Below the pieces are notes generated by a model. It saw nothing but the letters and a program-made list of their open reading frames with translations. It was not told the origin of the DNA and ran no database searches. The translations under genes were made by a program, and so were the position numbers. A stretch of DNA of 64,000 nt, taken from positions 11,529 to 75,528 of the forward strand of contig JACRDY010000059.1 of NCBI GenBank assembly GCA_016218485.1. The letters are read 5' to 3'. Source of the stretch: Candidatus Falkowbacteria bacterium. Lineage in GTDB: Bacteria > Patescibacteriota > Patescibacteriia > JACRDY01. This document shows positions 1 through 64,000 of the stretch, piece after piece; the first letter of the stretch is position 1, and each line of letters begins with the position of its first letter.

Positions 1-894
1 AATGGCGAAATTATTTCCGCGGATAGCCGGCAGGTGTATCGGGGGATGGATGTGGGGACGGGCAAAGATTTATTAGCATATACGGTGACACTGCCTAAGA
101 AAAAATCCAAAATCCAAAGTTCCAAATCCCAAAAAATTCAGGTACATCTGATTGATGTAGTCAGCCCGCGGACGGATTTCACCGTGGCTGATTACCAAGC
201 GAAGGCGTACCGCGCTATTCGTCAGATTTTAGCCCGTGGTCATCTGCCGATTATTGTTGGCGGCAGCGGGCTGTACGTCAGCGCCGTGACCGAGGGGTAC
301 CAATTACATAAAATCAAAAGTTCAAAATCCAAAGTCAAAAAAGTCCGCCGGGGGTTAGACGGTGTATCGTTACCTCAGCTGCTGGCGCGCTTACAGCGTT
401 TTGATCCAGAGACGTTTGCTAAGATCAATCACCGCAATCGGCGGCACGTGCAGCGGGCGTTGGAGATTTATTATTTGACGGGCCGGCCGAAGTCAATTAT
501 TGAGGCTCAGCAGAAGCCGCAGTGGGATTTTTTGAAGATCGGTTTAAGTATTCCCAAAATAGAACTCCACCGTCGTATTGATGAACGGCTGACGCAACGG
601 CTCGAGCGCGAGGGGATGGCGGCAGAAGTGGCGCGGCTGCACCGGGAAGGCATCAGCTGGCGCCGGCTGGAGAGTTTTGGTTTAGAATACCAGTGGCTGG
701 CGCGGCTGCTGCAAAACAAGATTGATTACCCGACGATGCGCTCCGGTTTGTCGCGCGATATTAAACACTTCGTCAAGCGACAGCTGACCTGGTGGCGGCG
801 GGATAAGGAAATTATGTGGCTGGGTGATTACCGTTCGGTTGAAAAGAGGGTTAGGGAGTTTTTGACACAAAACATTAAAACATTAAAACACTAG
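1..894 (+). CDS. miaA: tRNA dimethylallyltransferase (5' truncated by window)
   Basis: Frame is open from base 1: NGEIISADSRQVYRGMDVGTGK, HLID, PIIVGGSGLY, and KRQLTW near the C-terminus. Confidence 0.95.
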   Translation, partial: NGEIISADSRQVYRGMDVGTGKDLLAYTVTLPKKKSKIQSSKSQKIQVHLIDVVSPRTDFTVADYQAKAYRAIRQILARGHLPIIVGGSGLYVSAVTEGYQLHKIKSSKSKVKKVRRGLDGVSLPQLLARLQRFDPETFAKINHRNRRHVQRALEIYYLTGRPKSIIEAQQKPQWDFLKIGLSIPKIELHRRIDERLTQRLEREGMAAEVARLHREGISWRRLESFGLEYQWLARLLQNKIDYPTMRSGLSRDIKHFVKRQLTWWRRDKEIMWLGDYRSVEKRVREFLTQNIKTLKH

Positions 895-946
895 AACATT
901 AAAACAACAGCGTGTTTTAATGTTCTAGTGTTTTAATGTTTTAATG
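873..946. repeat. Perfect 34-bp inverted repeat built from ATTAAAAC-like units, overlapping the miaA and gatB stop codons
   Basis: 873-906 is the exact reverse complement of 913-946, with a 6-nt loop. Confidence 0.95.
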
Positions 947-2439
947 AGTAGTTTTTGCACCATTTCCGGGTTGGCCTTGCCTTTGGTTTCTTTCATCACT
1001 TGGCCGACGAAGAACTGGAGGACGTTGGTTTTGCCGGACCGGTACTTGGCCACGTTATCGGGGTTTTCCGCGATGACGCGGGTAATGATTTTGGCTATCT
1101 CCGCCGAGTCGTCCAGTTGAGCCAAGTCTTCTTGGTTCATAATGTCGCTCGGATCGCTGCCGCGCTCAAACATCATGCGGAGGATTTTTTGGGCGGCGGT
1201 GGAGTTGACCTTATTTTGGTAGACCAGGGTAATAAACTCGGCGAAGTTTTCCGGAGTGATTTTCAGCTCAGCCATACTGGCGTTGGCTTCGTTGATGAGC
1301 TTGAATAGCTCGCTCGTCAGCCAGCCGCCGAGGAGTTTAATCAGTTTTTTCTTATTTTTATCCCAAATTTCTTCCGGATTGCCCTCGACGGTTTCGAGTG
1401 AGACCAGCCAGGCCTGGAGCTCGGAGATGGTGTTTTCGGTGAAGCTGGCGAGCGGAGCGTCCGCGGTCAGGAGCCGGGCGTCTTCGGCAGTGAATCCGTA
1501 CTCGGTTTCAAAGCGAGCGCGTTTGGCGATCGGCAGCTCCGGCAGCTGGGCCTGGAGTTTTTCGTAGTGAGTCTGGTCGCATGTCAGGGGCGGGAGATCC
1601 GGCTCCGGGAAGTAGCGGTAGTCGTGACTGGATTCTTTGGTGCGCTGACTGACGGTCGCCTGTTTTTTCTCGTCCCAGCCGCGGGTTTCCTGAGTTACTT
1701 TTTCCCCTGTGTCCAGGAGCTGGCCCTGCCGTTCGATTTCATAGTCAATGGATCGTTCCACCACGCGGAAGGAGTTGAGGTTTTTGATTTCCACTTTGGT
1801 GCCAAACTCTTTTTGCTGGTCCGGCCGCAGGGAAATATTGACCTCGCAGCGCATCTGGCCTTTTTCCATATCAGCGTCCGCGATACCGAGTGTGCGCACG
1901 ATCAGCTGGAGCTCTTGGCAGAAGGTTTTGGCTTCCCAGCCGTTTGTCATGTCAGCCTCGCTGACCAGCTCAAGGAGCGGCGCGCCGGAGCGGTTGAGGT
2001 CTACGAGCGTGACGCCCTGGCCGCGTCCCGCTGCCGCGGGCAGGCCCTGGCTGTCATGTTTGAGGCTGCCAGTGTCTTCTTCCAGGTGAATATGATTAAT
2101 GCGGATTTTCCGTCCACCGACTGCAATATCGCCGCCGACGATCGGCGGGTGGTTGGCGGAAGTGATCTGGTAGCCTTTGGGTAAGTCAGGATAAAAATAG
2201 TTTTTGCGCTCAAACCTGAATTCCGGCTGGATCGCTCCGTTGACAGCCAGGCCCAGGAGCGCGGTCCACTCCACGGCTTGCCGGTTGATCACCGGCAGAG
2301 CGCCGGGCTGGGCGGTACAGATCGGGCAGATGTTGGTGTTTGGTGGCGCGAGCTCGGTGTTGGCGCAACCACAAAACATCTTGGACTTGGTGTTCAGGTG
2401 CAGGTGGATTTCCATGCCGATGGTTGGGAGGTATTTCAT
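925..2439 (-). CDS. gatB: Asp/Glu-tRNA amidotransferase subunit B
   Basis: IGMEIH, KNYFYPDLPKGYQI, HLEED, DYRYFPEPDLPP, FFVGQVMK motifs. Confidence 0.98.
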   Translation of the reverse strand: MKYLPTIGMEIHLHLNTKSKMFCGCANTELAPPNTNICPICTAQPGALPVINRQAVEWTALLGLAVNGAIQPEFRFERKNYFYPDLPKGYQITSANHPPIVGGDIAVGGRKIRINHIHLEEDTGSLKHDSQGLPAAAGRGQGVTLVDLNRSGAPLLELVSEADMTNGWEAKTFCQELQLIVRTLGIADADMEKGQMRCEVNISLRPDQQKEFGTKVEIKNLNSFRVVERSIDYEIERQGQLLDTGEKVTQETRGWDEKKQATVSQRTKESSHDYRYFPEPDLPPLTCDQTHYEKLQAQLPELPIAKRARFETEYGFTAEDARLLTADAPLASFTENTISELQAWLVSLETVEGNPEEIWDKNKKKLIKLLGGWLTSELFKLINEANASMAELKITPENFAEFITLVYQNKVNSTAAQKILRMMFERGSDPSDIMNQEDLAQLDDSAEIAKIITRVIAENPDNVAKYRSGKTNVLQFFVGQVMKETKGKANPEMVQKLLIKTLKH

Positions 2440-2562
2440 AGTAACTACGAATAATTCCTACGAATGACAAATAAGTAAACAGAAATTGGAAATTAGATAT
2501 TGGAAATTAAAGACACGGCTTATCCGGGGCTAATCAGTAGGAACGGAGAATACCCCGCCGTA

Positions 2563-2830
2563 ACTCCCCCTGCCAAGGGGGAGACGCCTCCGTTGCTGAG
2601 GTCTCTGCCCCGCCCCGCATTGTGCGGGGGGCGGAGCCGAAGCTTACGGAGGCGAGAGGGGGTGGGAGCGAAAACCCCACCCTGTCCCTCCCCTTACTTC
2701 GGTCGCCTGCGGCGAACCTTGTAAGGGGAGGAGACTGTCGAGCAACTTTTGGGTAGAGACAAAAGACTCCGGCAACCCCTCCTGTCCTCCCCCAACGCAT
2801 GAGGGAGAGACCGTCGAGCACGCTTGGTTG
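2563..2830. repeat. Cluster of GC-rich REP-like palindromes (CCCTCCCCTT...AAGGGGAGG family)
   Basis: 2563-2668 is an inverted near-copy of 4991-5085; 2674-2830 has relatives at 12810-13160, 19850-20040, 32378-32520 and 39650-39815. Confidence 0.85.
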
Positions 2831-2990
2831 ATACATTCGTAGTCATAGTATTTTATCAGGAAAAGAGGAAAAAGAGAAGTGAAAATGTTGACAAATTTTT
2901 AAAAAGCAGTATGTTATATTGATGTCCTCTGGTAGGTCATTATGTAACAACACACGCCCAGAAGCGTGTAGAAAGGTACAGGGCTAGACC

Positions 2991-3614
2991 ATGAAGCTGC
3001 GTTATGTCACGTTGTTAGTGATCGTGATTGTGGTGGCGGTGTTTTGGACGTTCTACCGTCTGGGGTATACTCCCAGCGAGGTGCTTGCCGAAGCCTTCTA
3101 CGGTTCGCCCGGGCAGGTCGCCGAGGCAGAGGCGAGCGAAACACTGACTGGCACGAATAAGGGTGCCGTCACCGCGCAGTTGGCGGAACCGGATCCGGCT
3201 CGTGGGGTTCCGGAGTACCAGAAGCAGGGCTTCACTTCGGCGTTCAGGTGCGTTGACACGGATGGGGAGAATTTCCTCGTCGTGGAGAATGCCTTGGACT
3301 TCCCGGGTATTTTTACCGGACAGTTCGCGAAGGTTACCGCGGCCTTTGTGCTCCATGATTTCAACGATCGGAAGGTCGTGTTGGTCATTGATCCGGACTC
3401 TTTCCGGAACAACTTGGGGAGTTGGCTGAAGGACGCGGAAGCGGCGGAGGGCCGTGAAGGACCGACGGTCAAAGTGTACCGTCAAGCCTACGACGAACTG
3501 ATGAACGGGCTTGACGGTTTGCGTTTCGGCGAGACCTACTACCTGGAGGAAAAAGGGTTTACGCCCGAGAACGCTGACGGGTTCGCGATCGCCAGGTTCA
3601 CCACCATACCCTAG
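2991..3614 (+). CDS. Hypothetical membrane-anchored protein
   Basis: 207-aa ORF with an N-terminal hydrophobic helix, an upstream TTGACA promoter-like motif, and a downstream hairpin terminator at 3636-3664. Confidence 0.75.
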   Translation: MKLRYVTLLVIVIVVAVFWTFYRLGYTPSEVLAEAFYGSPGQVAEAEASETLTGTNKGAVTAQLAEPDPARGVPEYQKQGFTSAFRCVDTDGENFLVVENALDFPGIFTGQFAKVTAAFVLHDFNDRKVVLVIDPDSFRNNLGSWLKDAEAAEGREGPTVKVYRQAYDELMNGLDGLRFGETYYLEEKGFTPENADGFAIARFTTIP

Positions 3615-3679
3615 CGGGCATGAGCAACATTCAAGACGCCCCGATGTCAGCATCGGGGCGTTTTCACTTTTTTCAGCAA

Positions 3680-4270
3680 CTATTTTTTTAACAACGGTTC
3701 CACGATTTTCCAGATATCGTCAGCCACTCGCTCTGGCGGTTGGTTGGCATGAATAATGTGCCAGCCGTGTTTTTTTGCCAAATCAAGATGGATCTGCCTG
3801 ACTTTTTGGATCAGTGCCTCATTGGTTTCGTGGGCATGGCTCTGTTCAATGGCTTCGGTAAATCGCTGGCCATCCAGGAGAATGGCAATATCCTCGGGTC
3901 GGATGAATGAATAAAAATGTTCCAGCAGGTCCAGATCTATTCCCGCGCCGGCGCCCCAGGCTAGCGCCGTACCGAAATAGTCCTCGGCTACGACATCATG
4001 TCCGGCTTGGAGCAAGCCACCGAGCTGTGGCTCAAATGATATACGGTCAATGTAGTGGAGGAGTTGCAGTTCTCGGGGAGAAAAATTCTGGGGGTTGCCT
4101 TGACGAAGGTACGAGTTAATCAGCGGGCCGGCCGGAGCCAATTCATAGATCGGGTATTTGACATATTCCGCGGTACGGCCAAGCGAGGTTAATTTTTCAG
4201 TCAGCAATTTTGCCTGCGTGCTTTTGCCGAGGTTATTAATACCATAAATGACGATAAATTTTCCGGGCAT
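3680..4270 (-). CDS. tmk: Thymidylate kinase
   Basis: FIVIYGINNLGKSTQ P-loop variant and KYP motif; sits in the dTTP gene cluster. Confidence 0.85.
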   Translation of the reverse strand: MPGKFIVIYGINNLGKSTQAKLLTEKLTSLGRTAEYVKYPIYELAPAGPLINSYLRQGNPQNFSPRELQLLHYIDRISFEPQLGGLLQAGHDVVAEDYFGTALAWGAGAGIDLDLLEHFYSFIRPEDIAILLDGQRFTEAIEQSHAHETNEALIQKVRQIHLDLAKKHGWHIIHANQPPERVADDIWKIVEPLLKK

Positions 4271-4343
4271 AGGTGGTTAGTGAGTAGTGAGGAGGGGGTA
4301 GGAGCCCCGCCTTCACGTTGGGACTTCGGCGCGGCCAGGGAAG

Positions 4344-4862
4344 TTAAGGTTTGAGAACCTGGTATCTCAATTGAATAGCATCCTCGGTCAGTTTTTGGAT
4401 ATCCAGCAGTCGCAGGGTCATATCAAGGTTTTGCCCTTCAGTGAATCTAATGCCTTGGCCGAAAATTTTTGGCTCAATCGTCAGGAGCAGTTCATCCACC
4501 AAGCCGGCGGCCAAGAATTGCGCGTTGGTTTTAGCGCCGCCGCCGAGAATCGCTGCAGGGAACCCTTTGGCTTCCAGGGCGTGAATGGTTTGCTCCGGGC
4601 TGCCTTTAAAAAATTCCAACACTCCCGGCTGCGTCTGACTAGCGAATTTTTCCGGTTCAGAGGTTAAAATAAAATTAAGCCGTCCGGGCAGTGGACGGTT
4701 AATCGTGGCATACGTTGAGCGGCCAAAAATAACCACGCCGGCTTTCTTGGTCTCGTCGGTGAATGACTGCTTGTCGGCGCTGCTGGTCCAGTCCGTCAGG
4801 TGCTCGCTGTCCAGGGCGATAATGCCGTCGGCGCTCATGGCCATCATTAGGGTAAGTTTCAT
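4344..4862 (-). CDS. Dihydrofolate reductase (DHFR/RibD-C fold)
   Basis: MAMSADGIIA, VIFGRSTY, RPLPGRLN, GGAKTN motifs; adjacent to thyA. Confidence 0.85.
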   Translation of the reverse strand: MKLTLMMAMSADGIIALDSEHLTDWTSSADKQSFTDETKKAGVVIFGRSTYATINRPLPGRLNFILTSEPEKFASQTQPGVLEFFKGSPEQTIHALEAKGFPAAILGGGAKTNAQFLAAGLVDELLLTIEPKIFGQGIRFTEGQNLDMTLRLLDIQKLTEDAIQLRYQVLKP

Positions 4863-4990
4863 AATTTTATTTCACCTATCACGTTTATTCTTTGTAATAC
4901 CCCGTCAGCTTGCTGCGGGGTTACCATATAATCCCGAGTCCAGAGCTTGCTCTGGGGTTCAATACCTTTTATTGAGTATTAATCGTTTTA

Positions 4991-5085
4991 CTCCCACCCC
5001 CACCGCCTCCGTAAGCTTCGGCTCCGCCCCGCTGTAGCGGGGCGGGCCTCAGCAACGGAGGCGACTCCCCCTCGGGCAGGGGGAG
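4991..5085. repeat. Nested palindromic REP-like element
   Basis: Reverse-complement copy of 2563-2668 with a different innermost hairpin. Confidence 0.85.
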
Positions 5086-5087
5086 AT

Positions 5088-5960
5088 TTAAATCGCGATG
5101 GGGAATTTAATGGTGGGGTAGCTGGCATAGCCGACTAGTTCGGTATCGGTGTACTGCCAGTCAAAAATATTGGTGAAGTTTTTCGTTTCAATCTTCGGCA
5201 GCGGGTAGGTGCTGGGATCGCGCGACAGCTGTTCATGAGCGCCTTCAACATGATTTACAAAAAGGTGAATGTCAGCTAAAAAGCCGATCAGCCGGCCTTC
5301 GGCAAAGCCACTCTCTTTAGCCAAGAGGTGCAGGAGGAGGGCGTAGCTGGCGATGTTAAACGGCAGACCGAGCATGATATCAACTGAGCGCTGATTCCAG
5401 AGCAGGTTGAGCCGGCCGTTGACGACGGTAACCTGGTACGCCCAGTGACAGGGTGGCAGCGCCATCTGATCCATCATCAGCGGATTCCAGGCGCAGACGA
5501 TCATCCGGCGATCATTGGGATTGGTTTTTAACATCTCCACCATATTTTTCAGCTGATCGCAGCCTTGGTCGGTATAGTTAGTGTCATAGTTATGGTACGG
5601 CGCGTTAAAGTGTCGCCACTGAAAGCCATAGATCGCTCCGAGGTCGCGCTCTTCCGTCATTCTTTTTTTTGATGGTTCGTCATGCCCGTAGGGCGCTTTT
5701 TTGGGGTTAGCCCACTCATCCCAGATGTGGTTATTGTGGTCCAGTAGCCATTGCTTGTCAGTAATACCCTTGATGAAAAATTCCAATTCTGAAGCGATGA
5801 GACGGAGTGGCACCTTCTTGGTTGTCAGCAGGGGATAGCCATTGGCCATGTCGTGCTCAAACATCCCACCGGCAATGGTGTAGGCGTCAGTACCCTGGCG
5901 GGTTTGTTTGATCTGACCCTCGTCGAGCGTTTTTTTAACCAAATCTAAGTATTGTTTCAT
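5088..5960 (-). CDS. thyA: Thymidylate synthase
   Basis: PLLTTKK, IYGFQWR, MALPPCH, QRSVDIMLGLPFNIASY. Confidence 0.98.
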   Translation of the reverse strand: MKQYLDLVKKTLDEGQIKQTRQGTDAYTIAGGMFEHDMANGYPLLTTKKVPLRLIASELEFFIKGITDKQWLLDHNNHIWDEWANPKKAPYGHDEPSKKRMTEERDLGAIYGFQWRHFNAPYHNYDTNYTDQGCDQLKNMVEMLKTNPNDRRMIVCAWNPLMMDQMALPPCHWAYQVTVVNGRLNLLWNQRSVDIMLGLPFNIASYALLLHLLAKESGFAEGRLIGFLADIHLFVNHVEGAHEQLSRDPSTYPLPKIETKNFTNIFDWQYTDTELVGYASYPTIKFPIAI

Positions 5961-5970
5961 AACAACGCAA

Positions 5971-6396
5971 TTATTTCCTGCCCGTGGAGCCGAATTGGCC
6001 AGTGCCGCGCCGCGCTTCGCTCAATTCAGCCGTCTCCGTTAGCTCGGCCAGCGCCACCGGGAAAATGACGAGCTGGGCGATCTTGTCGCCGGTTTCAATA
6101 GTGTAGGCTTCGCTGCCCAGATTGATCAGCTGCACATTATACTCGCCGCGGTAGCCGGCATCATAGACCCCGCCCATGGTGTGCAGGCCCGCGTTTTTGG
6201 GCAGGCTGCTCTTGTCTTTGACCATCGCGGCATAGCCACTGTTAAACTCTAGGGCAAAACCCAGATTAAAAATCCGACGTTCACCGACTCGCAGCGTATA
6301 CTGTTCTCGTGAGTACAGATCTAGACCGACATCGCCCGGGTGGGCGTAGGAGGGGAGTTTTACATCGGGGATGAGTTTTTTGATCAAGACCTTCAT
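5971..6396 (-). CDS. dut: dUTP diphosphatase
   Basis: GDVGLDL, GVYDAGYRGE, RGTGQFGSTG; start placed at the ATG of MKVLIKK because the longer ORF starts inside a repeat. Confidence 0.95.
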   Translation of the reverse strand: MKVLIKKLIPDVKLPSYAHPGDVGLDLYSREQYTLRVGERRIFNLGFALEFNSGYAAMVKDKSSLPKNAGLHTMGGVYDAGYRGEYNVQLINLGSEAYTIETGDKIAQLVIFPVALAELTETAELSEARRGTGQFGSTGRK

Positions 6397-6402
6397 GGAA
6401 AT

Positions 6403-6560
6403 AAGTTCAAAGTTCAAAAGTTATAAAGTTGAAAGTTCAAAGTCCAAAATCCCAAGTTCAAAGTTCAAATCAAGTTCAAAGTTTTAAGTTCAAATGCCAA
6501 ATCAGCGCATTGTTTGAACTTTGTCATTAGGTATTGATTTGAACTTTGGATTTTGAACTT
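6403..6560. repeat. Inverted heptamer-array element (AAGTTCA family)
   Basis: AAGTTCA-like units on the left and TGAACTT units on the right; homologous to 14323-14448 and 45397-45519. Confidence 0.9.
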
Positions 6561-7126
6561 TAGTTATTTTTTGCTTTAATAGTTTTCAGAATGTCCTCAA
6601 TCTGCTGGTGCAGCTGTTCAATCGTGCCGTTGTTGTTAATCGTGAAGTTGGCAGTCTGGCCGGTTTCCAGGATGTGGATTTCCGCTTCGGCTCGTTCATC
6701 CTGCTGGAATTGTTCAAAGGTTTTACTGGTATCATCAACGTTTTCTCCGCGTTTGATGATTCGTTCGTAGCGAATTGGTTGATCAGCGGTTAGGTAAATG
6801 AGGGAGAAGCCGGCGAACCGTCGCAGGTATTTGATGTCCGGTTCACGGCGGACGCCGTCAACGGCGATCAGTTCGGCCGAATCTTTATTGACGTCTTCGG
6901 CAATCACCCGCGCCAGCGTGTCTTGGCCAAAATTTTTACGCAATGTTTGCGACATGTGCTGCATATTATCGCGGACGATCGGCAGGTACAAGCGGCCGAG
7001 GATATCGCGCAGTATGCCGGAAAACCGGTATGACGGCGCGCCGTATTTCTCCTTGAGATACTGGCAGGCGGTGCCTTTGCCACTGGAGATTTCGCCGACA
7101 AAGCCGAGGATGATTTTATTGGCCAT
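6560..7126 (-). CDS. P-loop nucleotide kinase (dephospho-CoA kinase / dNMP kinase-like)
   Basis: GFVGEISSGKGT, VDGVR, and INNNGT at the C-terminus. Confidence 0.75.
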   Translation of the reverse strand: MANKIILGFVGEISSGKGTACQYLKEKYGAPSYRFSGILRDILGRLYLPIVRDNMQHMSQTLRKNFGQDTLARVIAEDVNKDSAELIAVDGVRREPDIKYLRRFAGFSLIYLTADQPIRYERIIKRGENVDDTSKTFEQFQQDERAEAEIHILETGQTANFTINNNGTIEQLHQQIEDILKTIKAKNN

Positions 7127-7381
7127 AGTAGCAAGTTAGAAAGTTATAAAGTTGAAAGTTTAGTTTTTTTAACTTTTCTGCTGGGGGGGTTCCGTTCATA
7201 GCCCTTTGGGCTTGAGTGGATTAGCTCATGAAGACGAGCTGACGATTCCCCTCAACTCCACGCTATATTTTCATCACTACGCACTATTGATAATATTTAA
7301 TCATGTGCTATAGTTTAAATAGAAATGTCAATTTTATACCCCAACAAATCCATCTCTTTTCTAGGCGGGTTTGTTTTTTAG

Positions 7382-7936
7382 TTACTGATTAGCGTAGTGT
7401 TCCATTTCATCATTCAAGAGGACATATTCAACACCCGCCAATTTGAGAATTTCTTTGGAGCGGCCGGCGGCGTGGTAGTCTTTTTCCACCACCACCCGTT
7501 TGATCCCGCAGTTGATGAGCATTTTGGCGCAGGTGTAGCAGGGGAACATTAGGCAGTAGATGGTGGCGCCATCCAGCGCCACGCCGAGTTTAGCCGCCTG
7601 GGTCATGGCATTCTGTTCGGCGTGCGAGGTGCGGATGCAGTGTTGGCTGGTGCTGCCATCGGGGTTGTTGACGGTGTGCATCTCATGACCGACTTCGTCG
7701 CAGTGTAGGCAGCCTTTGGGCGAGCCGACATAGCCGGTGACCAGAATATGTCGGTCGCGCGAGACGCAGCAGCCGGTACGGCCGCGGTCACAGGTACCGC
7801 GGGTGGCGGCGGCGCGGGCAATATTCAGGAAATATTGATCCCAGGTGGGGCGGACGTGGGCCGGAGCCGGTTCATTGGTTTGATTAGTTTGGTTTTGATT
7901 TTGTTCCTCCCAGGAGAGCTGGTTTGACTGGTCCAT
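7382..7936 (-). CDS. dCMP deaminase (ComEB-like)
   Basis: RPTWDQYF, HAEQNA, PCYTC zinc-deaminase motifs. Confidence 0.92.
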   Translation of the reverse strand: MDQSNQLSWEEQNQNQTNQTNEPAPAHVRPTWDQYFLNIARAAATRGTCDRGRTGCCVSRDRHILVTGYVGSPKGCLHCDEVGHEMHTVNNPDGSTSQHCIRTSHAEQNAMTQAAKLGVALDGATIYCLMFPCYTCAKMLINCGIKRVVVEKDYHAAGRSKEILKLAGVEYVLLNDEMEHYANQ

Positions 7937-8071
7937 ATGGCCGTGGTTAAGGAGTTAACAATTTCCTGTATTTTACCAGAGGGAGGAGTGGCAAGGCAAG
8001 AGGTCGGTTAATAACGCCCAAACTGACCTATAATCATTAGGGATAAGCCACATTCAGCAGAATAAAAAGGC

Positions 8072-8216
8072 AGATATTAGAAATTGGAAATTAGATATTG
8101 GGAATTGTCTAAAAGCAACGTTTTCGTTAACCAGGGTTTTAAAACCCTGGTTAACGGATGAGCAGAGTCTTTAATCAGGGTTTTCAAACCCTGGTTAACT
8201 TTCATTTTCCATTTCT
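8072..8216. repeat. MITE-like element with GAAATT(A/G) heptamer ends and an inner TTAACCAGGGTTTTAAAACCCTGGTTAA palindrome
   Basis: Inverted homologue at 62415-62536; the left end recurs at 2481-2513. Confidence 0.75.
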
Positions 8217-8346
8217 GTCTTATTTCGTACATTCGCTTGCCTTCGCCGTAGCGGAGCCCCGCATTTTGCGGGGCTTCGCGCAGGCAAGGAACTCTAGGTC
8301 TCCATTGCCATGTATGATATTTTATATTAAACTCTAGGTAATTACT

Positions 8347-9141
8347 ATGGGTACGGCTAATATAAAAAATATTAAAGTAGCAGCGAAAGCCGGCGGGGAG
8401 GTACTCCGGCAGTATTTCGGTCAGGCTTTAAAAACTACCATTAAAACCGGTCCGGCGGATTTTGTGACCCAGGCGGATCTAGAGTCCGAGGCGGAAATTA
8501 TCAGAATTCTGGAAGCGGCGTTCCCGGACTACAATATTGACTCAGAAGAGCGCGGGCTGATTGATAAGGGTTCGGATTGGACATTTGTCATTGACCCGTT
8601 GGATGGTTCCAATAATTTTGTTTGTGGGATACCAAATTTTGCTGTTAGCATTGCTTTGTTAAAACAAAATACGTTGGAGGTTGGGGTTATTCAAGTGCCA
8701 TTATCCGGTCAGATTTATTGGGCGGCTCGGAATCAGGGTGCTTATGTCGGTGATTTGCCTAATCAGCCGCTCAGGGTGAGTGCGGCTCGGGAAATAAACT
8801 GTTCAACGATTGCCGTGGGTATGGGGTATGATGCTGTTCCTATGCGACAGACTATTTATAATCGGCTGGCCGCGATCCGTTTCCAGCGGGTATTGTCGGG
8901 CTGGTGTTCCACGCTGGAGCACGCGGTTTTGGCGGCGGGCAAGATTGAATTGGCGCTGCAGTACAAGGGCGAGCAGTATGATTTTTTGGCCGGGAAAATT
9001 ATTATGCGGGAAGCCGGTGCGATCATTACCGATTTGGCTGGCCAGCCGGAGAGCAGTGACTTGAACGGCAGTTTCATCGCCGGGAACAGCCGGGAGATGG
9101 TAGAGAAGTTTTTGGCGGGGATGGATTGGCAGGAATTATAG
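8347..9141 (+). CDS. Inositol monophosphatase family protein (SuhB-like)
   Basis: DFVTQAD, SEE, IDPLDGSNNF, YDFLAG motifs. Confidence 0.92.
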   Translation: MGTANIKNIKVAAKAGGEVLRQYFGQALKTTIKTGPADFVTQADLESEAEIIRILEAAFPDYNIDSEERGLIDKGSDWTFVIDPLDGSNNFVCGIPNFAVSIALLKQNTLEVGVIQVPLSGQIYWAARNQGAYVGDLPNQPLRVSAAREINCSTIAVGMGYDAVPMRQTIYNRLAAIRFQRVLSGWCSTLEHAVLAAGKIELALQYKGEQYDFLAGKIIMREAGAIITDLAGQPESSDLNGSFIAGNSREMVEKFLAGMDWQEL

Positions 9142-9611
9142 TTGAAAGTTATAAAGTTGAAAGTTATAAAGTTTTTATAAATCCAGAGATGAGTTTTGAT
9201 ATCTCAGTCGCCAGTTGAATGTACTGTGTGAATTGATCGTTGGGTATATATTTTAATTCTCGGCCAATATAGAGCATTGATCGTACTTCTCCACAGGATC
9301 CTTTGGCGATATAGAGGAAGGCGATGAATTCTTTATTCGTCCGGCGTTCAAACCCTTCAGCGATATTATTCATAATAGAGACTGAAGCTCTTTGAATTTG
9401 ATCACGGAATCCCCAGTCTTTATTATCTCTCATTGATGTGTATATGAGTAAGGATAATATTTGAGCTTTTTGCCAGGCAATAATATCTTCAAATCTTTTA
9501 ATAATCATATACTCACAGTATAAGAATAATTATTAAAAAATATCTAAACTCTTGATTTTTCCCTTTATAATTTGCAACTTTATAACTTTATAACTTTCAA
9601 CTTTATAACTT
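9140..9611. mobile_element. Putative cassette: four-helix gene bracketed by inverted AAGTTGA/AAGTTATA arrays
   Basis: Left array 9140-9173 and reverse-complement array 9576-9611; mobility is inferred. Confidence 0.55.
9164..9508 (-). CDS. Four-helix bundle protein (23S rRNA IVP / Avd-like family)
   Basis: FEDIIAWQKA, DQIQRASVSIMNNIAEGFER, FLYIAKGSCGEVRS; AT-rich relative to its neighbours. Confidence 0.92.
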   Translation of the reverse strand: MIIKRFEDIIAWQKAQILSLLIYTSMRDNKDWGFRDQIQRASVSIMNNIAEGFERRTNKEFIAFLYIAKGSCGEVRSMLYIGRELKYIPNDQFTQYIQLATEISKLISGFIKTL

Positions 9612-9671
9612 TTTTAACTAAAAAACCCCGTGGGCATATCCCACGAGCTTTTTTAAATTTTCAATCCGGAG

Positions 9672-10355
9672 TTAAACCGCCAGCTTGATACTCGGGCCCA
9701 TAGAGGTGCAGAGTACGGCATGTTTGAGGTAGGTGCCTTTAGACGATGAGGGTTTGGCTTTACGTACCGCTTCTAGGAAGGTTTCGGCATTATCCAGCAG
9801 TTTGTCTTGGCCAAAGGAGATTTTGCCGATCAGCTGATGGATGTTGCCGGTATTGTCGCTCTTGAAGGTGATTTTACCTTTTTTTAATTCTGAAATTATT
9901 TTAGCGACGTTCGGGCCGACAGTTTCGTTTTTCGGCGACGGCATCAGGCCGCGAGTGCCAAGGATTTTGGCGATGACGGCGATCTTCGGCATCATGGCCG
10001 GAGTGGCTACCGCCACTGCAAAATCAGTTTTCTCGGTTTTTTTGATTTCATTGATCAGGTCTTCGCCGCCGACCAGGTCAGCGCCGGCTTCCCGCGCGTC
10101 CTTTTCCTTATCAGCTTCCACAAAGGCAGCCACCCGTTTGCTCTTGCCCGTGCCGTGCGGCAGGGTAATGGTGGAGCGGATTTGCTGGTCGCTCTTTTTG
10201 GTATCAATGCCGAGCCGCAGGTGGATTTCCACGCCGGCGTCAAATTTTTCAGTCTTATGGCTGATAATCAGATTCAGCGCTTCGGCCAGGCTGTAGACTT
10301 GGCTGCGGTTAATTTTGGTAGCTAGTTCGTTGTAACGTTTGCCGTGTTTTGGCAT
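9672..10355 (-). CDS. rplA: 50S ribosomal protein L1
   Basis: KFDAGVEIH, LPHGTGK, RGLMPSPK, TSMGPS. Confidence 0.98.
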   Translation of the reverse strand: MPKHGKRYNELATKINRSQVYSLAEALNLIISHKTEKFDAGVEIHLRLGIDTKKSDQQIRSTITLPHGTGKSKRVAAFVEADKEKDAREAGADLVGGEDLINEIKKTEKTDFAVAVATPAMMPKIAVIAKILGTRGLMPSPKNETVGPNVAKIISELKKGKITFKSDNTGNIHQLIGKISFGQDKLLDNAETFLEAVRKAKPSSSKGTYLKHAVLCTSMGPSIKLAV

Positions 10356-10368
10356 AGGTATTTCGTTC

Positions 10369-10406
10369 AGTGGTGCGTGCGTCCGCCGCGGCGGACTCCC
10401 ACGGTT
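10369..10406 (-). promoter_or_regulatory. L1-binding leader upstream of rplA
   Basis: GTGGGAG-stem-ACCAC pattern typical of L1 operators; identical to 10925-10962. Confidence 0.7.
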
Positions 10407-10422
10407 AGTTAGTTGTCAGTTA

Positions 10423-10488
10423 GAAAGTTGAAAGTTATAAAGTTAAAAGTACAAAACTTTCAACTTTATAACTTTATAATTTTAAACT
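10423..10488. repeat. Empty inverted AAGTTGA/AAGTTATA array element
   Basis: Same units as the four-helix flanks; its core is the reverse complement of the core of 10970-11041. Confidence 0.85.
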
Positions 10489-10911
10489 TTATTCCACCAT
10501 AATCCCCATCTGTCGGGCCGTGCCTTCAATAATGCGCATGGCGGCATTGATGTCATGAGCGTTGAGATCAACCATTTTTTTCTCGGCGATCTCTCTCACT
10601 TGAGCGCGGGTGACTTGGCCGACTTTTTCTTGCAGCGGTTTGCCTGAACCTTTGGCTACACCCGCGGCTTTTTTTAAGAGTTCAGCGGCCGGCGGAGTTT
10701 TGAGAATAAAGGTGTAGGTGCGATCCTCGTAGATGGTGATTTCACAGGGAGTAATGTCACCCGGCATTTGCTTGGTGGCTTCATTAAATTTACTGCAGAA
10801 TTCACTGATGTTCACGCCATGCTGGCCGAGCGCCGGGCCGACCGGCGGCGCCGGGTTGGCTTGCGCGCCCGGGATCTGCAGCTTGACGATTGTTTTGATT
10901 TTCTTAGCCAT
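10489..10911 (-). CDS. rplK: 50S ribosomal protein L11
   Basis: [29 protein letters not shown]. Confidence 0.98.
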
Positions 10912-10924
10912 ATACGTTTCGTTA

Positions 10925-10962
10925 AGTGGTGCGTGCGTCCGCCGCGGCGGACTCCCACGGTT
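10925..10962 (-). promoter_or_regulatory. L1-binding leader upstream of rplK
   Basis: 38 bp identical to 10369-10406. Confidence 0.7.
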
Positions 10963-10969
10963 GTTAGTT

Positions 10970-11041
10970 AAAAGTTAGAAAGTTGAAAGTTATAAAGTTG
11001 AAAGTTTTGTACTTTTAACTTTATAACTTTCAACTTGTAAC
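10970..11041. repeat. Empty inverted AAGTTGA/AAGTTATA array element
   Basis: Inverted copy of 10423-10488. Confidence 0.85.
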
Positions 11042-11587
11042 TCAGATTTTTTTTACTTGCAGGAAATCCAGCTCCACCGGTGTCTCGCGGCCGAACATAG
11101 AGACGAGCGCCTTGATCTTGCCGCGGGTTTCATCAATCTCGGAAATTTTTCCTTCAAAGTTTTTGAACGGGCCGTCCACGATGCGGATGGGCTGGCCGAT
11201 AGAGAGGTCAATGGTGTAGGTTGGCTCTTCCACGCCCTTGCGTTTCATGATAGCTTCCACTTCTTTTTTGGACATGGGCGTCGGCACCGTGCCGGAGCTG
11301 GTGAAGCCGGTGACGTTGGGGGTATTGCGCACCACGTACCAGGAATCATCAGTGACGGTCATTTCCACCATGATGTAGCCGGGGAAGATTTTTTCCTCAA
11401 TGACTTTCCGTTTACCATTTTTGATTTTGATCTTTCGCTCAGTCGGAATAACCACGTTAAAAATTTTGTCGTCCATACCCATGGAGACAATTCTGGACTT
11501 GAGGTCTTCCACCACTTTTTCCTCATAGCCGGAGTAGGTGTGAATGACGTACCAGCGGCGGCCGAGCTGTAGTGTTTGTTTTGGCAT
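11042..11587 (-). CDS. nusG: Transcription antitermination factor NusG
   Basis: WYVIHTYSGYE, FPGYI, DGPF, FGRETPVELDF. Confidence 0.98.
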   Translation of the reverse strand: MPKQTLQLGRRWYVIHTYSGYEEKVVEDLKSRIVSMGMDDKIFNVVIPTERKIKIKNGKRKVIEEKIFPGYIMVEMTVTDDSWYVVRNTPNVTGFTSSGTVPTPMSKKEVEAIMKRKGVEEPTYTIDLSIGQPIRIVDGPFKNFEGKISEIDETRGKIKALVSMFGRETPVELDFLQVKKI

Positions 11588-11594
11588 AGTGGAG

Positions 11595-11645
11595 TAGTCC
11601 CTAGTCCTTAGTCCTTAGTCCTTAGTCCTTAGTCCTTAGCTCTTA
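11595..11645. repeat. (TTAGTCC)n heptamer array
   Basis: About 6 units between secE and nusG; reverse complement of the array at 13232-13272. Confidence 0.9.
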
Positions 11646-11831
11646 GCGGTTGATGAGGTATTCAAAGCCAAAGGAAAAGATATAGTCTAGGAGACCCAAA
11701 AAGGCGGCCAACACCAGGCTGATGCCGATCACCAGCGCGGTGTGTTTGGTCGTTTCTTTTTTGGTCGGCCAAGTGACTTTTTTGAGTTCCACCTTGGATT
11801 CTTTGAAATATTCCACGATTTTGTTGGCCAT
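11643..11831 (-). CDS. secE: Preprotein translocase subunit SecE
   Basis: ELKKVTWPT plus a single TM helix; upstream of nusG. Confidence 0.95.
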   Translation of the reverse strand: MANKIVEYFKESKVELKKVTWPTKKETTKHTALVIGISLVLAAFLGLLDYIFSFGFEYLINR

Positions 11832-11845
11832 AGTGTTTAAAATAA

Positions 11846-11945
11846 ATCCAGCACCTTCCAGAATACCCCATCAGCTTGCTGTGGGGGTGAATGGCTGAGA
11901 GAGTATGCCTGCAGTGTGTACTACCCCGACAGGAAGGTGCTGGAT
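11846..11945. repeat. MITE-like element with ATCCAGCACCTTCC terminal inverted repeats
   Basis: Copies at 28771-28831, 31128-31245 and 51177-51237. Confidence 0.85.
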
Positions 11946-12131
11946 TTTAAAACCGCCCGGAGGCGGTATATTCAGTTTCTGTAGGTATTATAGGGGAAAA
12001 TACTGCGGCAGTCAAGGGGATAAGTTTTTGGGATAAGTTTTTGTACAGATAAGTTTTTGTGGTTGACATAAATAATATATTATGATAAAACAAGAAAGGT
12101 TTCCACCCCCATGACAATAAGGAGGCGGGTC

Positions 12132-12710
12132 ATGAAATTCACTCTTACGGAGCTGTTGTGTATCTTGCTGCTGATCGGTCTGGGAGCGTTCTATATGTGG
12201 GGGAACTTTGCCAAATTTGAGGATCAGGGGTTGGCTCAGGATAGCAAGGCGGCCAGCGCTGCGGCGACTACGGACACTCCAGTACAGGTCTGGCTGGCCT
12301 CGGATACGCCCCGGGACACGGTTACCTATGGCTGGCAGCGTCTGGCCATGTGGCAACTGCAGAATCACGCCCAGACCGATGTACGTCTGCAATCAGTGAC
12401 AGTACGGATCAAGAGCTCACACTCTGAGGATTTTGTCCGGATGGGGGTGGTATTCAACGGTGGTAATACCATTGACGATTGGGGGCCGTTCAGTTCGGAT
12501 ACAACAATCATGAACATGACACTCCCACCTGATGATGGGTACTTGACGCCAGAAGTATCTCGTCAACTGGAGCTGTTCGCGGAGATACAGCCAGTGGCGC
12601 TGTTTGATCCGGGTTGGTATGCCCAGGCGAGTCTCATCGGTCTGCAGACGGATCCGCCGGGTGCAGTCAGCGGACTGCCAGTGGATGGGTTCACCCTCCA
12701 CTTACAATAA
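12132..12710 (+). CDS. Hypothetical exported protein with a pilin-like N-terminus
   Basis: AGGAGG upstream of the ATG at 12132; MKFTLTELLCILLLIGLG; own promoter-like motif and terminator. Confidence 0.7.
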   Translation: MKFTLTELLCILLLIGLGAFYMWGNFAKFEDQGLAQDSKAASAAATTDTPVQVWLASDTPRDTVTYGWQRLAMWQLQNHAQTDVRLQSVTVRIKSSHSEDFVRMGVVFNGGNTIDDWGPFSSDTTIMNMTLPPDDGYLTPEVSRQLELFAEIQPVALFDPGWYAQASLIGLQTDPPGAVSGLPVDGFTLHLQ

Positions 12711-12809
12711 GCACATGATGAATCGGGAATCCCGCTCGGCGGGAGGCCCGATTTTCTTTTTTGCGTTGGAGTTGTTACCTCATTAATGATAGAAGTAGGG
12801 AGGTTACTA

Positions 12810-13200
12810 ATACGTTCCTCTCCTTACCAAGGAGAGGGCAGGTGAGGTTGCCGGAGCCTTCGGTCCCTACCCAAGGGGTGCTCGACGGTCTCCTCCTCTT
12901 ACAAGGTTCGCCGCAGGCAACCGAAGTAAGGGGAGGGACAGGGTGGGGTTAAGTTTACTGTATCGCAAAAAGTTTAAAGTATTTCGCATTGATTAGACTG
13001 CAAACCCCCTCCTGTCCTCCCCCTTATGAATAAGGGGGAGAGACGTGCTACCCCCGAACCCCACGTTACTTATTCTGTTTTCTTTTTGAATTTTATCTAG
13101 CTCTGACGGGGTAGGCAACATAGGAGGGTAATAGCCCGTCCTCCTCCTTACCAAGGAGAGGAACGCTCTAGCCTCGGCTCCACTGGACTTATTCTGTTTT
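12810..13200. repeat. Cluster of GC-rich REP-like palindromes
   Basis: CCTCTCCTTACCAAGGAGAGG hairpins; similar to 2674-2830 and 39650-39815. Confidence 0.8.
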
Positions 13201-13231
13201 CTTTTCTTTCAAAATTTGGTAAAATACTAAT

Positions 13232-13272
13232 AACTAAGGACTAAGGACTAAGGACTAAGGACTAAGGACTAT
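13232..13272. repeat. (TAAGGAC)n heptamer array directly before the pilT start
   Basis: At least five exact units. Confidence 0.9.
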
Positions 13273-13273
13273 T

Positions 13274-14323
13274 ATGGATATCAACCAATTTTTCTCGACC
13301 GCCATTACCAAGGGCGCTTCAGACGTTCACCTGGTGGCCGGGCACAAACCGACTGTCAGAATTTTTGGCAAGCTGCAGGAAATAGACGCTAGCGCGAGCG
13401 CGCTGGATAACGCGGAATTAACCAAGGGTATTTTTGGTCTCTTAACCAAAGAGCAGGTGGGGCGGTTTGAGCGCGAGTGGGAGCTGGACTTCGCCTACCA
13501 GGTGGATCACACCCGCTTCCGCGTCAACCTGCACTACCAGCTGGAGCAGATCGGCCTGGCCGCGCGTCTGGTGCCCAAAGATATCCCCACGCCGGCCGAG
13601 ATTAACCTGGAGCCGGTGCTCTACGAGCTGACGCACCTCAACCAGGGGTTCATCCTCGTCACCGGACCGACCGGCAGCGGTAAATCCACCACCATTGCCA
13701 GCATGCTCAATATTATCAATACCGAGCGGCGGTCGCACATCATTACCCTGGAAGATCCGATTGAGTTCATTTACCCCAAGCAGCAGAGTATCGTGGAGCA
13801 GCGCGAAGTCGGCCGCGACACCAAAACTTTCCACGCCGGGCTGAAGTATGTCCTGCGCCAGGATCCTAACGTCATCCTGATTGGCGAAATGCGCGACCCG
13901 GAGACCATCGCCGCCGCCCTGACCGCGGCCGAGACCGGGCACTTGGTTTTTTCCACCCTGCACACCAATTCGGCGGCCGAGACCGTGGAGCGGATCATTG
14001 ATTCGTTTGACTCCGAGCGGCAGCGCCAGATCCTGATCCAGCTTGGTTCGGCTTTGAAGGCGGTCGTGACGCAGCAGCTGGTGCCGACCGTGGAAGACAA
14101 GGTGACGGTGGCGCGGGAAATTATGATCAATACGCCCGCCATCGCCAACCTCATCAGGCAGAATAAGATCGCCCAGATTCCCTCGGTCATCCAGACCGGC
14201 CGTAATGATGGCATGATGACGATGAGCGCGGCGCTCAAAAATCTCTACAACAACGGACTGATTTCCGCCGATGTCTACCAGCACCGGCTGGTGAGCAGTG
14301 AGAAGGTGGGAAGTTACTTTTAG
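13274..14323 (+). CDS. pilT: Type IV pilus retraction ATPase
   Basis: ASDVHL, GPTGSGKSTT, EDPIEF, LRQDPNVILIGEMRD, AETGHLVFSTLHTN. Confidence 0.96.
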   Translation: MDINQFFSTAITKGASDVHLVAGHKPTVRIFGKLQEIDASASALDNAELTKGIFGLLTKEQVGRFEREWELDFAYQVDHTRFRVNLHYQLEQIGLAARLVPKDIPTPAEINLEPVLYELTHLNQGFILVTGPTGSGKSTTIASMLNIINTERRSHIITLEDPIEFIYPKQQSIVEQREVGRDTKTFHAGLKYVLRQDPNVILIGEMRDPETIAAALTAAETGHLVFSTLHTNSAAETVERIIDSFDSERQRQILIQLGSALKAVVTQQLVPTVEDKVTVAREIMINTPAIANLIRQNKIAQIPSVIQTGRNDGMMTMSAALKNLYNNGLISADVYQHRLVSSEKVGSYF

Positions 14324-14448
14324 TTGAAAGTTCAAAGTTCAAAATCCAAATGACAAATCAATGCCAAATGACAAAGTTCAAAAGGTGCGACTATTAGGCA
14401 TTTAAACTTTGAACTTGATTTGAACTTTTGATTTTGAACTTTGAACTT
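14323..14448. repeat. Inverted heptamer-array element (AAGTTCA family)
   Basis: Fills the whole intergenic gap; homologous to 6403-6560 and 45397-45519. Confidence 0.9.
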
Positions 14449-14453
14449 AATCT

Positions 14454-14789
14454 ATGTCTCCAGAACGCTGGCAAACAATTAAAGGCCAAGTCAAGGATAA
14501 CCCGGCGCTGAAGGTGCTGGAAGAGGACGCGGGCGAGTTTGATGACATGCCCGGCAGTTTTGAGTCATTGGTGTTCATGGGGCCGATGGGTAAAATTAAG
14601 CTGGAGTTCATCACCCGGCCGGTCGTCTTGGACAAGAAAACCAATACCTCGCGCCGGATTGGCGCCGAGGCGAGCGTGGAGTATATTTATTCTGAAGATG
14701 AATTTAGCCACAAATTGACCGTCTACCAGTGGAATGAGGCCACGGATGATTGGGATGAGCTGAAAAGCAGTATGTTTGGGGGAGAATAA
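14454..14789 (+). CDS. Hypothetical protein
   Basis: 111-aa ORF in operon position between pilT and the PBP gene. Confidence 0.75.
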   Translation: MSPERWQTIKGQVKDNPALKVLEEDAGEFDDMPGSFESLVFMGPMGKIKLEFITRPVVLDKKTNTSRRIGAEASVEYIYSEDEFSHKLTVYQWNEATDDWDELKSSMFGGE

Positions 14790-14898
14790 ATTAATTACGA
14801 ATTACGAATTAAGAATTGTAGATTTTATTGCTGGTTGGGGGCGGGTAGACGCGGTACGTCGCTTTTTTTGTTACCCAAAGTTTGCTAAAATAAGACCA

Positions 14899-16668
14899 AT
14901 GCAGAGACACTTCACCACTCGCAAGCCCGACTACTCGCTGCACTCTTGGCGTGTGCGGTTTTTGTGGTGGGTGATCGTGGTCTTGACCGCCATTGTGATC
15001 GTTCGGCTATTCTGGCTGCAGGTAGTGCGCCATAGTGACTATCAGAATTTGGCGGCGCTGCAGCATGATATTTACCAGGAAGTATTGCCGGACCGGGGCA
15101 TTATCTATACGCAAAACACGCGGCTGGCTGAAGGCGCGGAAAATAAGTACTTTCCGGTGGCCAATAACCAGCGGTTTTATCTTATCTACGGCCAAACCTT
15201 TGCCGTCGAGGACGCGGGCAAGACCGCCGAGCAGCTGAATGCTGTTTTGGATTTGCCGCCGGACGTGCTGGCGCGCATTATTGAACAGCTGTCCAAACCC
15301 AATGATCCCTACGAGCCGTTGGTACATCGGGTGACGGAAGATAAGATCGCGGCCTTGTCCGCGCTGGCGCTGCCCGGCATCAAGTGGGAAGAGGAAACAC
15401 TGCGCTATTATCCGGACAAAAATATCGGCAGCAATATTCTCGGTTTTGTCGGCTGGGTCAATGATACGCTCGTCGGTCAGTACGGCCTGGAAGGCTATTT
15501 CAATAAAGAGTTGAGCGGAGAAAAGGGGTTTTTGCGCTCCGAGCGCGATGCTACCGGCCGGCTGATCGGCGTCGGCGAGCAGAACTTTAAAGAGGCGCTC
15601 AACGGCACTGACCTGTATCTGACTATTGATAATTCCATTCAAGCTTTTGCCTGTCAGACGTTGGGCGACGCCGTCACCAAGTACGACGCCGATGGCGGCG
15701 CGGTCATCGTGACCAATCCGCGCACCGGCGCAGTTCTCGCTCTGTGCAATAACCCCGACTACGATCCTAATGACTACAGCGCGGTGGAGAATATCCGCTC
15801 CTACACCATTCCGGCGATCTTTGACGCCTATGAGCCGGGCAGTGTTTTTAAGCCGCTGACACTGGCGGCGGCGCTGGAAGAGGGGAAAATCACCCCCGAG
15901 ACCACTTACGAAGATACCGGCGAGGTCAAGATTGACGGTTACAGTATCAAGAATTCTGACCTTAAAGGCCACGGCATGGTTAGCATGGTGGATGTGCTCA
16001 AACTGTCGCTCAACACCGGCGCCATCTTCGGCATGCGCCAAATCGGGCCGGCCAAGTTCGCCGACTACGTGCGCAATTTCGGTTTCGGCGAGCTGACCGG
16101 TATTCAGCTGGATAGCGAGGCGGCCGGGAACATTACCCCGCTCAAGAAGAATAAAGAAATCTACGCCGCCACCGCCTCGTTCGGTCAGGGCATCACGGTG
16201 ACGCCGCTGCAGATGGTCAATGCCTACGCGGCGATTGCCAACGGCGGTACGTTAATGAAACCGTACATCGTGGAACGAACTGTTGACGCGCTGGGCAGTG
16301 AATACCGCGCCGTGCCACAGGAGATCCGCCGGGTCGTCAGTGAGCGCACTGCCACTTTGATCTCTGGCATGATGGTGCAGGTGGTGGAGGCCGGCTACGG
16401 TCAGCGCGCCAAAGTGCCCGGCTACTACATCGCCGGCAAGACCGGTACGGCGCAGGTGGCTGAACCCGGCAGTGGCGTCTACGGCAGCCGGACTATGCAC
16501 ACCTTTGTCGGCTTTGGGCCGGTCAGCGATCCGCAGTTCGTCATGCTGGTGCGCTTGGATCACCCCACCGCCGCGCGCTTTGCCGAGAGTACCGCCACGC
16601 CCGCCTGGGGGCAGATCGCCAAGTTTATTCTCAACTACTACCAGATTCGGCCGGATGAGGTTAAGTAA
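14899..16668 (+). CDS. Class B penicillin-binding protein (FtsI/PBP2-like)
   Basis: N-terminal TM helix, RGIIY, YEPGSVFKP (SxxK), SLN (SxN), GKTGTAQ. Confidence 0.93.
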   Translation: MQRHFTTRKPDYSLHSWRVRFLWWVIVVLTAIVIVRLFWLQVVRHSDYQNLAALQHDIYQEVLPDRGIIYTQNTRLAEGAENKYFPVANNQRFYLIYGQTFAVEDAGKTAEQLNAVLDLPPDVLARIIEQLSKPNDPYEPLVHRVTEDKIAALSALALPGIKWEEETLRYYPDKNIGSNILGFVGWVNDTLVGQYGLEGYFNKELSGEKGFLRSERDATGRLIGVGEQNFKEALNGTDLYLTIDNSIQAFACQTLGDAVTKYDADGGAVIVTNPRTGAVLALCNNPDYDPNDYSAVENIRSYTIPAIFDAYEPGSVFKPLTLAAALEEGKITPETTYEDTGEVKIDGYSIKNSDLKGHGMVSMVDVLKLSLNTGAIFGMRQIGPAKFADYVRNFGFGELTGIQLDSEAAGNITPLKKNKEIYAATASFGQGITVTPLQMVNAYAAIANGGTLMKPYIVERTVDALGSEYRAVPQEIRRVVSERTATLISGMMVQVVEAGYGQRAKVPGYYIAGKTGTAQVAEPGSGVYGSRTMHTFVGFGPVSDPQFVMLVRLDHPTAARFAESTATPAWGQIAKFILNYYQIRPDEVK

Positions 16669-16805
16669 ATTGTTACATTGCTACATTGCCAAATTGCCAA
16701 ATGGTCATTCTGTTATATTGCTATATGGTTATACTGTTAAATACCCCACCAAACAATATAACAGTATAGCAATGTGACAATTTAGCAATTTGGCAATGGA
16801 GCAAT
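16668..16805. repeat. Inverted octamer-array element (ATTGCTAC/ATTGCCAA family)
   Basis: 8-nt-period arrays in inverted orientation; related copy at 32660-32739. Confidence 0.8.
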
Positions 16806-16871
16806 GTATTTTCCCATCTGTCCCGCCCATCTTGATTTTTCCTCATTCATCTGCTACACTGCCCAAACTCT

Positions 16872-18173
16872 ATGCGCGCTGTTATCGCCAAAATTCTCCG
16901 TTTCTTTGCTCGGAATGTATTGCAGAAATACCAGCCGGACGTTGTTGGCGTGACCGGCAGTATTGGTAAGACGTCCGCCAAGGAAGCCATCTTCACCGTC
17001 CTGTCCAGCGAGTTCCGCGTGCGCAAGACCGAGAAGAATTACAATAACGAGCTGGGCCTGCCTCTGACTGTCCTCGGTCTGGAAACCGGCGGGCGCAACC
17101 CCTTCTCTTGGCTGATGGTCATGGTGCGCGCCGCCAAGCTGTGGCTGCTGCGCTCCGTGAATTATCCGGAGATTTTGATCCTGGAAATGGGGGCGGATCG
17201 GCCCGGCGACATCAAGTACCTGACCGATTTCGTTCCCTGCACTGTCGGAGTGGTGACGGGCGTGGCGCCGGTGCACATTGAATTTTTCCAGCACCTTGAA
17301 CATATCGCCAAGGAAAAGAACACCCTGGTCAAAAGTTTGGGCAGAGAGGGCACGGCCGTGCTCAATGCCGATGATGAGCTGGTGCGGGCCATGGCCGAGG
17401 GGCTGAAAGCCAAAGTCATCACCTATGGCTTTTCCGAGCACGCCAGTCTGCGCGCCTACGAAGAGCGGGTGTCTGGTCAAGACCTGTCGCTCAAAGATGG
17501 CGTGGAGGCTATCCGGGGTTTGAGTTTCAAAGTGTCATACGGCGGCAGCACCGTGCCGGTATTCCTGCCGTCCGTGGTGGGGCGCCATTCGGTCAACGCC
17601 GCGCTGGCCGCCATTGCCGTGGGTGTGGCGTGTGGCATCAACCTGGTGCGTATTTCCGAAAATCTCAAACAGTATCGTCCGCCCAAGGGCAGAATGAACC
17701 TGATTGACGGCATCAAATACACGCTGATCATTGACGACACCTACAATTCTTCGCCGATTCCGGCGCTGGCCGCGCTGGATGTGCTCCACGAGATACAGCT
17801 GCCCACGGGTCGGCACAAGTTCGCGGTCCTTGGCGATATGCTGGAACTGGGCGGCTACACCGAGAAAGCGCATCTGGAAGTGGGGCGCAAAGTGGCCGAG
17901 CTCCGCATTGATTACCTGGTGACGGTTGGCGAGAAGTCGCAGAGTACCGCCAACGCCGCGCGCGGCGCCGGTATGTCGCCGGATCGCATCTACTCATTTG
18001 ACAATTCCCGGGAAGCTGGTAAATTCCTGCAGGATCGGGTGGAGCAGGGCGATTTGATCTTAGTTAAAGGTTCGCAGGGTATGCGGATGGAGCGGATCGT
18101 CAAAGAGCTGATGGCCGAACCATTGCGCGCCGCTGAACTGCTGTGCCGGCAGGAAGGGAAGTGGTTGCAATAA
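16872..18173 (+). CDS. murF: UDP-MurNAc-tripeptide--D-Ala-D-Ala ligase
   Basis: GVTGSIGKTS, NNELGLP, DDTYNSSP, LGDMLELG, LVKGSQ. Confidence 0.93.
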   Translation: MRAVIAKILRFFARNVLQKYQPDVVGVTGSIGKTSAKEAIFTVLSSEFRVRKTEKNYNNELGLPLTVLGLETGGRNPFSWLMVMVRAAKLWLLRSVNYPEILILEMGADRPGDIKYLTDFVPCTVGVVTGVAPVHIEFFQHLEHIAKEKNTLVKSLGREGTAVLNADDELVRAMAEGLKAKVITYGFSEHASLRAYEERVSGQDLSLKDGVEAIRGLSFKVSYGGSTVPVFLPSVVGRHSVNAALAAIAVGVACGINLVRISENLKQYRPPKGRMNLIDGIKYTLIIDDTYNSSPIPALAALDVLHEIQLPTGRHKFAVLGDMLELGGYTEKAHLEVGRKVAELRIDYLVTVGEKSQSTANAARGAGMSPDRIYSFDNSREAGKFLQDRVEQGDLILVKGSQGMRMERIVKELMAEPLRAAELLCRQEGKWLQ

Positions 18174-18349
18174 TTACGAATTACGAATTACGAATGAGTG
18201 ATTTTTAATTCGTAATTATTAACAGGAGTTACGCACTTCTAAAATTTTCAGCTAATTTTAGAGTAACAATAAAAATTATTAACAGCTAATTTTAGCCAAT
18301 TTTTATTAAAAGTGCGTAACTCCTGTTATTAATTCGTAATTCGTAATTA
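18171..18349. repeat. Inverted (AATTACG)n heptamer element interrupted by a MITE
   Basis: AATTACG units on the left and CGTAATT units on the right; same unit at 14792-14817 and 47995-48019. Confidence 0.85.
18223..18325. mobile_element. 103-bp MITE with 16-bp terminal IRs and a 7-bp target duplication
   Basis: CAGGAGTTACGCACTT / AAGTGCGTAACTCCTG, flanked by TTATTAA on both sides. Confidence 0.85.
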
Positions 18350-18354
18350 AACTT

Positions 18355-18429
18355 GGCCCCATCGTCTAACGGTTAGGACATCAGGTTTTCAACCTGGTAA
18401 CCCGGGTTCGACTCCCGGTGGGGTCACCA
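18355..18429 (+). tRNA. tRNA-Glu(TTC)
   Basis: GGCCCCA/TGGGGTC acceptor stem, TCAGG-TTTTCAA-CCTGG anticodon arm, GGTTCGACTCC T arm, encoded CCA. Confidence 0.96.
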
Positions 18430-18704
18430 ACCGATGAGCTGTTCGAGAGATGTTATAGGGTGACCTATAGCGGAGACCCGAACCTGTCCGCCGAAGTCCG
18501 CCGCGGCGGACGTAGGTGGATGGATTGAATATTTGGCTCGAAAGGGCAAACCAAGAAATCGCCGAAGGGCGGTTTTTTGATATAGCGTCGTACTAGAGGA
18601 TGATTTCTGTCCGTTGACAGGACTTTTTTATTTTTATTCAACACTATGCTATACTGCCCGCATCACCGGAGGGGGGCGACATATAATAATTAACATAAGA
18701 GTAT

Positions 18705-19769
18705 ATGCCAACGACGAAAGTCATGGCCGAGTATGTCTGGATGGATGGCCGGACGCCAACCGCCAAGCTGCGCTCAAAAACCAAAGTGATTGACGGGCCC
18801 ATTGGGCAGCTGTCGGATATCCCGCTGTGGGGTTTTGACGGCTCCAGCACCGAGCAGGCCGAGGGTCATTTTTCCGACTGCCTGCTGCAGCCGGTTTATT
18901 TTTTGCCTGATCCGGTGCGCGGGTTACCACATATTTTGGTTATGAGTGAGGTGCTGAACCCTGACGGTACGCCGCATCCGAGTAACACTCGGACGGTTTT
19001 ACGAAAGGTAACTGAACAGTACGCCGTCGCCGAGCCGCTGGCCGGCATTGAGCAGGAGTACACGTTGTACTACCAAGATCGTCCGGTCGGCTGGCCGGAG
19101 CGTGGGTTTCCGCACCCGCAGGGCCGCTACTACTGCGGCGTCGGCGCTGACGAAGTTTACGGCCGTGTTTTGGTTGAAGATCACATGAAGGCCTGTTTAG
19201 CCGCTGGCATTGCTCTGTCTGGGGTGAATGCCGAAGTCATGCCCGGTCAGTGGGAATTTCAGGTCGGCGCGTTGCCGCCGCTAGAATTGGCTGACCAACT
19301 GTGGCTGTCGCGCTGGCTCATCTACCGTCTGGGCGAAAATCATCAGTTCCATGTTAAGCTGGATCCCAAACCCATGCCGGGCGACTGGAATGGCGCCGGC
19401 GGACACACCAATTTTTCCACCAAAGCCATGCGTGAAGCAGGAGGCCTGCAGGCCATTGAAGCGGCTTGTCAGAAATTAGGCCAATTCCATAAGCAACATA
19501 TCGCTATTTATGGCGCGGACAATGACAAGCGTCTGACCGGCAAGCACGAGACGTGCGGTATCCGTGAGTTCCGCTTTGGCGTGTCGGATCGCGGCGCTTC
19601 CATCCGCATTCCGGCGGCGACCGCTAAGCAGCAACGCGGCTACCTGGAAGACCGCCGGCCGGCGGCAAATCTGGATCCGTACCAGATCCTGACGGCGCTT
19701 TTAGAGACGATCTGCGGCAGCGGTTTCGATCCCGCCAAGTATGGCTGGCAGCCGCAGGTGGTGATTTAA
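18705..19769 (+). CDS. glnA: Glutamine synthetase, short type II-like
   Basis: AEYVWMDG, WGFDGSST, PQGRYYCGVG, NAEVMPGQWEFQVG, DWNGAGGHTNFST, GYLEDRRPAAN. Confidence 0.93.
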   Translation: MPTTKVMAEYVWMDGRTPTAKLRSKTKVIDGPIGQLSDIPLWGFDGSSTEQAEGHFSDCLLQPVYFLPDPVRGLPHILVMSEVLNPDGTPHPSNTRTVLRKVTEQYAVAEPLAGIEQEYTLYYQDRPVGWPERGFPHPQGRYYCGVGADEVYGRVLVEDHMKACLAAGIALSGVNAEVMPGQWEFQVGALPPLELADQLWLSRWLIYRLGENHQFHVKLDPKPMPGDWNGAGGHTNFSTKAMREAGGLQAIEAACQKLGQFHKQHIAIYGADNDKRLTGKHETCGIREFRFGVSDRGASIRIPAATAKQQRGYLEDRRPAANLDPYQILTALLETICGSGFDPAKYGWQPQVVI

Positions 19770-19849
19770 CCTTCTCTTACTCTAAAACAAAAAATCGCCC
19801 TTCAGCTTACGCTCAGGGCGTTTTTTTTGTTTAATAAAAGAGGAGCACG

Positions 19850-20380
19850 TAGCCCGTTCCTCTCCAATCCATCAGAGAGGTCAGCCTGCCCCGCCCCGCA
19901 TTGTGCGGGGTGCGGGGCGAGGCAAGGGTGGAGGTTGCCGGAGTTTTTTAATCTCCTCCGAAGCGGGGCAGCACGTCTCCTCCCCTTGCGAGGTTCACCG
20001 AAGGTGACCGAAGTAAGGGGAGGGACAGGGTGGGGTTTTTATTGCTCTCACTCCCACCGTTATATCTAGTTCCACCGTTTGGGTGCTACCCCTCCGCGGG
20101 GGCTCGTTACTTTCTGCCTGCCCGCCACAACTTCGCAGATATTGGCGGGTAGCTTTGGCAGGCGGGTAACCAACTCCCACCCCCACCCATCAGGGCTTGA
20201 GCCCCTCAGGGCCGAAGGCCGCCCCCGTAAGCTTCCCCCGCACAATGCGGGGCAGGGGGAGACCCGCCCACTTCCACCCGCTCCGCGCCCACCCGCCGGT
20301 AGCCACTCCAGTACCCTGTCTGCTCCCTCGCGTCGCTCGGGGCAGTTGCCACCCCGAACCCCACCGGACTTATTTTGTTG
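19850..20380. repeat. Large cluster of GC-rich palindromic repeats between convergent glnA and typA
   Basis: Contains CCCCGCATTGTGCGGGG hairpins and the AAGGGGAGGGACAGGGTGGGG element. Confidence 0.75.
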
Positions 20381-20470
20381 GATGGTTGATGGTGGTTGAT
20401 TGTAAGAAGGTAAATAAAAACCGCCCCTCGGCTTATGCTCAAGGCGATTTTTTTATTTTCAAAATAAAAG

Positions 20471-22285
20471 TTACTGCCGCTGGCCCATAGTCTTGCGCCG
20501 TTCGTCCGCGGCGTTGAGGATTTTTTTGCGGAGGCGGATGCTCTGGGGGGTGATTTCCACCAGCTCATCGTCGCCGATATACTCCAGAGCATCTTCCAGT
20601 TCCATGATTTTTGGCGCGTCAAAGTGCTCGTCAGAGCCTTCACCCTTGGAGCGCATATTGGTCAGCTGTTTGCCTTTACAGACATTGACCACCAGATCTT
20701 TTTCTCTGGCGTGCTGGCCGACAACTTGGCCTTGGTAGACGACCACGCCGGGTCCGAAGAACAGGCGGCCGCGCTGTTGGGCGTTAAGCAGGCTGTAGAG
20801 CGCGGTGGTGCCTGATTCGTGCGCCACCAGGCTGCCGCGATCGCGCTCCGGCCAGGCGCCGGAGTCAGGTCGGTAATCGGCAAAAATACTATTGATGATG
20901 CCCAGACCCTTGGTGTCAATCATGAATTCGCCCTTGTAGCCGAAGAGGCCGTAGGTGGGGATGAGGAAGTGGAGGAAGGTGATGTTGTTTTCGGTGTGCA
21001 TATTTTGCAGTTGGGCGTGGCGCGCTGAGAGTTTGGCGATGACCGCGCCGCTGGAGACGTCCGGCACTTCAATATGCACGTCTTCCCACGGCACCAGCGT
21101 CTGGCCGTCCACCTCTTTGGTAATGACCTGGGGGCGGGAGACCTGGACTTCATAGCCGTCGCGCCGCATGCGCTCTAAGAGAATGGCCAAATGTAGCTCG
21201 CCGCGGCCGGAGACAGTCCAGCCGCCTTCGCCGCGCGGCTCCACGCGCAGCGCCATGTCGGTTTCCAGCTCTTTATTCAGCCGCTCATTGATCTGGCGCG
21301 AGGTGACGTATTTTCCTTCCGTTCCGGCCAGGGGTGAATCATTGACCAGAATGTTAATTTTGACCGTCGGCTCTTCAATATGCAATGTCGGCAGAGCCAT
21401 GGGGTTATCAATATCGGCCACGGTTTCGCCAATATCAATTTCGGGAATACCGGCAATGGCGGCAATGTCGCCGGCCAGGACTTCCGGCACTTCCACCCGG
21501 TCCAGCCCGACATAGGTCATCAAACTGCTCAAGCGGTAGGGAGTGATGACACCCTGGCGGTTGATCAGGTTGACGCGCTCGCCGGCGGTCAGTTTGCCGT
21601 TGTGGACACGACCGGTGGCGATGCGGCCTTTGAAGTCATTAGCGGTGATGGAAGTGGCCAAGAATTGCAGGGGCGCGGCCGCCTCGCCGGTCGGCGGCGG
21701 CACTTCTTTGAGAATGGTGGCAAACAGCGGGGTGATGTCTTTCATATCAGCGATGGTGGGGGTCAGTCCGGCGAGGCCTTGTTTGGCCGAGGCATAAACA
21801 ATAGGGAAGTCGGTCAGGTGGTCGCTGGCGCCCAGCTCAATAAACAGGTCAAAAGTTTTATTGAGCGCGTAGTCAGGCCGGGCGTCGGGTTTGTCAATTT
21901 TATTAATCACCACGATGACTCGGTGGCCCAGCTCCAGGGCTTTTTTCAGGACGAAGCGGGTCTGCGGCATGGGGCCTTCTTTGGCATCCACCAGCAGCAG
22001 GTAGCCGTCGGCCATCTTCAAGACACGCTCCACTTCGCCCCCAAAGTCGGCGTGACCCGGCGTGTCAATGATATTGATCTTGTGTCCCTGCCAGGTGATG
22101 GCGGCGTTTTTGGAAAAAATAGTAATACCGCGCTCGCGCTCCAGCTCGTTGGAGTCCATGATCAGTTCCGAACCGGCGTCCTTGTGTAATTTGGTATCAG
22201 ATTGGGTCAGCAAAGCATCCACCAGCGTGGTCTTGCCGTGGTCAACGTGAGCGATAATGGCGATATTACGGATGTCAGTTTTCAT
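20471..22285 (-). CDS. typA: Translational GTPase TypA/BipA
   Basis: [48 protein letters not shown]. Confidence 0.97.
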
Positions 22286-22423
22286 AGCTCCTTATATTAC
22301 ATTTCTGAGTCTCGCCCGGCACCTTCGGCGATACAACATATATTTTTACCTAAAACGGAAGGCGCCAGCCGCTTTACCAAACATACCTTGTTTAAAACTC
22401 CTTGGCGGAATGGAAGGTGCGGG

Positions 22424-22472
22424 GTGGTCAACGTGAGCGATAATGGCGATGTTACGGATGTCAGTTTTCATA
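22424..22472 (-). repeat. 49-bp duplicate of the typA 5' end
   Basis: Matches 22238-22286 with one synonymous mismatch. Confidence 0.95.
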
Positions 22473-22476
22473 TTGA

Positions 22477-22720
22477 GTATCTAGTATCTAGTATCTGGTA
22501 TCTAGGGAAAAGTCACTGCTGTAAGTTAATTTTAGATATTCAACTTTAGATGCCGTCTATGAAAAAGCGCTGACGAGCAGCGTAGCCTTAAATCAGACGA
22601 GCAAAATATATCAGACTTTAGCAAAATAAGCAAGGTAAGTAGAGGAGGTGTCTCATAATCTAGGTGATTTTCCCAGATACCAGATACCAGATACCAGATA
22701 CTAGATACCAGATACTAAAT
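22477..22720. repeat. Inverted (GTATCT[A/G])n / ([C/T]AGATAC)n arrays in the divergent typA-dedA gap
   Basis: Arrays at 22477-22505 and 22673-22720. Confidence 0.85.
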
Positions 22721-22741
22721 ACGGTATACTGTAGGTAATTT

Positions 22742-23359
22742 ATGATCGCCGTTATCATTGACTGGCTGGCGCAGATTATTATCGCCGTTATTTCCTGGCT
22801 GGGGCATCCCGGCGTTTTTGTGCTGATGGCGCTGGAGAGCTGCGGTTTGCCTATTCCCTCGGAAATCATCATGCCGTTTGCCGGTTTTTTGGTCACGACC
22901 GGTCGATTATCGTTCTGGTTGGTGGTCGCCATGGGCGCGCTGGGCAATTTGGCCGGGTCGCTCTTGGCCTACTGGATTGGCTGGCGGGGCGGCCGTCCGC
23001 TGATTGAGCGCTACGGCAAGTATATTCTCTTGTCACATCGAGACTTGGATTTGGCGGAGCGCTGGTTTGGCCGCTATGGCGATGTGGTGGTGTTTTTCGG
23101 CCGGCTGTTGCCGGTGGTGCGCACCTATATTTCTTTTCCGGCCGGTCTGGCGCAGATGAATCTAAAAAAGTTCGCTTTTTACACCACCCTGGGCAGTCTG
23201 CCCTGGAGTCTGCTGTTTGCCGCTCTGGGAGTCAAGATGGGGGACAACTGGTCGGCGGTACGGCAGTGGCTGCACGATTTTGATCTGGCTATTGTCGGTT
23301 TGCTGGTTCTTTTGGTGGTACTGTTTATTTTTCGCCATCGTCGTCAGAGAGTCGGTTAA
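22742..23359 (+). CDS. DedA family membrane protein
   Basis: LMALESCGLPIPSEIIMPFAG, FFGRLLPVVRTYISFPAG. Confidence 0.93.
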   Translation: MIAVIIDWLAQIIIAVISWLGHPGVFVLMALESCGLPIPSEIIMPFAGFLVTTGRLSFWLVVAMGALGNLAGSLLAYWIGWRGGRPLIERYGKYILLSHRDLDLAERWFGRYGDVVVFFGRLLPVVRTYISFPAGLAQMNLKKFAFYTTLGSLPWSLLFAALGVKMGDNWSAVRQWLHDFDLAIVGLLVLLVVLFIFRHRRQRVG

Positions 23360-23403
23360 AGTATTTTTTCTGGGAAAATTGCCGTTGGCCCGGTTTTTTA
23401 TAA

Positions 23404-23429
23404 CACTTGGATCGGAGGGCGGCGACGCC
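23404..23429 (+). repeat. 26-bp direct repeat (left of purL), terminator-like
   Basis: CACTTGGATCGGAGGGCGGCGACGCC, identical to 27445-27470. Confidence 0.9.
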
Positions 23430-23590
23430 TTTTTGGTTGCCTTTTTGGTTGACTTTACCCCGTAAAATTGGTTAGATACCTGTGGAGGGCGATCTTTGAT
23501 ATCAGCCGTTTTTAGGCTACAGCAGAAGAAACCGTATTCAGGTCAAACGACCTGTCACCAATTCACCAGACAGCGAAAGAAGGAGGCAGC

Positions 23591-26500
23591 ATGATACGGC
23601 GATTCTACCGACGTGAGCGAGCGGGATTTGAGTGGTGTTTTTATGTGGCGCTGTCCGCGGTACTGACGGCGGCGCAGGAAGAAGCGCTGCGTTGGCTGTT
23701 GGCGGAGACCTTTGCTCCCGGAGAGTTTGGCGAGCAGTCGCTCCTGACAGGCGAGTTTGAGGGGCCGGGGCGGATCGTGGAGATTGGTCCGCGGCTCAAC
23801 TTTGAGACTCCCTGGTCCAGTAACGCGGTGGCTATCTGCCACAATTGCGGACTGCACCAGGTGATCCGCTTGGAACGTTCCCGGCGGTATCTATTGCCGG
23901 CGGCGGTGGACGTGACGGCTTTCGTAGGAGGGCACCATGACCGGATGACCGAGATGGTCTACCGGCAGCCGCTGGACAGCTTGGTGATTGACCTGCAGCC
24001 GCAGTCGGTGCGGATCATTCACGTGCTGGAGCACGGGCGCGCCGCTCTGCGACAGATCAGCCAGGAGCTGGGTCTGGGATTTGACGAGCAGGACGTGGAA
24101 TACTACCACTACCTGTTTGTTGAATTGATGGGACGCGATCCCACCGACGTGGAACTGTTCCAACTGGCGCAGATGAACAGCGAACACTGCCGCCATTGGT
24201 TCTTCAAGGGGCGGCACATCATCAACGGGCAGGAGAAGCCCGGGACACTCTTGGATCTGATTCGTTCAACCTGGCAGGCCAATTCGGGTAATAGCGTTAT
24301 CGCCTTTAGCGATAACTCTAGCGCCATTCGGGCGCTGGCGGCGGTGGATACACTATTACCGCGACATGCCGGGCAGCCTTCAGCGATGCAGTTGTTGTCG
24401 TGGTGGTTACACGCGGTGCTCACAGCCGAGACGCACAACTTCCCGTCCGGCGTGGCGCCGGTTCCCGGCGCCGAAACCGGTACCGGCGGACGTCTGCGTG
24501 ATAACCACGCCACGGGTCGGGGCGCTTTTAGCTGCGCCAGTACGGCCGGGTTCATTACCGACAATCTGCATCTGCCGGGGTATCGTATTCCCGGTGAGCC
24601 GGATCATGACGTGGCGCATCCCACGACACTTGCTTCACCCTTGGAGCAGCAGATGGGAATGCCCAGAGGCGCCTTTGACTACGGCAACAAGTACGGTGAG
24701 CCTAATGTCGGAGGGTTTGCGCGGACGTTTGGTCTCTTTTTTCCTGACGGTGAACGTCGCGGAGCCTTCAAGCCCACGATGTTTACCGGTGGCCTGGGTT
24801 GGTTGCCTGATCAACAGACGAAGAAGGCGCCTCCGGCTCCGGGTATGCTGATCATCGGCATTGGCGGTCGGGCTTTCCGGATCGGACTCGGCGGCGGGTC
24901 GGCTTCCAGCATGACGCAGGGGGACAATCGCGCGGATCTAGACTTCAACGCGGTACAGCGCGGTGACCCGGAAACGAAACAGTGCGTCTGGCGCCTCATT
25001 CGCGCCTGTGTTGAGATGGGTATAGACAATCCCATTTTGAACATTCACGATCAAGGGGCCGGTGGTCCCTGCAACGTGCTGACCGAGCTGATGGAACCGG
25101 CCGGTGGCCGGATTGACATTCGTCAGATCAAGCTCGGCGATCAGACGCTGTCGGTATTGGAGATCTGGGGTGCGGAATATCAGGAGCGATACGGCTTGCT
25201 GATTGACCCCAAAAATCTCGCTCTCTTTCAGGCGATTTGCGAGCGTGAGAAAGTTTCCTGTGAAGTACTCGGTGAGGTCACCGGTGACGGTCGGGTGGTA
25301 GTCTATGACTCGCAGACCGAAACAACGCCGGTGAATCTTGATTTGCGGCAAGCCTTGACGCAGACGCCGCAAAAAACGTTTAAGGACGAGACTAGGCCGC
25401 TGCGGTTGGAGCCGCTGCGGATTCCTCCTGACTTGACGGTACGTGAGGCGTTGCGTTCGGTCTGGCAGCTCGTGGCAGTCGGTTCCAAAGAGTGGTTGAC
25501 GCATCAGGTTGACCACTCGGTCGGCGGACTAGTGGCGCGGGCGCAAGCCTGTGGTCCTCTTGGTTTGCCGGTGGCGGATAGCGCCGTGTTGGCGGCTAGT
25601 CACTTCGGTCTGACGGGGATGGCCACGGCGATCGGCGAACAGCCGGTCAAAGGGTTGATTTCTCCGGCAGCGGGCGGCCGTATGGCCGTGGCGGAAGCTT
25701 TGCTTAACTTGGCCGGAGCGCTCATTTCCGGCATCCGTGACATCAAAGCGTCGGTCAACTGGATGTGGCCGGCGAAATTCCCCGGTGAGGCTGACCGTCT
25801 CTGGCAAGCGGCCGAGGCGCTGACGACACTGATGAAGCAGATCGGCATGGCGGCTGACGGCGGCAAGGACAGTCTGTCCATGGCGGCCAGGCTGGATGAC
25901 GGTACGCTCGTCAAGTGTCTGGGCCAAGTGGTGGTGTCCGCCTACGTGACGGTAGCGGATATCAGGCAGGTGGTGACGCCGGACCTTAAGCCGGGCGACA
26001 GTCGGTTGGCGCTCTTGGAAGTGTCACCCGGTAAACAGCGGCTCGGCGGTACGGCTCTGGCGCAAGCGCTCGGGCAACTGGGCGATGACGCGCCCGACGT
26101 AGACAATCCGCTGCTGCTGGCCCAGAGCTTTCAGTTCGTCCAAGAATTGATCCGTCGCAATCTGTTGCTAGCCTGTCATGATGTCAGTGATGGCGGCCTC
26201 ATTACCGCTGTGGCGGAGATGGTCATGGCGGGGCAGCGTGGCTGCAGCCTGCAGCTCTCTGGGCAGCAGGGCGTATTCGCCCAGCTGTTCAATGAGGAGC
26301 CGCAGCTGGTGCTGCAGATGGCGGAAACGGACTATGCCGAGGTTCAATCGTTGGCCTTGGTTTACAACGTAGCGCTGACGTCAATCGGTCACACCGTAGC
26401 GGCGCCACGATTGTTCGTCACTTTTGAGGGAGAGACTGTGCTCTACGAGAGTTTGTCTGAATTACTGCGCCGGTGGCGGAAAACCAGCGATCGGCTGGAA

Positions 26501-27409
26501 GCTGAAAATATCGGTGAGGAGCTGGCGGCTCAACAGTCGCAGCATTGCGGTCAGCCTCCGTCATATCAATTAACCTTCACGCCGGAGCCGACTCTGCCAT
26601 TGTGGCTTCAGGGCAATCAGCCCAGAGTCGCGGTTATCCGTGAGGAAGGCAGTAATGGTGATCGGGAAATGGCCGCCGCGTTCCATCTGGCAGGTTTTGA
26701 GACTTGGGACCTGACCATGACTGACCTCTTGGCGAGGCGGGTGACACTGGATCAGTTCCGCGGTGTTGTCTTTGTCGGCGGGTTCTCTTACGCCGACGTT
26801 CTGGACAGCGCCAAGGGCTGGGCCGGGGTTATCCGTTTCAATCCCCAGCTGCGGGAGATGTTCGATCGGTTCTACGACCGGCCGGACACGTTCTCGCTCG
26901 GCGTCTGCAATGGTTGCCAGCTGATGGCGTTGTTGGGTTGGGTGCCCTGGAAAGGATTGCCCGATGTCCAGCAGCCGCGGTTTATCCATAACCGCTCCGG
27001 CCGGTTTGAGTCACGGTTGGTCACGGTCGGCATCGACCCCAGTCCGGCCATGATGCTGCAGGGTATGGCCGGGTCGCGTCTGGGCGTCTGGGTGGCTCAC
27101 GGTGAAGGACGGTTGCACTGTCCTGATCCTACGTTACTCGCCGACATCACGGCGCGACATCTCACGCCACTGCTGTATTGTGATCACCAGGGTACGGCGA
27201 CGGAGACCTACCCGTTCAATCCCAACGGTTCGCCGATGGGTATTGCCGGGCTGTGTTCTGCCGACGGCCGCCATCTGGCGGTTATGCCGCACCCGGAACG
27301 GATGTTCCAGTTGTGGCAGTGGCCGTATCTGCCGCCGGAGTGGCAGGGACTGCCAGCCTCGCCCTGGCTCCAGATGTTTCAGAATGCTCGCCGCTGGTGC
27401 GGCGAGTAG
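23591..27409 (+). CDS. purL: Phosphoribosylformylglycinamidine synthase, large fused type
   Basis: QMNSEHCRHWFF, ETHNFP, IHDQGAGG, DGGKDSLSM, GVCNGCQ, MPHPER. Confidence 0.96.
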   Translation: MIRRFYRRERAGFEWCFYVALSAVLTAAQEEALRWLLAETFAPGEFGEQSLLTGEFEGPGRIVEIGPRLNFETPWSSNAVAICHNCGLHQVIRLERSRRYLLPAAVDVTAFVGGHHDRMTEMVYRQPLDSLVIDLQPQSVRIIHVLEHGRAALRQISQELGLGFDEQDVEYYHYLFVELMGRDPTDVELFQLAQMNSEHCRHWFFKGRHIINGQEKPGTLLDLIRSTWQANSGNSVIAFSDNSSAIRALAAVDTLLPRHAGQPSAMQLLSWWLHAVLTAETHNFPSGVAPVPGAETGTGGRLRDNHATGRGAFSCASTAGFITDNLHLPGYRIPGEPDHDVAHPTTLASPLEQQMGMPRGAFDYGNKYGEPNVGGFARTFGLFFPDGERRGAFKPTMFTGGLGWLPDQQTKKAPPAPGMLIIGIGGRAFRIGLGGGSASSMTQGDNRADLDFNAVQRGDPETKQCVWRLIRACVEMGIDNPILNIHDQGAGGPCNVLTELMEPAGGRIDIRQIKLGDQTLSVLEIWGAEYQERYGLLIDPKNLALFQAICEREKVSCEVLGEVTGDGRVVVYDSQTETTPVNLDLRQALTQTPQKTFKDETRPLRLEPLRIPPDLTVREALRSVWQLVAVGSKEWLTHQVDHSVGGLVARAQACGPLGLPVADSAVLAASHFGLTGMATAIGEQPVKGLISPAAGGRMAVAEALLNLAGALISGIRDIKASVNWMWPAKFPGEADRLWQAAEALTTLMKQIGMAADGGKDSLSMAARLDDGTLVKCLGQVVVSAYVTVADIRQVVTPDLKPGDSRLALLEVSPGKQRLGGTALAQALGQLGDDAPDVDNPLLLAQSFQFVQELIRRNLLLACHDVSDGGLITAVAEMVMAGQRGCSLQLSGQQGVFAQLFNEEPQLVLQMAETDYAEVQSLALVYNVALTSIGHTVAAPRLFVTFEGETVLYESLSELLRRWRKTSDRLEAENIGEELAAQQSQHCGQPPSYQLTFTPEPTLPLWLQGNQPRVAVIREEGSNGDREMAAAFHLAGFETWDLTMTDLLARRVTLDQFRGVVFVGGFSYADVLDSAKGWAGVIRFNPQLREMFDRFYDRPDTFSLGVCNGCQLMALLGWVPWKGLPDVQQPRFIHNRSGRFESRLVTVGIDPSPAMMLQGMAGSRLGVWVAHGEGRLHCPDPTLLADITARHLTPLLYCDHQGTATETYPFNPNGSPMGIAGLCSADGRHLAVMPHPERMFQLWQWPYLPPEWQGLPASPWLQMFQNARRWCGE

Positions 27410-27444
27410 ACGAATACCACATTCACCTGCTAAGTGCTTCATAG

Positions 27445-27470
27445 CACTTGGATCGGAGGGCGGCGACGCC
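27445..27470 (+). terminator. 26-bp direct repeat (right of purL), part of an intrinsic terminator
   Basis: AGGGCG-GCGA-CGCCCT hairpin followed by a T-rich tract. Confidence 0.8.
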
Positions 27471-27553
27471 CTTCTTTATTTTTTTATTCAACATTTTGGT
27501 TGCAAAAAATTCCCATTATTGTTAAGGTGGAGGCATCATTATTCCCCGTATAT

Positions 27554-28735
27554 ATGGGCAATCAGCTTATTTTTAGCAAAAATAAGGGTATTACATTGGC
27601 GCTAATCGTCGCCGCGGCGCTTTTTATTATATTAGGCGCGCCGGGATTGGTGCGGCCGGAGCAACAGCCGCTCGTTCGTTTGGCTGTGGCCGTAGGAGGG
27701 CTCTGCGGTAACGGATCGCTGGATGGAGGCGAACAGTGTGACGATGGCAATGCCACTGACGGTGACGGCTGTTCCGCTCTCTGCACGGTGGAGATCATTC
27801 CGCGGCGGGATCTGGCGCCGCGGCTGGCTATTACCAAATCAGCGGATTGGGTCAGTACCGCTCCCGGCGACCGGGTGATGTATACGGTGGAGCTGACCAA
27901 TACCGGCAGTGACGCCTGTAATAATGTCATTGTGATTGATCTCCTGCCCGACAGTTTCAGTTTTGCCGATGATGGAGAAGACATTCGGCTTTGGCAATGG
28001 GAGAGTCTGCGGGCCGGTGGCACGATTCATCTGGAGTATGCGGTGACTGTTGCCGCTGACGCGGCTGCCGGTCTATATACCAATACGGTGACAGCTCAGT
28101 GCAACCGTCTGGAGCCGATCAGCACGAGTGCAGAGGTGATTGTCATACCGCTGCTGATTGCGCCCGCGCCAGCTGAACCGATGGCTCCGTCGCCGGATAT
28201 CCTGCCGAGCGCTTCGCGTAATACGGGGCAGGGTGTGGAGCCATCAGTGGTACCGGTGAATGGATCGTTTGAGTCAGGGGTGACTGGAGAACAGACAGTA
28301 TTTCCTCCGACGATTGTTTACTATACTCCGCCGACGCCCGCAGTGCAGGTGCTGGGGCAAGAGGCTGCAGAGGAGCCGGTGGTGACGCCGGTTATTCCTG
28401 CTGGGCCGACCTGTGTTGCCTGCCGCGGTATTAAACTATTACTGTTGCTGGTGCTGATAGTCTCGCTGGGGTATGGCTATTTTTGGTTCTGGCGGCTGTT
28501 TGATGCTCGGCGCCGGTGGCTGGTTAGTCTGCTCGGATTGCTGGTGCCGATTGCCGCGTCGGTTAGCTTGGTGCTGGCCAAGGCTTGCTTGGATTCTCGG
28601 TACGTTGTTTTGACGACCGGCAATACGGTTCTCTGTAAATATTTTTTCTTTGCGGCGCTGGGTGTCTACCTGGGTGGTTTGCTAGTAACCTATTGGGTGG
28701 CGCCTCGGCCGAGCGATTTACCCGATGTACAATAA
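27554..28735 (+). CDS. Membrane protein with a Myxococcus-type Cys-rich repeat and a DUF11-like Ig domain
   Basis: CGNGSLDGGEQCDDGNATDGDGCSALC, LAITKSAD...PGDRVMYTVELTN, Pro-rich linker, C-terminal TM helices. Confidence 0.8.
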   Translation: MGNQLIFSKNKGITLALIVAAALFIILGAPGLVRPEQQPLVRLAVAVGGLCGNGSLDGGEQCDDGNATDGDGCSALCTVEIIPRRDLAPRLAITKSADWVSTAPGDRVMYTVELTNTGSDACNNVIVIDLLPDSFSFADDGEDIRLWQWESLRAGGTIHLEYAVTVAADAAAGLYTNTVTAQCNRLEPISTSAEVIVIPLLIAPAPAEPMAPSPDILPSASRNTGQGVEPSVVPVNGSFESGVTGEQTVFPPTIVYYTPPTPAVQVLGQEAAEEPVVTPVIPAGPTCVACRGIKLLLLLVLIVSLGYGYFWFWRLFDARRRWLVSLLGLLVPIAASVSLVLAKACLDSRYVVLTTGNTVLCKYFFFAALGVYLGGLLVTYWVAPRPSDLPDVQ

Positions 28736-28770
28736 GTTCAAAGATTGAATTGGTGGTAGCATTCATCTTT

Positions 28771-28831
28771 ATCCAGCACCTTTCAGAATACCCCGTCAGT
28801 TTGCTGCGGGGTATTCTGAAAGGTGCTGGAT
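28771..28831. repeat. ATCCAGCACCTT family palindromic element
   Basis: Near-perfect 61-bp hairpin. Confidence 0.85.
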
Positions 28832-28884
28832 TTATTTCAAAAGTCGCCCGATCGGGCGATTTTTGGGTATTGTGGGTATTTGTT

Positions 28885-28912
28885 GTAGAGACGCAATGCA
28901 TTGCGTCTCTAC
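28885..28912. repeat. GTAG-type REP palindrome
   Basis: GTAGAGACGCAATGCATTGCGTCTCTAC is a perfect 28-bp palindrome. Confidence 0.8.
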
Positions 28913-29008
28913 CAGACCCACCCCTGGACGCGTACATTTTTTTTGACAATTTATGATTATTGTAAGCTTTCAATTATCCATTGAGATAAAACAACAGGAG
29001 GTCAAGTC

Positions 29009-30481
29009 ATGTCGTCCAAGGCGATCGTAGATATCATCCGATGTGTGATGAATGGTCTGGCGTTGCCCGACAACGTCACGTGGGAAGGTGTGTGCGACGC
29101 ATACGGCTACGCCAAGCACAATCTTCCCGAAGAAGTGACTGCGGCGCTGTTTGAGCTCCTGGGGCAGTATCTCCGTCGGTTGCCGCCAGAGAAAGAAAAA
29201 ATCAAGAACCTTTTCGACTACTGGCAGGGAAAGGATCCCGCTCTTTCGCGACTCCAGGAGGTTGCAATCAAAACAGCAACCTATCCGTTTGAGCTGGAGT
29301 ATTGGGAGGGATGGCAGGATGACGATTTGTGTGACCTCGGGTATGAGCGGCTCGCCGCGATGCCCGTGACCGTGAAACGTTTGCAGGTGCAGTACCAATA
29401 CTGTCGTCCAGGAACAGAGCGACGGGCAACAGTCGTGGCAGCGCTGCTGGGTTGGTCGGATGAGGTATCCTATCACGAATTCAGCATGCTGGTCAGCACC
29501 TATCGGCAGCAGGGCTTCCCCGCGGATTTGGCGGGAGTTCTCAAAAAATGGGTGACTACTCAATCCACTCACTCCGCCGACTGGCTGGAGCAATGGGAGA
29601 GGATGAAGGCAGGTCATGACGCCGATTCGGCAGCGCTGGCGGAGGCGTTTTTCCATAACGCCATCTCCACCGCGCATGACTTCAATGAGCAGTGGAAGGT
29701 CTTGACAGAGTTGCCGCTCAGCGAGTGGCAACAACAGGCCGTTTTGGCCAAACTGGCCGAGACTGGCACGTTGGGAGACTGGCATTGGATTCTGGGGCGT
29801 ACTGAGCCCAAGGATCGTTCGCCGGAAGTCCTGCGGCTGATTGAGCAGGCGTACCAACAGACCGACTGGCGGACGCTCCTGCGTCTGGCACAGAACTCTG
29901 ACGCAGAGCCTGATGGGAATTGGGATGACGGGTACACTCGGATGCTCGGGGATGACGACCTGCTGTCTACAGTTCTGTTTGAGCAGATCGCTCGTGATCC
30001 CTCCGCGGAACTGCCGGAGCTGCTGCGGATTTGGTGCCGCACCATTCCCGAGAGCTCCTACGAGCCCGTCATCATGGAGAGGATTAAGGGAGCCATCACT
30101 ACGGCGCGTGATTGGCTGCAGACCTACGGCTGGTGGCAGCGGTCATCCGCCTTGATCGAGCTGGCGCAGTGTCGGCTGCTCGCGAGTGTCTCGTCCCTCG
30201 ACGAGTGGCTCAAGCTCTGCAGTGGATACAAACTGGAGCACTACACTTCGTGGGTGACTCCGCTGACGCGGCATTTCATCAGCGTCACGGATGCCGACTT
30301 TGAGTACTGGCAAAACAGGATCAAGCATCCGATCCTGCGGGACTGCGCCGGCGCCATTCTCCAGAAGATGCACACTAGCGCTGACAGCAAACAGTGTCTG
30401 GAGGCACTGCTCGAGCTGTGCTATGACTACCGGGACCCTCTCGGGTCAACGGTGGCGAAGGCGCTGCTCTCTGTCGCCTAA
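29009..30481 (+). CDS. Hypothetical Trp/Leu-rich alpha-helical protein
   Basis: 490-aa ORF with an AGGAGG RBS and an upstream TTGACA motif. Confidence 0.75.
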   Translation: MSSKAIVDIIRCVMNGLALPDNVTWEGVCDAYGYAKHNLPEEVTAALFELLGQYLRRLPPEKEKIKNLFDYWQGKDPALSRLQEVAIKTATYPFELEYWEGWQDDDLCDLGYERLAAMPVTVKRLQVQYQYCRPGTERRATVVAALLGWSDEVSYHEFSMLVSTYRQQGFPADLAGVLKKWVTTQSTHSADWLEQWERMKAGHDADSAALAEAFFHNAISTAHDFNEQWKVLTELPLSEWQQQAVLAKLAETGTLGDWHWILGRTEPKDRSPEVLRLIEQAYQQTDWRTLLRLAQNSDAEPDGNWDDGYTRMLGDDDLLSTVLFEQIARDPSAELPELLRIWCRTIPESSYEPVIMERIKGAITTARDWLQTYGWWQRSSALIELAQCRLLASVSSLDEWLKLCSGYKLEHYTSWVTPLTRHFISVTDADFEYWQNRIKHPILRDCAGAILQKMHTSADSKQCLEALLELCYDYRDPLGSTVAKALLSVA

Positions 30482-30668
30482 CATGCATGCGAGATTCAAT
30501 CCACCGGCGTTCGCGCCGGTGGCTTTCATTTAACAAAGATTTCAAGAAACAAAGAATCAATCGGTAAGTATTGTTTCGTTGCTTATTTGCTTCTTTGTTT
30601 CTTGGCCCCCCTGTTTCTTGGCCCCCTTGACTATTCAGGCGTAATTATTCTAAGATAACAAAATCCCA

Positions 30669-30924
30669 GACCGCGGAGGGTGTGGTCTCGAAGGACCTGG
30701 TCCTCAAACAGGATGCCTGTATTGCCTATTCGGGCCAGTGACGACATTCTCTGACACCATGGCAGCACCGTTTCTCCATTCGGGGCGCAATAGAGTGGGC
30801 GTTGCCCAAAAGCCCTGGGAGCGCAGAAACGAAGCGAGCAATGGCGATGAGACGCCGTCTAGGCCCGGATTCATCGGGCTCACCATGAATCAGAGGGACC
30901 CTTCGAGCCCTCCCTCCCGCGGTC
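30669..30924 (+). ncRNA. Candidate 6S-like rod-shaped RNA
   Basis: Nested end-to-end complementarity with a central unpaired region; TTGACT-18-TAAGAT promoter at 30627-30656. Confidence 0.55.
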
Positions 30925-31127
30925 GTTCACACGACACGAAAGCCCTCGCCCAACCACGATGATAAAAAAGTGTCTCCTAGTAGGACTCCAAATTCCCGGG
31001 TAGACACTTCCGGGGTCATCTGGTTGGGCGAGGTGCCCCTCCATTTTCATTCAGCCGATAGAATATCCGTTTAGAATATCCGTTTATAGCGGGTTTTTAT
31101 TTTTTTTGCTATACTGGTAATAGTATA

Positions 31128-31245
31128 ATCCAGCACCTTCCAGAATATCCCGCAGCAAGCTGACGGGGTATTCTGGAAGGTGCTGGATGAATGGCTGAGA
31201 GAGTATTTCTGTGGCGTGCACTACCCCGACAGGAAGGTGCTGGAT
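31128..31245. repeat. ATCCAGCACCTTCC family element (composite form)
   Basis: Short hairpin form fused to the right half of the 11846 form. Confidence 0.85.
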
Positions 31246-31256
31246 AAAATTTTGAT

Positions 31257-32015
31257 ATGGCGAGTCAGAACAAAAATTTAGTTAAGAAATTCCGGCCGCG
31301 CATCAGCGACGTCTTGGCCGACAAGCAGGGACTAGGACTGTCCTGGCGGGTGTTCAAGATTATCAGCGAGTTTGTGGCCGGATTTGAGTTCCTCAAGCGT
31401 TATGACGCGGCGGTTACGTTTTTCGGTTCGGCCCGACATGACGAGGGGCACCATGTGTATGAAGAAGCGCGGAAGCTGGCGGCCGAGTGCGCCACCATGG
31501 GCTTCGCGGTCATCACTGGTGGCGGCCCGGGCGTGATGGAGGCGGCCAACCAGGGCGCGACCGAAGCCGGCGGCGAGTCTATTGGGCTCAATATCCAGCT
31601 GCCCCGCGAGCAGCGGATGAACAAGTATGTTAAGCACGGTCAGCCGTTTCATTATTTCTTTACCCGTAAAGTCATGCTGACGTACGCGTCTGAAGTGTAC
31701 GTCTATTTTCCCGGCGGCTATGGCACGCTCGATGAGCTGCTGGAATTAATGACCTTGGTCCAGACCAAGAAAATCTGCCGGGTGCCGATCATCTTGGTGA
31801 ACAAGGCATTTTGGACGCCGCTGTTGCGTTGGTTTGCCAATGATTTACTCAAAGAATACAAGACGATCAGCCCTGATGATCTTAAGATTTACTACCTCGT
31901 GGATAATGCCGTTGAAGCCACGGCGCTGATCAAGAAACTGATTAAGGAGGGCAAGATCGGTGGGGCCGAGTGTCCGGTAGAATATGATGAGAGCTCGGAC
32001 ATCCGGCGGGTGTAG
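31257..32015 (+). CDS. LOG family (TIGR00730-like) nucleotide-binding protein
   Basis: VTFFGSAR, ITGGGPGVMEAAN, PGGYGTLDE. Confidence 0.92.
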   Translation: MASQNKNLVKKFRPRISDVLADKQGLGLSWRVFKIISEFVAGFEFLKRYDAAVTFFGSARHDEGHHVYEEARKLAAECATMGFAVITGGGPGVMEAANQGATEAGGESIGLNIQLPREQRMNKYVKHGQPFHYFFTRKVMLTYASEVYVYFPGGYGTLDELLELMTLVQTKKICRVPIILVNKAFWTPLLRWFANDLLKEYKTISPDDLKIYYLVDNAVEATALIKKLIKEGKIGGAECPVEYDESSDIRRV

Positions 32016-32058
32016 GCTGGCTGGCTATAAATTAGGAGAAGCGTTATAGTATAATTAT

Positions 32059-32280
32059 ATGAATCAATTTGAAGGCGGTTACAAAGGTTCCGGCGGTCAC
32101 GCGGCGGATGCCGAGGGTGAAGCAAAACGCACTGAATTGGCCGCATTAGATCGGCAGATTCAGGTATTACAGCAACAGGTTGACGCTAAACGGCTTCAAT
32201 TTAAGAGTGGGGGAGGCGACGAAGAAATAAAATTGTTGAGTTTAATTAGAAGGCGGCGTAAGTTGCTTGGTATTGAATAG
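32059..32280 (+). CDS. Small hypothetical coiled-coil protein
   Basis: 73-aa ATG ORF followed by a terminator-like hairpin. Confidence 0.55.
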   Translation: MNQFEGGYKGSGGHAADAEGEAKRTELAALDRQIQVLQQQVDAKRLQFKSGGGDEEIKLLSLIRRRRKLLGIE

Positions 32281-32377
32281 TTGTTTATAAGGTTTAACCA
32301 ATAGGCCGCTCCGGAAACGAGGGCGGTTTTTTAGATAAATTTTTTTATTAAAATTATCCATAGCGCTGATTAAGCTC

Positions 32378-32520
32378 AACCCCACCCTGTCCCTCCCCTT
32401 ACTTCGGCCCCGCATTATGCGGGGACCTTGCAAGAGGAGGAGACGTGCTCTTCCGACTCAGGTGGTAGGTCCCGTCTCCTCCCCTTGCGGAGTAAGGGGA
32501 GGGACAGGGTGGGGTTGAGC
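32378..32520. repeat. Inverted pair of AACCCCACCCTGTCCCTCCCCTT elements
   Basis: Long terminal IR; the left copy has an inner hairpin and the right copy is empty. Confidence 0.85.
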
Positions 32521-32739
32521 CAAATCATAGCGCCTGCCAGATTAAATTTTTTTGCTTTTTCTCGGTACTTGATATAGAATGGTCGTACAATCTAAGTCCC
32601 ATTTGGGCCTAAGCAGGGGTATAGCAAAAAATACCGCTGTCAGTTTTGCATTAAAAATCTTGTTAAATTGCCACATTGCCAAATTGTCGCACTGTTGTGT
32701 GAGGTATTTAACAATGTAGCCATGTGACAATGTAACAAT

Positions 32740-34662
32740 ATGTTATTTAAAGTCGTTTCCCCATTCCAGCCGGCCGGCGATCAACCCGAGGCCATTACGG
32801 CCTTAACGGGCGGTTTTGCCAAATATCCGCAGCAGACGCTCCTCGGCGTGACCGGGTCAGGCAAGACTTTTACCGCGGCCAATGTCATTGCCAGACTGAA
32901 CAAGCCGACGTTGGTTTTGTCGCACAACAAGACACTGGCGGCGCAGCTGTACAATGAGTTCCGGGAATTTTTTCCCGAGAACAAGGTATGTTATTTTGTT
33001 TCGTATTACGACTACTACCAGCCGGAGAGCTATTTGCCGATCACTGACACGTACATTGAGAAGGACATGAAGATCAATGAGAAGATTGAGCAGCTGCGGC
33101 TTGAGGCCACGGCGGCCTTGATGAGCCGTGATGACGTGATTGTTGTCTCGTCCGTTTCTTGCATTTACGGCCTGGGCAAGCCGGATAATTTTAAATCCAG
33201 CGCCGTGGAAATCAAAGTGGGCAGTAAAATTTCCCCGGAAGAATTTGTCTCAAAACTCGTAGACATCCAGTATGAGAACTCGGACCTAGAGCTGCATCCG
33301 GGGAATTTTCGTTTGCGTGGCAGTACGGTGGAGCTGATTGAGGGCGCGGGTACCACGGTGCTGCGAATCGAGTTTGATGAAAAGAAAATCGCCAAGATCA
33401 GCGAGCTGCATCCCATCACGTTCAACAAGACCGGAGACATCAGTGACGTCTACATTTTCCCGGCGCGGCATTTCGTGTTTGACGCCGGCAGCACTCAGAA
33501 AGCTCTGAAAACCATTCGGGCTGAATTACAAGAACGGCTGCCCCAGCTCGATGACATTAAAGCCTATCGCCTTGAGAAGCGGACGAATTATGACCTGGAA
33601 ATGATAGAGCAGCTGGGACACTGCAAGGGGATTGAGAACTACTCGCGGCACTTTGACGGCCGGCGTCCGGGCGAGCAGCCCTATACCCTGATTGATTATT
33701 TCAAAGCTAAGGGTGACTGGCTGCTCTTAATTGACGAGAGCCATGTATCGCTGCCGCAGGTCCAGGGTATGTACGGCGGCGACCGCAGCCGCAAGGACAA
33801 TTTGATTGAGCACGGTTTTCGCTTGCCCTCGGCGTACGACAATCGGCCATTGACCTTTACTGAATTTGAAAAATATTTAAATCACGTGATTTATATTTCC
33901 GCCACGCCGAGCGAATATGAACGGGAACACTCGGGTCAGATCGTTGAGCAGATTATTCGGCCGACCGGTCTCGTGGATCCTCCGATCACGGTCAAGCCGG
34001 CCGAAGGCCAAGTCAAAGACGTGGAGCGGGAAATCCGGAAAACGGTTGAGCAGGGCTACCGCGTCTTAGTTACCACCTTGACTAAACGTCTGGCTGAAGA
34101 TTTGACCAGCTATTTGGTTGAACAGAACATTAAGGCCAAATACCTGCACAGTGAGATTGATACGATGGAGCGGACTAGGCTGATTCAGGATTTGCGCTTG
34201 GGTAAGTTTGACGTTTTGGTTGGGATTAACCTGCTCCGGGAAGGCCTGGACATCCCGGAAGTGGCGCTGGTGGCGATACTGGACGCGGACAAGGAAGGCT
34301 TCCTGCGCAATGAACGCAGTCTGATCCAGACCATTGGCCGAGCGGCGCGCAATGTGGACAGCCGGGTGATTATGTATGCCGACACGTATACCCGTTCAAT
34401 CAAAGCGGCCATCAAAGAAACCGACCGCCGACGGATGCGGCAAGAGCAGTATAATACCGAGCACGGCATTACTCCGGAGAGCATTACTAAGGCGATTATT
34501 GTTCGTGAGGACGTCATTCTGCCGGAATTGAAGGGCCAAGCGCTGGATGCCGAAAAAGTGTTAGTTGAGCTGGAGCTGCAGATGCAGGCCGCGGCCGAGA
34601 GTCTGGACTTCGAGCGGGCGATCATGCTGCGGGATAAGATTAAAGAATTAAAAGAGAAATAA
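32740..34662 (+). CDS. uvrB: Excinuclease ABC subunit B
   Basis: PAGDQPEAI, GVTGSGKTF, YYDYYQPE, DESH, LIQTIGRAAR. Confidence 0.98.
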   Translation: MLFKVVSPFQPAGDQPEAITALTGGFAKYPQQTLLGVTGSGKTFTAANVIARLNKPTLVLSHNKTLAAQLYNEFREFFPENKVCYFVSYYDYYQPESYLPITDTYIEKDMKINEKIEQLRLEATAALMSRDDVIVVSSVSCIYGLGKPDNFKSSAVEIKVGSKISPEEFVSKLVDIQYENSDLELHPGNFRLRGSTVELIEGAGTTVLRIEFDEKKIAKISELHPITFNKTGDISDVYIFPARHFVFDAGSTQKALKTIRAELQERLPQLDDIKAYRLEKRTNYDLEMIEQLGHCKGIENYSRHFDGRRPGEQPYTLIDYFKAKGDWLLLIDESHVSLPQVQGMYGGDRSRKDNLIEHGFRLPSAYDNRPLTFTEFEKYLNHVIYISATPSEYEREHSGQIVEQIIRPTGLVDPPITVKPAEGQVKDVEREIRKTVEQGYRVLVTTLTKRLAEDLTSYLVEQNIKAKYLHSEIDTMERTRLIQDLRLGKFDVLVGINLLREGLDIPEVALVAILDADKEGFLRNERSLIQTIGRAARNVDSRVIMYADTYTRSIKAAIKETDRRRMRQEQYNTEHGITPESITKAIIVREDVILPELKGQALDAEKVLVELELQMQAAAESLDFERAIMLRDKIKELKEK

Positions 34663-34666
34663 ATCT

Positions 34667-35119
34667 ATGAAGAAAAAACACGTGGACGCAGAGTACAGTC
34701 AGATCACCTCCTATATCTGGATTGGCACTAATCAGTGCTGTAATTTCCATTTTAAGAAAGAATTATTGCGGCAGGGGATTGACGCGGATATTAGTCTGGA
34801 AGAAGAGCGGGTGGATGAGCCGGTTGGTGTGCATCATTTTCTCTGGTTGCCAGTCAAAGATCATCATGCGTTGAGTCAGACACAGTTGCATATTGGGGCG
34901 GCTTTTATGGAAACGTTAGTCAAAAGCAAAATCAAGATGTATGTCCACTGCAAAAACGGTCATGGCCGTTCACCCAGTTTGGTGATGGCTTATTTTATCA
35001 CGCAAGGCAAAACGTATCAGCAGGCCTTTGACTTGGTCAAGAGTAAACGTCCGGAAGTACATCTTCGGCCGAGTCAAACAGCGGCTCTGCGGAAGTTTGC
35101 TCAGCGTCGGAAGAAATAA
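34667..35119 (+). CDS. Dual-specificity protein phosphatase
   Basis: VHCKNGHGRS (CX5R) active-site loop. Confidence 0.88.
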   Translation: MKKKHVDAEYSQITSYIWIGTNQCCNFHFKKELLRQGIDADISLEEERVDEPVGVHHFLWLPVKDHHALSQTQLHIGAAFMETLVKSKIKMYVHCKNGHGRSPSLVMAYFITQGKTYQQAFDLVKSKRPEVHLRPSQTAALRKFAQRRKK

Positions 35120-35186
35120 AAAAACAAACCCGTTCGCAATAGCGGGAACGGATTTGTTTGACGGTTCCAGGTTTGACACTTGAATA
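35118..35186 (-). ncRNA. Candidate small RNA with its own promoter and intrinsic terminator
   Basis: Minus-strand TTGACA (35219-35214), 16-nt spacer, and TATACT (35197-35192) preceded by TGn; terminator hairpin plus T7 at 35159-35118. Confidence 0.5.
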
Positions 35187-35230
35187 TTACCAGTATAACA
35201 AAGTATATTGTTGTGTCAATGGAATAGGTG

Positions 35231-35299
35231 TGGAGCTAAGGGGAATCGAACCCCTGTATTCAAGTGTCAGGCTGGAATACCGCCACCAGGCATAGCTCC
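35231..35299 (-). ncRNA. D-armless tRNA-like / tmRNA-TLD-like RNA
   Basis: GGAGCTA/TAGCTCC-A acceptor stem, AGGGG-TTCGATT-CCCCT T arm, 12-nt stemless D region, GTATTC/GAATAC stem with a 13-nt loop. Confidence 0.65.
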
Positions 35300-35381
35300 A
35301 CACCCAAGGCGAGTGTACCAGAGGTAGTATTAAAAAAATCTAAACTATTTAATTAATTAAAATTTTTGCCTTACTGTTGAT

Positions 35382-38222
35382 ATGCCCAGTGAATCCATCC
35401 AAATCCGCGGCGCGCGGGAACACAATCTCAAGAGCATCAACGTGGATATTCCGATTAACCAGTTCACGGTGATTACCGGCCTGTCCGGCAGCGGCAAGTC
35501 GAGCCTCGCGTTTGACACCGTCTACGCCGAGGGTCAGCGTCGGTATGTTGAGAGTCTGTCGAGTTACGCCCGGCAGTTTTTGGGCATCATGGGCAAGCCG
35601 GATGTGGACAGCATCAAGGGCCTCTCGCCGGCGATTTCGATTGAGCAGAAGAGTATCTCACACAACCCGCGCTCAACCGTCGGGACGATCACGGAAATTT
35701 ACGACTACTTGCGTCTGCTCTATGCCCGGATCGGCGTGCCGCACTGTCCGCTGTGCGGTACGGTAATCAAACCGCAAGACGCGGAGAGTATTACCAAAAA
35801 TTTGCTGACTGGTTTTGCCGGGAAAAAAGTCAAGATTCTGGCGCCCATTGTGCGTGGCAAAAAGGGCAACTACGAGCAGCTATTTTTAGACTTGAACAAA
35901 CAGGGCTATGTCCGCGTCCGGGTGGATGGCAAGGAAGGGGAGGTGACGGATTATTTTGGCCAGGGTAAGACAGTGATTGAGCGCTATGCCCCGCACAACA
36001 TTGAAGTCTTGATTGACACGATTAAAGTTGACGGTCCGGCGAAAACTCGGTTGCAGCGCTCGATTGAGTCGGCATTGAAGCTGGCCGCTGGTCTGGTGAT
36101 GGTTATTATTGAGCAGCATAAAAAAGACGCAATTGAAAAAGTTTACTCACAGCATTTAGCTTGTCCGGACTGCGGCATTAGTTTTGACAAATTACAGCCG
36201 CGCCTGTTCAGCTTCAATTCACCCTTTGGCGCCTGTCCGACCTGTCACGGTCTGGGCTTTATCCAAAAATTCGAGCCGGAGCTGATTATTCCGGACAAAG
36301 GCTGGACGCTGTCTGAGGGCGCTATTCGGCCGCAGGGGTTCAGCGTCAGCGGGTTCTTTGGTCAAATGCTCGAGACCCTCGGTCACAAGTACAAGTTTAG
36401 CGTTGAGACGCCGGTTCAGGATTTGTCCAAGAAAATCATGGATATTATTTTCTATGGCACGGATGACAAGATTGACTGGGAATTCGCCTCCAAGAGCACG
36501 GATAATGTCTGGGAGTGGACGGGTCGCTGGGAGGGGATTGTGCACCGTCTGGAGCGGCTGTACAAGCAAACGGACTCGGATAGCCGGCGGGCGGAGATGG
36601 AGCGCTACATGATAGAGCAGCCGTGCGGTGGCTGCGGCGGCGCCCGGCTCAAGCAGGAGGCGCTGGCCGTGATGCTATCCGGTAAAAATATCCATGAGAT
36701 TACCGGCTTGCCAATTACCGAGCTGGTTGCTTTTCTGTCCACGATCAAGCTGAACAAAGCGGAAACCGAGATCGGCAAACAAATCATGAAAGAGCTGGCT
36801 GACCGACTGCAGTTTCTGGTTGACGTCGGACTTGATTATTTGACGCTGGCGCGGCGCGGGGCCACGCTGTCCGGGGGCGAGGGTCAGCGGATTCGTCTGG
36901 CGACGCAGATCGGCTCGGAGCTGCGCGGCGTGACCTATATCCTGGACGAGCCGTCGATCGGCCTGCACCAACGTGATAATGAGAAACTGATCAAGACGCT
37001 CAAGAATATGCGCGATATTGGCAACACCGTCATCGTGGTGGAGCACGACGAGGATACGATTTTGGCCGCGGATTATGTGTTTGATATCGGGCCGGGCGCG
37101 GGGATCCACGGCGGGCACGTGGTGGCGGAGGGCACGCCGGAGCAGATTAAGAAAAATAAAAAATCGCTGACCGGGGCGTATCTGTCCGGCCGCCAGCACA
37201 TCAGCGTCCCGGATAAGCGGCGCCGGCCGCACGGTTTTATTGAGCTGCGCGGCGCGCGCCACAATAATTTGAAAGATATTAACGTCGACTTTCCCGTGGA
37301 AGTGCTGTGCTGCATCACCGGCGTGTCCGGCAGCGGCAAGTCCAGCCTGATTACCGACACGTTGTATCCAATACTCGCCAAGAAACTGCACTACGCGCGC
37401 GTGGTGCCCGGCGCGCATGACAGCATTGAGAATTTCGGCTATGTGGACAAGGTGATTATCATTGACCAGTCGCCGATTGGCCGGACGCCCCGTAGTAATC
37501 CAGCTACTTATACGGGAGTGTTTACTTATATTCGTGAGTTATTTGCCGCTACGAAAGAGGCTAAGATACGGGGCTACCAGCCGGGACGGTTCAGCTTCAA
37601 CGTTGAGGGCGGACGCTGCGGCAACTGCGAGGGCGACGGCGTGATTAAGATTGAGATGCATTTCTTGCCTGATGTCTATGTGGAGTGCGAGCAGTGCAAA
37701 GGTCAGCGCTACAATGAGGAAACACTGGAGGTGAAGTACAAAGACAAGAATATCGCTGAAGTTCTGAATATGACGGTGGAAGAAGCCCTGACGTTCTTCG
37801 GGCCGGTGCCGCGGATTAAGAGCAAGATGCAGACGCTCTTCGACGTTGGCTTGGGCTATATCAAGCTGGGCCAGTCCGCCACCACGCTGTCCGGCGGCGA
37901 GGCCCAGCGCATCAAGCTGACCGCCGAGTTGTCACGGCGCGATACCGGGCGTACACTGTATATACTTGATGAGCCGACCACCGGCCTGCACTTCGCCGAC
38001 ATTGAGAAGCTCCTGGAAGTGCTGAATCGTCTGGTGGACAAAGGCAACACGGTGATCGTGATTGAGCACAATCTCGACGTAGTCAAGTCCGCGGACTATA
38101 TTATTGATTTGGGTCCCGAAGGCGGCGACCGCGGCGGGCAAGTGATTGCCAAAGGCACGCCAGAGCAGATAGTCAAAGAAAAGGGGAGCTATACCGGGAA
38201 GTTTTTGCGGAGGGTGGTTTAA
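35382..38222 (+). CDS. uvrA: Excinuclease ABC subunit A
   Basis: [22 protein letters not shown], two LSGGE signatures, zinc fingers. Confidence 0.98.
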
Positions 38223-38334
38223 TCCATCTTTTTGCTTTTTTAGGTTATCCACAGTTTAATCTTGATTTTTGATCAGAATAGTGTATTATTATTTTTAGGA
38301 TCTAAATAATAATTAATTTTTTAAGATCAAAAAT

Positions 38335-39414
38335 ATGGAGGAATTTAAATTAAAAGCATTCAAAGTCATCCAAAATGGTAGGCAATTTTACGTTTCAACC
38401 ATCACATGTGAGCAGCTACTCGACGAAGATACCTTTAGAACCGACATTTGGAAAGAGGAATTGAAAAATACTCCATCAAAACAAGGGTATCAACGAGAAC
38501 CATCTCAAAATCATGTTAATGGAGTTGTGAAGTATATGGCTGGTGATAATATATCAATTTTTCCCACCAGTATTTTGCTAAATTGCCGTTATAAAATACC
38601 TAGTCGCGAAAATGGCAGTATATTTGAGATAACTATTGATAGACCTCTATGGATCGTGGATGGTCAGCACCGAATTTATGGCATTAGAAAGGCCATTCAA
38701 GAGAAAGGTCTAAGAGAGTGGAAAGGATTTTCTGTGCCGGTAGTTATATTAGATGAATTTGATCAAGGTGAAGAATTAGCTCAATTTAAGGTTATTAATG
38801 AGAGTCAAAAGGGGATATCTACTGGTCTGTTGCAGTGGCAGATGTATCAACAGTATACTCGTGACCCTGAAATGAAGGATAAATATAAGAGTAAAATTTG
38901 GCAGGTCAAAGCTTTAATGGCTATGGATAAACTTAATGATGACGATAATAGCCCTTGGAAAAATCATATTCAACTGCCAAACGTGGAGAAACGCAGAGAT
39001 CATTCAATTAACCAAACTTCTTTTGTGACTTCTTTGAAGCCTTTATTTAAGGATGGTTTTCTAAGTAATTATAAACTAGATGATTCGGTTTTAGTCCTTA
39101 AGAATTATTGGAAAGCGGTCTCTGTATTGTTTCCTGAGGCAATGAAAGACCATAAGCATTATTTACTATTAAAAACCCCTGGTATTTTTCCATTACATCT
39201 ATTAGCTAACGAAATATTACCGCGTTGTAACAAAGATGTCAGTATAGAGAAGATATTGGAGTATTTAAAAGTTGTTTTTAAAGATCAAAAATATAGTAAC
39301 GAATTTTGGTCGAAAAAAGGCCGAGGAGCAGCTTTGTTAGGAAGTATGAAAGGATTTAAACGTTTAGCGGATGATTTGATCATGGATCTTCCAGAACAAA
39401 CCTTAACAAAATAA
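38335..39414 (+). CDS. DGQHR domain protein (DndB-like)
   Basis: GYQRE, FPTSILL, IVDGQHR, QFKVINESQK; markedly AT-rich. Confidence 0.88.
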   Translation: MEEFKLKAFKVIQNGRQFYVSTITCEQLLDEDTFRTDIWKEELKNTPSKQGYQREPSQNHVNGVVKYMAGDNISIFPTSILLNCRYKIPSRENGSIFEITIDRPLWIVDGQHRIYGIRKAIQEKGLREWKGFSVPVVILDEFDQGEELAQFKVINESQKGISTGLLQWQMYQQYTRDPEMKDKYKSKIWQVKALMAMDKLNDDDNSPWKNHIQLPNVEKRRDHSINQTSFVTSLKPLFKDGFLSNYKLDDSVLVLKNYWKAVSVLFPEAMKDHKHYLLLKTPGIFPLHLLANEILPRCNKDVSIEKILEYLKVVFKDQKYSNEFWSKKGRGAALLGSMKGFKRLADDLIMDLPEQTLTK

Positions 39415-39424
39415 TTAAAATAAT

Positions 39425-39565
39425 ATGGCTAGAAAGATGACCAGTCCTCGAGTAGCTAAGATTGCCTCAAAGCAGTTAAAAAGCAAGACTGCTAATAAGG
39501 CGGCCAAGATGACTGCGGCCAGCGCTTTATCTCAGCGAGAAAAAAGTCGTCGTAAACGAAAGTAG
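39425..39565 (+). CDS. 46-aa highly basic small protein (not in the ORF track)
   Basis: MARKMTSPRVAKIASKQLKSKTANKAAKMTAASALSQREKSRRKRK; begins 10 nt after the DGQHR gene and is followed by a terminator. Confidence 0.65.
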   Translation: MARKMTSPRVAKIASKQLKSKTANKAAKMTAASALSQREKSRRKRK

Positions 39566-39649
39566 AGAATTCATCTAAATCACCTCCGCCTCCCGCGGGG
39601 GTGTTTTTTTAGTTTAGAAATATTTTAACTTTGGTATGGTAGGGTGTGT

Positions 39650-39815
39650 AATAGCCCGTTCCCCTCCTTTCCAAGGAGGGGCCAGGGGCGGTTGCCGGAG
39701 CCTTCGGTCTCTACCCAAGCTTTGTTCGCAGGCCACGGTAGCAGCCAATACCTCGGCAACCTCACCCGTCCTCCCCTTAGAAAGGGGAGGAACGGTCTAT
39801 TCCCGGTTGCCGGAG
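39650..39815. repeat. REP-like palindrome pair upstream of the DUF559 gene
   Basis: CCCCTCCTTTCCAAGGAGGGG and CCTCCCCTTAGAAAGGGGAGG; shares GGTTGCCGGAGCCTTCGGTC with 12846-12865. Confidence 0.8.
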
Positions 39816-39831
39816 TTTAAATCCAATATAT

Positions 39832-40233
39832 ATGACAAAAATTTACAACCGTCGTCAATTTAAACACTTGCGGCAAAAATTAAAGAGGGAATCAACCCCT
39901 TCGGAAGATAGGCTTTGAGGCGAAATTAACAACCGCCAATTAGGATTTAAGTTTCGCCGTCAGCACGGCATCGGTAAGTACATCGTTGATTTTTACTGTG
40001 CCGAACTACAATTGGTTATTGAGGTGGATGGCGACTCGCATACCGACCCCGATATTTACGCCGCTGACCGCATTCGTGATGCTGCATTAAGTGTTCAGGG
40101 TATAACGATTAAGCGGTATTACAGCAATGAAATTTTTAATAATTTAGAAGGTGTTATCTTGGATATTGAGGAAGTGTGTCGTGGGATAAAAAACAGCCGC
40201 CCGGGGGAGACCCGAGCGGAGCGGTGGCCATGA
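39832..40233 (+). pseudogene. DUF559 / Vsr-like endonuclease with an in-frame TGA
   Basis: TPSEDRL*...GFKFRRQHGIGKYIVDFYC...IEVDGDSH; TGA at 39916-39918 where the family usually has Trp. Confidence 0.85.
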
Positions 40234-40256
40234 TGGTATAGCCGATGGTTTGGTAC

Positions 40257-40547
40257 CTACTCGCCGTAGGTACGGGTATACATCGCGAGCTGTTTGGCGA
40301 TGATCACGATCGGCTGACCCGGTTCGATGACGTAGGGTGGTCCACCCAAGCAGGATTTTCGTCCATTGATCATGAGTATTCCTTCTTGGGTTGAGATTGT
40401 TGTTCGCTGTACTGCCGGGCCGAGATCGTATTCGCCCGCCATGATCACATTCCAGGATTTGACGGGGTTGCCGTCAGCATCCAGTGCCCTCACATTTTTG
40501 ATTCGGCCATCGTGGCCGTGTCCAATGCTGGTTACCTTGCTGAGCAC
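40257..40547 (-). CDS. Hypothetical protein
   Basis: 96-aa GTG ORF with an AAGGAGG RBS and an upstream TTGACT/TATACT promoter-like motif. Confidence 0.6.
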   Translation of the reverse strand: MLSKVTSIGHGHDGRIKNVRALDADGNPVKSWNVIMAGEYDLGPAVQRTTISTQEGILMINGRKSCLGGPPYVIEPGQPIVIIAKQLAMYTRTYGE

Positions 40548-40710
40548 CCTCCACCTCCTTGGATCTCGTCGTGTGAGTTTAAAGTATACGGTCAGTCACA
40601 AAAAGTCAAGTGAATCGTTCTATAGAGTAGTGGCGGATTTGGCCCCTTTGGTTTATAATTATACTGTTACTCTTTGGCAGCTCAATTAACTTATTCATAA
40701 AAAATGCAGT

Positions 40711-41748
40711 ATGAATAATTCTCCATTGTTTCCGCGTTTGTGGGAAAAATTTAAACAGCTGTTCGTGATTGTGGCTGTGGTGCTGGTGGTCGGCTCAATC
40801 GTGGTGTATTTTGGCGCCACTAGTCTGACGCGACTACGGTATGGCGGGATCAGCGCTAATGACGCGCCAAGTTACGGCGGCGCGTTCGGAGATTATGGCG
40901 TGGCGACCGGCCTGAGCGCGAGTGATTCTCGTGGCGTGTTTCAGACCAAAGTCGCGTATGAGGCGGATGACTCGGGCAACGGACTGGTGGCAGCGGCGCA
41001 GGCTCAGGAGGGTGAGCTGACTCAGAAGAAAATTATCCGCAATGGCGCGCTCGGTCTGTTCGTGGACAGTCCGGAGGAGTCAGCGCAGGCGATTGAGCGG
41101 GTGGCTCTGAGCGTGGACGGTTTTGTCCAGGATTCGAATATTAGCGAGCAGACGAATGGCAGCAAGTACGGGGAAGTGGTCATCCGGGTGCCGGCTGTTG
41201 AGTTTGATTCCGTTATGGAGCAAATCAAGGGCCTGGCTCGTGAAGTGGAATTTGAGCGCGAGAACGCGCAGGATGTGACGGAGCAGTTTGTCGACCTGGA
41301 CGCGCAGCTGCGCAATTATCGGGCGGAAGAGGGGCGCTATCTTAAATTCATGAATCAGGCGAAGAATATTGATGAGACGCTCAAAGTCGCCGAGCGGCTG
41401 AGCGTGGTCCGCGGGCAGATTGAGCGGATCGAGGGTCAGCTCAAGTTTCTGTCCCGGCAGGTTGATATGTCAGTCATCAGTGTCAGCCTGACATCGTATG
41501 ACGACGTTAAGGTCTTTGGCGTGCGCTGGCGGCCGTTGTATGAGCTCAAAAAAGCGGCGCGCGGTCTGTTTGAGGCGGGTCGGACGTATATCAACTTTGT
41601 TATCAAGTTGGTTGTCTATCTGCCGATCATTGTGCTCTGGGCGCTGACTATCCTTCTGGTTACCTGGGTCGTTTGGAAATTGTTGAAGTGGCTGCACCGG
41701 CGATTTTTGCAAGGGAAAAAATTGGATGATAGTTGGCCGCGGCAGTAA
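40711..41748 (+). CDS. DUF4349-like membrane protein
   Basis: KIIRNG, IRVPA, DVTEQFVD, IERIEGQLKFL; N- and C-terminal TM helices. Confidence 0.85.
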   Translation: MNNSPLFPRLWEKFKQLFVIVAVVLVVGSIVVYFGATSLTRLRYGGISANDAPSYGGAFGDYGVATGLSASDSRGVFQTKVAYEADDSGNGLVAAAQAQEGELTQKKIIRNGALGLFVDSPEESAQAIERVALSVDGFVQDSNISEQTNGSKYGEVVIRVPAVEFDSVMEQIKGLAREVEFERENAQDVTEQFVDLDAQLRNYRAEEGRYLKFMNQAKNIDETLKVAERLSVVRGQIERIEGQLKFLSRQVDMSVISVSLTSYDDVKVFGVRWRPLYELKKAARGLFEAGRTYINFVIKLVVYLPIIVLWALTILLVTWVVWKLLKWLHRRFLQGKKLDDSWPRQ

Positions 41749-41794
41749 AAAAGAGTATAGTAAAGGGGTGCTATTTAGTGCCCCTTTTGGTAGT

Positions 41795-43411
41795 ATGTCA
41801 TTTTTTATTAAAAAAATTGGTCTTCATCAGCGGTATACTATTATTTTTGTTTTGTTAGGGATCGCTTCTTTTTTGGTTTTTAGTGTCCTGTCTGCCCGAC
41901 TGGCTTTCGTATCGGATGAATATGAGTTTATTTACGCTGCAGCGCAGGTACGCGATTGGGGTACACTTGTTCAGGTGCTAACCTCGAAAATTGGTGGCGA
42001 TTTTTATCGTCCAGTTTTGTATTTTTCTTTTATTATTGATTTTTGGGTTTATGGTTTGCAACCATTTGGTTATTATCTAACCAATAGTTTGTTAGCGGCG
42101 GTTAATGTGGTTTTAGTAGCGTTGATAGTTTTTACCGCTTTAGTTAATTACTTTTATAGTGATCCACGGGATCATGCTCGCAGTTTATTTCTTGCCCTTG
42201 TCTCTGGCGTGGTCTTTATGATTTTTCCGAATCATCATGAAGCCGTCACGTGGTTGGCCGCCAGAACGGATCTCTTAGCCGCTACGTGGTACTTTTTATC
42301 AGTTCTATTGTGGTTAAAATATTTAGCGGCCGAGAGGCGGGGTGGTCGGTATTTGACTGCAGGTTGTATTTTTGCCTTTCTAGCTTTTTTTACCAAAGAG
42401 ATGAGCGTTACCTTGGTACTCGCGCTGCCCATTATTTTTTTAGGGCATTTATTGTATATGCATCAGCGCCAGCAAAATTATAATTTTAAAAAATTGGTTG
42501 GTTTCTTGCCGCTTTTGGCGATATTTATTTTTTATTTGGTCTTCCGGCGGTATATCGTGGGGTATTGGTTCGGCGGGTATATGCTGAGTGGCAGTTCCGA
42601 GTTTCTTAAAATAGACATTCCGGCGGTTATCCGTTTGGTGTTGTCACCGGTGTCGATAGTTTTTTATTCACTGAATCATAGTTATTTTTTTCAGATAGTA
42701 TTGCCGCGTTGGGGCGGACCGTTTCGGGGGTTACCGTTTACCGATTATTTACAATATTTTAAATTTTTGTTTTATGGCGGTGGGGCAGTGTTCATATCGT
42801 TAACGGCGTTTTTTGCCTATTATCAGCAGCGAGTGCGTACCTGGTTACTGGGTGTCATGGTCGGCATACTCTGGGTTTATGTGACGATTCTGCCGATAGT
42901 TGGTTTACTAAAAACCGTTGGGTTGAATTTGGAATCAACGAGGTTTTTTTATTTACCCTCACTAGGAATTTGTTTTCTGTTGACGTTTAGTGTACTGTTT
43001 TGGCCAAAAATTATCCGTGGTATTATGGTGGTTGTCATGGTGTCTTTATTGTCAATTGTCTATTGGATAAATTATCAGCCGTGGTTGACTGCTTCCGTTT
43101 CCGCCAATTCAATTCAGCAAACCGTTACGCAATACGGTAGTGAGATCGTTTTCGACGATTGGGTGTATCTCGTGAATGTTCCCGATAATATCCATGGTGC
43201 CTATGTTTTTCGTCGGGGGTTGACTCAGATGTTCCAGCTCTTTCAGCCTCAGATTGATCGGCAGAAAATAATTATAACCGGCCGAGGCGTGGCAGGCATG
43301 GCCGCGCCAGACTGTTTATCATTGCTCAGCGATCAGTATTGGTTGATGAATACCGATCCTGAGAGCGGTATTGTTGATGGTTTGAGCAGAGCGGGAGCGG
43401 GGGGGGGGTAG
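41795..43411 (+). CDS. Polytopic membrane protein, GT-C/PMT-like glycosyltransferase (N-terminal part)
   Basis: FVSDEY, FYRP, HHEAVTWLAAR, FTKE, RFFYLP; ends at a G10 tract. Confidence 0.75.
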   Translation: MSFFIKKIGLHQRYTIIFVLLGIASFLVFSVLSARLAFVSDEYEFIYAAAQVRDWGTLVQVLTSKIGGDFYRPVLYFSFIIDFWVYGLQPFGYYLTNSLLAAVNVVLVALIVFTALVNYFYSDPRDHARSLFLALVSGVVFMIFPNHHEAVTWLAARTDLLAATWYFLSVLLWLKYLAAERRGGRYLTAGCIFAFLAFFTKEMSVTLVLALPIIFLGHLLYMHQRQQNYNFKKLVGFLPLLAIFIFYLVFRRYIVGYWFGGYMLSGSSEFLKIDIPAVIRLVLSPVSIVFYSLNHSYFFQIVLPRWGGPFRGLPFTDYLQYFKFLFYGGGAVFISLTAFFAYYQQRVRTWLLGVMVGILWVYVTILPIVGLLKTVGLNLESTRFFYLPSLGICFLLTFSVLFWPKIIRGIMVVVMVSLLSIVYWINYQPWLTASVSANSIQQTVTQYGSEIVFDDWVYLVNVPDNIHGAYVFRRGLTQMFQLFQPQIDRQKIIITGRGVAGMAAPDCLSLLSDQYWLMNTDPESGIVDGLSRAGAGGG

Positions 43412-43418
43412 CCATGAT

Positions 43419-43817
43419 TTGGTCGATTGGGATTTGGCGGCGGGTGAAGTGATCGGCAACGATATTGCAGTGGTATCCACGGGGGTCTATCGGGTAACCG
43501 GGCCGCATCCTGAGATTGTTTTTAGAAATCTTGATTTAGATCCTGCTGGAATAAAAAATTTACAGTTGACGGTAATCCCTAAAAATAATTATCTTTGGCA
43601 GCCCTACCATGTCTACTGGACGACTAATAGGTATCCGGGTTATCATGAGTACCATCGTAATATTTGGGTCTTCCGTGACGTGTTGTCTCTGGATGCACAG
43701 AGTGAAAATTTCCAGATTCCAGTTTGTCGGTATCCCGCGTTTGTTTTTTCCGATAGTGTACAAGATATAAAATTGACATTACCATTTGTTATTGGTGAAG
43801 ATTTCAGTTTGCAATAA
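43419..43817 (+). CDS. Probable C-terminal part of the upstream membrane protein (frameshifted at poly-G)
   Basis: In frame with 41795 if the G10 tract is G9. Confidence 0.6.
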   Translation: MVDWDLAAGEVIGNDIAVVSTGVYRVTGPHPEIVFRNLDLDPAGIKNLQLTVIPKNNYLWQPYHVYWTTNRYPGYHEYHRNIWVFRDVLSLDAQSENFQIPVCRYPAFVFSDSVQDIKLTLPFVIGEDFSLQ

Positions 43818-43823
43818 GTAGGT

Positions 43824-45383
43824 ATGCTATTTTCTATTAACCAAGTTATCATCCCCAGTCAGCCCGGCTGCTACCTGATGAAAAATTCAGCCGGAGAGAT
43901 TTTGTATATTGGTAAAGCCAAAAATCTGCCCAAGCGGGTCAAGTCATACTGGCAAAAAAAGCATATTGATCCAAAACTGGACGAGCTTATCACCGAGGTG
44001 GCGGATATTGAATTCATGGTTACGCGCAATGAAGTGGAAGCATTACTCCTGGAGGCGCGCCTGATCAAGCAGCACCAGCCGAAGTACAACTCCATGCTCA
44101 AGGAAAACGTCCCGTATTTGTATATCAAGATTACCGATGAAGAATTTCCTCGGTTGGTCAGCGTCAGGAAAATTGAGGGACCGGGGAAATATTTCGGGCC
44201 GTTTGTCAGCGGTCGCGGGCGCAAGTATCTGCTCCTGACCACCGCGCGCCTGTTCGGCATTCGGACGAACAAGCTGACGAGCCGCAGCAGCCGCGAGCTG
44301 TATCAGCTCTTGAGCGAGATCAAAGAAAAGCAACTGGAAAAATTGTCGCCAGTGGAATACCAGCGCAACGTCAAACTGGCGGACATGTTCCTGCGCGGTA
44401 AGCGGACGCAGCTTTTGGGCGAGCTGGAAAAGAGAATGAAGCAGGCGAGCGCTGAAGAGCATTTCGAGCTGGCCAAATTATATCGCGATCAAATTCACGC
44501 CATCAAGATTATTGCCGAGGATCAGCTGGTGTCGCTGCCCAAGAGCTATGATCAGGATGTGGTTAATTTTGTCATGGCCGGCGAGACGGCGTATTTCCAG
44601 GTGTTTAATGTCAGTAAGGGGATAGTGACTTCAAGACAGCAGATAGCGGTTAGCGGTTGGCAGTTAGCCAGTCAGCCCGGATTATTACGCGATTTTTTAC
44701 AACAGTACTACTTAACCCGTGCCGCACCAAAGGAAATTGTTTTGCCGATTGAACCGGCGGAGTCAGCTTTAATAGAGCAATATCTGGAAGATTTGAAAAG
44801 TCAGAAGGTTTTTTTAACCATACCAAAAGTGGGCGACAAGAAGAAACTATTGGAACTCGTGCGGGAAAATATTTTGAGCGGTCTGGCCAATAATCCACTG
44901 GCTGAACTGCAGGCGCAATTGGGCCTCCAGCGGCTGCCCCTGACCATTGACGGTTTTGATATTTCTAATACCTCGGGCCAGCAGGCGGTTGGCTCGTGCG
45001 TGCGTTTCCATGACGGCAAACCGGACAAGAGCATGTACCGGAAGTTTAGAATTAAAACCGTTGAGGGGCCGAATGACTTTGCCATGATGAAAGAAGTCGT
45101 GGGGCGGCGGTACCGTGAGGGCAAGGATGTGCCTGATTTAATCTTGATTGATGGGGGCAAGGGTCAGCTCGGGGTGGCAACGCGCGCGCTGCAAGCTTTA
45201 CGAATTATGGTGCCGGTTATTTCTTTAGCCAAAAAACAGGAGGAAATTTTCATCCCCGGCCGGGAGCAGTCCATTCAGCTGGATAAGAATTCACCGGCCC
45301 GTAAACTGCTGCAGCAGGTTCGGGATGAGGCGCATCGGTTCGCGATCAGTTACCACAAGCTGCTAAGAAAAAGACGGGGCTAA
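43824..45383 (+). CDS. uvrC: Excinuclease ABC subunit C
   Basis: PGCYLM, LYIGKAKNL, FDISN, LIDGGKGQL, RDEAHRFA. Confidence 0.96.
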   Translation: MLFSINQVIIPSQPGCYLMKNSAGEILYIGKAKNLPKRVKSYWQKKHIDPKLDELITEVADIEFMVTRNEVEALLLEARLIKQHQPKYNSMLKENVPYLYIKITDEEFPRLVSVRKIEGPGKYFGPFVSGRGRKYLLLTTARLFGIRTNKLTSRSSRELYQLLSEIKEKQLEKLSPVEYQRNVKLADMFLRGKRTQLLGELEKRMKQASAEEHFELAKLYRDQIHAIKIIAEDQLVSLPKSYDQDVVNFVMAGETAYFQVFNVSKGIVTSRQQIAVSGWQLASQPGLLRDFLQQYYLTRAAPKEIVLPIEPAESALIEQYLEDLKSQKVFLTIPKVGDKKKLLELVRENILSGLANNPLAELQAQLGLQRLPLTIDGFDISNTSGQQAVGSCVRFHDGKPDKSMYRKFRIKTVEGPNDFAMMKEVVGRRYREGKDVPDLILIDGGKGQLGVATRALQALRIMVPVISLAKKQEEIFIPGREQSIQLDKNSPARKLLQQVRDEAHRFAISYHKLLRKRRG

Positions 45384-45396
45384 TGTATCGTATACT

Positions 45397-45519
45397 AAAA
45401 TTCAAAGTTCAAAATCCAAATGACAAATCAAGTTCAAAGCCTAAATGTCAAATCAACGCACCTTTTTGAACTTTGTCATTTGGCATTGATTTGAACTTTG
45501 GATTTTGAACTTTGAACTT
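45397..45519. repeat. Inverted heptamer-array element (AAGTTCA family)
   Basis: Homologous to 6403-6560 and 14323-14448. Confidence 0.9.
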
Positions 45520-45596
45520 ATCGGGGTTATATGGATTGCTTGTTATCACATTGATTATTTGTTAAAATAAAGAAAACTAACCCATAAGCCTTACGT

Positions 45597-46430
45597 ATGA
45601 TAGACGCTCCTCAGACGGGAACCGACATTCCGGTGTCCAGTCAGCGACCAATTTCATCTTATGCAACGAGCCGTTTTCCGTGGCTGACGATGATTATTTC
45701 TATTCTGGCCACCGTCATTGTGGTTGGCGGCGGCGGGTACTACTGGTGGCAGCAGAGTGTTGGCACGACGCAAGTGACATTGCAGCAACAGGCCGATGCG
45801 GCAGCAGCCAGCGTCACCGCCTGCGCCAATGATTTGACCGGTTGCCGTGATCAGCTGACCAAGAGCCAGGATGAGCAGCAGCAGATCAATGCCGAGCTGG
45901 CGATGATTGCTCAACTGCCCTACCAGGGCTGGAAAACGTACACCGATACCCAGTTCGGCTGGCAGTGGCTGTACCCGCCGGATTGGCAGGTCAGCGAGCA
46001 GGTGATAAACGCGGCCAAGAACGTCAGCGGCAAGAACGGTTTTTGCCTAAAGTTTGATTCGTCAGACAGTACGACGTTATCCGTTTGTTACCGTTTGCAG
46101 TCAGACACGACCGCCACCACTTGGTTCCGTACCGGCATCGGCTACACCGAACTGGCCAAAGTGCCGGTCAGCTTTTCTATCCTCGGTCAGCAGATGAACG
46201 AGAAGACGCTGTTCGGTCAAGATGGCGAGGTGAAAGATATTATTTACTTTCAAAACATGAAAGATGACGAGACCGGCTATCCGGCACGAGCTAAGGTGGG
46301 GGATTACTACATTACCGCTATGGCCTCCGACGCCGGTTTCCGTGGCACCGGCTTGAGCGTTATTGACCAGAAACTTTTGGATTTGATTCTCGCTTCCGCC
46401 AAATTGCCGACTGCTGTTGAGCAGCCGTAG
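45597..46430 (+). CDS. Membrane-anchored hypothetical protein (PsbP-like YPxxW motif)
   Basis: TM helix, coiled coil, WKTYTDTQFGWQWLYPPDW. Confidence 0.75.
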   Translation: MIDAPQTGTDIPVSSQRPISSYATSRFPWLTMIISILATVIVVGGGGYYWWQQSVGTTQVTLQQQADAAAASVTACANDLTGCRDQLTKSQDEQQQINAELAMIAQLPYQGWKTYTDTQFGWQWLYPPDWQVSEQVINAAKNVSGKNGFCLKFDSSDSTTLSVCYRLQSDTTATTWFRTGIGYTELAKVPVSFSILGQQMNEKTLFGQDGEVKDIIYFQNMKDDETGYPARAKVGDYYITAMASDAGFRGTGLSVIDQKLLDLILASAKLPTAVEQP

Positions 46431-46437
46431 AACTAAT

Positions 46438-47004
46438 ATGGCCGGTATACTACGACTAGCAGTCTCTGGATCAGCCGGATCATTCTCCGAAGAAGCCGCC
46501 CGCTGGTACCTCCAGCGCGAGGGGCAAGAGGGGGAGATTGTTTTTGGGATTGATCCGGATGGCGTGTTCGCCGCGCTCGCCGAGGGGCGGGCGGACCTGG
46601 GGATTATCCCGGTGGTGAATTCGCGGGGCGGATTGGTCATAGACGCCTATGTGGCCATGGGCAAGAATTTGTTTACCGTGGTTGACCACGTGGTGATTGA
46701 AGTCCAACAGTGTTTGCTGGCGTTACCGGGAACAACCAAAGCAGCGATTACCCAGTTCGCCTCACACCCGCAGGCCTTTGCCCAGTGTGAGCGGTATCTG
46801 CTGAATAATTTTCCTAATATCAAACATACCCCGTGGTCAGACACGGCTGAAGCGGCGGAGGATTTAAAATCAGGCAAACTGCCGTTGACTACCGGTGTGA
46901 TCGCGTCAGCCTTGGCCGGCAAGAATAATGGATTGGAAATTCTGGAAAAGGGGATTCAGGACGCCCGGCCGAATCTGACGACGTTTTTGGTGGTGCAGCA
47001 GTAG
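46438..47004 (+). CDS. Stand-alone prephenate dehydratase-like domain
   Basis: GSFSEEAA, IPVVNSRGG, SHPQAFAQC, IQDARPNLTTF; no ACT domain. Confidence 0.85.
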   Translation: MAGILRLAVSGSAGSFSEEAARWYLQREGQEGEIVFGIDPDGVFAALAEGRADLGIIPVVNSRGGLVIDAYVAMGKNLFTVVDHVVIEVQQCLLALPGTTKAAITQFASHPQAFAQCERYLLNNFPNIKHTPWSDTAEAAEDLKSGKLPLTTGVIASALAGKNNGLEILEKGIQDARPNLTTFLVVQQ

Positions 47005-47294
47005 TAATTTTCTGTGTTATTCTGTGCTTTAGTCTGTGTTCTTCTGTGTGCGTTTTAAATTTATAGCACACAGACCACACAGACCCCGACTGGCGTTGGG
47101 GCACGGAAAAACACGGAGTTGTAAGGTTAGGCTATCGCCATGGCTCTACAGCCATGGCTCTACCCTTGCATTATTTTTAATTTTTTGCTAAACTAAGCCC
47201 AGCTTAATTAAATCATCACTCATCTGCGCCATTTTCCTTCCCTTGTTTTTACAACAATCGGGCAGGCACAGAGAGGGATAATAAAGGAAAAAAT

Positions 47295-47990
47295 ATGCCA
47301 ACATTACCAACGTTGGAGGAAATGCTTAAGGCTGGCCTACATTTTGGTCACCAGAAGGACAAGTGGCATCCCAAAATGGAGCAGTACATTTTCGCGGAGC
47401 GCAACGGCGTCCATATTATTGATCTGGAAAAAACCCAGATCAAGCTTCAGGCAGCGCTGCAATTTATTACCAACACGGTCAAAGCTGGCGGTGTTATTTT
47501 GTTTGTCGGAACTAAAGATCAGGCCAAAGACAGTGTTACCAAGGCCGCACAGGACTGTGGTATGCCATACGTGTCTAACCGCTGGCTCGGCGGTACGCTC
47601 ACCAACTTTCCCATTATTTTAAAACTCATTAAGAAGTACAAAGATCTCAAAGCCAAACAGGAAACGGGCGGATTCAAGGGCTACACCAAAAAAGAGCAGC
47701 TGGATTTTCAAGAAGATATCGTTAAGCTGGAAGGGCGCGTCGGCGGTATCAAAGATCTTAAGAAAGCGCCGGACGCTATTTTCCTCGTGGACGCTAAACA
47801 CGAGAAGACCGCGCTGACTGAAGCCAAGAAAAAAGGCATCACGCTGGTGGTGCTCTGTGACACTAATATCAACCCGACCAAGATTGACTATGTCATTCCG
47901 GGTAATGATGACGCGACCAAGGGTATAGAGATGATCGTGGCGCTGGTGGCGGAGGCGGTTAAAGAAGGCAAAGCGCTGCAGGGGAAGTAA
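47295..47990 (+). CDS. rpsB: 30S ribosomal protein S2
   Basis: MLKAGLHFGHQ, RWLGGTLTNF, IPGNDD. Confidence 0.98.
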   Translation: MPTLPTLEEMLKAGLHFGHQKDKWHPKMEQYIFAERNGVHIIDLEKTQIKLQAALQFITNTVKAGGVILFVGTKDQAKDSVTKAAQDCGMPYVSNRWLGGTLTNFPIILKLIKKYKDLKAKQETGGFKGYTKKEQLDFQEDIVKLEGRVGGIKDLKKAPDAIFLVDAKHEKTALTEAKKKGITLVVLCDTNINPTKIDYVIPGNDDATKGIEMIVALVAEAVKEGKALQGK

Positions 47991-48034
47991 TTTTTAATTA
48001 CGAATTACGAATTACGAATGATAAAAATAAAATT

Positions 48035-48802
48035 ATGAGTTTAGACGATATCAAAAAGTTGAGAGAAACCACTGGCGCCGGCATGGTTGATTGTCAGAAG
48101 GCGCTGGATGAAGCGGGCGGAGACCTGACTGCCGCCGTGGATATTCTGCGCAAGAAAGGCCTGGAAAAAGCCGGCAAGAAAGCGGAGCGTGCGACGAGCG
48201 AAGGGATGATTGCCATGGCCCGAGAGGGGAAAAAAGTGGCGGTGGCTTCACTGCGTTGCGAGACTGATTTCGTGGCGCGCAACAGCGACTTTGGCGCGGC
48301 CGTGGCGGAGTTTGCCAGCCAGCTTTTGACAGTTTCTGCCGATGAGTTCAAAACCTGGGCCGAGGAAAAAATCAAGAACGAATTGATCGTAAAAATTGGT
48401 GAAAATCTCCAGCTGGGCGACTTCGGTGTGCTGGAAGGTGATGTTGTCGGCGTTTACCTCCATTCGGACAAGAAGCAGGCCGCGGTGGTGGTACTGTCCG
48501 GTGGTACGGCAGCACAGGCCAATGATCTGGCGATGCAGGTGGTGGCCATGTCTCCGAGTTATATCCGGCCGGAAGATGTGCCGGCCGAGGTTATTGCTAA
48601 AGAAAAGGAAATTTACGTTGAACAAATGGCTGGAGAGAATAAACCGGCCGAAGTTTTGCAGAAGATTATTGAAGGTAAACTGCAAAAGTTTTATATGGAG
48701 ACTTGTTTACTAAAGCAGCCGTTTATTAAAGATGACAGTCAGACTGTTGAGCAGTGCTTGGGCAACGCGACGGTGAATGAGTTTCAGCGGTATAGTATTT
48801 AG
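48035..48802 (+). CDS. tsf: Elongation factor Ts
   Basis: LRETTGAGMVDCQKAL, CETDFVA. Confidence 0.98.
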   Translation: MSLDDIKKLRETTGAGMVDCQKALDEAGGDLTAAVDILRKKGLEKAGKKAERATSEGMIAMAREGKKVAVASLRCETDFVARNSDFGAAVAEFASQLLTVSADEFKTWAEEKIKNELIVKIGENLQLGDFGVLEGDVVGVYLHSDKKQAAVVVLSGGTAAQANDLAMQVVAMSPSYIRPEDVPAEVIAKEKEIYVEQMAGENKPAEVLQKIIEGKLQKFYMETCLLKQPFIKDDSQTVEQCLGNATVNEFQRYSI

Positions 48803-48855
48803 TTTTGAGATAGTATTTAGGAAAGGCCTCGTTCGCGGGGCTTTTTTGTATTCCT

Positions 48856-48933
48856 GGAGTGACACAGCCTCTGGCTGTGTTATGTTATTCAGTAGAGCTT
48901 TCAGCATAACACAGCCAGAGGCTGTGTCACTCC
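48856..48933. repeat. ACACAGCCTCTGGCTGTGT family REP doublet
   Basis: Inverted pair; relatives at 56565-56642 and 60114-60191. Confidence 0.85.
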
Positions 48934-49007
48934 TACTGTGTCACTCCTACTAGCTACGGGCATTCTTTTTATGCTATAATACGCTCATAACCCTTAACCT
49001 TTCCCCT

Positions 49008-50018
49008 ATGGTTCAAAAAGTCCGCGTCGCCATTAACGGTTTCGGTCGCATTGGCCGGGCGGCATTTAAAATTGCTTTAGACAACAAGAAAGTGGAGGTG
49101 GTGGCGATTAATGATCTGGTGGCGCCGTCGGTGCTGGCGTATCTTTTAAAATATGATTCAGTCTACAATACGTACGATAAGAAAGTGACCGCTGACAGTA
49201 AACACGTCATCGTCAATGGCAAGAAGTATCCGGTGTTTCAGGAGCGCGAGCCAAAGAGATTGCCCTGGAAAAAGTTGGGAGTGGATGTGGTTTTGGAGTG
49301 CACCGGATTTTTTCTGGACACGGCCGGGGCCGGACAGCACCTGCGGGCGGGCGCCAAAAAAGTGGTCATCTCCGCACCGGGCAAAGACGATGTGGCCAAC
49401 ACGCACGTCTTCGGCACTCTAGAGACGCAGAAGCATGTTAAGCACGGCCAAGTGGTTTCCAACGCTTCCTGCACCACCAATTGCATCAGCCCGGTGATGC
49501 AAGTCTTGGCCACCGTGTTTGGGATTGAGAAAGCGATGATGACGACCGCGCACGCCTATACCGCGAGCCAGGGGCTGGTTGATGAACCAAACAGCAAGGA
49601 TATGCGTGAAGGCCGCGCGGCGGCAATGAACCTAGTACCCACCCACACCGGCGCGGCGGAGGCGACCGCCAAAGTGGTCCCGGCGCTGCAGGGAAAATTC
49701 ACCGGTATTTCCATCCGCGTGCCCGTGATCTGCGGTTCGTTGTCTGACGTCACCTGTGTTTTGAAAAAAAATGTGACGGCAGAACAGGTCAATAATGCGT
49801 TTCGCCGCGCTGCCAAGCAGCCGCTGTTCAAAAATATTCTGGAAGTTTCCGACGCACCATTAGTTTCCAGTGACATCATTGGCAATCCGCATTCGGCGAT
49901 CGTGGACACGACCTTTACCCGCGTGGTTGACGGTAACTTAGTGAAGGTTTTGGCCTGGTATGATAACGAGTGGGGGTACGCGCACCGGTTGGTGGAGATG
50001 GCGGTGGCAGTAAGTTAG
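49008..50018 (+). CDS. gap: Glyceraldehyde-3-phosphate dehydrogenase
   Basis: INGFGRIGR, SNASCTTNC, WYDNEWGY. Confidence 0.98.
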   Translation: MVQKVRVAINGFGRIGRAAFKIALDNKKVEVVAINDLVAPSVLAYLLKYDSVYNTYDKKVTADSKHVIVNGKKYPVFQEREPKRLPWKKLGVDVVLECTGFFLDTAGAGQHLRAGAKKVVISAPGKDDVANTHVFGTLETQKHVKHGQVVSNASCTTNCISPVMQVLATVFGIEKAMMTTAHAYTASQGLVDEPNSKDMREGRAAAMNLVPTHTGAAEATAKVVPALQGKFTGISIRVPVICGSLSDVTCVLKKNVTAEQVNNAFRRAAKQPLFKNILEVSDAPLVSSDIIGNPHSAIVDTTFTRVVDGNLVKVLAWYDNEWGYAHRLVEMAVAVS

Positions 50019-50120
50019 TAATCAGTAATCAGTAATCAGTAATCAGTAATCAGTAATCAGTAATCAGTAATCAGTAATCAGTAATCAGTAACTAGTTACT
50101 AGTTACTGATTACCAGTTAC
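50016..50120. repeat. (GTAATCA)n heptamer array, about 10 units, with a shorter inverted arm
   Basis: Exact tandem units at 50018-50090, followed by TTACTAG/TTACTGA units. Confidence 0.92.
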
Positions 50121-50129
50121 TTTATAAAT

Positions 50130-51176
50130 ATGTTCTCAAAACAAGATCTCTCCCAATTTTTCCTCCTGTTGCTATTAGCAGCTTCTCTGTATTTGGTGTA
50201 CCTCTTTTTCAAGCCTTTCTTAATGGTGATTCTCCTGTCCGGCGTGCTGGTGTCTATTTTCTATAGTTGGTATGAGTGGGTGCTGCCGCGGTTGCAGGGT
50301 AAGCGGAGTTGGGCGGCGTTGATTATGGTGGTGGTCATCGCGGTCATTATTATTCTGCCAGTGACGTTGTTTATTTTTTACCTGTCCAAAAAATCACTGG
50401 AAGGCTTTAGCGCCATTACCGTTTGGATCAATAGCGGCGCGGCTGAACGGACGGTCAATCAGGGACTGTTGAGCCGGTTCAGTTTCATTGATGTTGAAGC
50501 GCTGAATCTTCGTCAGTATCTGGTCAGCGCCAGCTCGCGGATTTACAGCTTTCTCCTGTCTGGCGGCACCTCGCTCCTCAAAGGCACGACGCAGCTGTTC
50601 ACCAGTTTGATCTTGATGTTTTTCACCATGTTTTTCCTGTTCCGTGACGGTAAAACATTCATGCGTGAGGTGATGCACCTGACGCCGCTGCCCAATAAGT
50701 ATGACCGGAAGATTTTTCAGAAATTTCGCGATGTCAGCTACTCTACCATCACCAGTACCTTTGTAACCGCTATTGTCCAGGGTATTATTGGTTCAGTGGG
50801 TTTCATGATCGTCGGCATCCCGGCTTTTTTCGCCGGTGTCGCCATGGCGTTTTTGGCGCTGTTGCCGTATGTTGGCGCGACATTTGTTTGGCTGCCGGCG
50901 GGGTTGTATCTCCTCCTGACCGGCAAGATTTGGCAAGGCATATTTATTTTAATCTGGGGGTCGGTGGTGGTCAGTCTGGTAGATAATATTTTGCGGCCGA
51001 TGCTGATTAAGAATAAAGCCCAGATCCATCCGTTGATTATTTTCTTTGCGATCTTCGGCGGTATCCTTACCTTTGGCTTCTGGGGGATGATTCTCGGGCC
51101 GATCATTATTTCCATTGCGTTTACCATTCTCCATATTTATGAATTGGAGTACGCTGATGTATTGGAGGAGGAATAA
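50130..51176 (+). CDS. AI-2E family transporter
   Basis: Multi-TM protein; LVDNILRP, IHPL, GPII motifs. Confidence 0.9.
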   Translation: MFSKQDLSQFFLLLLLAASLYLVYLFFKPFLMVILLSGVLVSIFYSWYEWVLPRLQGKRSWAALIMVVVIAVIIILPVTLFIFYLSKKSLEGFSAITVWINSGAAERTVNQGLLSRFSFIDVEALNLRQYLVSASSRIYSFLLSGGTSLLKGTTQLFTSLILMFFTMFFLFRDGKTFMREVMHLTPLPNKYDRKIFQKFRDVSYSTITSTFVTAIVQGIIGSVGFMIVGIPAFFAGVAMAFLALLPYVGATFVWLPAGLYLLLTGKIWQGIFILIWGSVVVSLVDNILRPMLIKNKAQIHPLIIFFAIFGGILTFGFWGMILGPIIISIAFTILHIYELEYADVLEEE

Positions 51177-51237
51177 ATCCAGCACCTTCCAGCATATCCC
51201 GTCAGCGTGCTGCGGGGTATGCTGGAAGGTGCTGGAT
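51177..51237. repeat. ATCCAGCACCTTCC family palindromic element
   Basis: Near-perfect hairpin directly after a stop codon. Confidence 0.85.
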
Positions 51238-51441
51238 AAAAATTAGAAATTGGAGAAAAACCCTTTGAAATAAAAGGTTTTTTATTTGCCAAAATAGGGG
51301 ATTCTGGTATAGTTGATGAGGGAGAAATTCAGTATTTCCTGCGTTTTAGTTATTGGAAAGAGATTTAGTATATCGTATGTCGTATATGGTATGTGGGGAA
51401 ATTCCCCCATATACCATATACCACATACTATATTCCCCCCT

Positions 51442-53091
51442 ATGCTCAACTGCAAGAATTGTAATCAACCTTTCACCATCTACCCCGAAGACCAGGAAAT
51501 GTACGATAAGTTTGCCGTACCCGCGCCGCGGCGTTGTCCGCGTTGCCGGCTGATTCAGCGGCTGATGTTCCGGAACGCTCGGGCCCTGTATTACCGGAAG
51601 TGCGACCGCAGCGGCGAGACCATTTTGTCCAGCTATAATCCGAGTCAGCCGTTCCCGGTGTACAAGCCGGATATTTGGTGGAGTGACCAATGGGAAGCCA
51701 TGGATTACGCCCGGGATTATGATTTTGGCAAACCATTTTTTGCCCAATTCAAAGAGCTGAATGACGTGGTACCGCACTTCAGCCTCTTCGTCAGTAATGG
51801 CACGGTGGTGAATTGCGACTTTACCAACTGTATTGGTTTTTCCAAGAATTGTTATTTGACGTTTGAGACTGACTACGCGGAGGACAGCTATTACTCCAAC
51901 CTCTTGAAACGGAGCAAGGACATGGTGGACTGTTCTATTTGCTATGATGATGAATTTTGCTACCAGTGCGTTGATTGCCAGGCGTCGTACGGCTTGCGCT
52001 ATTGTCAAAATTGCACCGGTTGCCGGGACAGCTATTTCCTGTTTGATTGTAAATCGTGTAATGACTGCATCGGCTGTATCAACCAGCGCTATCAGAAATT
52101 CATGATTTTTAACGAGCAGTACAGTGAAGCAGAATATAACCAGAAAAAAGCCGCGCTGCGGCTGGATACCCGCTCGGGCGTCGCGGCGCTCGCTTCGCAG
52201 TGCCAGCAGTTTTTCGGGAAGCACCCGCACAAAAATTTGCAGTTTGAAAAGAACGTCAATAGTGTCGGTAACTATTTGTATAACTCCAAAAACGCATTCC
52301 AGTGCTTCGACTGCAGCGACCTGGAAGACTGCCGCTACTGCGCTAAGCTGTCAATCGGCGTCAAGTCGTGCATGGATTACAACTCGTGGGGCGACCGGGC
52401 GGAGCTCGTCTACAGCTGTTCGGATGTCGGCGGCGGCGTGTATAACCTGAAATTTTGCTGGGCGATTGATACCAAGACCTCAGACTGTGAATACTGCACG
52501 CAGTGTATTGCCTGCAAGGACTGCTTTGGCTGCAGCGGACTGCAAAAGAAGCAGTACTGCATTTTGAATAAACAGTATTCGGAAAAAGAGTATTTCGCGT
52601 TGAAAGAAAAAATTATTGCCAAAATGACAGCCGATGGAGAGTATGGTGAATTTTTTCCGGCAGAGCTGTGTCCGTTTGCCTATAATGAAACCATCGTGAT
52701 GGATTATTTCCCCCTAACCAAAGATGAAGCGTTGAAAGCCGGCTATCGCTGGTATGACCGGGAAAAGTCCAAGCAGCCTGCTGAAACTGAGGCGCCGGAT
52801 GCGATTGGCGAGGTGGCGGACGCCATCATTGGTAAGGTATTAGCCTGCCGTGATTGCCAGTCAAATTATAAGATTATTAAACAAGAATTAGATTTTTGCC
52901 GTCGGGCGAGCGCGCCGATTCCTAGCCAGTGTCCGGACTGCCGACATTTTGGCCGAATGAACAAGCGGATGCCGCTGAGTTTGATCACGGTCAAATGCGA
53001 TAAATGCGGCAATGACATGACGACCGGATATACTGCCGGGGCGGTGCAGAAGGTGTATTGCGAGGAATGTTATCAGAAGGAAATTTACTAG
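51442..53091 (+). CDS. Cys-rich repeat protein, paralogue 1
   Basis: N-terminal CxxC...CPxC, many CxxC repeats, YCILNKQY, C-terminal VYCEECYQKEIY. Confidence 0.88.
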   Translation: MLNCKNCNQPFTIYPEDQEMYDKFAVPAPRRCPRCRLIQRLMFRNARALYYRKCDRSGETILSSYNPSQPFPVYKPDIWWSDQWEAMDYARDYDFGKPFFAQFKELNDVVPHFSLFVSNGTVVNCDFTNCIGFSKNCYLTFETDYAEDSYYSNLLKRSKDMVDCSICYDDEFCYQCVDCQASYGLRYCQNCTGCRDSYFLFDCKSCNDCIGCINQRYQKFMIFNEQYSEAEYNQKKAALRLDTRSGVAALASQCQQFFGKHPHKNLQFEKNVNSVGNYLYNSKNAFQCFDCSDLEDCRYCAKLSIGVKSCMDYNSWGDRAELVYSCSDVGGGVYNLKFCWAIDTKTSDCEYCTQCIACKDCFGCSGLQKKQYCILNKQYSEKEYFALKEKIIAKMTADGEYGEFFPAELCPFAYNETIVMDYFPLTKDEALKAGYRWYDREKSKQPAETEAPDAIGEVADAIIGKVLACRDCQSNYKIIKQELDFCRRASAPIPSQCPDCRHFGRMNKRMPLSLITVKCDKCGNDMTTGYTAGAVQKVYCEECYQKEIY

Positions 53092-53110
53092 CGCACAGCA
53101 CAGAGCTTAT

Positions 53111-53150
53111 AGCACAAAGCTATGCGCTCTGAGCTCTGTGCTTTGAGCTA
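53111..53150 (+). repeat. 40-bp junction repeat type A
   Basis: Identical at 54860-54899 and 58437-58476. Confidence 0.95.
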
Positions 53151-53154
53151 CTTT

Positions 53155-54840
53155 ATGCCAACCTGTAAACAATGCAATCAACCTTTCATCCTTGGCCAGA
53201 TCGGCACAGATATTTTGCGGCGGCTGGATGTACCTGAACCGTCAGTGTGTGATGTTTGCGCCGTGCGCCAGCTGATGGCCTTTCGGAACGAGCGGACTTT
53301 TTATTCCAGCCAGTGTCAGAAGTGTTCGAAAACCATTCTATCGATGTATCCGCCAGACACCGCGCTGAGCGTCTACTGTCGCGACTGCTGGTGGGGAGAT
53401 ACTTGGGACGGCACGCAGTTTGGCCGAGTGTATCGTGGGCCGGAAACATTTTTCCAAGAGCTAGCTGAACTGCAGAAAGTCGTGCCTCGGGAAGGATTGG
53501 TTAACCTGAACAGTCCGGATTGCGATTACTGCAACCACGTCCGTGATTGCAAGTCCTGCTATATGTGTTCGCTCTTGTCTGATCAGTGTGAAGAATGTTA
53601 CTACTGCTACTGGATTGTCACGGTGAAGGATTCAGCGGCCTGTTACTATGGGCGCAATAACCAGCGCTGTTACTTCTGTGTCGCCACGATCCAGAGCTAT
53701 GGCTGCTCGTATGTATTGGAATGTGAAAATTGTTTAGACTGCCACTATAGCTTTGATCTGCGAGGCTGTAAGAATTGCATGTTCAGCAGCAACTTACGCA
53801 ATCAGCAGTATGTTTTTGAGAATCAACAGTTGACCAAGACTGAATACGAAACGCGGGCCGCGGCAGTCAATCGGGGGAGCTGGCAGCAGTCACGAGACTC
53901 TGTGCAACGCTGGCATCAGCTGATTGACCAGGCGGTGAAGGCGTACTCATACCAGAGTAAATGTGAAAATTCTACCGGGGATAATATCCAGAGCAGCGTG
54001 AACACCCAGCTCGCCTATAATAGTTTTGAAGATGAAAACGCCTATAACGCCGCGAGCGTGATTTGTGCTAAGAATATTTTTAACGGTTTTGCCGTGGGCA
54101 GCCAGCCGACCGAATGGGCGAGTAATATCGCCGTCGTGAAGGGCGGCACGCAGATCGTCAGCTGTTTCAACACCGCGTACTCCAGCGATATTTATTTTTG
54201 TGAGAATCTAATTTCCTGCATGGACTGCATCGGCTGTATTGGCCTGCACAAAAAGAAGTACTGCATTCTGAATACACAGTATGAGGAAGAGGAGTATAAA
54301 AAAATCAAAGCCGAGCTACTCGGGTATTTGCGTCAGAGCGGCGCGCTGTCGGAATTTTTCCCAAAGTCATTTTCGCCATTTGCCTACAATGAAACCGCGG
54401 CGCAGGATTTTTATCCTTTGACGAAAGAACAAGCCGTTCAGCTGGACTATACTTGGAAGGATGAATTACCCGGGACTTTTGGCCATGAGACGCTGCCAGC
54501 CGATGGCGTGCCCGATCGGATTGCCGAGGTGAATGATGACATCTTACGGCAGACTCTAGCCTGTATTCACTGCGGCCGGAATTTCAAATTAATTAAACAA
54601 GAGCTGACACTTTATCGGTCGCTCGGCGTGCCGATCCCGCGCGAATGTTTTAATTGTACGTTGCGTCAGCGGCTGGACTTGATGGGGGAGCGTGATTTAC
54701 GGGAGCGGCAGTGTGATTGTACGCGAGCAGAACATCAGCAGCATCAGGGTAAAACATGCCAAAATAAGTTTTTGACGAAATATACCGCGAAAGATAAGAA
54801 GGTGTACTGCGAGGAGTGTTATCAGAAGGAAATTTACTAA
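53155..54840 (+). CDS. Cys-rich repeat protein, paralogue 2
   Basis: Same architecture; start placed at MPTCK. Confidence 0.88.
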   Translation: MPTCKQCNQPFILGQIGTDILRRLDVPEPSVCDVCAVRQLMAFRNERTFYSSQCQKCSKTILSMYPPDTALSVYCRDCWWGDTWDGTQFGRVYRGPETFFQELAELQKVVPREGLVNLNSPDCDYCNHVRDCKSCYMCSLLSDQCEECYYCYWIVTVKDSAACYYGRNNQRCYFCVATIQSYGCSYVLECENCLDCHYSFDLRGCKNCMFSSNLRNQQYVFENQQLTKTEYETRAAAVNRGSWQQSRDSVQRWHQLIDQAVKAYSYQSKCENSTGDNIQSSVNTQLAYNSFEDENAYNAASVICAKNIFNGFAVGSQPTEWASNIAVVKGGTQIVSCFNTAYSSDIYFCENLISCMDCIGCIGLHKKKYCILNTQYEEEEYKKIKAELLGYLRQSGALSEFFPKSFSPFAYNETAAQDFYPLTKEQAVQLDYTWKDELPGTFGHETLPADGVPDRIAEVNDDILRQTLACIHCGRNFKLIKQELTLYRSLGVPIPRECFNCTLRQRLDLMGERDLRERQCDCTRAEHQQHQGKTCQNKFLTKYTAKDKKVYCEECYQKEIY

Positions 54841-54903
54841 CACACAGCACAAAGCGCAGAGCACAAAGCTATGCGCTCTGAGCTCTGTGCTTTGAGCTAC
54901 TGT

Positions 54904-56565
54904 ATGCCAACCTGTAAAAACTGCACCACCGACTTCACCATCACCGACGCAGACAAAACGTTCTACGCCAAGATTGACGTACCCGAGCCGACGCGCTGCC
55001 CGCAGTGCCGGAAACAGCGGCGTTTGAGCTTCCGCAATGAGTCAAATTTTTATTTAACCAAATGTCAGCGGTGTCATAAAGAAACGGTTTCGGTGTATTC
55101 ACCGAATAAACCTTTGGTGGTGTATTGTAAAGACTGCTGGTGGGGTGAGGACTGGAATCCGTTGGATTACGGCCAAGAGTTTGATTGGCAGAAAAGTTTT
55201 ACCGAGCAGTTTAGAGATCTGATGGCGGTGGTGCCGCGGCCGGCGCTCTTGCATTCCGAGAGCGTGAACTGCGATTATAGCATGTTTTCGGCCAATAATA
55301 AGGACTGCTACATGCTGGTACAGTCCAGTAACTGCGAAGAATGCCACTACTGCTACTGGGTGCAGAAATGCCGTAATTGTTTGGATTCGGCGTTTTGTTT
55401 GGACTGCGAGCTGTGCTATCAAGTTGTCGGCGGGGAAAAGTGTTATAACTGTTTTTATTGTAACAATTGTTCCGGTTGCTTGGACAGTCGGTTTCTGCTT
55501 AATTGTCGTGGCTGCAAAAATTGCTTTGGCTGCGTTAATCTCAATAACGCGCAATATTGCATTTTTAATGAACAGAAAACGAAAACCGAGTATGAAACAT
55601 TTATTCAATCAGTAGATTTTATTTCATACCGACACTACCGAGAGTACCAGGAAAAGTTTTATCAGTTTTCTTTACAGCACCCGCGTCGTTTCGCTGAAAT
55701 TTATCAGGCGGATAATTCTACGGGTAATTATCTCAAACGGGTTAAAAACGTCACCATGATTTTTGACGGTTATGATATTGAAGACTGTAGCTACGGTCAG
55801 CACGTCTTGCGTGAGGTGAAAGATGTGATGGATGTCAGTAATGCCGCTCGTAAAGCAGAATTAGTCTATGAAAGTGTTCAGGCGGTATTGAACGTGTATC
55901 AGATTCGTTTTAGTTTATTCCCGCGTCAAGGCGCTTCATTTTTGGATTACTGCGATCATTGCGTCGGGGCTAAGAATTGTTTCGGCTGCATCGCGGTGCG
56001 GAATCAAAAGTATTGCATTTTGAATAAACAGTATAGTGAAAAAGAATATACCGTTGTGGTGCCGAAAATTATTAATCACCTCAAACAAACAGGGAAGTGG
56101 GGAGAATTTTTTGATCCGAGTCTGTCGGCGTTTGGCTATAACGAAACGAACGCCATGGAATTTTTCCCGTTGACGAAAAAAGCGGCAATGACTCAAGGGT
56201 TTAACTGGGAGGATAACACCGGCGGTACTTTCGGCCAGGAAACAATCAAGTGGGCAAACATGCCGGATCGTTTCAGCGACTATGCGGGCGACTTGAGCCG
56301 AGAAGTGTTGACGTGCTCTGACTGCCGGCGGAATTATAAGTTGGTGGCCGTAGAACTGGATTTTTATAAAAAATATAGCTTACCCATTCCGCGGCAGTGC
56401 CCGAAGTGTCGCCACCGCGAGCGCATCACCAGCCGGAATCCGGAACAGCTGTATCACCGTGCCTGTATGAACGCAGGGTGTAAGAATGAATTTGAAACCA
56501 CGTATTCACCCGCCCGACCGGAAAAAGTTTATTGTGAAGCGTGTTACCAGAAAGAGATTTATTAG
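54904..56565 (+). CDS. Cys-rich repeat protein, paralogue 3
   Basis: Same architecture. Confidence 0.88.
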   Translation: MPTCKNCTTDFTITDADKTFYAKIDVPEPTRCPQCRKQRRLSFRNESNFYLTKCQRCHKETVSVYSPNKPLVVYCKDCWWGEDWNPLDYGQEFDWQKSFTEQFRDLMAVVPRPALLHSESVNCDYSMFSANNKDCYMLVQSSNCEECHYCYWVQKCRNCLDSAFCLDCELCYQVVGGEKCYNCFYCNNCSGCLDSRFLLNCRGCKNCFGCVNLNNAQYCIFNEQKTKTEYETFIQSVDFISYRHYREYQEKFYQFSLQHPRRFAEIYQADNSTGNYLKRVKNVTMIFDGYDIEDCSYGQHVLREVKDVMDVSNAARKAELVYESVQAVLNVYQIRFSLFPRQGASFLDYCDHCVGAKNCFGCIAVRNQKYCILNKQYSEKEYTVVVPKIINHLKQTGKWGEFFDPSLSAFGYNETNAMEFFPLTKKAAMTQGFNWEDNTGGTFGQETIKWANMPDRFSDYAGDLSREVLTCSDCRRNYKLVAVELDFYKKYSLPIPRQCPKCRHRERITSRNPEQLYHRACMNAGCKNEFETTYSPARPEKVYCEACYQKEIY

Positions 56566-56642
56566 GAACGACACGCCCTCTGGGCGTGTTATGTTTGTTA
56601 CGCGCTCTGTAACCATAACACAGCCAGAGGCTGTGTCGTTCC
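56565..56642. repeat. Junction repeat type B (REP doublet)
   Basis: Near-identical to 60114-60191. Confidence 0.9.
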
Positions 56643-56695
56643 CTTGGAGGAACAATTTTTGACAAAATTTAAAATCCTGGCTATACTAAAGCATT

Positions 56696-58417
56696 ATGCC
56701 ATACTGCCGAAATTGCTCCCAAGCGTTTGACATTACGTTAAAAGAAAAAGATTTTTACGCTAAGATGGGCACCAAACAGCCGAGCCATTGTTTTGATTGC
56801 CGGATGCAGCGCAAGTACGCGTTCAGAAATGAGCGCAAAATTTATAACCGCCAGTGCAGCTTGTGTCAGCAACAGATTATCAGCTCTTACCCGGCGGACG
56901 CGCCTTTTCCGGTGTATTGTTTTGATTGTTGGTGGTCGGATCGGTGGGACGGTTTGAGCTACGGCCGGGATTTTGATTGGTCCCGTCCATTTTTTTCGCA
57001 ACTCTCTGAGCTGTCGCTCAAGGTCCCGCACCAAGCCCTGCCCAATCCGAATAATAACCAGAACAGCCCGTATGTTACGTGGGCCGATTGGAACAAAAAT
57101 TGTTATTTAGTCTTTTCTTCTTCAATGTGTGAAGATTGTTTGTACTCTGAAGTTTTGGTTGACGCTCGAGACTGTGTTGACTGCACGAATGTTAAAGAAT
57201 CGGAGAACTGTTATTTTTCTATCGATTTGCAGAAATGCTATAACGTCAAATTTAGCCGCAATGTAAAAGATTGCCTGGATTGTAATTTTTGTTTTGATTG
57301 CGCTGACTGCAAAAATTGTTTTTTGTCTTATAATCTGCGTCACGGAGAATACTATATCCGTAATGTTCAGTACTCGCCGGACGCGTATGTCCAGGCAGTC
57401 GAGCGGATTATGGCCAGCCGCAGCGAGCTCGTGCGGGCGTGGGATGAATTTATTAACATGATGCGCTCTGACGCCATCCACCAGTTCGCTCGTCAGGTGA
57501 AGTGTGAAGACGTGGAGGGTGATGAGCTGTATGCCTGCAAGCGCAGTTTCAATAGTTTTGATTCGCGCGAGATTCAGGATTGCTGCAATATTATTTACGG
57601 CGACAAGATTAACGACTGCGCTGATAGCTTCGCCATCGTTGACCACGCTGAAAAATGTTTGGAGGTCTTTAGTGTCAATGGCGGCTATCAAAATATGTAC
57701 GGCTATGGTTATTGGGGAAAATCCCAAAATAGCCGGTACAGCAATACCTGCGTTTCGTCCGTTGATTGTTTCGGCTGCATTGGTCTAAAACACCAGAAAT
57801 ATTGTATTCTGAACAAGCAGTATTTGGCGGCCGAATATCAAATCATGGTCAAAAAAGTTTTGGAACATATGCGGAAGTCTAATTATCCGACGTACGCTGG
57901 CCAGACGAGCGAGTGGGGTGAATTTTTCCCGGTGCAGCTTTCACCCTTTGCTTATAATGAAACAATGGCTCATGTTTATTATCCGCTTAAAAAAGAAGAA
58001 GTTTTAGCGCGCGGCTGGGGCTGGAGGGACGAAAATGATATACTCACTGGTAAAGAAACTATTCATGGGGAGGCATTGCCGGATGCTGCGGCATCAGTTC
58101 CCAAGGGCATGACTGACCAGGTGATCGGCTGCGCTGACTGTGGCCGGAATTACAAGCTGATCAAGCAGGAAATAGATTTCTACACCAAACATACTCTGCC
58201 GCTGCCCAAGATGTGTCCGGAGTGCCGCTTTCAGCAGCGGTTGGCCCTGCGTAATCCGCGTAAGCTGTGGCCGCGGCAGTGCACCTGTCTCCTGGGTCAC
58301 GCCAGCCATCAGGGTCAATCAGTCTGTCCGATTCATTTCAAGACCACCTACCGGCCGGCCGAAGGGGGAGAGGCGAAAGTGTATTGTGAGGAATGTTATC
58401 AGAAGGAAATTTACTAG
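56696..58417 (+). CDS. Cys-rich repeat protein, paralogue 4
   Basis: Same architecture; own TTGACA...TATACT promoter just upstream. Confidence 0.88.
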   Translation: MPYCRNCSQAFDITLKEKDFYAKMGTKQPSHCFDCRMQRKYAFRNERKIYNRQCSLCQQQIISSYPADAPFPVYCFDCWWSDRWDGLSYGRDFDWSRPFFSQLSELSLKVPHQALPNPNNNQNSPYVTWADWNKNCYLVFSSSMCEDCLYSEVLVDARDCVDCTNVKESENCYFSIDLQKCYNVKFSRNVKDCLDCNFCFDCADCKNCFLSYNLRHGEYYIRNVQYSPDAYVQAVERIMASRSELVRAWDEFINMMRSDAIHQFARQVKCEDVEGDELYACKRSFNSFDSREIQDCCNIIYGDKINDCADSFAIVDHAEKCLEVFSVNGGYQNMYGYGYWGKSQNSRYSNTCVSSVDCFGCIGLKHQKYCILNKQYLAAEYQIMVKKVLEHMRKSNYPTYAGQTSEWGEFFPVQLSPFAYNETMAHVYYPLKKEEVLARGWGWRDENDILTGKETIHGEALPDAAASVPKGMTDQVIGCADCGRNYKLIKQEIDFYTKHTLPLPKMCPECRFQQRLALRNPRKLWPRQCTCLLGHASHQGQSVCPIHFKTTYRPAEGGEAKVYCEECYQKEIY

Positions 58418-58477
58418 TGCACAGCACAAAGCGCACAGCACAAAGCTATGCGCTCTGAGCTCTGTGCTTTGAGCTAT

Positions 58478-60109
58478 ATGCCTAAATGTAAACAATGCAC
58501 CACCGATTTCCCCATCACCGACGCAGACAAAACGTTCTACGCCAAGATTGACGTACCTAAACCGACGCGCTGTCCGCAATGCCGCCGCGTTCGCCGATTG
58601 AGCTACCGTAATGAAATCACATTGTATCCCGCCATCTGTGGTTTGTGTAAGAAAAGCATGATCAGCATGTACAACCCGGACGGATCGTATGTGGTGTATT
58701 GTCAGGATTGCTGGTGGGGAGACGGCTGGGACCCGACGGCATCCGGTCAGACGTATGATCCGAGCCGATCATTTTTTGAACAATTTAGTGAGTTGATGAA
58801 AAAAGTGCCGCGGATCAGTTTGATTAATAAAGAAGCGGACAATAGCGAGTACTGTAATTTTTCTTGGCGGAACAAAAATTCCTACCTTTTATTTACCGGC
58901 GGAGAGAACGATGACGTGTTTTATGCTAATCGCTGCTGGAAGTGCCGGAGTAGTATTGATTGCTCCAACCTGTATAATTGTGAATTGTGTTATGAAGCGA
59001 CTGATTCCGCCAATTGTTATAATTGCGCTTGGCTAGAATACTCAACCGGCTGCTCTGACTGTTGGCTGGGGTACAACCTTAGCGGCTGCTCGGACTGTTT
59101 CGGCTGCGTTAACCTGTCTAATCAGAAATTTCATATTTTTAATACCCCGGTACCTGAAGCCGAGTACCGTCAGCGGATCGCGGAGTTGAAGAAGGACCTG
59201 CCGGCGGCGGCGCAGCTATTTCGGGCACAAAAAATGAAAGGGGTGCGCAAGTACGCCAATATTATAAAATCAGTGAATTGCAGCGGTGATTCAATCGTTG
59301 GCAGCAAGAATTGCCAGTCGTGTTTCCGGGTCAAAGACGCGGAAGACTGCAAGTACGTTTGCGATACGACATTGATCAAAGACAGCTATGACGTTGATAA
59401 CGATGATCATTCAGAATTGCTCTATGAGTGCATTGGTAACGAGTCCAACCATAATCAGCAATTCATTGACATCTGCTGGTTTGATCGGGATATTCAGTAC
59501 TGTAGCCTCTGCATGAGCTCAAAGAATCTGTTTGGCTGTGTGGGAATGAAAAACGCGGAGTACTGTATTTTGAATAAAAAATATTCAGCGGAAGAATATG
59601 AGACGCTACGCCAGCAGATTATTGTCAAAATGAAACAAGATGGGGAATATGGTGAGTTTTTTCCCAGTAAATTTTCGCCCTTTGGTTATAATGAGACGAA
59701 CGCCTCCCTGTATTACGAGCTCAAAAAAGAGCAGGCTGTTGCCGCCGGCTTTACCTGGCAGGACAATTTGCCGTCAACGACTGGTAAAGAAACGCTCAAG
59801 GAATTACCGGCGGACATTAGCCAGGTAAACGAGGGGATTACCAAAGAGATTTTGGCCTGCCAGTCGTGCGGTAAGAATTATAAATTTATTCCCCAGGAAG
59901 TGAAACTGTATAAAATGCTCGGCGTACCGCTCCCGCCACAGTGTTTCCGCTGTCGTCATGTTGGCCGGATCCACCGACGGAATGGCCAGACACTCTATAG
60001 CCGCACCTGCATGAAAGACGGCTGCAAGAATTCATTTGAGACGCCATACGCGCCGGATCGGAAAGAAGTGGTTTACTGTGAGGAGTGCTATCAGAAGGAA
60101 ATTTACTAA
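58478..60109 (+). CDS. Cys-rich repeat protein, paralogue 5
   Basis: Same architecture. Confidence 0.88.
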   Translation: MPKCKQCTTDFPITDADKTFYAKIDVPKPTRCPQCRRVRRLSYRNEITLYPAICGLCKKSMISMYNPDGSYVVYCQDCWWGDGWDPTASGQTYDPSRSFFEQFSELMKKVPRISLINKEADNSEYCNFSWRNKNSYLLFTGGENDDVFYANRCWKCRSSIDCSNLYNCELCYEATDSANCYNCAWLEYSTGCSDCWLGYNLSGCSDCFGCVNLSNQKFHIFNTPVPEAEYRQRIAELKKDLPAAAQLFRAQKMKGVRKYANIIKSVNCSGDSIVGSKNCQSCFRVKDAEDCKYVCDTTLIKDSYDVDNDDHSELLYECIGNESNHNQQFIDICWFDRDIQYCSLCMSSKNLFGCVGMKNAEYCILNKKYSAEEYETLRQQIIVKMKQDGEYGEFFPSKFSPFGYNETNASLYYELKKEQAVAAGFTWQDNLPSTTGKETLKELPADISQVNEGITKEILACQSCGKNYKFIPQEVKLYKMLGVPLPPQCFRCRHVGRIHRRNGQTLYSRTCMKDGCKNSFETPYAPDRKEVVYCEECYQKEIY

Positions 60110-60200
60110 CAAGGGAACGACACGCCCTCTGGGCGTGTTATGTCGGTTACACGCTCTGTAACGATAACACAGCCAGAGGCTGTGTCGCTCCGAACAGCAT

Positions 60201-61841
60201 ATGCCAACCTGTAAACAATGCACCACCGACTTTCCCATCACCGACGCAGACAAAACGTTCTACGCTAAGATTAGCGTACCCGAGCCGACGCGCTGTCCGG
60301 ACTGCCGGCAGCAGCGACGGTTGTCGTGGGTCAATGAAATGAATCTATATCCCCGTCAGTGCGACCTATCAGGTAAAAATATTATTTCGTCATGTCGGCC
60401 GGATAGCGGCTTGATTATTTATGATACTCACCGGTGGTGGGGTGACGGCTGGGAAGGTCTGAATTTTGGGGTTGAGTATAATGAGGGTCAAAAATTTTTT
60501 GATCAATTTTTTGCATTACATAAGACCGTACCCCATCCAGCGCTCAACGTTACCTATGGCACGTTGATTGACAGCGAGTACGTGAATTACTGTGGTCATA
60601 CCAAAAGTAGCTACCTGATATTTGACAGTGACTACGATGAGGATTGCTATTACTGCTATTCAGTTAATAATTCTAAAGACCTGGTTGATTGTTTAAAAAT
60701 GCAGCGTTCTGAATTGTGCTATAGCTGTATTGACTGCGATGAATGTTTTAACTTGTTTTACTCTCAAGATTGTTTGCGCTGTTCCGAGAGTTATTGGTTA
60801 AAAAACTGTTACAACTGCGTCAATTGTTTTGGCTGCGTGAATGCGCGGAATCAGAAGTATTGTTGGTTCAACGAACAATTAACGCCGGAAGAATATCAAC
60901 GTCGTTTAGCCGGAGCTACCATCAGCAGCCGTCAGGCGGTTAGACAGTGGCAGACGAAGTATGCGGATTTTAGATTGCAGTATCCCTGTATTTACCAGCA
61001 CGGGATCAAAAATGACGGCTGTACCGGCGATTACCTGAAAAACACCAATCAAGTCGCTGATTCGTATGATTGCTGGGAGGCGCAGAATTGCCGCTACTGT
61101 TACGCGATTTATTTTTCCTCAAAAGATATGTATGACGTTTTCCAGTGGGGGAATTGTCAGCTGATGTATGAAGGCGTGGTGGTGGGGGAGAATGATTATA
61201 ACTGCAAATTTTGTTTCCAATGCTATAACAGCTGTCAAAACCTAGAATACTGTTTTGAGAGTCATGGCTGCAAAAACTGCTTTGGCTGTGTTGGCTTAAA
61301 GAAAAAAGAATTTTGCATTCTTAATAAACAGTATACCGAACCGGAGTACTTACGATTACGGGAACAGATTATTCAGAAAATGAAAGCCGATGGTGAATAT
61401 GGCGAGTTTTTCCCGGCGGCATATTCTCCGTTTGGTTATAATGAAACGACGGCCCGGTTTTACTATCCGTTGTCGCGCGAGCAGGCGCTGGAACGTGGCT
61501 GGCGCTGGTTTGATCAAGAGGAAAAGAACGTTGATCATAAAGCACCGCCGGATGATTTGGGAATGGTGACCGAGGATATATTGAGAGAAACGTACGTCTG
61601 CGCCTGTGGCAAGTCGTTCAAAATTATTCCCCAGGAATGGAAATTTTATCAGAATTTAAAAATCCCTCTGCCCGATCAATGTTACATCTGCCGTCATCAG
61701 GATAGACTACGGCAGCGCAACCCGCAGCATCTCTGGCCGCGTCAGTGTGCCAAATGTCAGAAAGACATGCAGACGACATATGCTCCGGACCGGCCGGAAA
61801 TAGTCTACTGTCGTGAATGTTTCCGCGAGGCAGTGTATTAG
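60201..61841 (+). CDS. Cys-rich repeat protein, paralogue 6
   Basis: Same architecture; ends VYCRECFREAVY. Confidence 0.88.
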   Translation: MPTCKQCTTDFPITDADKTFYAKISVPEPTRCPDCRQQRRLSWVNEMNLYPRQCDLSGKNIISSCRPDSGLIIYDTHRWWGDGWEGLNFGVEYNEGQKFFDQFFALHKTVPHPALNVTYGTLIDSEYVNYCGHTKSSYLIFDSDYDEDCYYCYSVNNSKDLVDCLKMQRSELCYSCIDCDECFNLFYSQDCLRCSESYWLKNCYNCVNCFGCVNARNQKYCWFNEQLTPEEYQRRLAGATISSRQAVRQWQTKYADFRLQYPCIYQHGIKNDGCTGDYLKNTNQVADSYDCWEAQNCRYCYAIYFSSKDMYDVFQWGNCQLMYEGVVVGENDYNCKFCFQCYNSCQNLEYCFESHGCKNCFGCVGLKKKEFCILNKQYTEPEYLRLREQIIQKMKADGEYGEFFPAAYSPFGYNETTARFYYPLSREQALERGWRWFDQEEKNVDHKAPPDDLGMVTEDILRETYVCACGKSFKIIPQEWKFYQNLKIPLPDQCYICRHQDRLRQRNPQHLWPRQCAKCQKDMQTTYAPDRPEIVYCRECFREAVY

Positions 61842-61902
61842 ACACAGATTACACAGATAATCACAACTGGCACAGATCCGTGTGATCTGTGTAATCTGTG
61901 TC
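61841..61902. repeat. Inverted 9-mer (ACACAGATT) array element
   Basis: GACACAGATTACACAGAT / ATCTGTGTAATCTGTGTC. Confidence 0.85.
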
Positions 61903-61963
61903 TAAAAAAAAGAGCCGGCGGACGCGCCAGGCGAGGTGGATACTTCGCGCGTCCGTCGGTTTT

Positions 61964-62257
61964 TTAGTGCAGTAGCGGAGTGTCGCTGCTGGCTCCGCAG
62001 TCGTGGATGACGGGACCCGGAGCATCGTCAGCGGTGAAGCTGACATTACAGATGTTGCAATACCATCGCGTGCCGCCTTCACCGACCACGGCCATCCGTG
62101 TTTTGGCTGGCGGCGTCGCCGCCGGTGCGGTGGTGGCGAATGCGGTTGTTGTCAGTACTGTGTGGCATTCCGGGCAGCGTCCGGTACTGGCGGACGGATC
62201 ACCGTGCCAGCCGCACCCCGCACAAGTCGTATACTGTCTGGCTTGCATCCCAGGCAT
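61964..62257 (-). CDS. Small double zinc-ribbon-like protein
   Basis: CAGC...CPEC and CNIC...HDC; AGGAGG RBS. Confidence 0.65.
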   Translation of the reverse strand: MPGMQARQYTTCAGCGWHGDPSASTGRCPECHTVLTTTAFATTAPAATPPAKTRMAVVGEGGTRWYCNICNVSFTADDAPGPVIHDCGASSDTPLLH

Positions 62258-62414
62258 TGTCCCCTCCTATGGTTTGAGGATGTCTATAGGGTACAGGGAT
62301 TTTTTCTTTTTGTCAAAGGTATTTAAAAGGTATTTAAAATCCACATTATTTTCGGGGGACGAATTTTGTGCTATACTGTGTTTACCGATATATCAATAAT
62401 TAAAGAGGTATTTA

Positions 62415-62536
62415 GATATTAGAAATTAGATATTGGAAATTAAAGACTCTACTTTTCTGGTTAACCGGGGTTTTAAAATCTTGGTTAAGAAAGACATTGC
62501 TGACAAACAATTTCCAATATCTAATTTCCAATTTCT
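62415..62536. repeat. MITE-like element with GAAATT(A/G) heptamer ends
   Basis: Inverted homologue of 8072-8216. Confidence 0.8.
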
Positions 62537-62543
62537 ATTTTTT

Positions 62544-63803
62544 ATGAAAATAAAACAAATCCGCGCTCGTGAGATTCTTGATTCTCGCGGCGACCCGACC
62601 GTTGAGGTCGAGGTAGTGTTGAGGAACGGCATTCGGGTGAAAGCTTCAGTACCCTCCGGCGCTTCCACGGGCGCGCATGAGGCTTGGGAGTTCCGTGACG
62701 GCGACAAGAAACGGTACGGTGGTAAGGGTGTGTTGAAAGCGGTACGAAACGTCAATGACAAAATCGCGCCGATGCTTCTGGGCCAGCGTGCCAATAAGCA
62801 GTCGTACCTGGATGAACTGATGATTAAGTTGGACGGCACCAAGAACAAGCAGAATCTCGGCGCTAATGCCATTCTCGGTGTGTCACTGGCAGTTGCCCGC
62901 GCCGCCGCGGCGAGTAAAGGCTGGCCTTTGTATAAATACCTCCGGACGTTGTCGTCGCTGGAACTGATGCGCTACCAGCTGCCCATGCCGATGTTTAATA
63001 TTTTTAACGGCGGTAAGCACGCCGACACCAATCTTGATTTCCAGGAATTCATGATCATCCCGAAAGGGCTGAACGGCAGCTTCGCGGAAAAAGTTCGGGC
63101 GGGCGCGGAAGTCTTTCATGCGCTTGGTAAAGTGCTCTTGGCCAACGGCAAAGATACCGATGTGGGGAATGAGGGCGGGTACGCGCCGGATATTCACCTG
63201 ACGACTGACGCCATCAAGTATATTCTGACGGCGATTACCAAAGCCGGATACAATAAGGGTAAACAGCAGATTTTTCTCGGCACTGACGTGGGCGCGTCCG
63301 AGCTCTACCGCAAGAGCCAAAAAGAGTATCATTTTCAGCTCGGGGTTCATCGCCTCAACCGTCAGCAGATGATTGACGAGTTTGCCGAATGGCTGACTAA
63401 GTATCCATTCTGTTCCATTGAAGACCCGCTGGATCAGGATGATTGGCTCGGCTGGCAGCAAATCACCAAACAGCTGGGCAGAAAGGTGATGCTGGTGGGC
63501 GATGATCTGTTTGTTACCAATGTCGATCGTTTAACCATAGGTATTAGTAAAAATGCGGGCAATGCCGTTTTGGTCAAGCTCAATCAAGTCGGCAGCCTGT
63601 CTGAAACCCTGCGCTGTATTGAGCTGGCTAAGGCGCATCGCTACAATGTGGTGATTTCGCACCGCTCTGGTGAAACATCCGATGATTTTATCGCTGATCT
63701 GGCCGTGGCGGTCAATGCCGAGTATATCAAGTCAGGGTCGCTGTCCCGCGGCGAGCGTCTGGCCAAGTATAATCGGCTGATGGAAATTGAGAGAGAAATT
63801 TAA
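62544..63803 (+). CDS. eno: Enolase
   Basis: EILDSRGDPTVEVE, VPSGASTG, SHRSGET, ERLAKYNRL. Confidence 0.97.
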   Translation: MKIKQIRAREILDSRGDPTVEVEVVLRNGIRVKASVPSGASTGAHEAWEFRDGDKKRYGGKGVLKAVRNVNDKIAPMLLGQRANKQSYLDELMIKLDGTKNKQNLGANAILGVSLAVARAAAASKGWPLYKYLRTLSSLELMRYQLPMPMFNIFNGGKHADTNLDFQEFMIIPKGLNGSFAEKVRAGAEVFHALGKVLLANGKDTDVGNEGGYAPDIHLTTDAIKYILTAITKAGYNKGKQQIFLGTDVGASELYRKSQKEYHFQLGVHRLNRQQMIDEFAEWLTKYPFCSIEDPLDQDDWLGWQQITKQLGRKVMLVGDDLFVTNVDRLTIGISKNAGNAVLVKLNQVGSLSETLRCIELAKAHRYNVVISHRSGETSDDFIADLAVAVNAEYIKSGSLSRGERLAKYNRLMEIEREI

Positions 63804-63890
63804 GATTGCAGATTTCAGATTGCAGATTGGTATAGTAGTAACGTTACGTACCAACCCAATCTGCAATCTGAAATCTGCAATCTGAAATCT
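63803..63890. repeat. Inverted (AGATT[G/T]C)n heptamer element
   Basis: Fills the eno-gpmI gap. Confidence 0.9.
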
Positions 63891-63893
63891 ACT

Positions 63894-64000
63894 ATGTCCC
63901 ACACTTTCCAGCCCACTGTCCTCTGCATCCTTGATGGTTTTGGCGTGGCCAAGCCGTCAAAGGCGAATGCCGTGACGCGCGCCAAGATGCCGGTCTATAC
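63894..64000 (+). CDS. gpmI: 2,3-BPG-independent phosphoglycerate mutase (3' truncated by window)
   Basis: PTVLCILDGFG...NAVTRAKMP; follows eno. Confidence 0.85.
   Translation, partial: MSHTFQPTVLCILDGFGVAKPSKANAVTRAKMPVY

Follow-up and report, generated by a model that had tools for sequence, protein, structure and literature searches.

Cyanobacteria carry intergenic 7-mer repeats (STRR). REP/REPIN elements with a RAYT combine a single-copy gene flanked by its own repeats with gene-less inverted pairs across intergenic DNA, and ERIC and Correia-type MITEs are gene-less hairpins that start at stop codons. "Tandem inverted repeats" with an associated protein have reportedly been seen in Cellvibrio, possibly an earlier description of such elements. 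Heptamers in Xanthomonas are intergenic and form 70 to 75 inverted pairs of one orientation, near stops and with four preferred units (PMC4692102), and intergenic 7-mers are also described in Nostoc (PMC4692102) and Beggiatoaceae (PMC4679880). The S23p (PF05635) 23S rRNA IVS of Coxiella and Leptospira have tandem heptamers before the ORF and are cut by RNase III, according to the portion of the source available (PMC4990558). The DGR accessory protein Avd is pentameric and engages nucleic acid through each of its five subunits, and in the accessible part of that report an RNA stem-loop is contacted through all five protomers (bioRxiv 10.1101/2023.10.23.563531).

The genome studied here (G000; 981 kb, 92% complete) resembles the rRNA IVS in having the same protein family inside complementary ends, but its cassettes lie outside rRNA, comprise eight paralogs with different units, have internal promoter boxes, and are accompanied by hundreds of gene-less arms. 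As far as the available text of the Xanthomonas, Nostoc, and Beggiatoaceae papers goes, one unit is described per genome and no partner protein is named, whereas at least 14 families (of which cluster 4 lumps one with a 7-nucleotide [nt] and one with an 8-nt unit) coexist in G000 and are matched to proteins. Like REPIN/RAYT systems, G000 has gene-less inverted pairs of a gene's own repeat, dispersed as whole units; unlike them, the enclosed gene codes for a four-helix bundle (PF05635) or a GxxExxY protein (PF13366) rather than an HUH transposase, and the arms are tandem arrays rather than palindromes of 20 to 40 nt. The RAYT-like (Y1) genes of G000 are elsewhere and are not enclosed by arrays. 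In contrast to ERIC and Correia MITEs, the ends differ by family, and the genes enclosed by detected arm pairs in G000 include no transposase that could belong to a cognate IS. Element ends blur into repeats, and no target-site duplication is definable. No DGR reverse transcriptase lies beside the Avd-like gene, and a reverse transcriptase was rejected as the mover, as the sole match to PF00078 in G000 is a degenerate retron-like gene with a YADN motif, below the family cut-offs and separated from a cassette by ∼2 kb and a convergent gene.

An earlier note on this DNA knew of no named system that explains the repeats. This is broadly right. A literature search outside supplements found no paper joining heptamer repeats with a four-helix-bundle gene, and "four helix" is absent from the main texts, as available, of two heptamer-repeat papers. 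The separate parts are in print, however, as inverted heptamer pairs at stops (PMC4692102) and heptamers at the end of the S23p-bearing IVS (PMC4990558).

Repeat elements of the window and of gene junctions

The window, the whole 64,000-nt stretch of DNA that was analyzed, contains one inverted pair (9140 to 9612) that surrounds a PF05635 four-helix-bundle gene. The array listed earlier at 9140 is indeed there, but the gene enclosed by the 9140/9563 pair had been missed. The cluster 2 features are as follows.

9164 to 9508, minus strand: four-helix-bundle gene (PF05635/TIGR02436, 114 aa), the cognate gene of cluster 2
9563 to 9612, minus strand: 5' arm of the cassette, with mixed 7/8-nt cluster 2 units, directly after the terminator-like hairpin of rplA
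9532 to 9550, minus strand: promoter box, then a -10-like hexamer; common to dprA, comM, RAYT-like, integrase-like, and OmpR-like regulator genes
9140 to 9173, minus strand: 3' arm of the cassette, overlapping the stop of the gene and that of a convergent inositol monophosphatase gene
10418 to 10492, unstranded: gene-less element, rplK-rplA junction
10966 to 11042, unstranded: gene-less element, nusG-rplK junction
7129 to 7160, unstranded: arm with a decayed partner

The other elements of the window belong to further clusters.

869 to 946, unstranded: gene-less cluster 1 element (8-nt unit) spanning two convergent stops; cognate gene at G000:C52:15460
6403 to 6561, unstranded: cluster 4 7-nt element; cognate genes at G000:C7:13963 and C25:4398
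14322 to 14448, unstranded: cluster 4 7-nt element, from the pilT stop to the following start
45397 to 45519, unstranded: cluster 4 7-nt element, after uvrC
11595 to 11646, minus strand: cluster 8 single 3' arm before the nusG start; cognate gene at G000:C52:10054
13226 to 13271, plus strand: cluster 8 single 3' arm before the pilT start
63798 to 63890, unstranded: cluster 7 element after the enolase gene; cognate gene at G000:C27:32990
61839 to 61902, unstranded: cluster 13 element (9-nt unit); similar arms flank a GxxExxY gene at G000:C9:5897
18172 to 18348, unstranded: cluster 5 element before tRNA-Glu; single arms at 14793 to 14817 and 47996 to 48019
22476 to 22722, unstranded: cluster 9 arms with a 167-nt spacer; cognate-like cassettes in G001, G003, and G004 (by eye)
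51368 to 51433, unstranded: cluster 9 element before the first zinc-ribbon paralog
50008 to 50121, unstranded: cluster 11 element after the gap gene; cognate-like cassette in G001 (L006)
62412 to 62545, unstranded: cluster 3 element with a nested nontandem palindrome; single arms at 2481 to 2509 and 8076 to 8107; no cognate identified
16669 to 16808, unstranded: cluster 10 8-nt element; second copy at 32665 to 32739; no cognate identified
30532 to 30626, unstranded: degenerate cluster 14 element; no cognate identified
53089 to 53150, unstranded: cluster 12 element joining zinc-ribbon paralogs, also at 54838 to 54899 and 58415 to 58477; no cognate identified

Arrays are present at all 27 sites named in the earlier note, and 18 of these pass a strict test for an inverted partner, with 6403 and 30532 inverted by eye; the inverted layout is not universal, since at seven sites (2481, 7133, 8072, 11595, 13232, 14792, and 47995) the array stands as a single arm or its partner has decayed. 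A strict scan of the window gives 14 period-7, 5 period-8, and 1 period-9 arrays over a background of at most 0.05 arrays per period (20 local block shuffles), and the enrichment of 7- to 9-nt periods extends to the whole genome (194, 86, and 17 arrays, respectively, versus 0 in 2 shuffles), where period 9 is a minority and periods 2 to 6 amount to 12 arrays altogether. In a looser scan of G000, 456 of 493 arrays are intergenic or touch only the edge of a called gene, and about one-third of gene junctions (251 of 749) hold an array, the genes having been called with a simple custom caller that misses some AT-rich genes. A stop codon lies no more than 5 nt from the outer edge of 74 of 159 arrays and from the inner edge of 7 of 160; likewise, an in-frame ATG is within 20 nt beyond the outer end of 80 of 366 arrays and beyond the inner end of 9. 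The idea that the repeats place stops in all frames was discarded, as several units have no stop codon.

Neighbors of the same family within 200 nt of each other in G000 make up 92 inverted and 8 direct pairs, and the polarity is fixed per family in 91 of the 92 inverted pairs. Detected pairs include 184 of the 402 clustered arrays. The nearest-neighbor spacer is in the same family for 37 of 54 (4.4 expected), and an arm mirrors its own partner weakly (51 of 79; P = 0.014). Spacers of gene-less elements are mostly unlike the interior of the cognate cassette, and these elements were rejected as internal deletions of present-day cassettes, their spacers being, with one exception, no closer to the cognate interior than other spacers are.

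Arrays are not invariant at orthologous sites but are gained, lost, or swapped between families among relatives, judging from the junctions of seven genomes of the same taxonomic family, in which orthologous ribosomal-protein junctions are empty or occupied by other families. An automatic array detector reports arrays at 5 of 28, 7 of 27, and 3 of 23 GTDB loci, tallies that undercount because the detector misses G000's own nusG-rplK element. In the contigs of three DNA runs, neither an empty nor a filled allele of use was present, the joints at 85% likeness being other organisms or repeats, and a scan of one metagenome found no close strain (best match, 64%).

Matching of repeat units with four-helix-bundle proteins

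The window protein scores well above the cut-offs of the family profiles (116 bits versus 33.8, and 113.7 versus 24), and its predicted model (pLDDT 97) has the fold of 2GSC (TM 0.87 to 0.91) and of DGR Avd 4DWL (TM 0.78). The homologs 2GSC and 2RLD, which match the fold, are five-chain structures, and these crystals, together with the available part of PMC4990558, suggest that the cassette proteins are pentamers.

All eight PF05635 genes of G000 are enclosed by inverted arrays whose unit is particular to the gene, and one GxxExxY (PF13366) gene is similarly placed between arms of its own unit. There is no rRNA in the window, and the flanks of the eight cassettes read as protein-gene junctions, so they are not rRNA borne. 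Each of the seven cassettes with clustered arms has the polarity of its gene-less family, and the C7 and C25 cassettes are related in arm and in protein alike. The earlier proposal of one periodic ligand without conserved sequence thus has to be replaced: sequence is conserved per family, and each family pairs with its own paralog of one protein family. Seven of the window's repeat families have no cognate gene in the 92%-complete genome, and for four of these none was identified in the sampled relatives; cluster 5, with no cognate gene found in G000, has cognates in G001, G004, and G005. The eight protein-repeat pairs offer a ready specificity matrix for binding tests, and the long-unexplained heptamer repeats of bacteria gain a candidate, testable protein partner, bearing both on why 7-base repeats are in excess in many bacteria and on what the S23p/four-helix-bundle family does.

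The matching extends to relatives. Among 89 loci in 15 genomes, an inverted unit is found across the gene in 45 and a direct unit in 3. The 81 four-helix-bundle genes of relatives that were used are a subset taken mostly from gene-rich genomes, and the tree is a quick one (133 columns, L074 left out). Arms become more alike as protein identity rises, with a cosine of 0.4 or more for 11 of 23 cross-genome pairs at >60% identity versus 20 of 1,524 at <30%. The 80 closest homologs of the window protein (58 to 69% identity) come from many phyla, and in 60 of them one 5-nt core is present at least twice within 70 nt 3' of the stop, compared with 1.3 in shuffles and 2 of 83 in other clades; the reverse complement of the core is upstream of the gene in 73 of the 80 and the same sense in 8, and spacings of 7, 8, and 9 nt number 44, 19, and 67. 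The arms in this comparison have 2 to 9 units, with 4 or 5 in 120 of 184. Fourfold-site identity among the homologs is 150 of 557 (0.27), such that synonymous sites are saturated while the core is kept, which points to selection on the core and not to linkage alone. Retention of a short core across phyla at flexible spacing predicts a binding mode with one core per subunit.

Of 10 class genomes that have the cognate gene, 8 also have gene-less copies at a distance from it, as against 22 of 190 genomes that do not have the gene (Fisher P = 4e-6, although kin are not independent); the two exceptions have stop-interrupted genes, so that copies accompany 8 of 8 intact and 0 of 2 broken genes. G001, G042, and G057 have many cluster 2 copies (39 to 53 candidates each), and no cognate gene was found in them.

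In the taxonomic family of G000, several cassette genes have a promoter box in common with dprA, comM, RAYT-like transposases, and an OmpR-like regulator (on G000:C8). The box precedes dprA in 4 of 30 genomes, all four in this family; among five family genomes, 4 have it before the OmpR-like regulator and 3 before comM. Outside the family it was not found. It is upstream of 14 of the 81 relatives' cassette genes (downstream of none) but, within G000, of no more than 3 of the 8 PF05635 genes. LexA was rejected as the box-binding protein, as no box is present upstream of lexA. The shared box suggests that cassette genes may be induced together with DNA-uptake genes and offers, for an uncultured lineage, a candidate regulon of DNA uptake together with its candidate regulator.

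Candidate mechanism and competing explanations

The explanation we favor, with about an even chance of being correct, is that the arrays belong to a REPIN-like system, the cognate arms likely being bound by Avd-like pentamers that promote their copying, with binding, catalysis, and mobility all predicted. The arrays would be arms of many parallel element families, each taking the form of arms flanking its own Avd-like four-helix-bundle paralog, of gene-less inverted pairs, and of single arms at junctions. Each protein, likely a pentamer, would bind one short family core per subunit, probably on single-stranded DNA rather than RNA, and is predicted to act in trans so that arm pairs are copied into new junctions. 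We know of no catalytic role for the four-helix-bundle protein, and cutting and joining would be performed by a host enzyme; RNase III cutting could be a compatible side effect. If copying is true, a third of G000 gene junctions are shaped by an element class without its own transposase. A bolder version, which is tentative and somewhat doubtful, has transposase-less replicators whose Avd-like pentamers would read a 4- to 5-base core about five times, every 7 to 9 bases, on single-stranded DNA and which, switched on with DNA-uptake genes, would plant hairpins at junctions via the host transformation machinery; rRNA IVS with the protein would then be the full form and heptamer repeats the empty form.

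The protein may instead bind only in cis, for self-regulation or protection of its own transcript, with gene-less copies spread passively by gene conversion, by transformation, and by host recombination between repeats, and the second arm arising from hairpin-templated copying. This account, which we regard as rather improbable, fits the nusG-rplK junction, where an element is duplicated along with the leader that normally precedes rplA, and a paralog family with near-identical 3' DNA, in which 20 of 20 ends bear a palindrome, of several kinds (by eye). Abundant copies in genomes where no cognate gene was found, the presence of dprA in 40 of 41 genomes, and the rarity of the protein in plasmid records (27 of 72,556) and its absence from phage records also agree with it. 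Passive spread alone, however, predicts neither the tracking of intact cognate genes by copies nor the fixed polarity of inverted pairs.

It is unlikely that the elements are host-selected in mRNA, as RNase III-cut hairpins or protein sites at stops and starts that tune processing and translation, with each paralog controlling a transcript set. Their position at stops and starts, the median fold (-33 kcal/mol), and the RNase III gene of G000 are as expected, and in the portions of the sources available, RNase III cleaves the heptamer-bearing Coxiella IVS at its first repeat (PMC4990558), Avd binds RNA (bioRxiv 10.1101/2023.10.23.563531), and a regulatory role is proposed for Beggiatoaceae heptamers (PMC4679880). 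Sense-strand bias is nevertheless absent from wobble pairs (37 G-U versus 34 A-C) and from folding energy, occupancy is similar at convergent (21 of 61), divergent (30 of 70), and co-oriented (179 of 445) junctions, and the orthologous ribosomal-protein junctions are empty or differently occupied in relatives. A terminator role is similarly unsupported, with U-tracts after only 8 of 92 hairpins on one side and 7 of 92 on the other. Independent slippage in AT-rich spacers, which was also dismissed in the earlier note, is highly improbable as an origin given the period spectrum, fixed polarity, shared spacers, family turnover at orthologous junctions, and cross-phylum match with the protein clade, but the range of copy numbers per arm suggests that slippage probably acts on existing arms.

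If Avd-like pentamers do promote copying of arm pairs, the surviving copies would be those that leave genes unharmed by beginning at a stop codon or by finishing ahead of a start codon. The stop codons at elements have a weak bias against TGA and toward TAA and TAG (TGA in 4 of 79 versus 101 of 807; P = 0.03).

Repeat arrays at gene junctions

The source genome (G000; 981 kb in 69 contigs, 91.55% complete, with the window at G000:C49:11529-75528) contains 194, 86, and 17 arrays of periods 7, 8, and 9, respectively, in a genome-wide periodicity scan in which local shuffles gave essentially none and periods 2 to 6 sum to 12. The corresponding window counts are 14, 5, and 1, again with essentially none in local shuffles, and the 7- to 9-nt periods described in an earlier note on this DNA are upheld; we regard slippage as a very improbable origin. 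The arrays which that note listed are all present in the window sequence, and the layout that it described, an array with its reverse complement next to it, is usual but not universal, with 7 of the 27 listed sites being single arms. With looser calling, 456 of 493 G000 arrays are intergenic or at gene edges, 402 of the 493 fall into 23 clusters (repeat families), and 251 of 749 gene junctions have an array. The size and gene content of G000 point to a Patescibacteria genome, and its DNA occurs in a groundwater metagenome run.

Same-family neighboring arrays in G000 are inverted in 92 instances and direct in 8, with a fixed polarity per family in 91 of the 92 inverted pairs. Outer ends are within 5 nt of a stop codon far more often than inner ends (74/159 versus 7/160) and are more often followed by a start codon (80/366 versus 9/366); the preference for inverted pairs and the abutment of stop and start codons both hold as first noted. 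Upstream of lexA (G000:C42:5555-5900, L081) is an array in which an 8-nt unit is repeated about 11 times; the available text of PMC7739468 and PMC8565304 merely cites a Patescibacteria LexA paper.

Cassettes and a core shared across phyla

The window pair at 9140/9563 encloses a gene for a 114-aa PF05635/TIGR02436 four-helix-bundle protein. G000 has eight PF05635 genes, each flanked by inverted arrays of its own unit, and a GxxExxY gene between 9-nt-unit palindromes; in all seven of the cassettes (a gene with flanking arms of its own unit) whose arms are clustered, polarity is the same as in the gene-less family. The four-helix-bundle family is present in 31 of 41 class genomes, and an inverted unit is common to both sides of the gene at 45 of 89 loci, with a direct unit at 3. 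Clades carry like units across genera (quick tree, 88 proteins) and arm similarity rises with protein identity; paralogs of one genome mostly differ in their arms, with 14 of 219 pairs alike. Three G000 repeat families without their own gene have cognate-like cassettes in relatives, and for four others no cognate was identified in G000 or the relatives sampled.

A cross-phylum comparison is a stronger test, because linkage alone would give kin like arms. The window protein's 80 closest homologs (58 to 69% identity, with a fourfold-degenerate site identity of 0.27) have record titles that include Bacteroidota, Patescibacteria, Gammaproteobacteria, Spirochaetota, Bdellovibrionales, Neomarinimicrobiota, Omnitrophota, and KSB1. 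One 5-nt core occurs at least twice in the 70 noncoding nucleotides 3' of the stop codon in 60 of the 80 (1.3 in shuffles; 2 of 83 in other clades), and its reverse complement is upstream of the gene in 73 (same sense in 8). Core spacings of 7, 8, and 9 number 44, 19, and 67, and 120 of 184 arms have four or five units. This retention of a short core at flexible spacing suggests, from sequence comparison, single-strand recognition with one core per subunit. The window protein model (pLDDT 97) matches the five-chain structures 2GSC and 2RLD and the DGR protein Avd, all five protomers of which contact an RNA stem-loop according to the available text of bioRxiv 10.1101/2023.10.23.563531.

In Xanthomonas, heptamers are known to form inverted pairs at stop codons (PMC4692102), and in Beggiatoaceae they occur upstream of start codons (PMC4679880); the four-helix-bundle protein is absent from the available main texts of both; the available text of PMC4990558 describes heptamers in the 23S rRNA intervening sequence (IVS) with S23p. 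Literature searches found no published account joining the repeats and the protein. IVSs are inside rRNA, whereas G000 cassettes are not; REPINs have an HUH gene, which G000 cassettes lack; and the defining tests for a DGR were negative for the G000 system. The arrays and cassettes are real; the system is a variant form of the IVS cassette, located at junctions of mRNAs and accompanied by numerous gene-less derivatives.

Spread, turnover, and rival mechanisms

Elements (inverted arm pairs) are copied as whole units: spacers resemble those of their own family (nearest neighbor within the family for 37 of 54, with 4.4 expected). Orthologous sites vary across relatives, invariance being the outcome that the earlier note had set against its reading: by eye, the nusG-rplK and rplK-rplA junctions have cluster-2 elements in G000, two other families in G001, and no element in G002 and G006, with merely short remnants at nusG-rplK in G003 and G004. 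The region 3' of rplA in G001 reads as the same arm kept, then an apparent RAYT-like gene end replacing the cassette. A structured leader found only upstream of rplA in relatives is duplicated before rplK in G000, together with a cluster-2 element (window 10356-10415 and 10912-10965), and may place rplK under the same control as rplA.

Zinc-ribbon paralogs, six in tandem at window 51313-61841 and about 20 in the genome, have 3' ends conserved at the DNA level. By eye, a palindrome directly follows 20 of 20 ends (six cluster 12, six 9-nt family, four nontandem, one cluster 9, and three others). A nontandem palindrome at window 8114-8175 and 62460-62495 occurs 25 times in the genome, and 11 of these copies lie next to cluster-3 arrays or are nested within them.

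We favor a REPIN-like arrangement, to which we give about an even chance, in which a rare cassette would carry the gene, its pentamer would bind its own arms, host enzymes would copy arm pairs, and copies would persist at stop and start codons. Among 200 class genomes (at most four candidates scored per genome), the cognate gene is present in 10 at 58% identity or more; gene-less copies occur elsewhere in 8 of 8 genomes with it intact, not beyond the gene's own arm in the two with a stop-interrupted gene, and in 22 of 190 without it (p = 4e-6, with related genomes not independent). Copies are abundant in three genomes (G001, G042, and G057) for which we found no cognate gene, which counts against action in trans; binding in cis only, with passive spread through recombination, is possible if doubtful.

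That these are mRNA elements under host selection is unlikely. G000 has an RNase III gene that could, by analogy with the Coxiella IVS cut by RNase III (available text of PMC4990558), cut element hairpins. Against this reading, we saw no evidence that the transcribed strand is under selection: in 70 elements whose neighboring genes run in the same direction, G-U and A-C mismatches are equally common (37 versus 34) and neither strand is favored in folding energy, and U-tracts are infrequent at elements. Upstream of a retron-like reverse transcriptase gene (G000:C7:10493-11746, L192), in which YADN replaces YADD, are a long leader and an element of cluster 7.

A promoter box at some cassette genes

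A nonrepeat motif (the box) lies closely upstream of a -10-like hexamer, with 46 occurrences compared to 7 to 10 in shuffles. A matrix trained without dprA has 25 matches in G000, and several of these were training sites. The matches include:

Window 9532-9550, box
Window 35330-35346, box
Window 39611-39630, box
G000:C8:15298, box
G000:C57:562, box
G000:C7:16076, box
G000:C20:359, box

Box-bearing genes, named from sequence where they lack Pfam matches, include three four-helix-bundle genes, GxxExxY, DUF559, three RAYT-like genes, one integrase-like gene, comM, dprA, and the only OmpR-like regulator in G000. For the held-out dprA, 4 of 30 genomes carry the box and all four belong to the G000 family, with none in antisense orientation, 0/28 at nusG, and 0/27 at rplA. 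In further held-out tests, family genomes have it before the OmpR-like regulator (4/5) and comM (3/5), and cassette genes of relatives have it upstream in 14 of 81 and downstream in none. We infer a family-specific candidate DNA-uptake regulon, joined by some cassettes.

The DUF559 gene at window 39611-40180 is TGA-interrupted, with a box and GC-rich palindromes upstream, the palindromes resembling those of the intact copy at G000:C31:988. A weak tRNA-like match (window 35231-35299; 29.8 bits, not called by ARAGORN) lies 3' of a box and divergent from uvrA, and a DndB-like (PF14072) gene stands alone after uvrA at window 38335-39414.

Follow-up and report, generated by a model that had tools for sequence, protein, structure and literature searches.

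The four-helix-bundle gene at positions 9164-9508 of the window (the whole 64,000-nucleotide stretch of Candidatus Falkowbacteria contig JACRDY010000059.1 that was analyzed) lies between two inverted repeat arrays, and on a narrow balance we take this cassette to be a copy of a widespread module of protein plus repeats, in which the protein assists a repeat family and the gene itself relocates. Recognition of the arrays by the encoded protein is well supported from sequence comparison, because one residue of the protein is linked to one base of the repeat, the repeat unit follows the protein clade, and doublets elsewhere in the genome follow the resident protein. The protein therefore likely binds the repeats and is also likely to help in spreading the common heptamer hairpins of bacterial genomes.

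Anatomy of the cassette

The genome (0.98 Mb in 69 contigs, 91.6% complete) is represented in a groundwater metagenome run, and judging by its size and its relatives it probably belongs to a Patescibacteria-type organism. On the minus strand the region reads nusG, rplK and rplA, followed by a terminator-like hairpin, the cassette and a convergent inositol-monophosphatase (IMPase) gene (Table 1). In a profile search the protein of 9164-9508 scored 113.7 bits against TIGR02436 (cut-off 24) and 116.4 bits against PF05635 (cut-off 33.8). GC content of the gene was 0.35 as compared with 0.50-0.53 for IMPase, rplA and rplK. Matches to the PF05635 family were present in 92 of 121 genomes of the class, and no relative was found when viral contigs were searched with this protein as query.

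Table 1. Features of the cassette and its surroundings (positions in the window)
Feature	Position	Strand	Remarks
Solo arm, four cores	7132-7160	+	Directly before start codon of kinase gene 6560-7126 (-); partner arm decayed or absent
Inositol-monophosphatase-family gene	8347-9141	+	Convergent neighbour; stop codon is the start of the arm
Downstream (3') arm of four-helix gene	9139-9181	+	TAGTT, then four AAAGT units (7/8 nt); overlaps last codons of the gene
Four-helix-bundle gene (TIGR02436 / PF05635)	9164-9508	-	114 aa; Asn58, Tyr66; C-terminal FIKTL* within downstream arm
Promoter-like site TAGATA-18-TATACT	9517-9546	-	Between upstream arm and ATG; alone not above chance (4 sites vs 2.4 expected)
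Upstream (5') arm of four-helix gene	9576-9620	-	Five AAAGT units and terminal TAGTT; 68 nt before ATG
Terminator-like hairpin after rplA	9621-9655		On both strands; belongs to the host and marks the border of the cassette
Structured leader before rplA (GTGGGAG...ACCAC)	10361-10406	-	Also before rplA in most relatives shown
Gene-less hairpin, AAAGT unit	10408-10490		Between rplK stop and rplA leader; 5-nt apex
Near-identical copy of rplA leader, before rplK	10917-10962	-	
Gene-less hairpin	10962-11043		Between nusG stop and rplK leader; direct duplicate of 10408-10490 with central 17 nt flipped

The first-pass annotation had described an AT-rich gene bracketed by inverted AAGTTGA-type arrays, and this arrangement is present as claimed, with small corrections. 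The downstream arm carries AAGT cores at 9146, 9154, 9161 and 9169, and does begin at the IMPase stop codon (TAG, 9139-9141) and reach the last codons of the gene, as had been noted. The upstream arm has ACTT cores over 9577-9608 and ends near 9620 where it abuts the rplA terminator, so that the right end proposed at 9611 fell approximately 9 nt short. Cores in both arms are spaced by 7 or 8 nt. When folded, the cassette formed a closing stem of approximately 30 pairs (z = -7.0), with none of 100 shuffled sequences as good. The word GTTTAGA precedes three of the eight paralogues of the gene in this genome; among 804 genes, 13 have it in their upstream region as compared with 7 in the reverse control, often with TGTGGTA or TGCTATA approximately 18-20 nt further on, and is a possible lineage promoter.

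Three gene-less elements with the same units had been reported nearby. Those at 10423 and 10970 are self-inverted hairpins (z = -6.5 and -7.9, respectively), but the one at 7133-7178 is a solo arm (z = -0.84). The two hairpins had also been read as inverted copies around rplK; they do share 51 identical nt in inverted orientation, but do not constitute one element bracketing that gene. They also align directly over 115 columns, including the duplicated leader, with the flipped centre as the main difference, and a flip between the arms after duplication would explain both the direct and the 51-nt inverted identity. The leader at 10361-10406 is one which we take to be L1-operator-like; hairpin and leader are duplicated before rplK and rplA here, while the family relatives shown carry the leader only before rplA. 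Two further arrays were observed in the window. At 8076-8205 an ATTAGAA/ATTGGAA array precedes a GTTAACCAGGGTTTT...AAACCCTGGTTAAC palindrome that is present twice and also occurs in the loop of GAAATT-type hairpins on contigs C54 and C57, and at 6403-6494 there is a long mixed array of AAGTTCA units, the family of another paralogue, with AAAGTTAT/AAAGTTG units inserted.

Paralogues and repeats across the genome

Eight genes of the four-helix family were found in the genome, and all eight are bracketed by inverted arrays, each with its own unit; in the eighth the upstream arm lies inside a long 5' extension of the ORF. When inverted flanks were scored, seven of the eight reached or exceeded the 99th percentile set by 775 other called genes. 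Both flanks were periodic in 7/8 paralogues as compared with 66/775 other genes (p = 3e-7), the latter being a control set of crude gene calls biased to host-like genes. Four-helix genes are thus repeat-flanked far more often than other genes, as the annotation had predicted.

Periodic arrays numbered 402 genome-wide, as compared with 13-20 in three shuffles, and 347 of them lay outside ORF interiors. AAAGT arrays numbered 55, against 0-3 in 20 block shuffles. There were at least 51 gene-less hairpins and 51-52 close inverted array pairs, and in 50 of 52 pairs the left arm was the one richer in purines; in the AAAGT family 26 hairpins were AAGT-first and none had the reverse polarity. Loops were common to gene-less hairpins at different loci, in clusters of 6, 4, 4, 2 and 2, which suggests that these hairpins have been copied as units. 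One member of the six-copy cluster directly precedes its cognate gene. With respect to position, one loop family was found once in sense, four times in antisense and twice between divergent genes, and arrays were not depleted between divergent genes (15/47 vs 122/321). Among unpaired cases the ACTT form was nearer a start in 10/15 and the AAGT form nearer a stop in 7/8.

Two other loci of this genome were also observed. At C9:5700-6400 (L179) inverted CACAGA-type repeats enclose a GxxExxY (PF13366) gene, a parallel case of a gene paired with repeats, with the PF13366 match covering profile positions 20-116 only and the 5' part in another frame. A lone 417-aa reverse transcriptase at C7:10493-11746 (L180, L181) has a long non-coding upstream stretch with a retron-like look and no flanking arrays.

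The repeat unit follows the protein clade

In genome collections the closest 80 relatives of the protein were 58-69% identical, and in a quick tree of 198 family proteins from 222 loci they formed one clade with the query. Clade hosts come from about ten phyla in all, namely Bacteroidota, several Patescibacteria groups, Spirochaetota, Bdellovibrionota, Pseudomonadota, Fidelibacterota, Omnitrophota, Lentisphaerota, Ignavibacteriota and KSB1. Of the 77 clade members whose flanks were usable, 61 had AAGT arrays on both sides of the gene, as compared with 1 of 118 other family members, many of which came from the same genomes as clade members. In a new independent set, 50 of 59 clade members were flanked on both sides. 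These data confirm that the repeat unit follows the protein clade and not the host, and the co-variation of protein clade and repeat unit put forward for testing by the annotation is borne out. Four-fold sites among clade genes are saturated (median identity 0.26).

Within the clade, cognate arms paired better than non-cognate arms (median 37 vs 27). The modal arm has four cores (57/125 arms), and core spacings of 7, 8 and 9 nt are mixed within single arrays. Overlap of the gene end with the arm is typical of the clade: 71 of 143 clade proteins end in LIKTL or FIKTL, and in 56 of 130 cases the first core precedes the stop codon's end. The 77 clade loci represent 52 gene contexts; the gene was co-oriented with both neighbours in 65/72 loci, and the arm-gene-arm build of the query was seen in 51/77 while a reverse array lay upstream in 11/77. 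In a sample of 121 genomes of the class, all seven with a clade gene had at least seven triple-core matches, part of which are the gene's own arms. Fourteen of the 114 genomes without a clade gene also reached that number, so that 14 of the 21 array-rich genomes, including one single-contig genome, lack the gene; one genome without it (G001) has 67 near-identical array matches genome-wide. Arrays therefore outlive the gene or do not need it.

Residue 58 and the base after the core

Residue-base associations were tested in clade members that have five or more units in register (n = 71). The link between residue 58 and the base that follows the core was the best of 5152 tests. The share of C after the core was 0.69 with Asp58 (n = 19) and 0.03 with Asn58 (n = 49); all 19 Asp58 loci had C, and 48 of 49 Asn58 loci did not, for a total of 67 concordant loci out of 68. 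Residue 58 changes 12 times on the best tree, which was built without residues 55-60. Contrasts on well-supported branches numbered three, all of which agree, too few for significance. The new set comprised 66 proteins (86 loci, with 21 hits removed as redundant, distant or short), and four had too few units. The same link was again at the top, this time of 4152 tests, with 17 of 17 Asp58 loci C-rich and 42 of 45 Asn58 loci not C-rich. An association of Tyr/Phe66 with the share of 9-nt units was also replicated (0.23 vs 0.55, not tree-corrected), while residue-base links at positions 63 and 20 did not replicate in the new set. Outside the clade the Asp58/C rule appeared mixed by eye.

The residue-58 rule operates at a distance, in that gene-less repeats track the resident protein. 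In 30 genomes chosen by residue (14 of the 19 Asp loci and 16 Asn loci), at least 20 AAAGTC doublets were found genome-wide in 12 of 14 Asp58 genomes as compared with 1 of 16 Asn58 genomes. The query genome, which has Asn58, contains 147 AAAGTT doublets and a single AAAGTC doublet. An Asp58 genome rich in AAAGTT (G373) was found to hold a second gene with Asn58, as predicted. Genome G388 has an Asn58 gene only, yet 292 AAAGTC doublets; a second, Asp58 gene was predicted there and is not present, and G388 remains an exception. This genome (L117) measures 0.8 Mb and contains very long arrays, with more than 20 units of mixed AAAGTC 9-mers, for example at C4:7159-7343. The resident protein is thus obeyed by the gene-less copies, which the annotation had regarded as non-autonomous derivatives of the cassette. 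That description is nevertheless too narrow, as the gene-less hairpins share loops and appear copied as units, and most array-rich genomes in the class sample have no cognate gene.

Predicted structure

The 114-aa protein was modelled as four helices (pLDDT 97). A fold search matched 2GSC (Xcc0516) with TM 0.90, bAvd 4DWL with TM 0.79 at 11% identity, and also 2RLD (BT_0352). Avd was reached by the fold search alone and not by a sequence search of the PDB. Family membership and the Avd-related fold, both asserted by the annotation, agree with the profile scores and with the fold search. In the predicted structure residue 58 caps helix 3, following a basic loop. Among 198 family proteins, conservation is 91-100% for residues Q37, R40, S44, N48, E51 and E74.

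A four-copy model scored 0.49 against 0.00 for the best control and passed a threshold that 20 of 30 solved pairs and 1 of 23 single chains attain, although resemblance to solved ring homologues may account for this score. Contact agreement between runs was 96% and pLDDT was 86. The modelled interface contains Q37, R40, E51, E74, residues 54-56 and residue 66. In Avd, flipped RNA bases insert into crevices between protomers (bioRxiv 2023.10.23.563531). Judging by the solved homologues, the protein would form a pentamer, and by analogy with Avd it may carry base pockets at the subunit crevices.

Filled, hairpin-only and naive sites

At the rplA site the gene was present in none of six family relatives within the 1.5 kb examined. 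In G001 an upstream-type arm is followed by a Y1 transposase-like gene, and in G004 a downstream-type arm lies at the stop codon of the equivalent IMPase gene, again in convergent orientation. The G001 arm after rplA (41/45 nt identical) was considered as an orthologous remnant, an idea weakened by the 67 near-identical matches throughout that genome. Where the gene would be in G004 (L011:2310-2365), the interval from the rplA terminator to the remaining arm contains a GTCATCCCG...CGGGATGAC palindrome instead. Repeat units at the nusG-rplK and rplK-rplA junctions vary or are absent among relatives, and in several class relatives (loci L020, L030, L031, L033 and L035) a small membrane-protein-like gene, sometimes duplicated, was observed between rplK and rplA.

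The annotation had called for filled and empty alleles at one locus, and filled, hairpin-only and naive sites were all found at one junction of two conserved genes in Brumimicrobium and kin. Among 14 loci holding both flanking genes, four were filled (a full hairpin, the gene and a second copy of the 3' arm), one had a hairpin alone with a homologous loop, one had a short hairpin-like piece, and eight had no array. Four of these eight have spacers of just 15-26 nt, and a 15-nt spacer was seen in a sister genome. The build of the filled alleles, with a reverse array upstream, is the less frequent one in the clade (11/77). Without its gene and one arm, a filled allele would be the same as the hairpin-only allele, which is the difference expected from one crossover between direct arm copies. 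A tree of the allele series did not give the order of gain and loss. A search of the genus Segatella returned an unrelated repeat and no orthologous empty site.

With respect to movement, no target duplication was recognized by eye, and the element ends are ragged, with an outer TAGT/ACTA unit in 9/26 on each side. No moving enzyme was found in the genome, as its two Y1 transposases and its one reverse transcriptase are not array-flanked; the latter is the sole RT match and lies on a contig other than that of the cassette, 2.1 kb away from the nearest paralogue. To our knowledge the four-helix family has no catalytic motif and no nuclease activity. The suggestion that the cassette is an autonomous element thus found no support, there being neither a target duplication in sight nor a catalytic motif. 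Contigs of the groundwater run, which may be the source sample, contained only arm-loop-arm pieces, from other loci or organisms and with sides of 20-26 letters, and no flank-to-flank joint. One joint that "goes back" was considered as evidence of excision or a circle and was not accepted because it is confined to arm letters.

Comparison with known systems

The cassette does not qualify as an rRNA intervening sequence (IVS), a REPIN-RAYT, an Ssn system or a diversity-generating retroelement (DGR). The 23S IVS of Coxiella, with S23p, has its gene in the loop of terminal inverted repeats and, ahead of the ATG, a run of three to four heptamers in tandem (PMC4990558), and the same protein family occurs at scattered rRNA sites in CPR (bioRxiv 2024.02.27.582315). 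The cassette shares the protein family and the gene in the loop of terminal inverted repeats, which form a stem around the ORF as in rRNA IVSs, but lies between rplA and the IMPase gene and not in rRNA. An Rfam search of 6300-12100 gave nothing above the gathering score and only sub-threshold matches to miRNA-like hairpins. In the text examined from these two papers the protein is given no function and is not tied to repeats or to gene-less copies.

In REPIN-RAYT systems a gene has its own repeat group and the copied unit is the hairpin of a gene-less inverted doublet (PMC3116915). The cassette likewise has numerous inverted doublets without a gene, which look copied as whole units and correspond to the gene that it carries. 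Its protein, however, is an all-helical bundle and not a Y1/HUH transposase, its arms are periodic arrays of 4-5 short units and not palindromic REPs, and the gene itself moves between contexts and phyla. NTS-ssnA-NTS is a small gene flanked by its own target repeats, with hundreds of orphan copies and a repeat sequence specific to each homologue (PMC11893778). The cassette resembles it in having a small gene flanked by its own repeats and many orphan copies, but its protein has no GIY-YIG domain, unlike the Ssn GIY-YIG ssDNA nucleases, and the term "helix bundle" does not occur in the main text of that paper.

The cassette protein shares the fold of Avd, a pentamer, and the last codons of the avd gene are part of a functional RNA (bioRxiv 2023.10.23.563531). 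Unlike a DGR, no RT, template or variable repeat was present among the ORFs flanking the cassette gene. The sole profile matched by the 9164-9508 protein was PF05635 and it was scored as PF05635, not as bAvd; the bAvd-like protein at L089, in turn, is without the QxxRxxxSxxxNxxE motif. Two DGR-like loci were observed among the relatives: at L089:1118-2626 the cassette sits between a bAvd-like gene and an RT fragment, and at L108:160-3006 between a long upstream ORF with an Avd-like end and an RT gene. The last codons of the upstream gene run into the 5' arm.

Orphan heptamers such as TAACTGA (Beggiatoaceae) and GGGAATC (Xanthomonas) form intergenic 7-nt arrays, with four units preferred, in inverted pairs and ending just before start codons (PMC4692102, PMC4679880). 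They were described without a protein, while the repeats of the cassette have an associated gene. The cassette anatomy is thus already in print for the Coxiella 23S IVS, and the design of a gene flanked by its own repeats for REPIN-RAYT and NTS-Ssn. In the literature searched (main texts only, few subscription papers) no description of the gene-repeat link was found outside rRNA. What the tests add here is the residue-58 rule, with its replication and its reach to distant repeats, and also the series of alleles. The cyanobacterial STRR is presumably a further orphan heptamer repeat.

Discussion

In the module that we favour, a predicted ring-shaped protein would bind the array with one unit per subunit, and this recognition would maintain and spread gene-less hairpins and let the gene relocate between them. 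As spacings of 7, 8 and 9 nt are mixed in one array, the substrate should be flexible and not a rigid duplex, probably single-stranded or an extruded hairpin. "Gene plus one arm" would be gained or lost by crossover between direct copies of the arm. Copying would most likely be the work of host replication or recombination acting on protein-bound hairpins, or else of a possible unrecognized activity of the invariant Q37/R40/S44/N48/E51/E74 surface. Sites at stops and starts, together with operon orientation, point to an RNA substrate, while loops in both orientations, sites between divergent genes, no G.U bias and a promoter-like site inside the arms point to DNA. We regard with some doubt the bolder proposal that PF05635 proteins do the sequence reading in mobile elements of a new class. 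On this view each subunit of the ring would have one pocket that reads a base, under a simple code relating residue to base, and the protein would itself promote the copying of heptamer hairpins into gene junctions.

Evidence for array recognition fits equally well with a host-recruited regulator similar to TRAP, which we take as its analogue. That the protein is such a regulator, with arrays which spread passively and are kept by selection as its sites, seems unlikely; it would bind the purine-rich arm of a transcript or the array by its own promoter and tune processing, stability or translation, again an unlikely role in our estimate, with slippage and gene conversion as the equally unlikely route of passive spread. 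The location of arrays at stops and starts agrees with it, and the co-orientation of the gene with its neighbours fits an RNA-level role as well. A post-transcriptional regulator has been proposed for the TAACTGA repeats (MacGregor 2015, PMC4679880). However, units at the nusG-rplK and rplK-rplA junctions differ or are absent among relatives, one 1-Mb genome retains eight paralogues with eight units, one loop family occurs in sense, in antisense and between divergent genes, and arrays are not depleted between divergent genes.

Release of the gene from mRNA as an intervening sequence, with RNase III cutting the stem so that the insertion is harmless, the protein bound to the excised RNA and a borrowed RT aiding re-entry, is improbable, and the RNA-excised unit suggested by the annotation gained no support here. 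The predicted stem is strong, cognate arms pair better, and an RNase III-like sequence is present in the genome, as judged by a motif which we presume to be diagnostic. Two relatives, moreover, have an RT gene on one side and a bAvd-like gene or DGR-type target on the other, and the heptamers of the Coxiella 23S IVS are in a stem cut by RNase III in vitro (PMC4990558). No sense-strand G.U bias was observed, however (85 vs 119 in the clade, 101 vs 83 elsewhere and 10 vs 8 in gene-less hairpins), the upstream arm is behind the rplA terminator and upstream of the promoter-like site, and the only RT match lies 2.1 kb from the closest paralogue and is not array-flanked. Least probable is passive descent of gene and arms together with no recognition at all, the repeats being products of slippage. 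Arrays do persist in genomes without a cognate gene and few well-supported independent contrasts at residue 58 exist. Against this, the core is kept although four-fold sites are saturated, residue 58 tracks one base over its 12 changes on the best tree with replication, and distant gene-less arrays follow the residue. Array binding is the sole reading that accounts for one residue tracking one base both beside the gene and genome-wide.

The array-binding protein of our preferred module would join two orphans. One is a very common protein family without an assigned function, and the other is the heptamer repeats of intergenic regions, for which the binding protein had been left as an open question (PMC4679880); the residue-58 rule reduces this idea to a one-mutation experiment. 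If the protein also drives copying, it would represent a third structurally unrelated solution, besides RAYT and Ssn, for repeat persistence. If these proposals are true, bacterial heptamer repeats and ORF-bearing rRNA IVSs would be products of one system, and the family would provide a re-programmable reader of periodic nucleic acids.

Follow-up and report, generated by a model that had tools for sequence, protein, structure and literature searches.

In the genome of a Candidatus Falkowbacteria bacterium (981 kb in a 91.6%-complete assembly, here G000), the window, that is, the whole 64,000-nt stretch of DNA that was analysed, contains a gene for a tRNA-like RNA followed by a gene for a small RNA complementary to it. 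The question raised by this locus is what a tRNA-like RNA accompanied by its own antisense RNA is for. A preliminary description of the window had proposed a two-RNA system composed of a tRNA mimic and an antisense partner, and this proposal is now strongly supported by co-variation. As outlined here, the pair is a real, widespread and apparently undescribed tRNA-plus-anti-tRNA module.

Layout and fold of the locus

The RNA pair is encoded on the minus strand, between a dual-specificity phosphatase gene that converges on it and uvrA, which diverges from it. A stand-alone gene of the DndB/DGQHR family (PF14072; 38335-39414, plus strand) lies directly after uvrA. The features of the locus, with positions in the window, are the following:

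35330-35344, minus strand: element TTTAGA-N4-TTTAA replacing a -35 box, some 12 nt before the -10 box
35320-35312, minus strand: extended -10 box TGG-TACACT (TGGTACACT), predicted promoter of the tRNA-like RNA, without a consensus -35
35300-35305, minus strand: 6-nt leader, pairing with A73 and the trailer (35231-35226)
35299-35231, minus strand: compact tRNA-like RNA of 69 nt with a cloverleaf fold
35299-35293 and 35238-35232, minus strand: acceptor stem of 7 bp, with A3-U70
35265-35271, minus strand: anticodon loop C-C-UGA-C-A, with anticodon UGA (Ser) at 35269-35267
35255-35239, minus strand: T arm, normal
35231, minus strand: A73, CCA not encoded
35192-35219, minus strand: near-consensus sigma-70 promoter of the antisense RNA, TTGACA-16-TATACT with TGn, 11/12
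35165-35186, minus strand: antisense 5' end of the small RNA, complementary to the anticodon arm over 13 bp plus 6 bp
35176-35174, minus strand: codon UCA in the small RNA, opposite the anticodon
35118-35159, minus strand: intrinsic terminator hairpin with U tract, ending the small RNA of about 65 nt
34667-35119, plus strand: dual-specificity phosphatase gene, convergent, its stop abutting the terminator

Much of this layout had been recognised beforehand and stands. The extended -10 box, the perfect acceptor stem and the T arm are all present, no CCA follows A73 in the DNA, and A3-U70 does take the place of the alanine G3·U70 in the window copy. The same applies to the small RNA, for which the second promoter was recovered on a promoter scan, the complementarity of the 5' end to the central arm was borne out, and the long 3' hairpin with its U tract was confirmed by folding (z -4.2, 0/200 shuffles), although it is absent from the list of a simple terminator scan. 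The promoter of the tRNA-like RNA in the window is not among the promoter scan matches. The terminator is likely shared with the convergent phosphatase gene, acting in both directions. Once the leader pairs with A73 and the trailer, the acceptor stem of the precursor is predicted to reach 13 bp; leaders pair with the 3' end in 26/45 homologues, and the two criteria applied to such pairing select 5/41 and 3/41 ordinary tRNAs of the genome.

Folding of a 72-nt stretch gives a compact cloverleaf (z -3.0, 0/200 shuffles) in which the 7-bp acceptor stem is followed by one linker base, a D arm, an anticodon arm and a T arm, with no variable loop. The preliminary description had seen no D stem and a 13-nt loop in place of an anticodon loop, and neither reading holds. 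In the window copy the D arm consists of a 3-bp stem (GCC/GGC) closing a UGGU loop, and all three pairs co-vary in homologues (double changes in 3/3, with 99.1% of cells paired in 80 homologues). The anticodon arm has a 9-bp stem, interrupted by a single C-U mismatch, and its 7-nt loop, CCUGACA, presents the anticodon UGA. In 45 homologues this symmetric loop register gives a mean of 5.4/7 pairs versus 3.0-3.7 in shifted registers; a shifted or four-base anticodon register was rejected because of its poorer stem fit. The small D stem, the true anticodon loop, the absence of a tag frame and the location of the genome's ssrA also undo the tmRNA-like framing that had been given to this RNA, the genuine ssrA being encoded in full at C50:11277-11678, adjoining smpB (ARAGORN).

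In the window, ARAGORN finds only one tRNA-Glu and misses the tRNA-like RNA, which scores a marginal 29.8 bits with the Rfam tRNA model (cut-off 29) and matches no other Rfam family. It departs from canonical tRNAs in having neither a standard D arm nor a 5-bp anticodon stem nor a purine at position 37. That the RNA pair lies outside known families, as had been supposed, agrees with an Rfam search of the window and 11 homologous loci, the latter giving only sub-threshold scores for tmRNA, tRNA-Sec, mascRNA and a plastid leader family. Elsewhere in the genome, ARAGORN calls a 'Stop(tta)' tRNA with an Asn-like body and an odd GC-rich anticodon arm (G000:C29:1841-1919, minus strand). The tRNA set includes tRNA-Ile(UAU) and Arg(GCG)/(UCG), and Val(UAC), elongator Met, Ala(GGC), Gln(CUG) and Leu(GAG/CAA) were not called in this 91.6%-complete assembly.

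Upstream, TTTAGA-N4/5-TTTAA precedes the -10 box of family homologues as well (by eye), and TTTAGA-N5-TTTAR with a -10 box 10-12 nt later occurs at 12 other places in the genome, including 39613 in the window. At several of these places the TTTAGA element is part of the start of a repeated cassette before small genes that are DUF559-like (endonuclease-like) or four-helix-bundle-like (by eye). The LexA-type box present before lexA, a direct repeat GTTC-N7-GTTC, was not seen by eye before the locus or uvrA. At lexA itself (G000:C42) this repeat overlaps the promoter and is followed by about ten tandem 9-nt units in the leader.

Homologues, spread and alanine identity

BLAST searches of 60 genomes of relatives yielded full-length copies in G002, G004, G006, G025 and G045, and a first covariance model built from 5 copies gave 9 strong matches in 4/7 family genomes. 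G000 itself carries a second copy (L041, G000:C23:771-842, minus strand) with anticodon CGA, G3·U70, U33 and its own partner, which is intact and is a better test object than the window copy. L041 is divergent from a clpP-like gene. With a second covariance model, validated copies were found in at least 21/151 genomes of the class and at least 6/151 of the phylum (both including G000), counts that are lower bounds since 32 candidates were scored per genome. A pattern with forced G3·U70, U33 and C37 matched 121 loci in 8/64 parts of a species collection, which extrapolates to an estimated 980 or so stretches in the collection, many of which are other things. Records that pass the filter and have a partner include Falkowbacteria, Magasanikbacteria, Parcubacteria, Peregrinibacteria and Saccharibacteria, together with three Eremiobacterota/Vulcanimicrobiota records. 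A viral scan returned 72 loci, six of which pass the structure filter; none of the viral loci joined the partner set with a clear loop partner, and annotated phages gave no family match.

The structure is conserved across this set. In 80 copies aligned by, and hence fitted to, the covariance model, 94.6% of cells are paired versus 62.8% after shuffling (0/500), with double changes in 19/24 pairs and only 44-61% pairing in slid controls. Two family copies contain long hairpin insertions in the T arm or T loop (L043:1501-1625 in G001 and L047:1501-1612 in G004), and L043 retains a good partner and promoter, as if its tRNA had been broken before the partner. Three groups of compact G3·U70 RNAs stand apart. 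L064:1501-1571 (minus strand, G012) has a long arm capped by a 4-nt loop, lacks an anticodon loop, and no partner was found nearby. L244:301-369 (plus strand), in a Thermoguttaceae record, has the anticodon UUA, which would read UAA stop codons; the opposite strand carries a complement of 18-20 bp, and the fold z is only -1.05. L229, L231, L256 and L259 of freshwater Actinomycetota and several viral loci have the anticodon UAC and an encoded CCA; they failed the structure filter and have no clear partner.

The distribution of the family is patchy and multi-copy, and its neighbours are unrelated; copies in G004 and G006 are syntenic, lying between purN and purD. Of 74 neighbouring ORFs sent to Pfam (80 listed), 35 matched varied housekeeping families and 39 matched none; no integrase, transposase or protein toxin is among the Pfam matches shown, and no protein partner recurs. 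The module is therefore protein-free and about 200 bp long. Its mobility is not accounted for by the neighbouring genes, which counts against the best explanation given below.

A key feature of the family is the identity of its acceptor. The G3:U70 pair is the main identity element of alanyl-tRNA synthetase (AlaRS), as stated by Mukai et al. (PMC5389517). Whole-genome searches gave 53 parsed compact candidates, from which seven ordinary tRNAs and L064, with no 7-nt loop, were dropped. In the resulting 45 homologues, found by BLAST or covariance model, G3·U70 occurs in 44, A73 in 45, G51-C63 in 45, U33 in 39, C33 in 6, C37 in 44 and an encoded CCA in 16, figures in which no feature was forced but which are not fully free of bias, the model having been trained on copies with G·U and C37. 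The tmRNA-type combination of G3·U70 and A73 is thus present in 44/45 homologues and absent from the window copy. When A or G was permitted at position 3 in a metagenome scan, all 55 structure-passing sequences among 118 distinct matches had G3. C37 is never found in the 41 ordinary tRNAs of the genome, which have A (31) or G (10) at this position. The anticodons of the 45 copies, after correction of the registers of L323 and L307 (the latter by eye), correspond to Ser (22), Thr (9), Leu (5), Met (2), Ile (2), Ala (2), Pro (1), Val (1) and Arg (1); position 34 is U or C in all of them, and the anticodons occur as wobble pairs (UGA/CGA, UGU/CGU and UAU/CAU). In 43/45 copies the identity element is therefore mismatched to the anticodon. 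The alanine anticodon UGC, which would not miscode, is found in 2/45 copies and in L175, and both L306 and L175, which carry it, retain a good partner. Because the window copy is the only A3-U70 copy among those found, carries C33 (common to five other copies) and has the third weakest partner match of 40, its sequence suggests that it has probably been disarmed.

Cognate partner RNAs

Almost every copy has its own strongly promoted RNA of about 60 nt, the 5' end of which co-varies with the anticodon arm. In 49/64 filtered copies the own flanks pair better than all 10 foreign flanks. In 44 copies that were selected for own-flank pairing, which inflates the cognate figures, Watson-Crick pairing is 91-100% at positions 29-37 versus 27-62% with non-cognate partners at variable positions, and 43 of them have the exact codon opposite the anticodon. 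An independent metagenome set gives own-arm matches in 37/44 cases versus 2/168 non-cognate trials. With codon-anchored partners, and L275, L320 and L328 left out, 36/40 copies pair better with their own partner than with any other of the 40. Within genomes, the own partner beats that of the paralogue by more than 5 kcal/mol in 30/30 pairs (in this genome, -25.1 versus -9.1 kcal/mol), and paralogues in one genome are accordingly predicted by these energies not to cross-react. The partner gene lies downstream of the tRNA-like gene in 27 of the 44 copies, upstream in 12, convergent in three and divergent in two. The partner RNAs, of about 52-73 nt, contain an antisense part and a terminator only. 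Their promoters score at least 10/12 in 33/41 copies, a score reached by 0/41 promoters of the tRNA-like genes.

Another type of partner is directed at the other end of the tRNA. In 7/87 copies, a perfect match of 9-17 nt starting from the CCA complement lies on the convergent strand, about 0.1 such matches being expected in 87 copies by our estimate; five further CCA-end matches of at least 9 nt were set aside as apparent chance or overlap artefacts. The viral locus L120 has a CCA-end match on the same strand. Several of the copies with a CCA-end partner have no loop partner, and in L275 and L320 the CCA-end RNA also has a 5-6-nt codon match that varies with the anticodon. Both tRNA ends needed for translation are therefore targeted, by anticodon and CCA-end partners. 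In 18/23 tandem copies, the window copy not being one of them, the precursor formed by read-through is predicted to lock up its anticodon in cis. This locking and the pairing of the leader with the 3' end are reminiscent of type I toxins, for example hok, whose precursors are inert. Another role for the loop, as a look-alike of a -35 hexamer, was rejected, as the partner's version serves an opposite-strand promoter in only 3/23 copies.

Proposed function, alternatives and known systems

An alanine-type acceptor on non-alanine anticodons, combined with a strongly promoted RNA against one end of the tRNA, is established at the level of sequence. From this we somewhat favour an RNA toxin-antitoxin module in which a mistranslating alanine tRNA would be restrained by an antisense antitoxin. 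The tRNA-like RNA would be processed at its 5' and 3' ends and receive CCA, AlaRS would charge it with alanine, and EF-Tu would deliver it to the ribosome, where alanine would be placed at Ser, Thr, Leu or other non-alanine codons, leading to toxicity. By pairing with the anticodon arm or the CCA end, the partner would bar the tRNA from the ribosome, and neutralisation would occur by duplex formation, perhaps with the help of RNase III. The partner presumably decays faster, so that an arrest of its transcription would free the tRNA. AlaRS, RNase III and a CCA-adding-family enzyme are all encoded in the genome. The miscoding step is plausible because induction of natural missense allo-tRNAs was lethal to E. 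coli, and those with G3:U70 inserted alanine (PMC5389517). Nevertheless, decoding may be poor or absent given C37, the C33 of 6/45 copies and the long anticodon stem. For the broader picture of widespread protein-free selfish modules, with a miscoding mini-tRNA toxin, a dedicated anti-tRNA RNA, private lock-and-key co-diversification and two independent blocks (anticodon or CCA end), the chances seem about even.

The main alternative, which we consider unlikely, is that the RNA is charged with alanine and does not decode, but blocks the A site, sequesters EF-Tu or AlaRS, or passes on alanine outside normal translation (as in a tmRNA-like rescue without a tag), its loop being mainly an antisense handle. 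It is because of the near-invariant C37 and the partners retained by copies with an alanine anticodon that miscoding is rated only slightly above even and such a mimic is kept in consideration. The long anticodon stem, the absent variable loop and the weak sub-threshold scores with the tmRNA model also speak for it, as does the U-turn (YUNR) loop, a loop type suited to antisense kissing. Against it, position 34 is only U or C and the anticodons come in codon-family pairs. The D stem, too, sets the RNA apart from the tmRNA tRNA-like domain that binds SmpB, and RqcH was not found in the 91.6%-complete genome. A more doubtful idea keeps the chemistry of the toxin-antitoxin reading and changes its beneficiary, the pair being a host-controlled, inducible switch for mistranslation or dormancy that is useful to the cell and not a selfish addiction module. 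The weak tRNA promoters with a common upstream element, the purN-purD synteny and the predominance of Ser, Thr, Val and Leu codons, at which alanine is a mild change, fit this idea. However, the search did not find the module in most genomes of the class (validated copies in at least 21/151), each paralogue has a private partner, a disrupted tRNA stands beside a kept partner in L043, and the window locus has no LexA-type box.

The roles of the two RNAs could also be reversed, with the tRNA-like RNA as regulator and the small RNA as the leader of a target gene, like the phage C4 and CI RNAs or a T-box attenuator. The small RNA does have a promoter, a codon-bearing target and a terminator, and in L275 and L320 there is a match to the anticodon as well as to the CCA end, the two tRNA contacts that T-boxes make. 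This is nevertheless improbable: in 13/21 tandem copies, including the window copy, the terminator is followed by an ORF on the opposite strand, convergent and upstream layouts leave nothing to attenuate, Rfam gives no C4 or T-box match in the window and 11 homologous loci, and the alanine identity would serve no need. It is very improbable that the RNA is an ordinary adaptor used to fill a decoding gap or to reassign Ser codons to alanine, as the cloverleaf with valid anticodons might suggest, since the genome already encodes ordinary tRNA-Ser(UGA) and tRNA-Ser(CGA), an antisense partner would be pointless, and in the orthologues of a relative alanine is no more frequent opposite UCA/UCG codons than opposite UCU/UCC (119/1452 versus 141/1380; codon-reassignment control, 179/1488 versus 284/1904). 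No constitutive Ser-to-Ala signal was present in 266 orthologue pairs, as would be expected if the tRNA is normally silenced. Finally, the preliminary description had considered that the segment might be an att-site copy of ssrA or a tRNA, in which case the inverted repeat would be due to chance. By E-value, the best BLAST match of the region is indeed to the T arm of tRNA-Ala(CGC), identical over 17 nt, yet there is no non-self match longer than 19 nt in the genome, to ssrA, a tRNA or otherwise, and such a relic is refuted, with hardly any probability left to it, by whole-structure co-variation in 80 copies and by their cognate partners.

If the toxin-antitoxin reading is correct, the module would represent a new class of toxin, the adaptor itself, and tRNAs of 68-71 nt with a 4-nt D loop and C37 would function in bacterial translation. 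The smallest bacterial genomes would then contain hidden addiction or dormancy modules of 200 bp that tRNA finders miss or call Ser. These natural lock-and-key pairs could also become switchable suppressor tRNAs.

Several known systems share part of this design. In the C4 RNA of phages P1/P7 and the CI RNA of P4, a tRNA-like RNA regulates a gene leader through a nearby complementary sequence. The module likewise joins a tRNA-like RNA to a nearby complementary sequence, but its partner is an independent RNA with a terminator of its own, mostly followed by no gene. It shares with the tRNA-like domain of tmRNA (RF00023) A73, the 7-bp acceptor stem, the T arm and, in 44/45 homologues but not in the window copy, the G3·U70 pair, and differs from it in its D stem and anticodon loop and in the absence of a tag frame and pseudoknots; neither an mRNA-like domain with a tag frame nor a stemless D loop is found, and homologous loci score 19-35 bits against the RF00023 cut-off of 47. 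A tRNA with a dedicated antisense inhibitor was found neither in Rfam nor in the literature searched, which was mostly outside subscription journals, and the supplements of PMC5389517 may hold related irregular tRNAs; the accessible part of a review of non-canonical tRNAs mentions neither antisense nor Patescibacteria (PMC7609411).

The closest tRNAs are the allo-tRNAs (8/4 and 9/3; Mukai et al., PMC5389517), which also have a non-canonical cloverleaf and the identity of one amino acid (G3:U70 in some) on diverse other anticodons, are toxic when induced in E. coli and often lie near toxin-antitoxin genes. In contrast, the module has a 7/5 acceptor branch in all 80 aligned copies, no variable arm and a tiny D arm, each copy has a cognate antisense RNA, a word ('antisense') absent from the main text of PMC5389517, and its neighbours are not protein toxin-antitoxin genes. 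The closest toxin-antitoxin systems are of type VIII, in which both partners are RNA, as described for sdsR-ryeA (PMC8610362) and CreTA (PMC8501985); in the former, the toxin is masked through antisense pairing with the antitoxin. The small RNA SdsR targets mRNAs, and RyeA overlaps it on the opposite strand (PMC8610362), and CreT is repressed at transcription via CRISPR-Cas (PMC8501985), whereas in the module the presumed toxin is a tRNA and the partner a separate gene. Judged by complementarity, the module would nonetheless have the two RNA genes and the antisense antitoxin that characterise type VIII.
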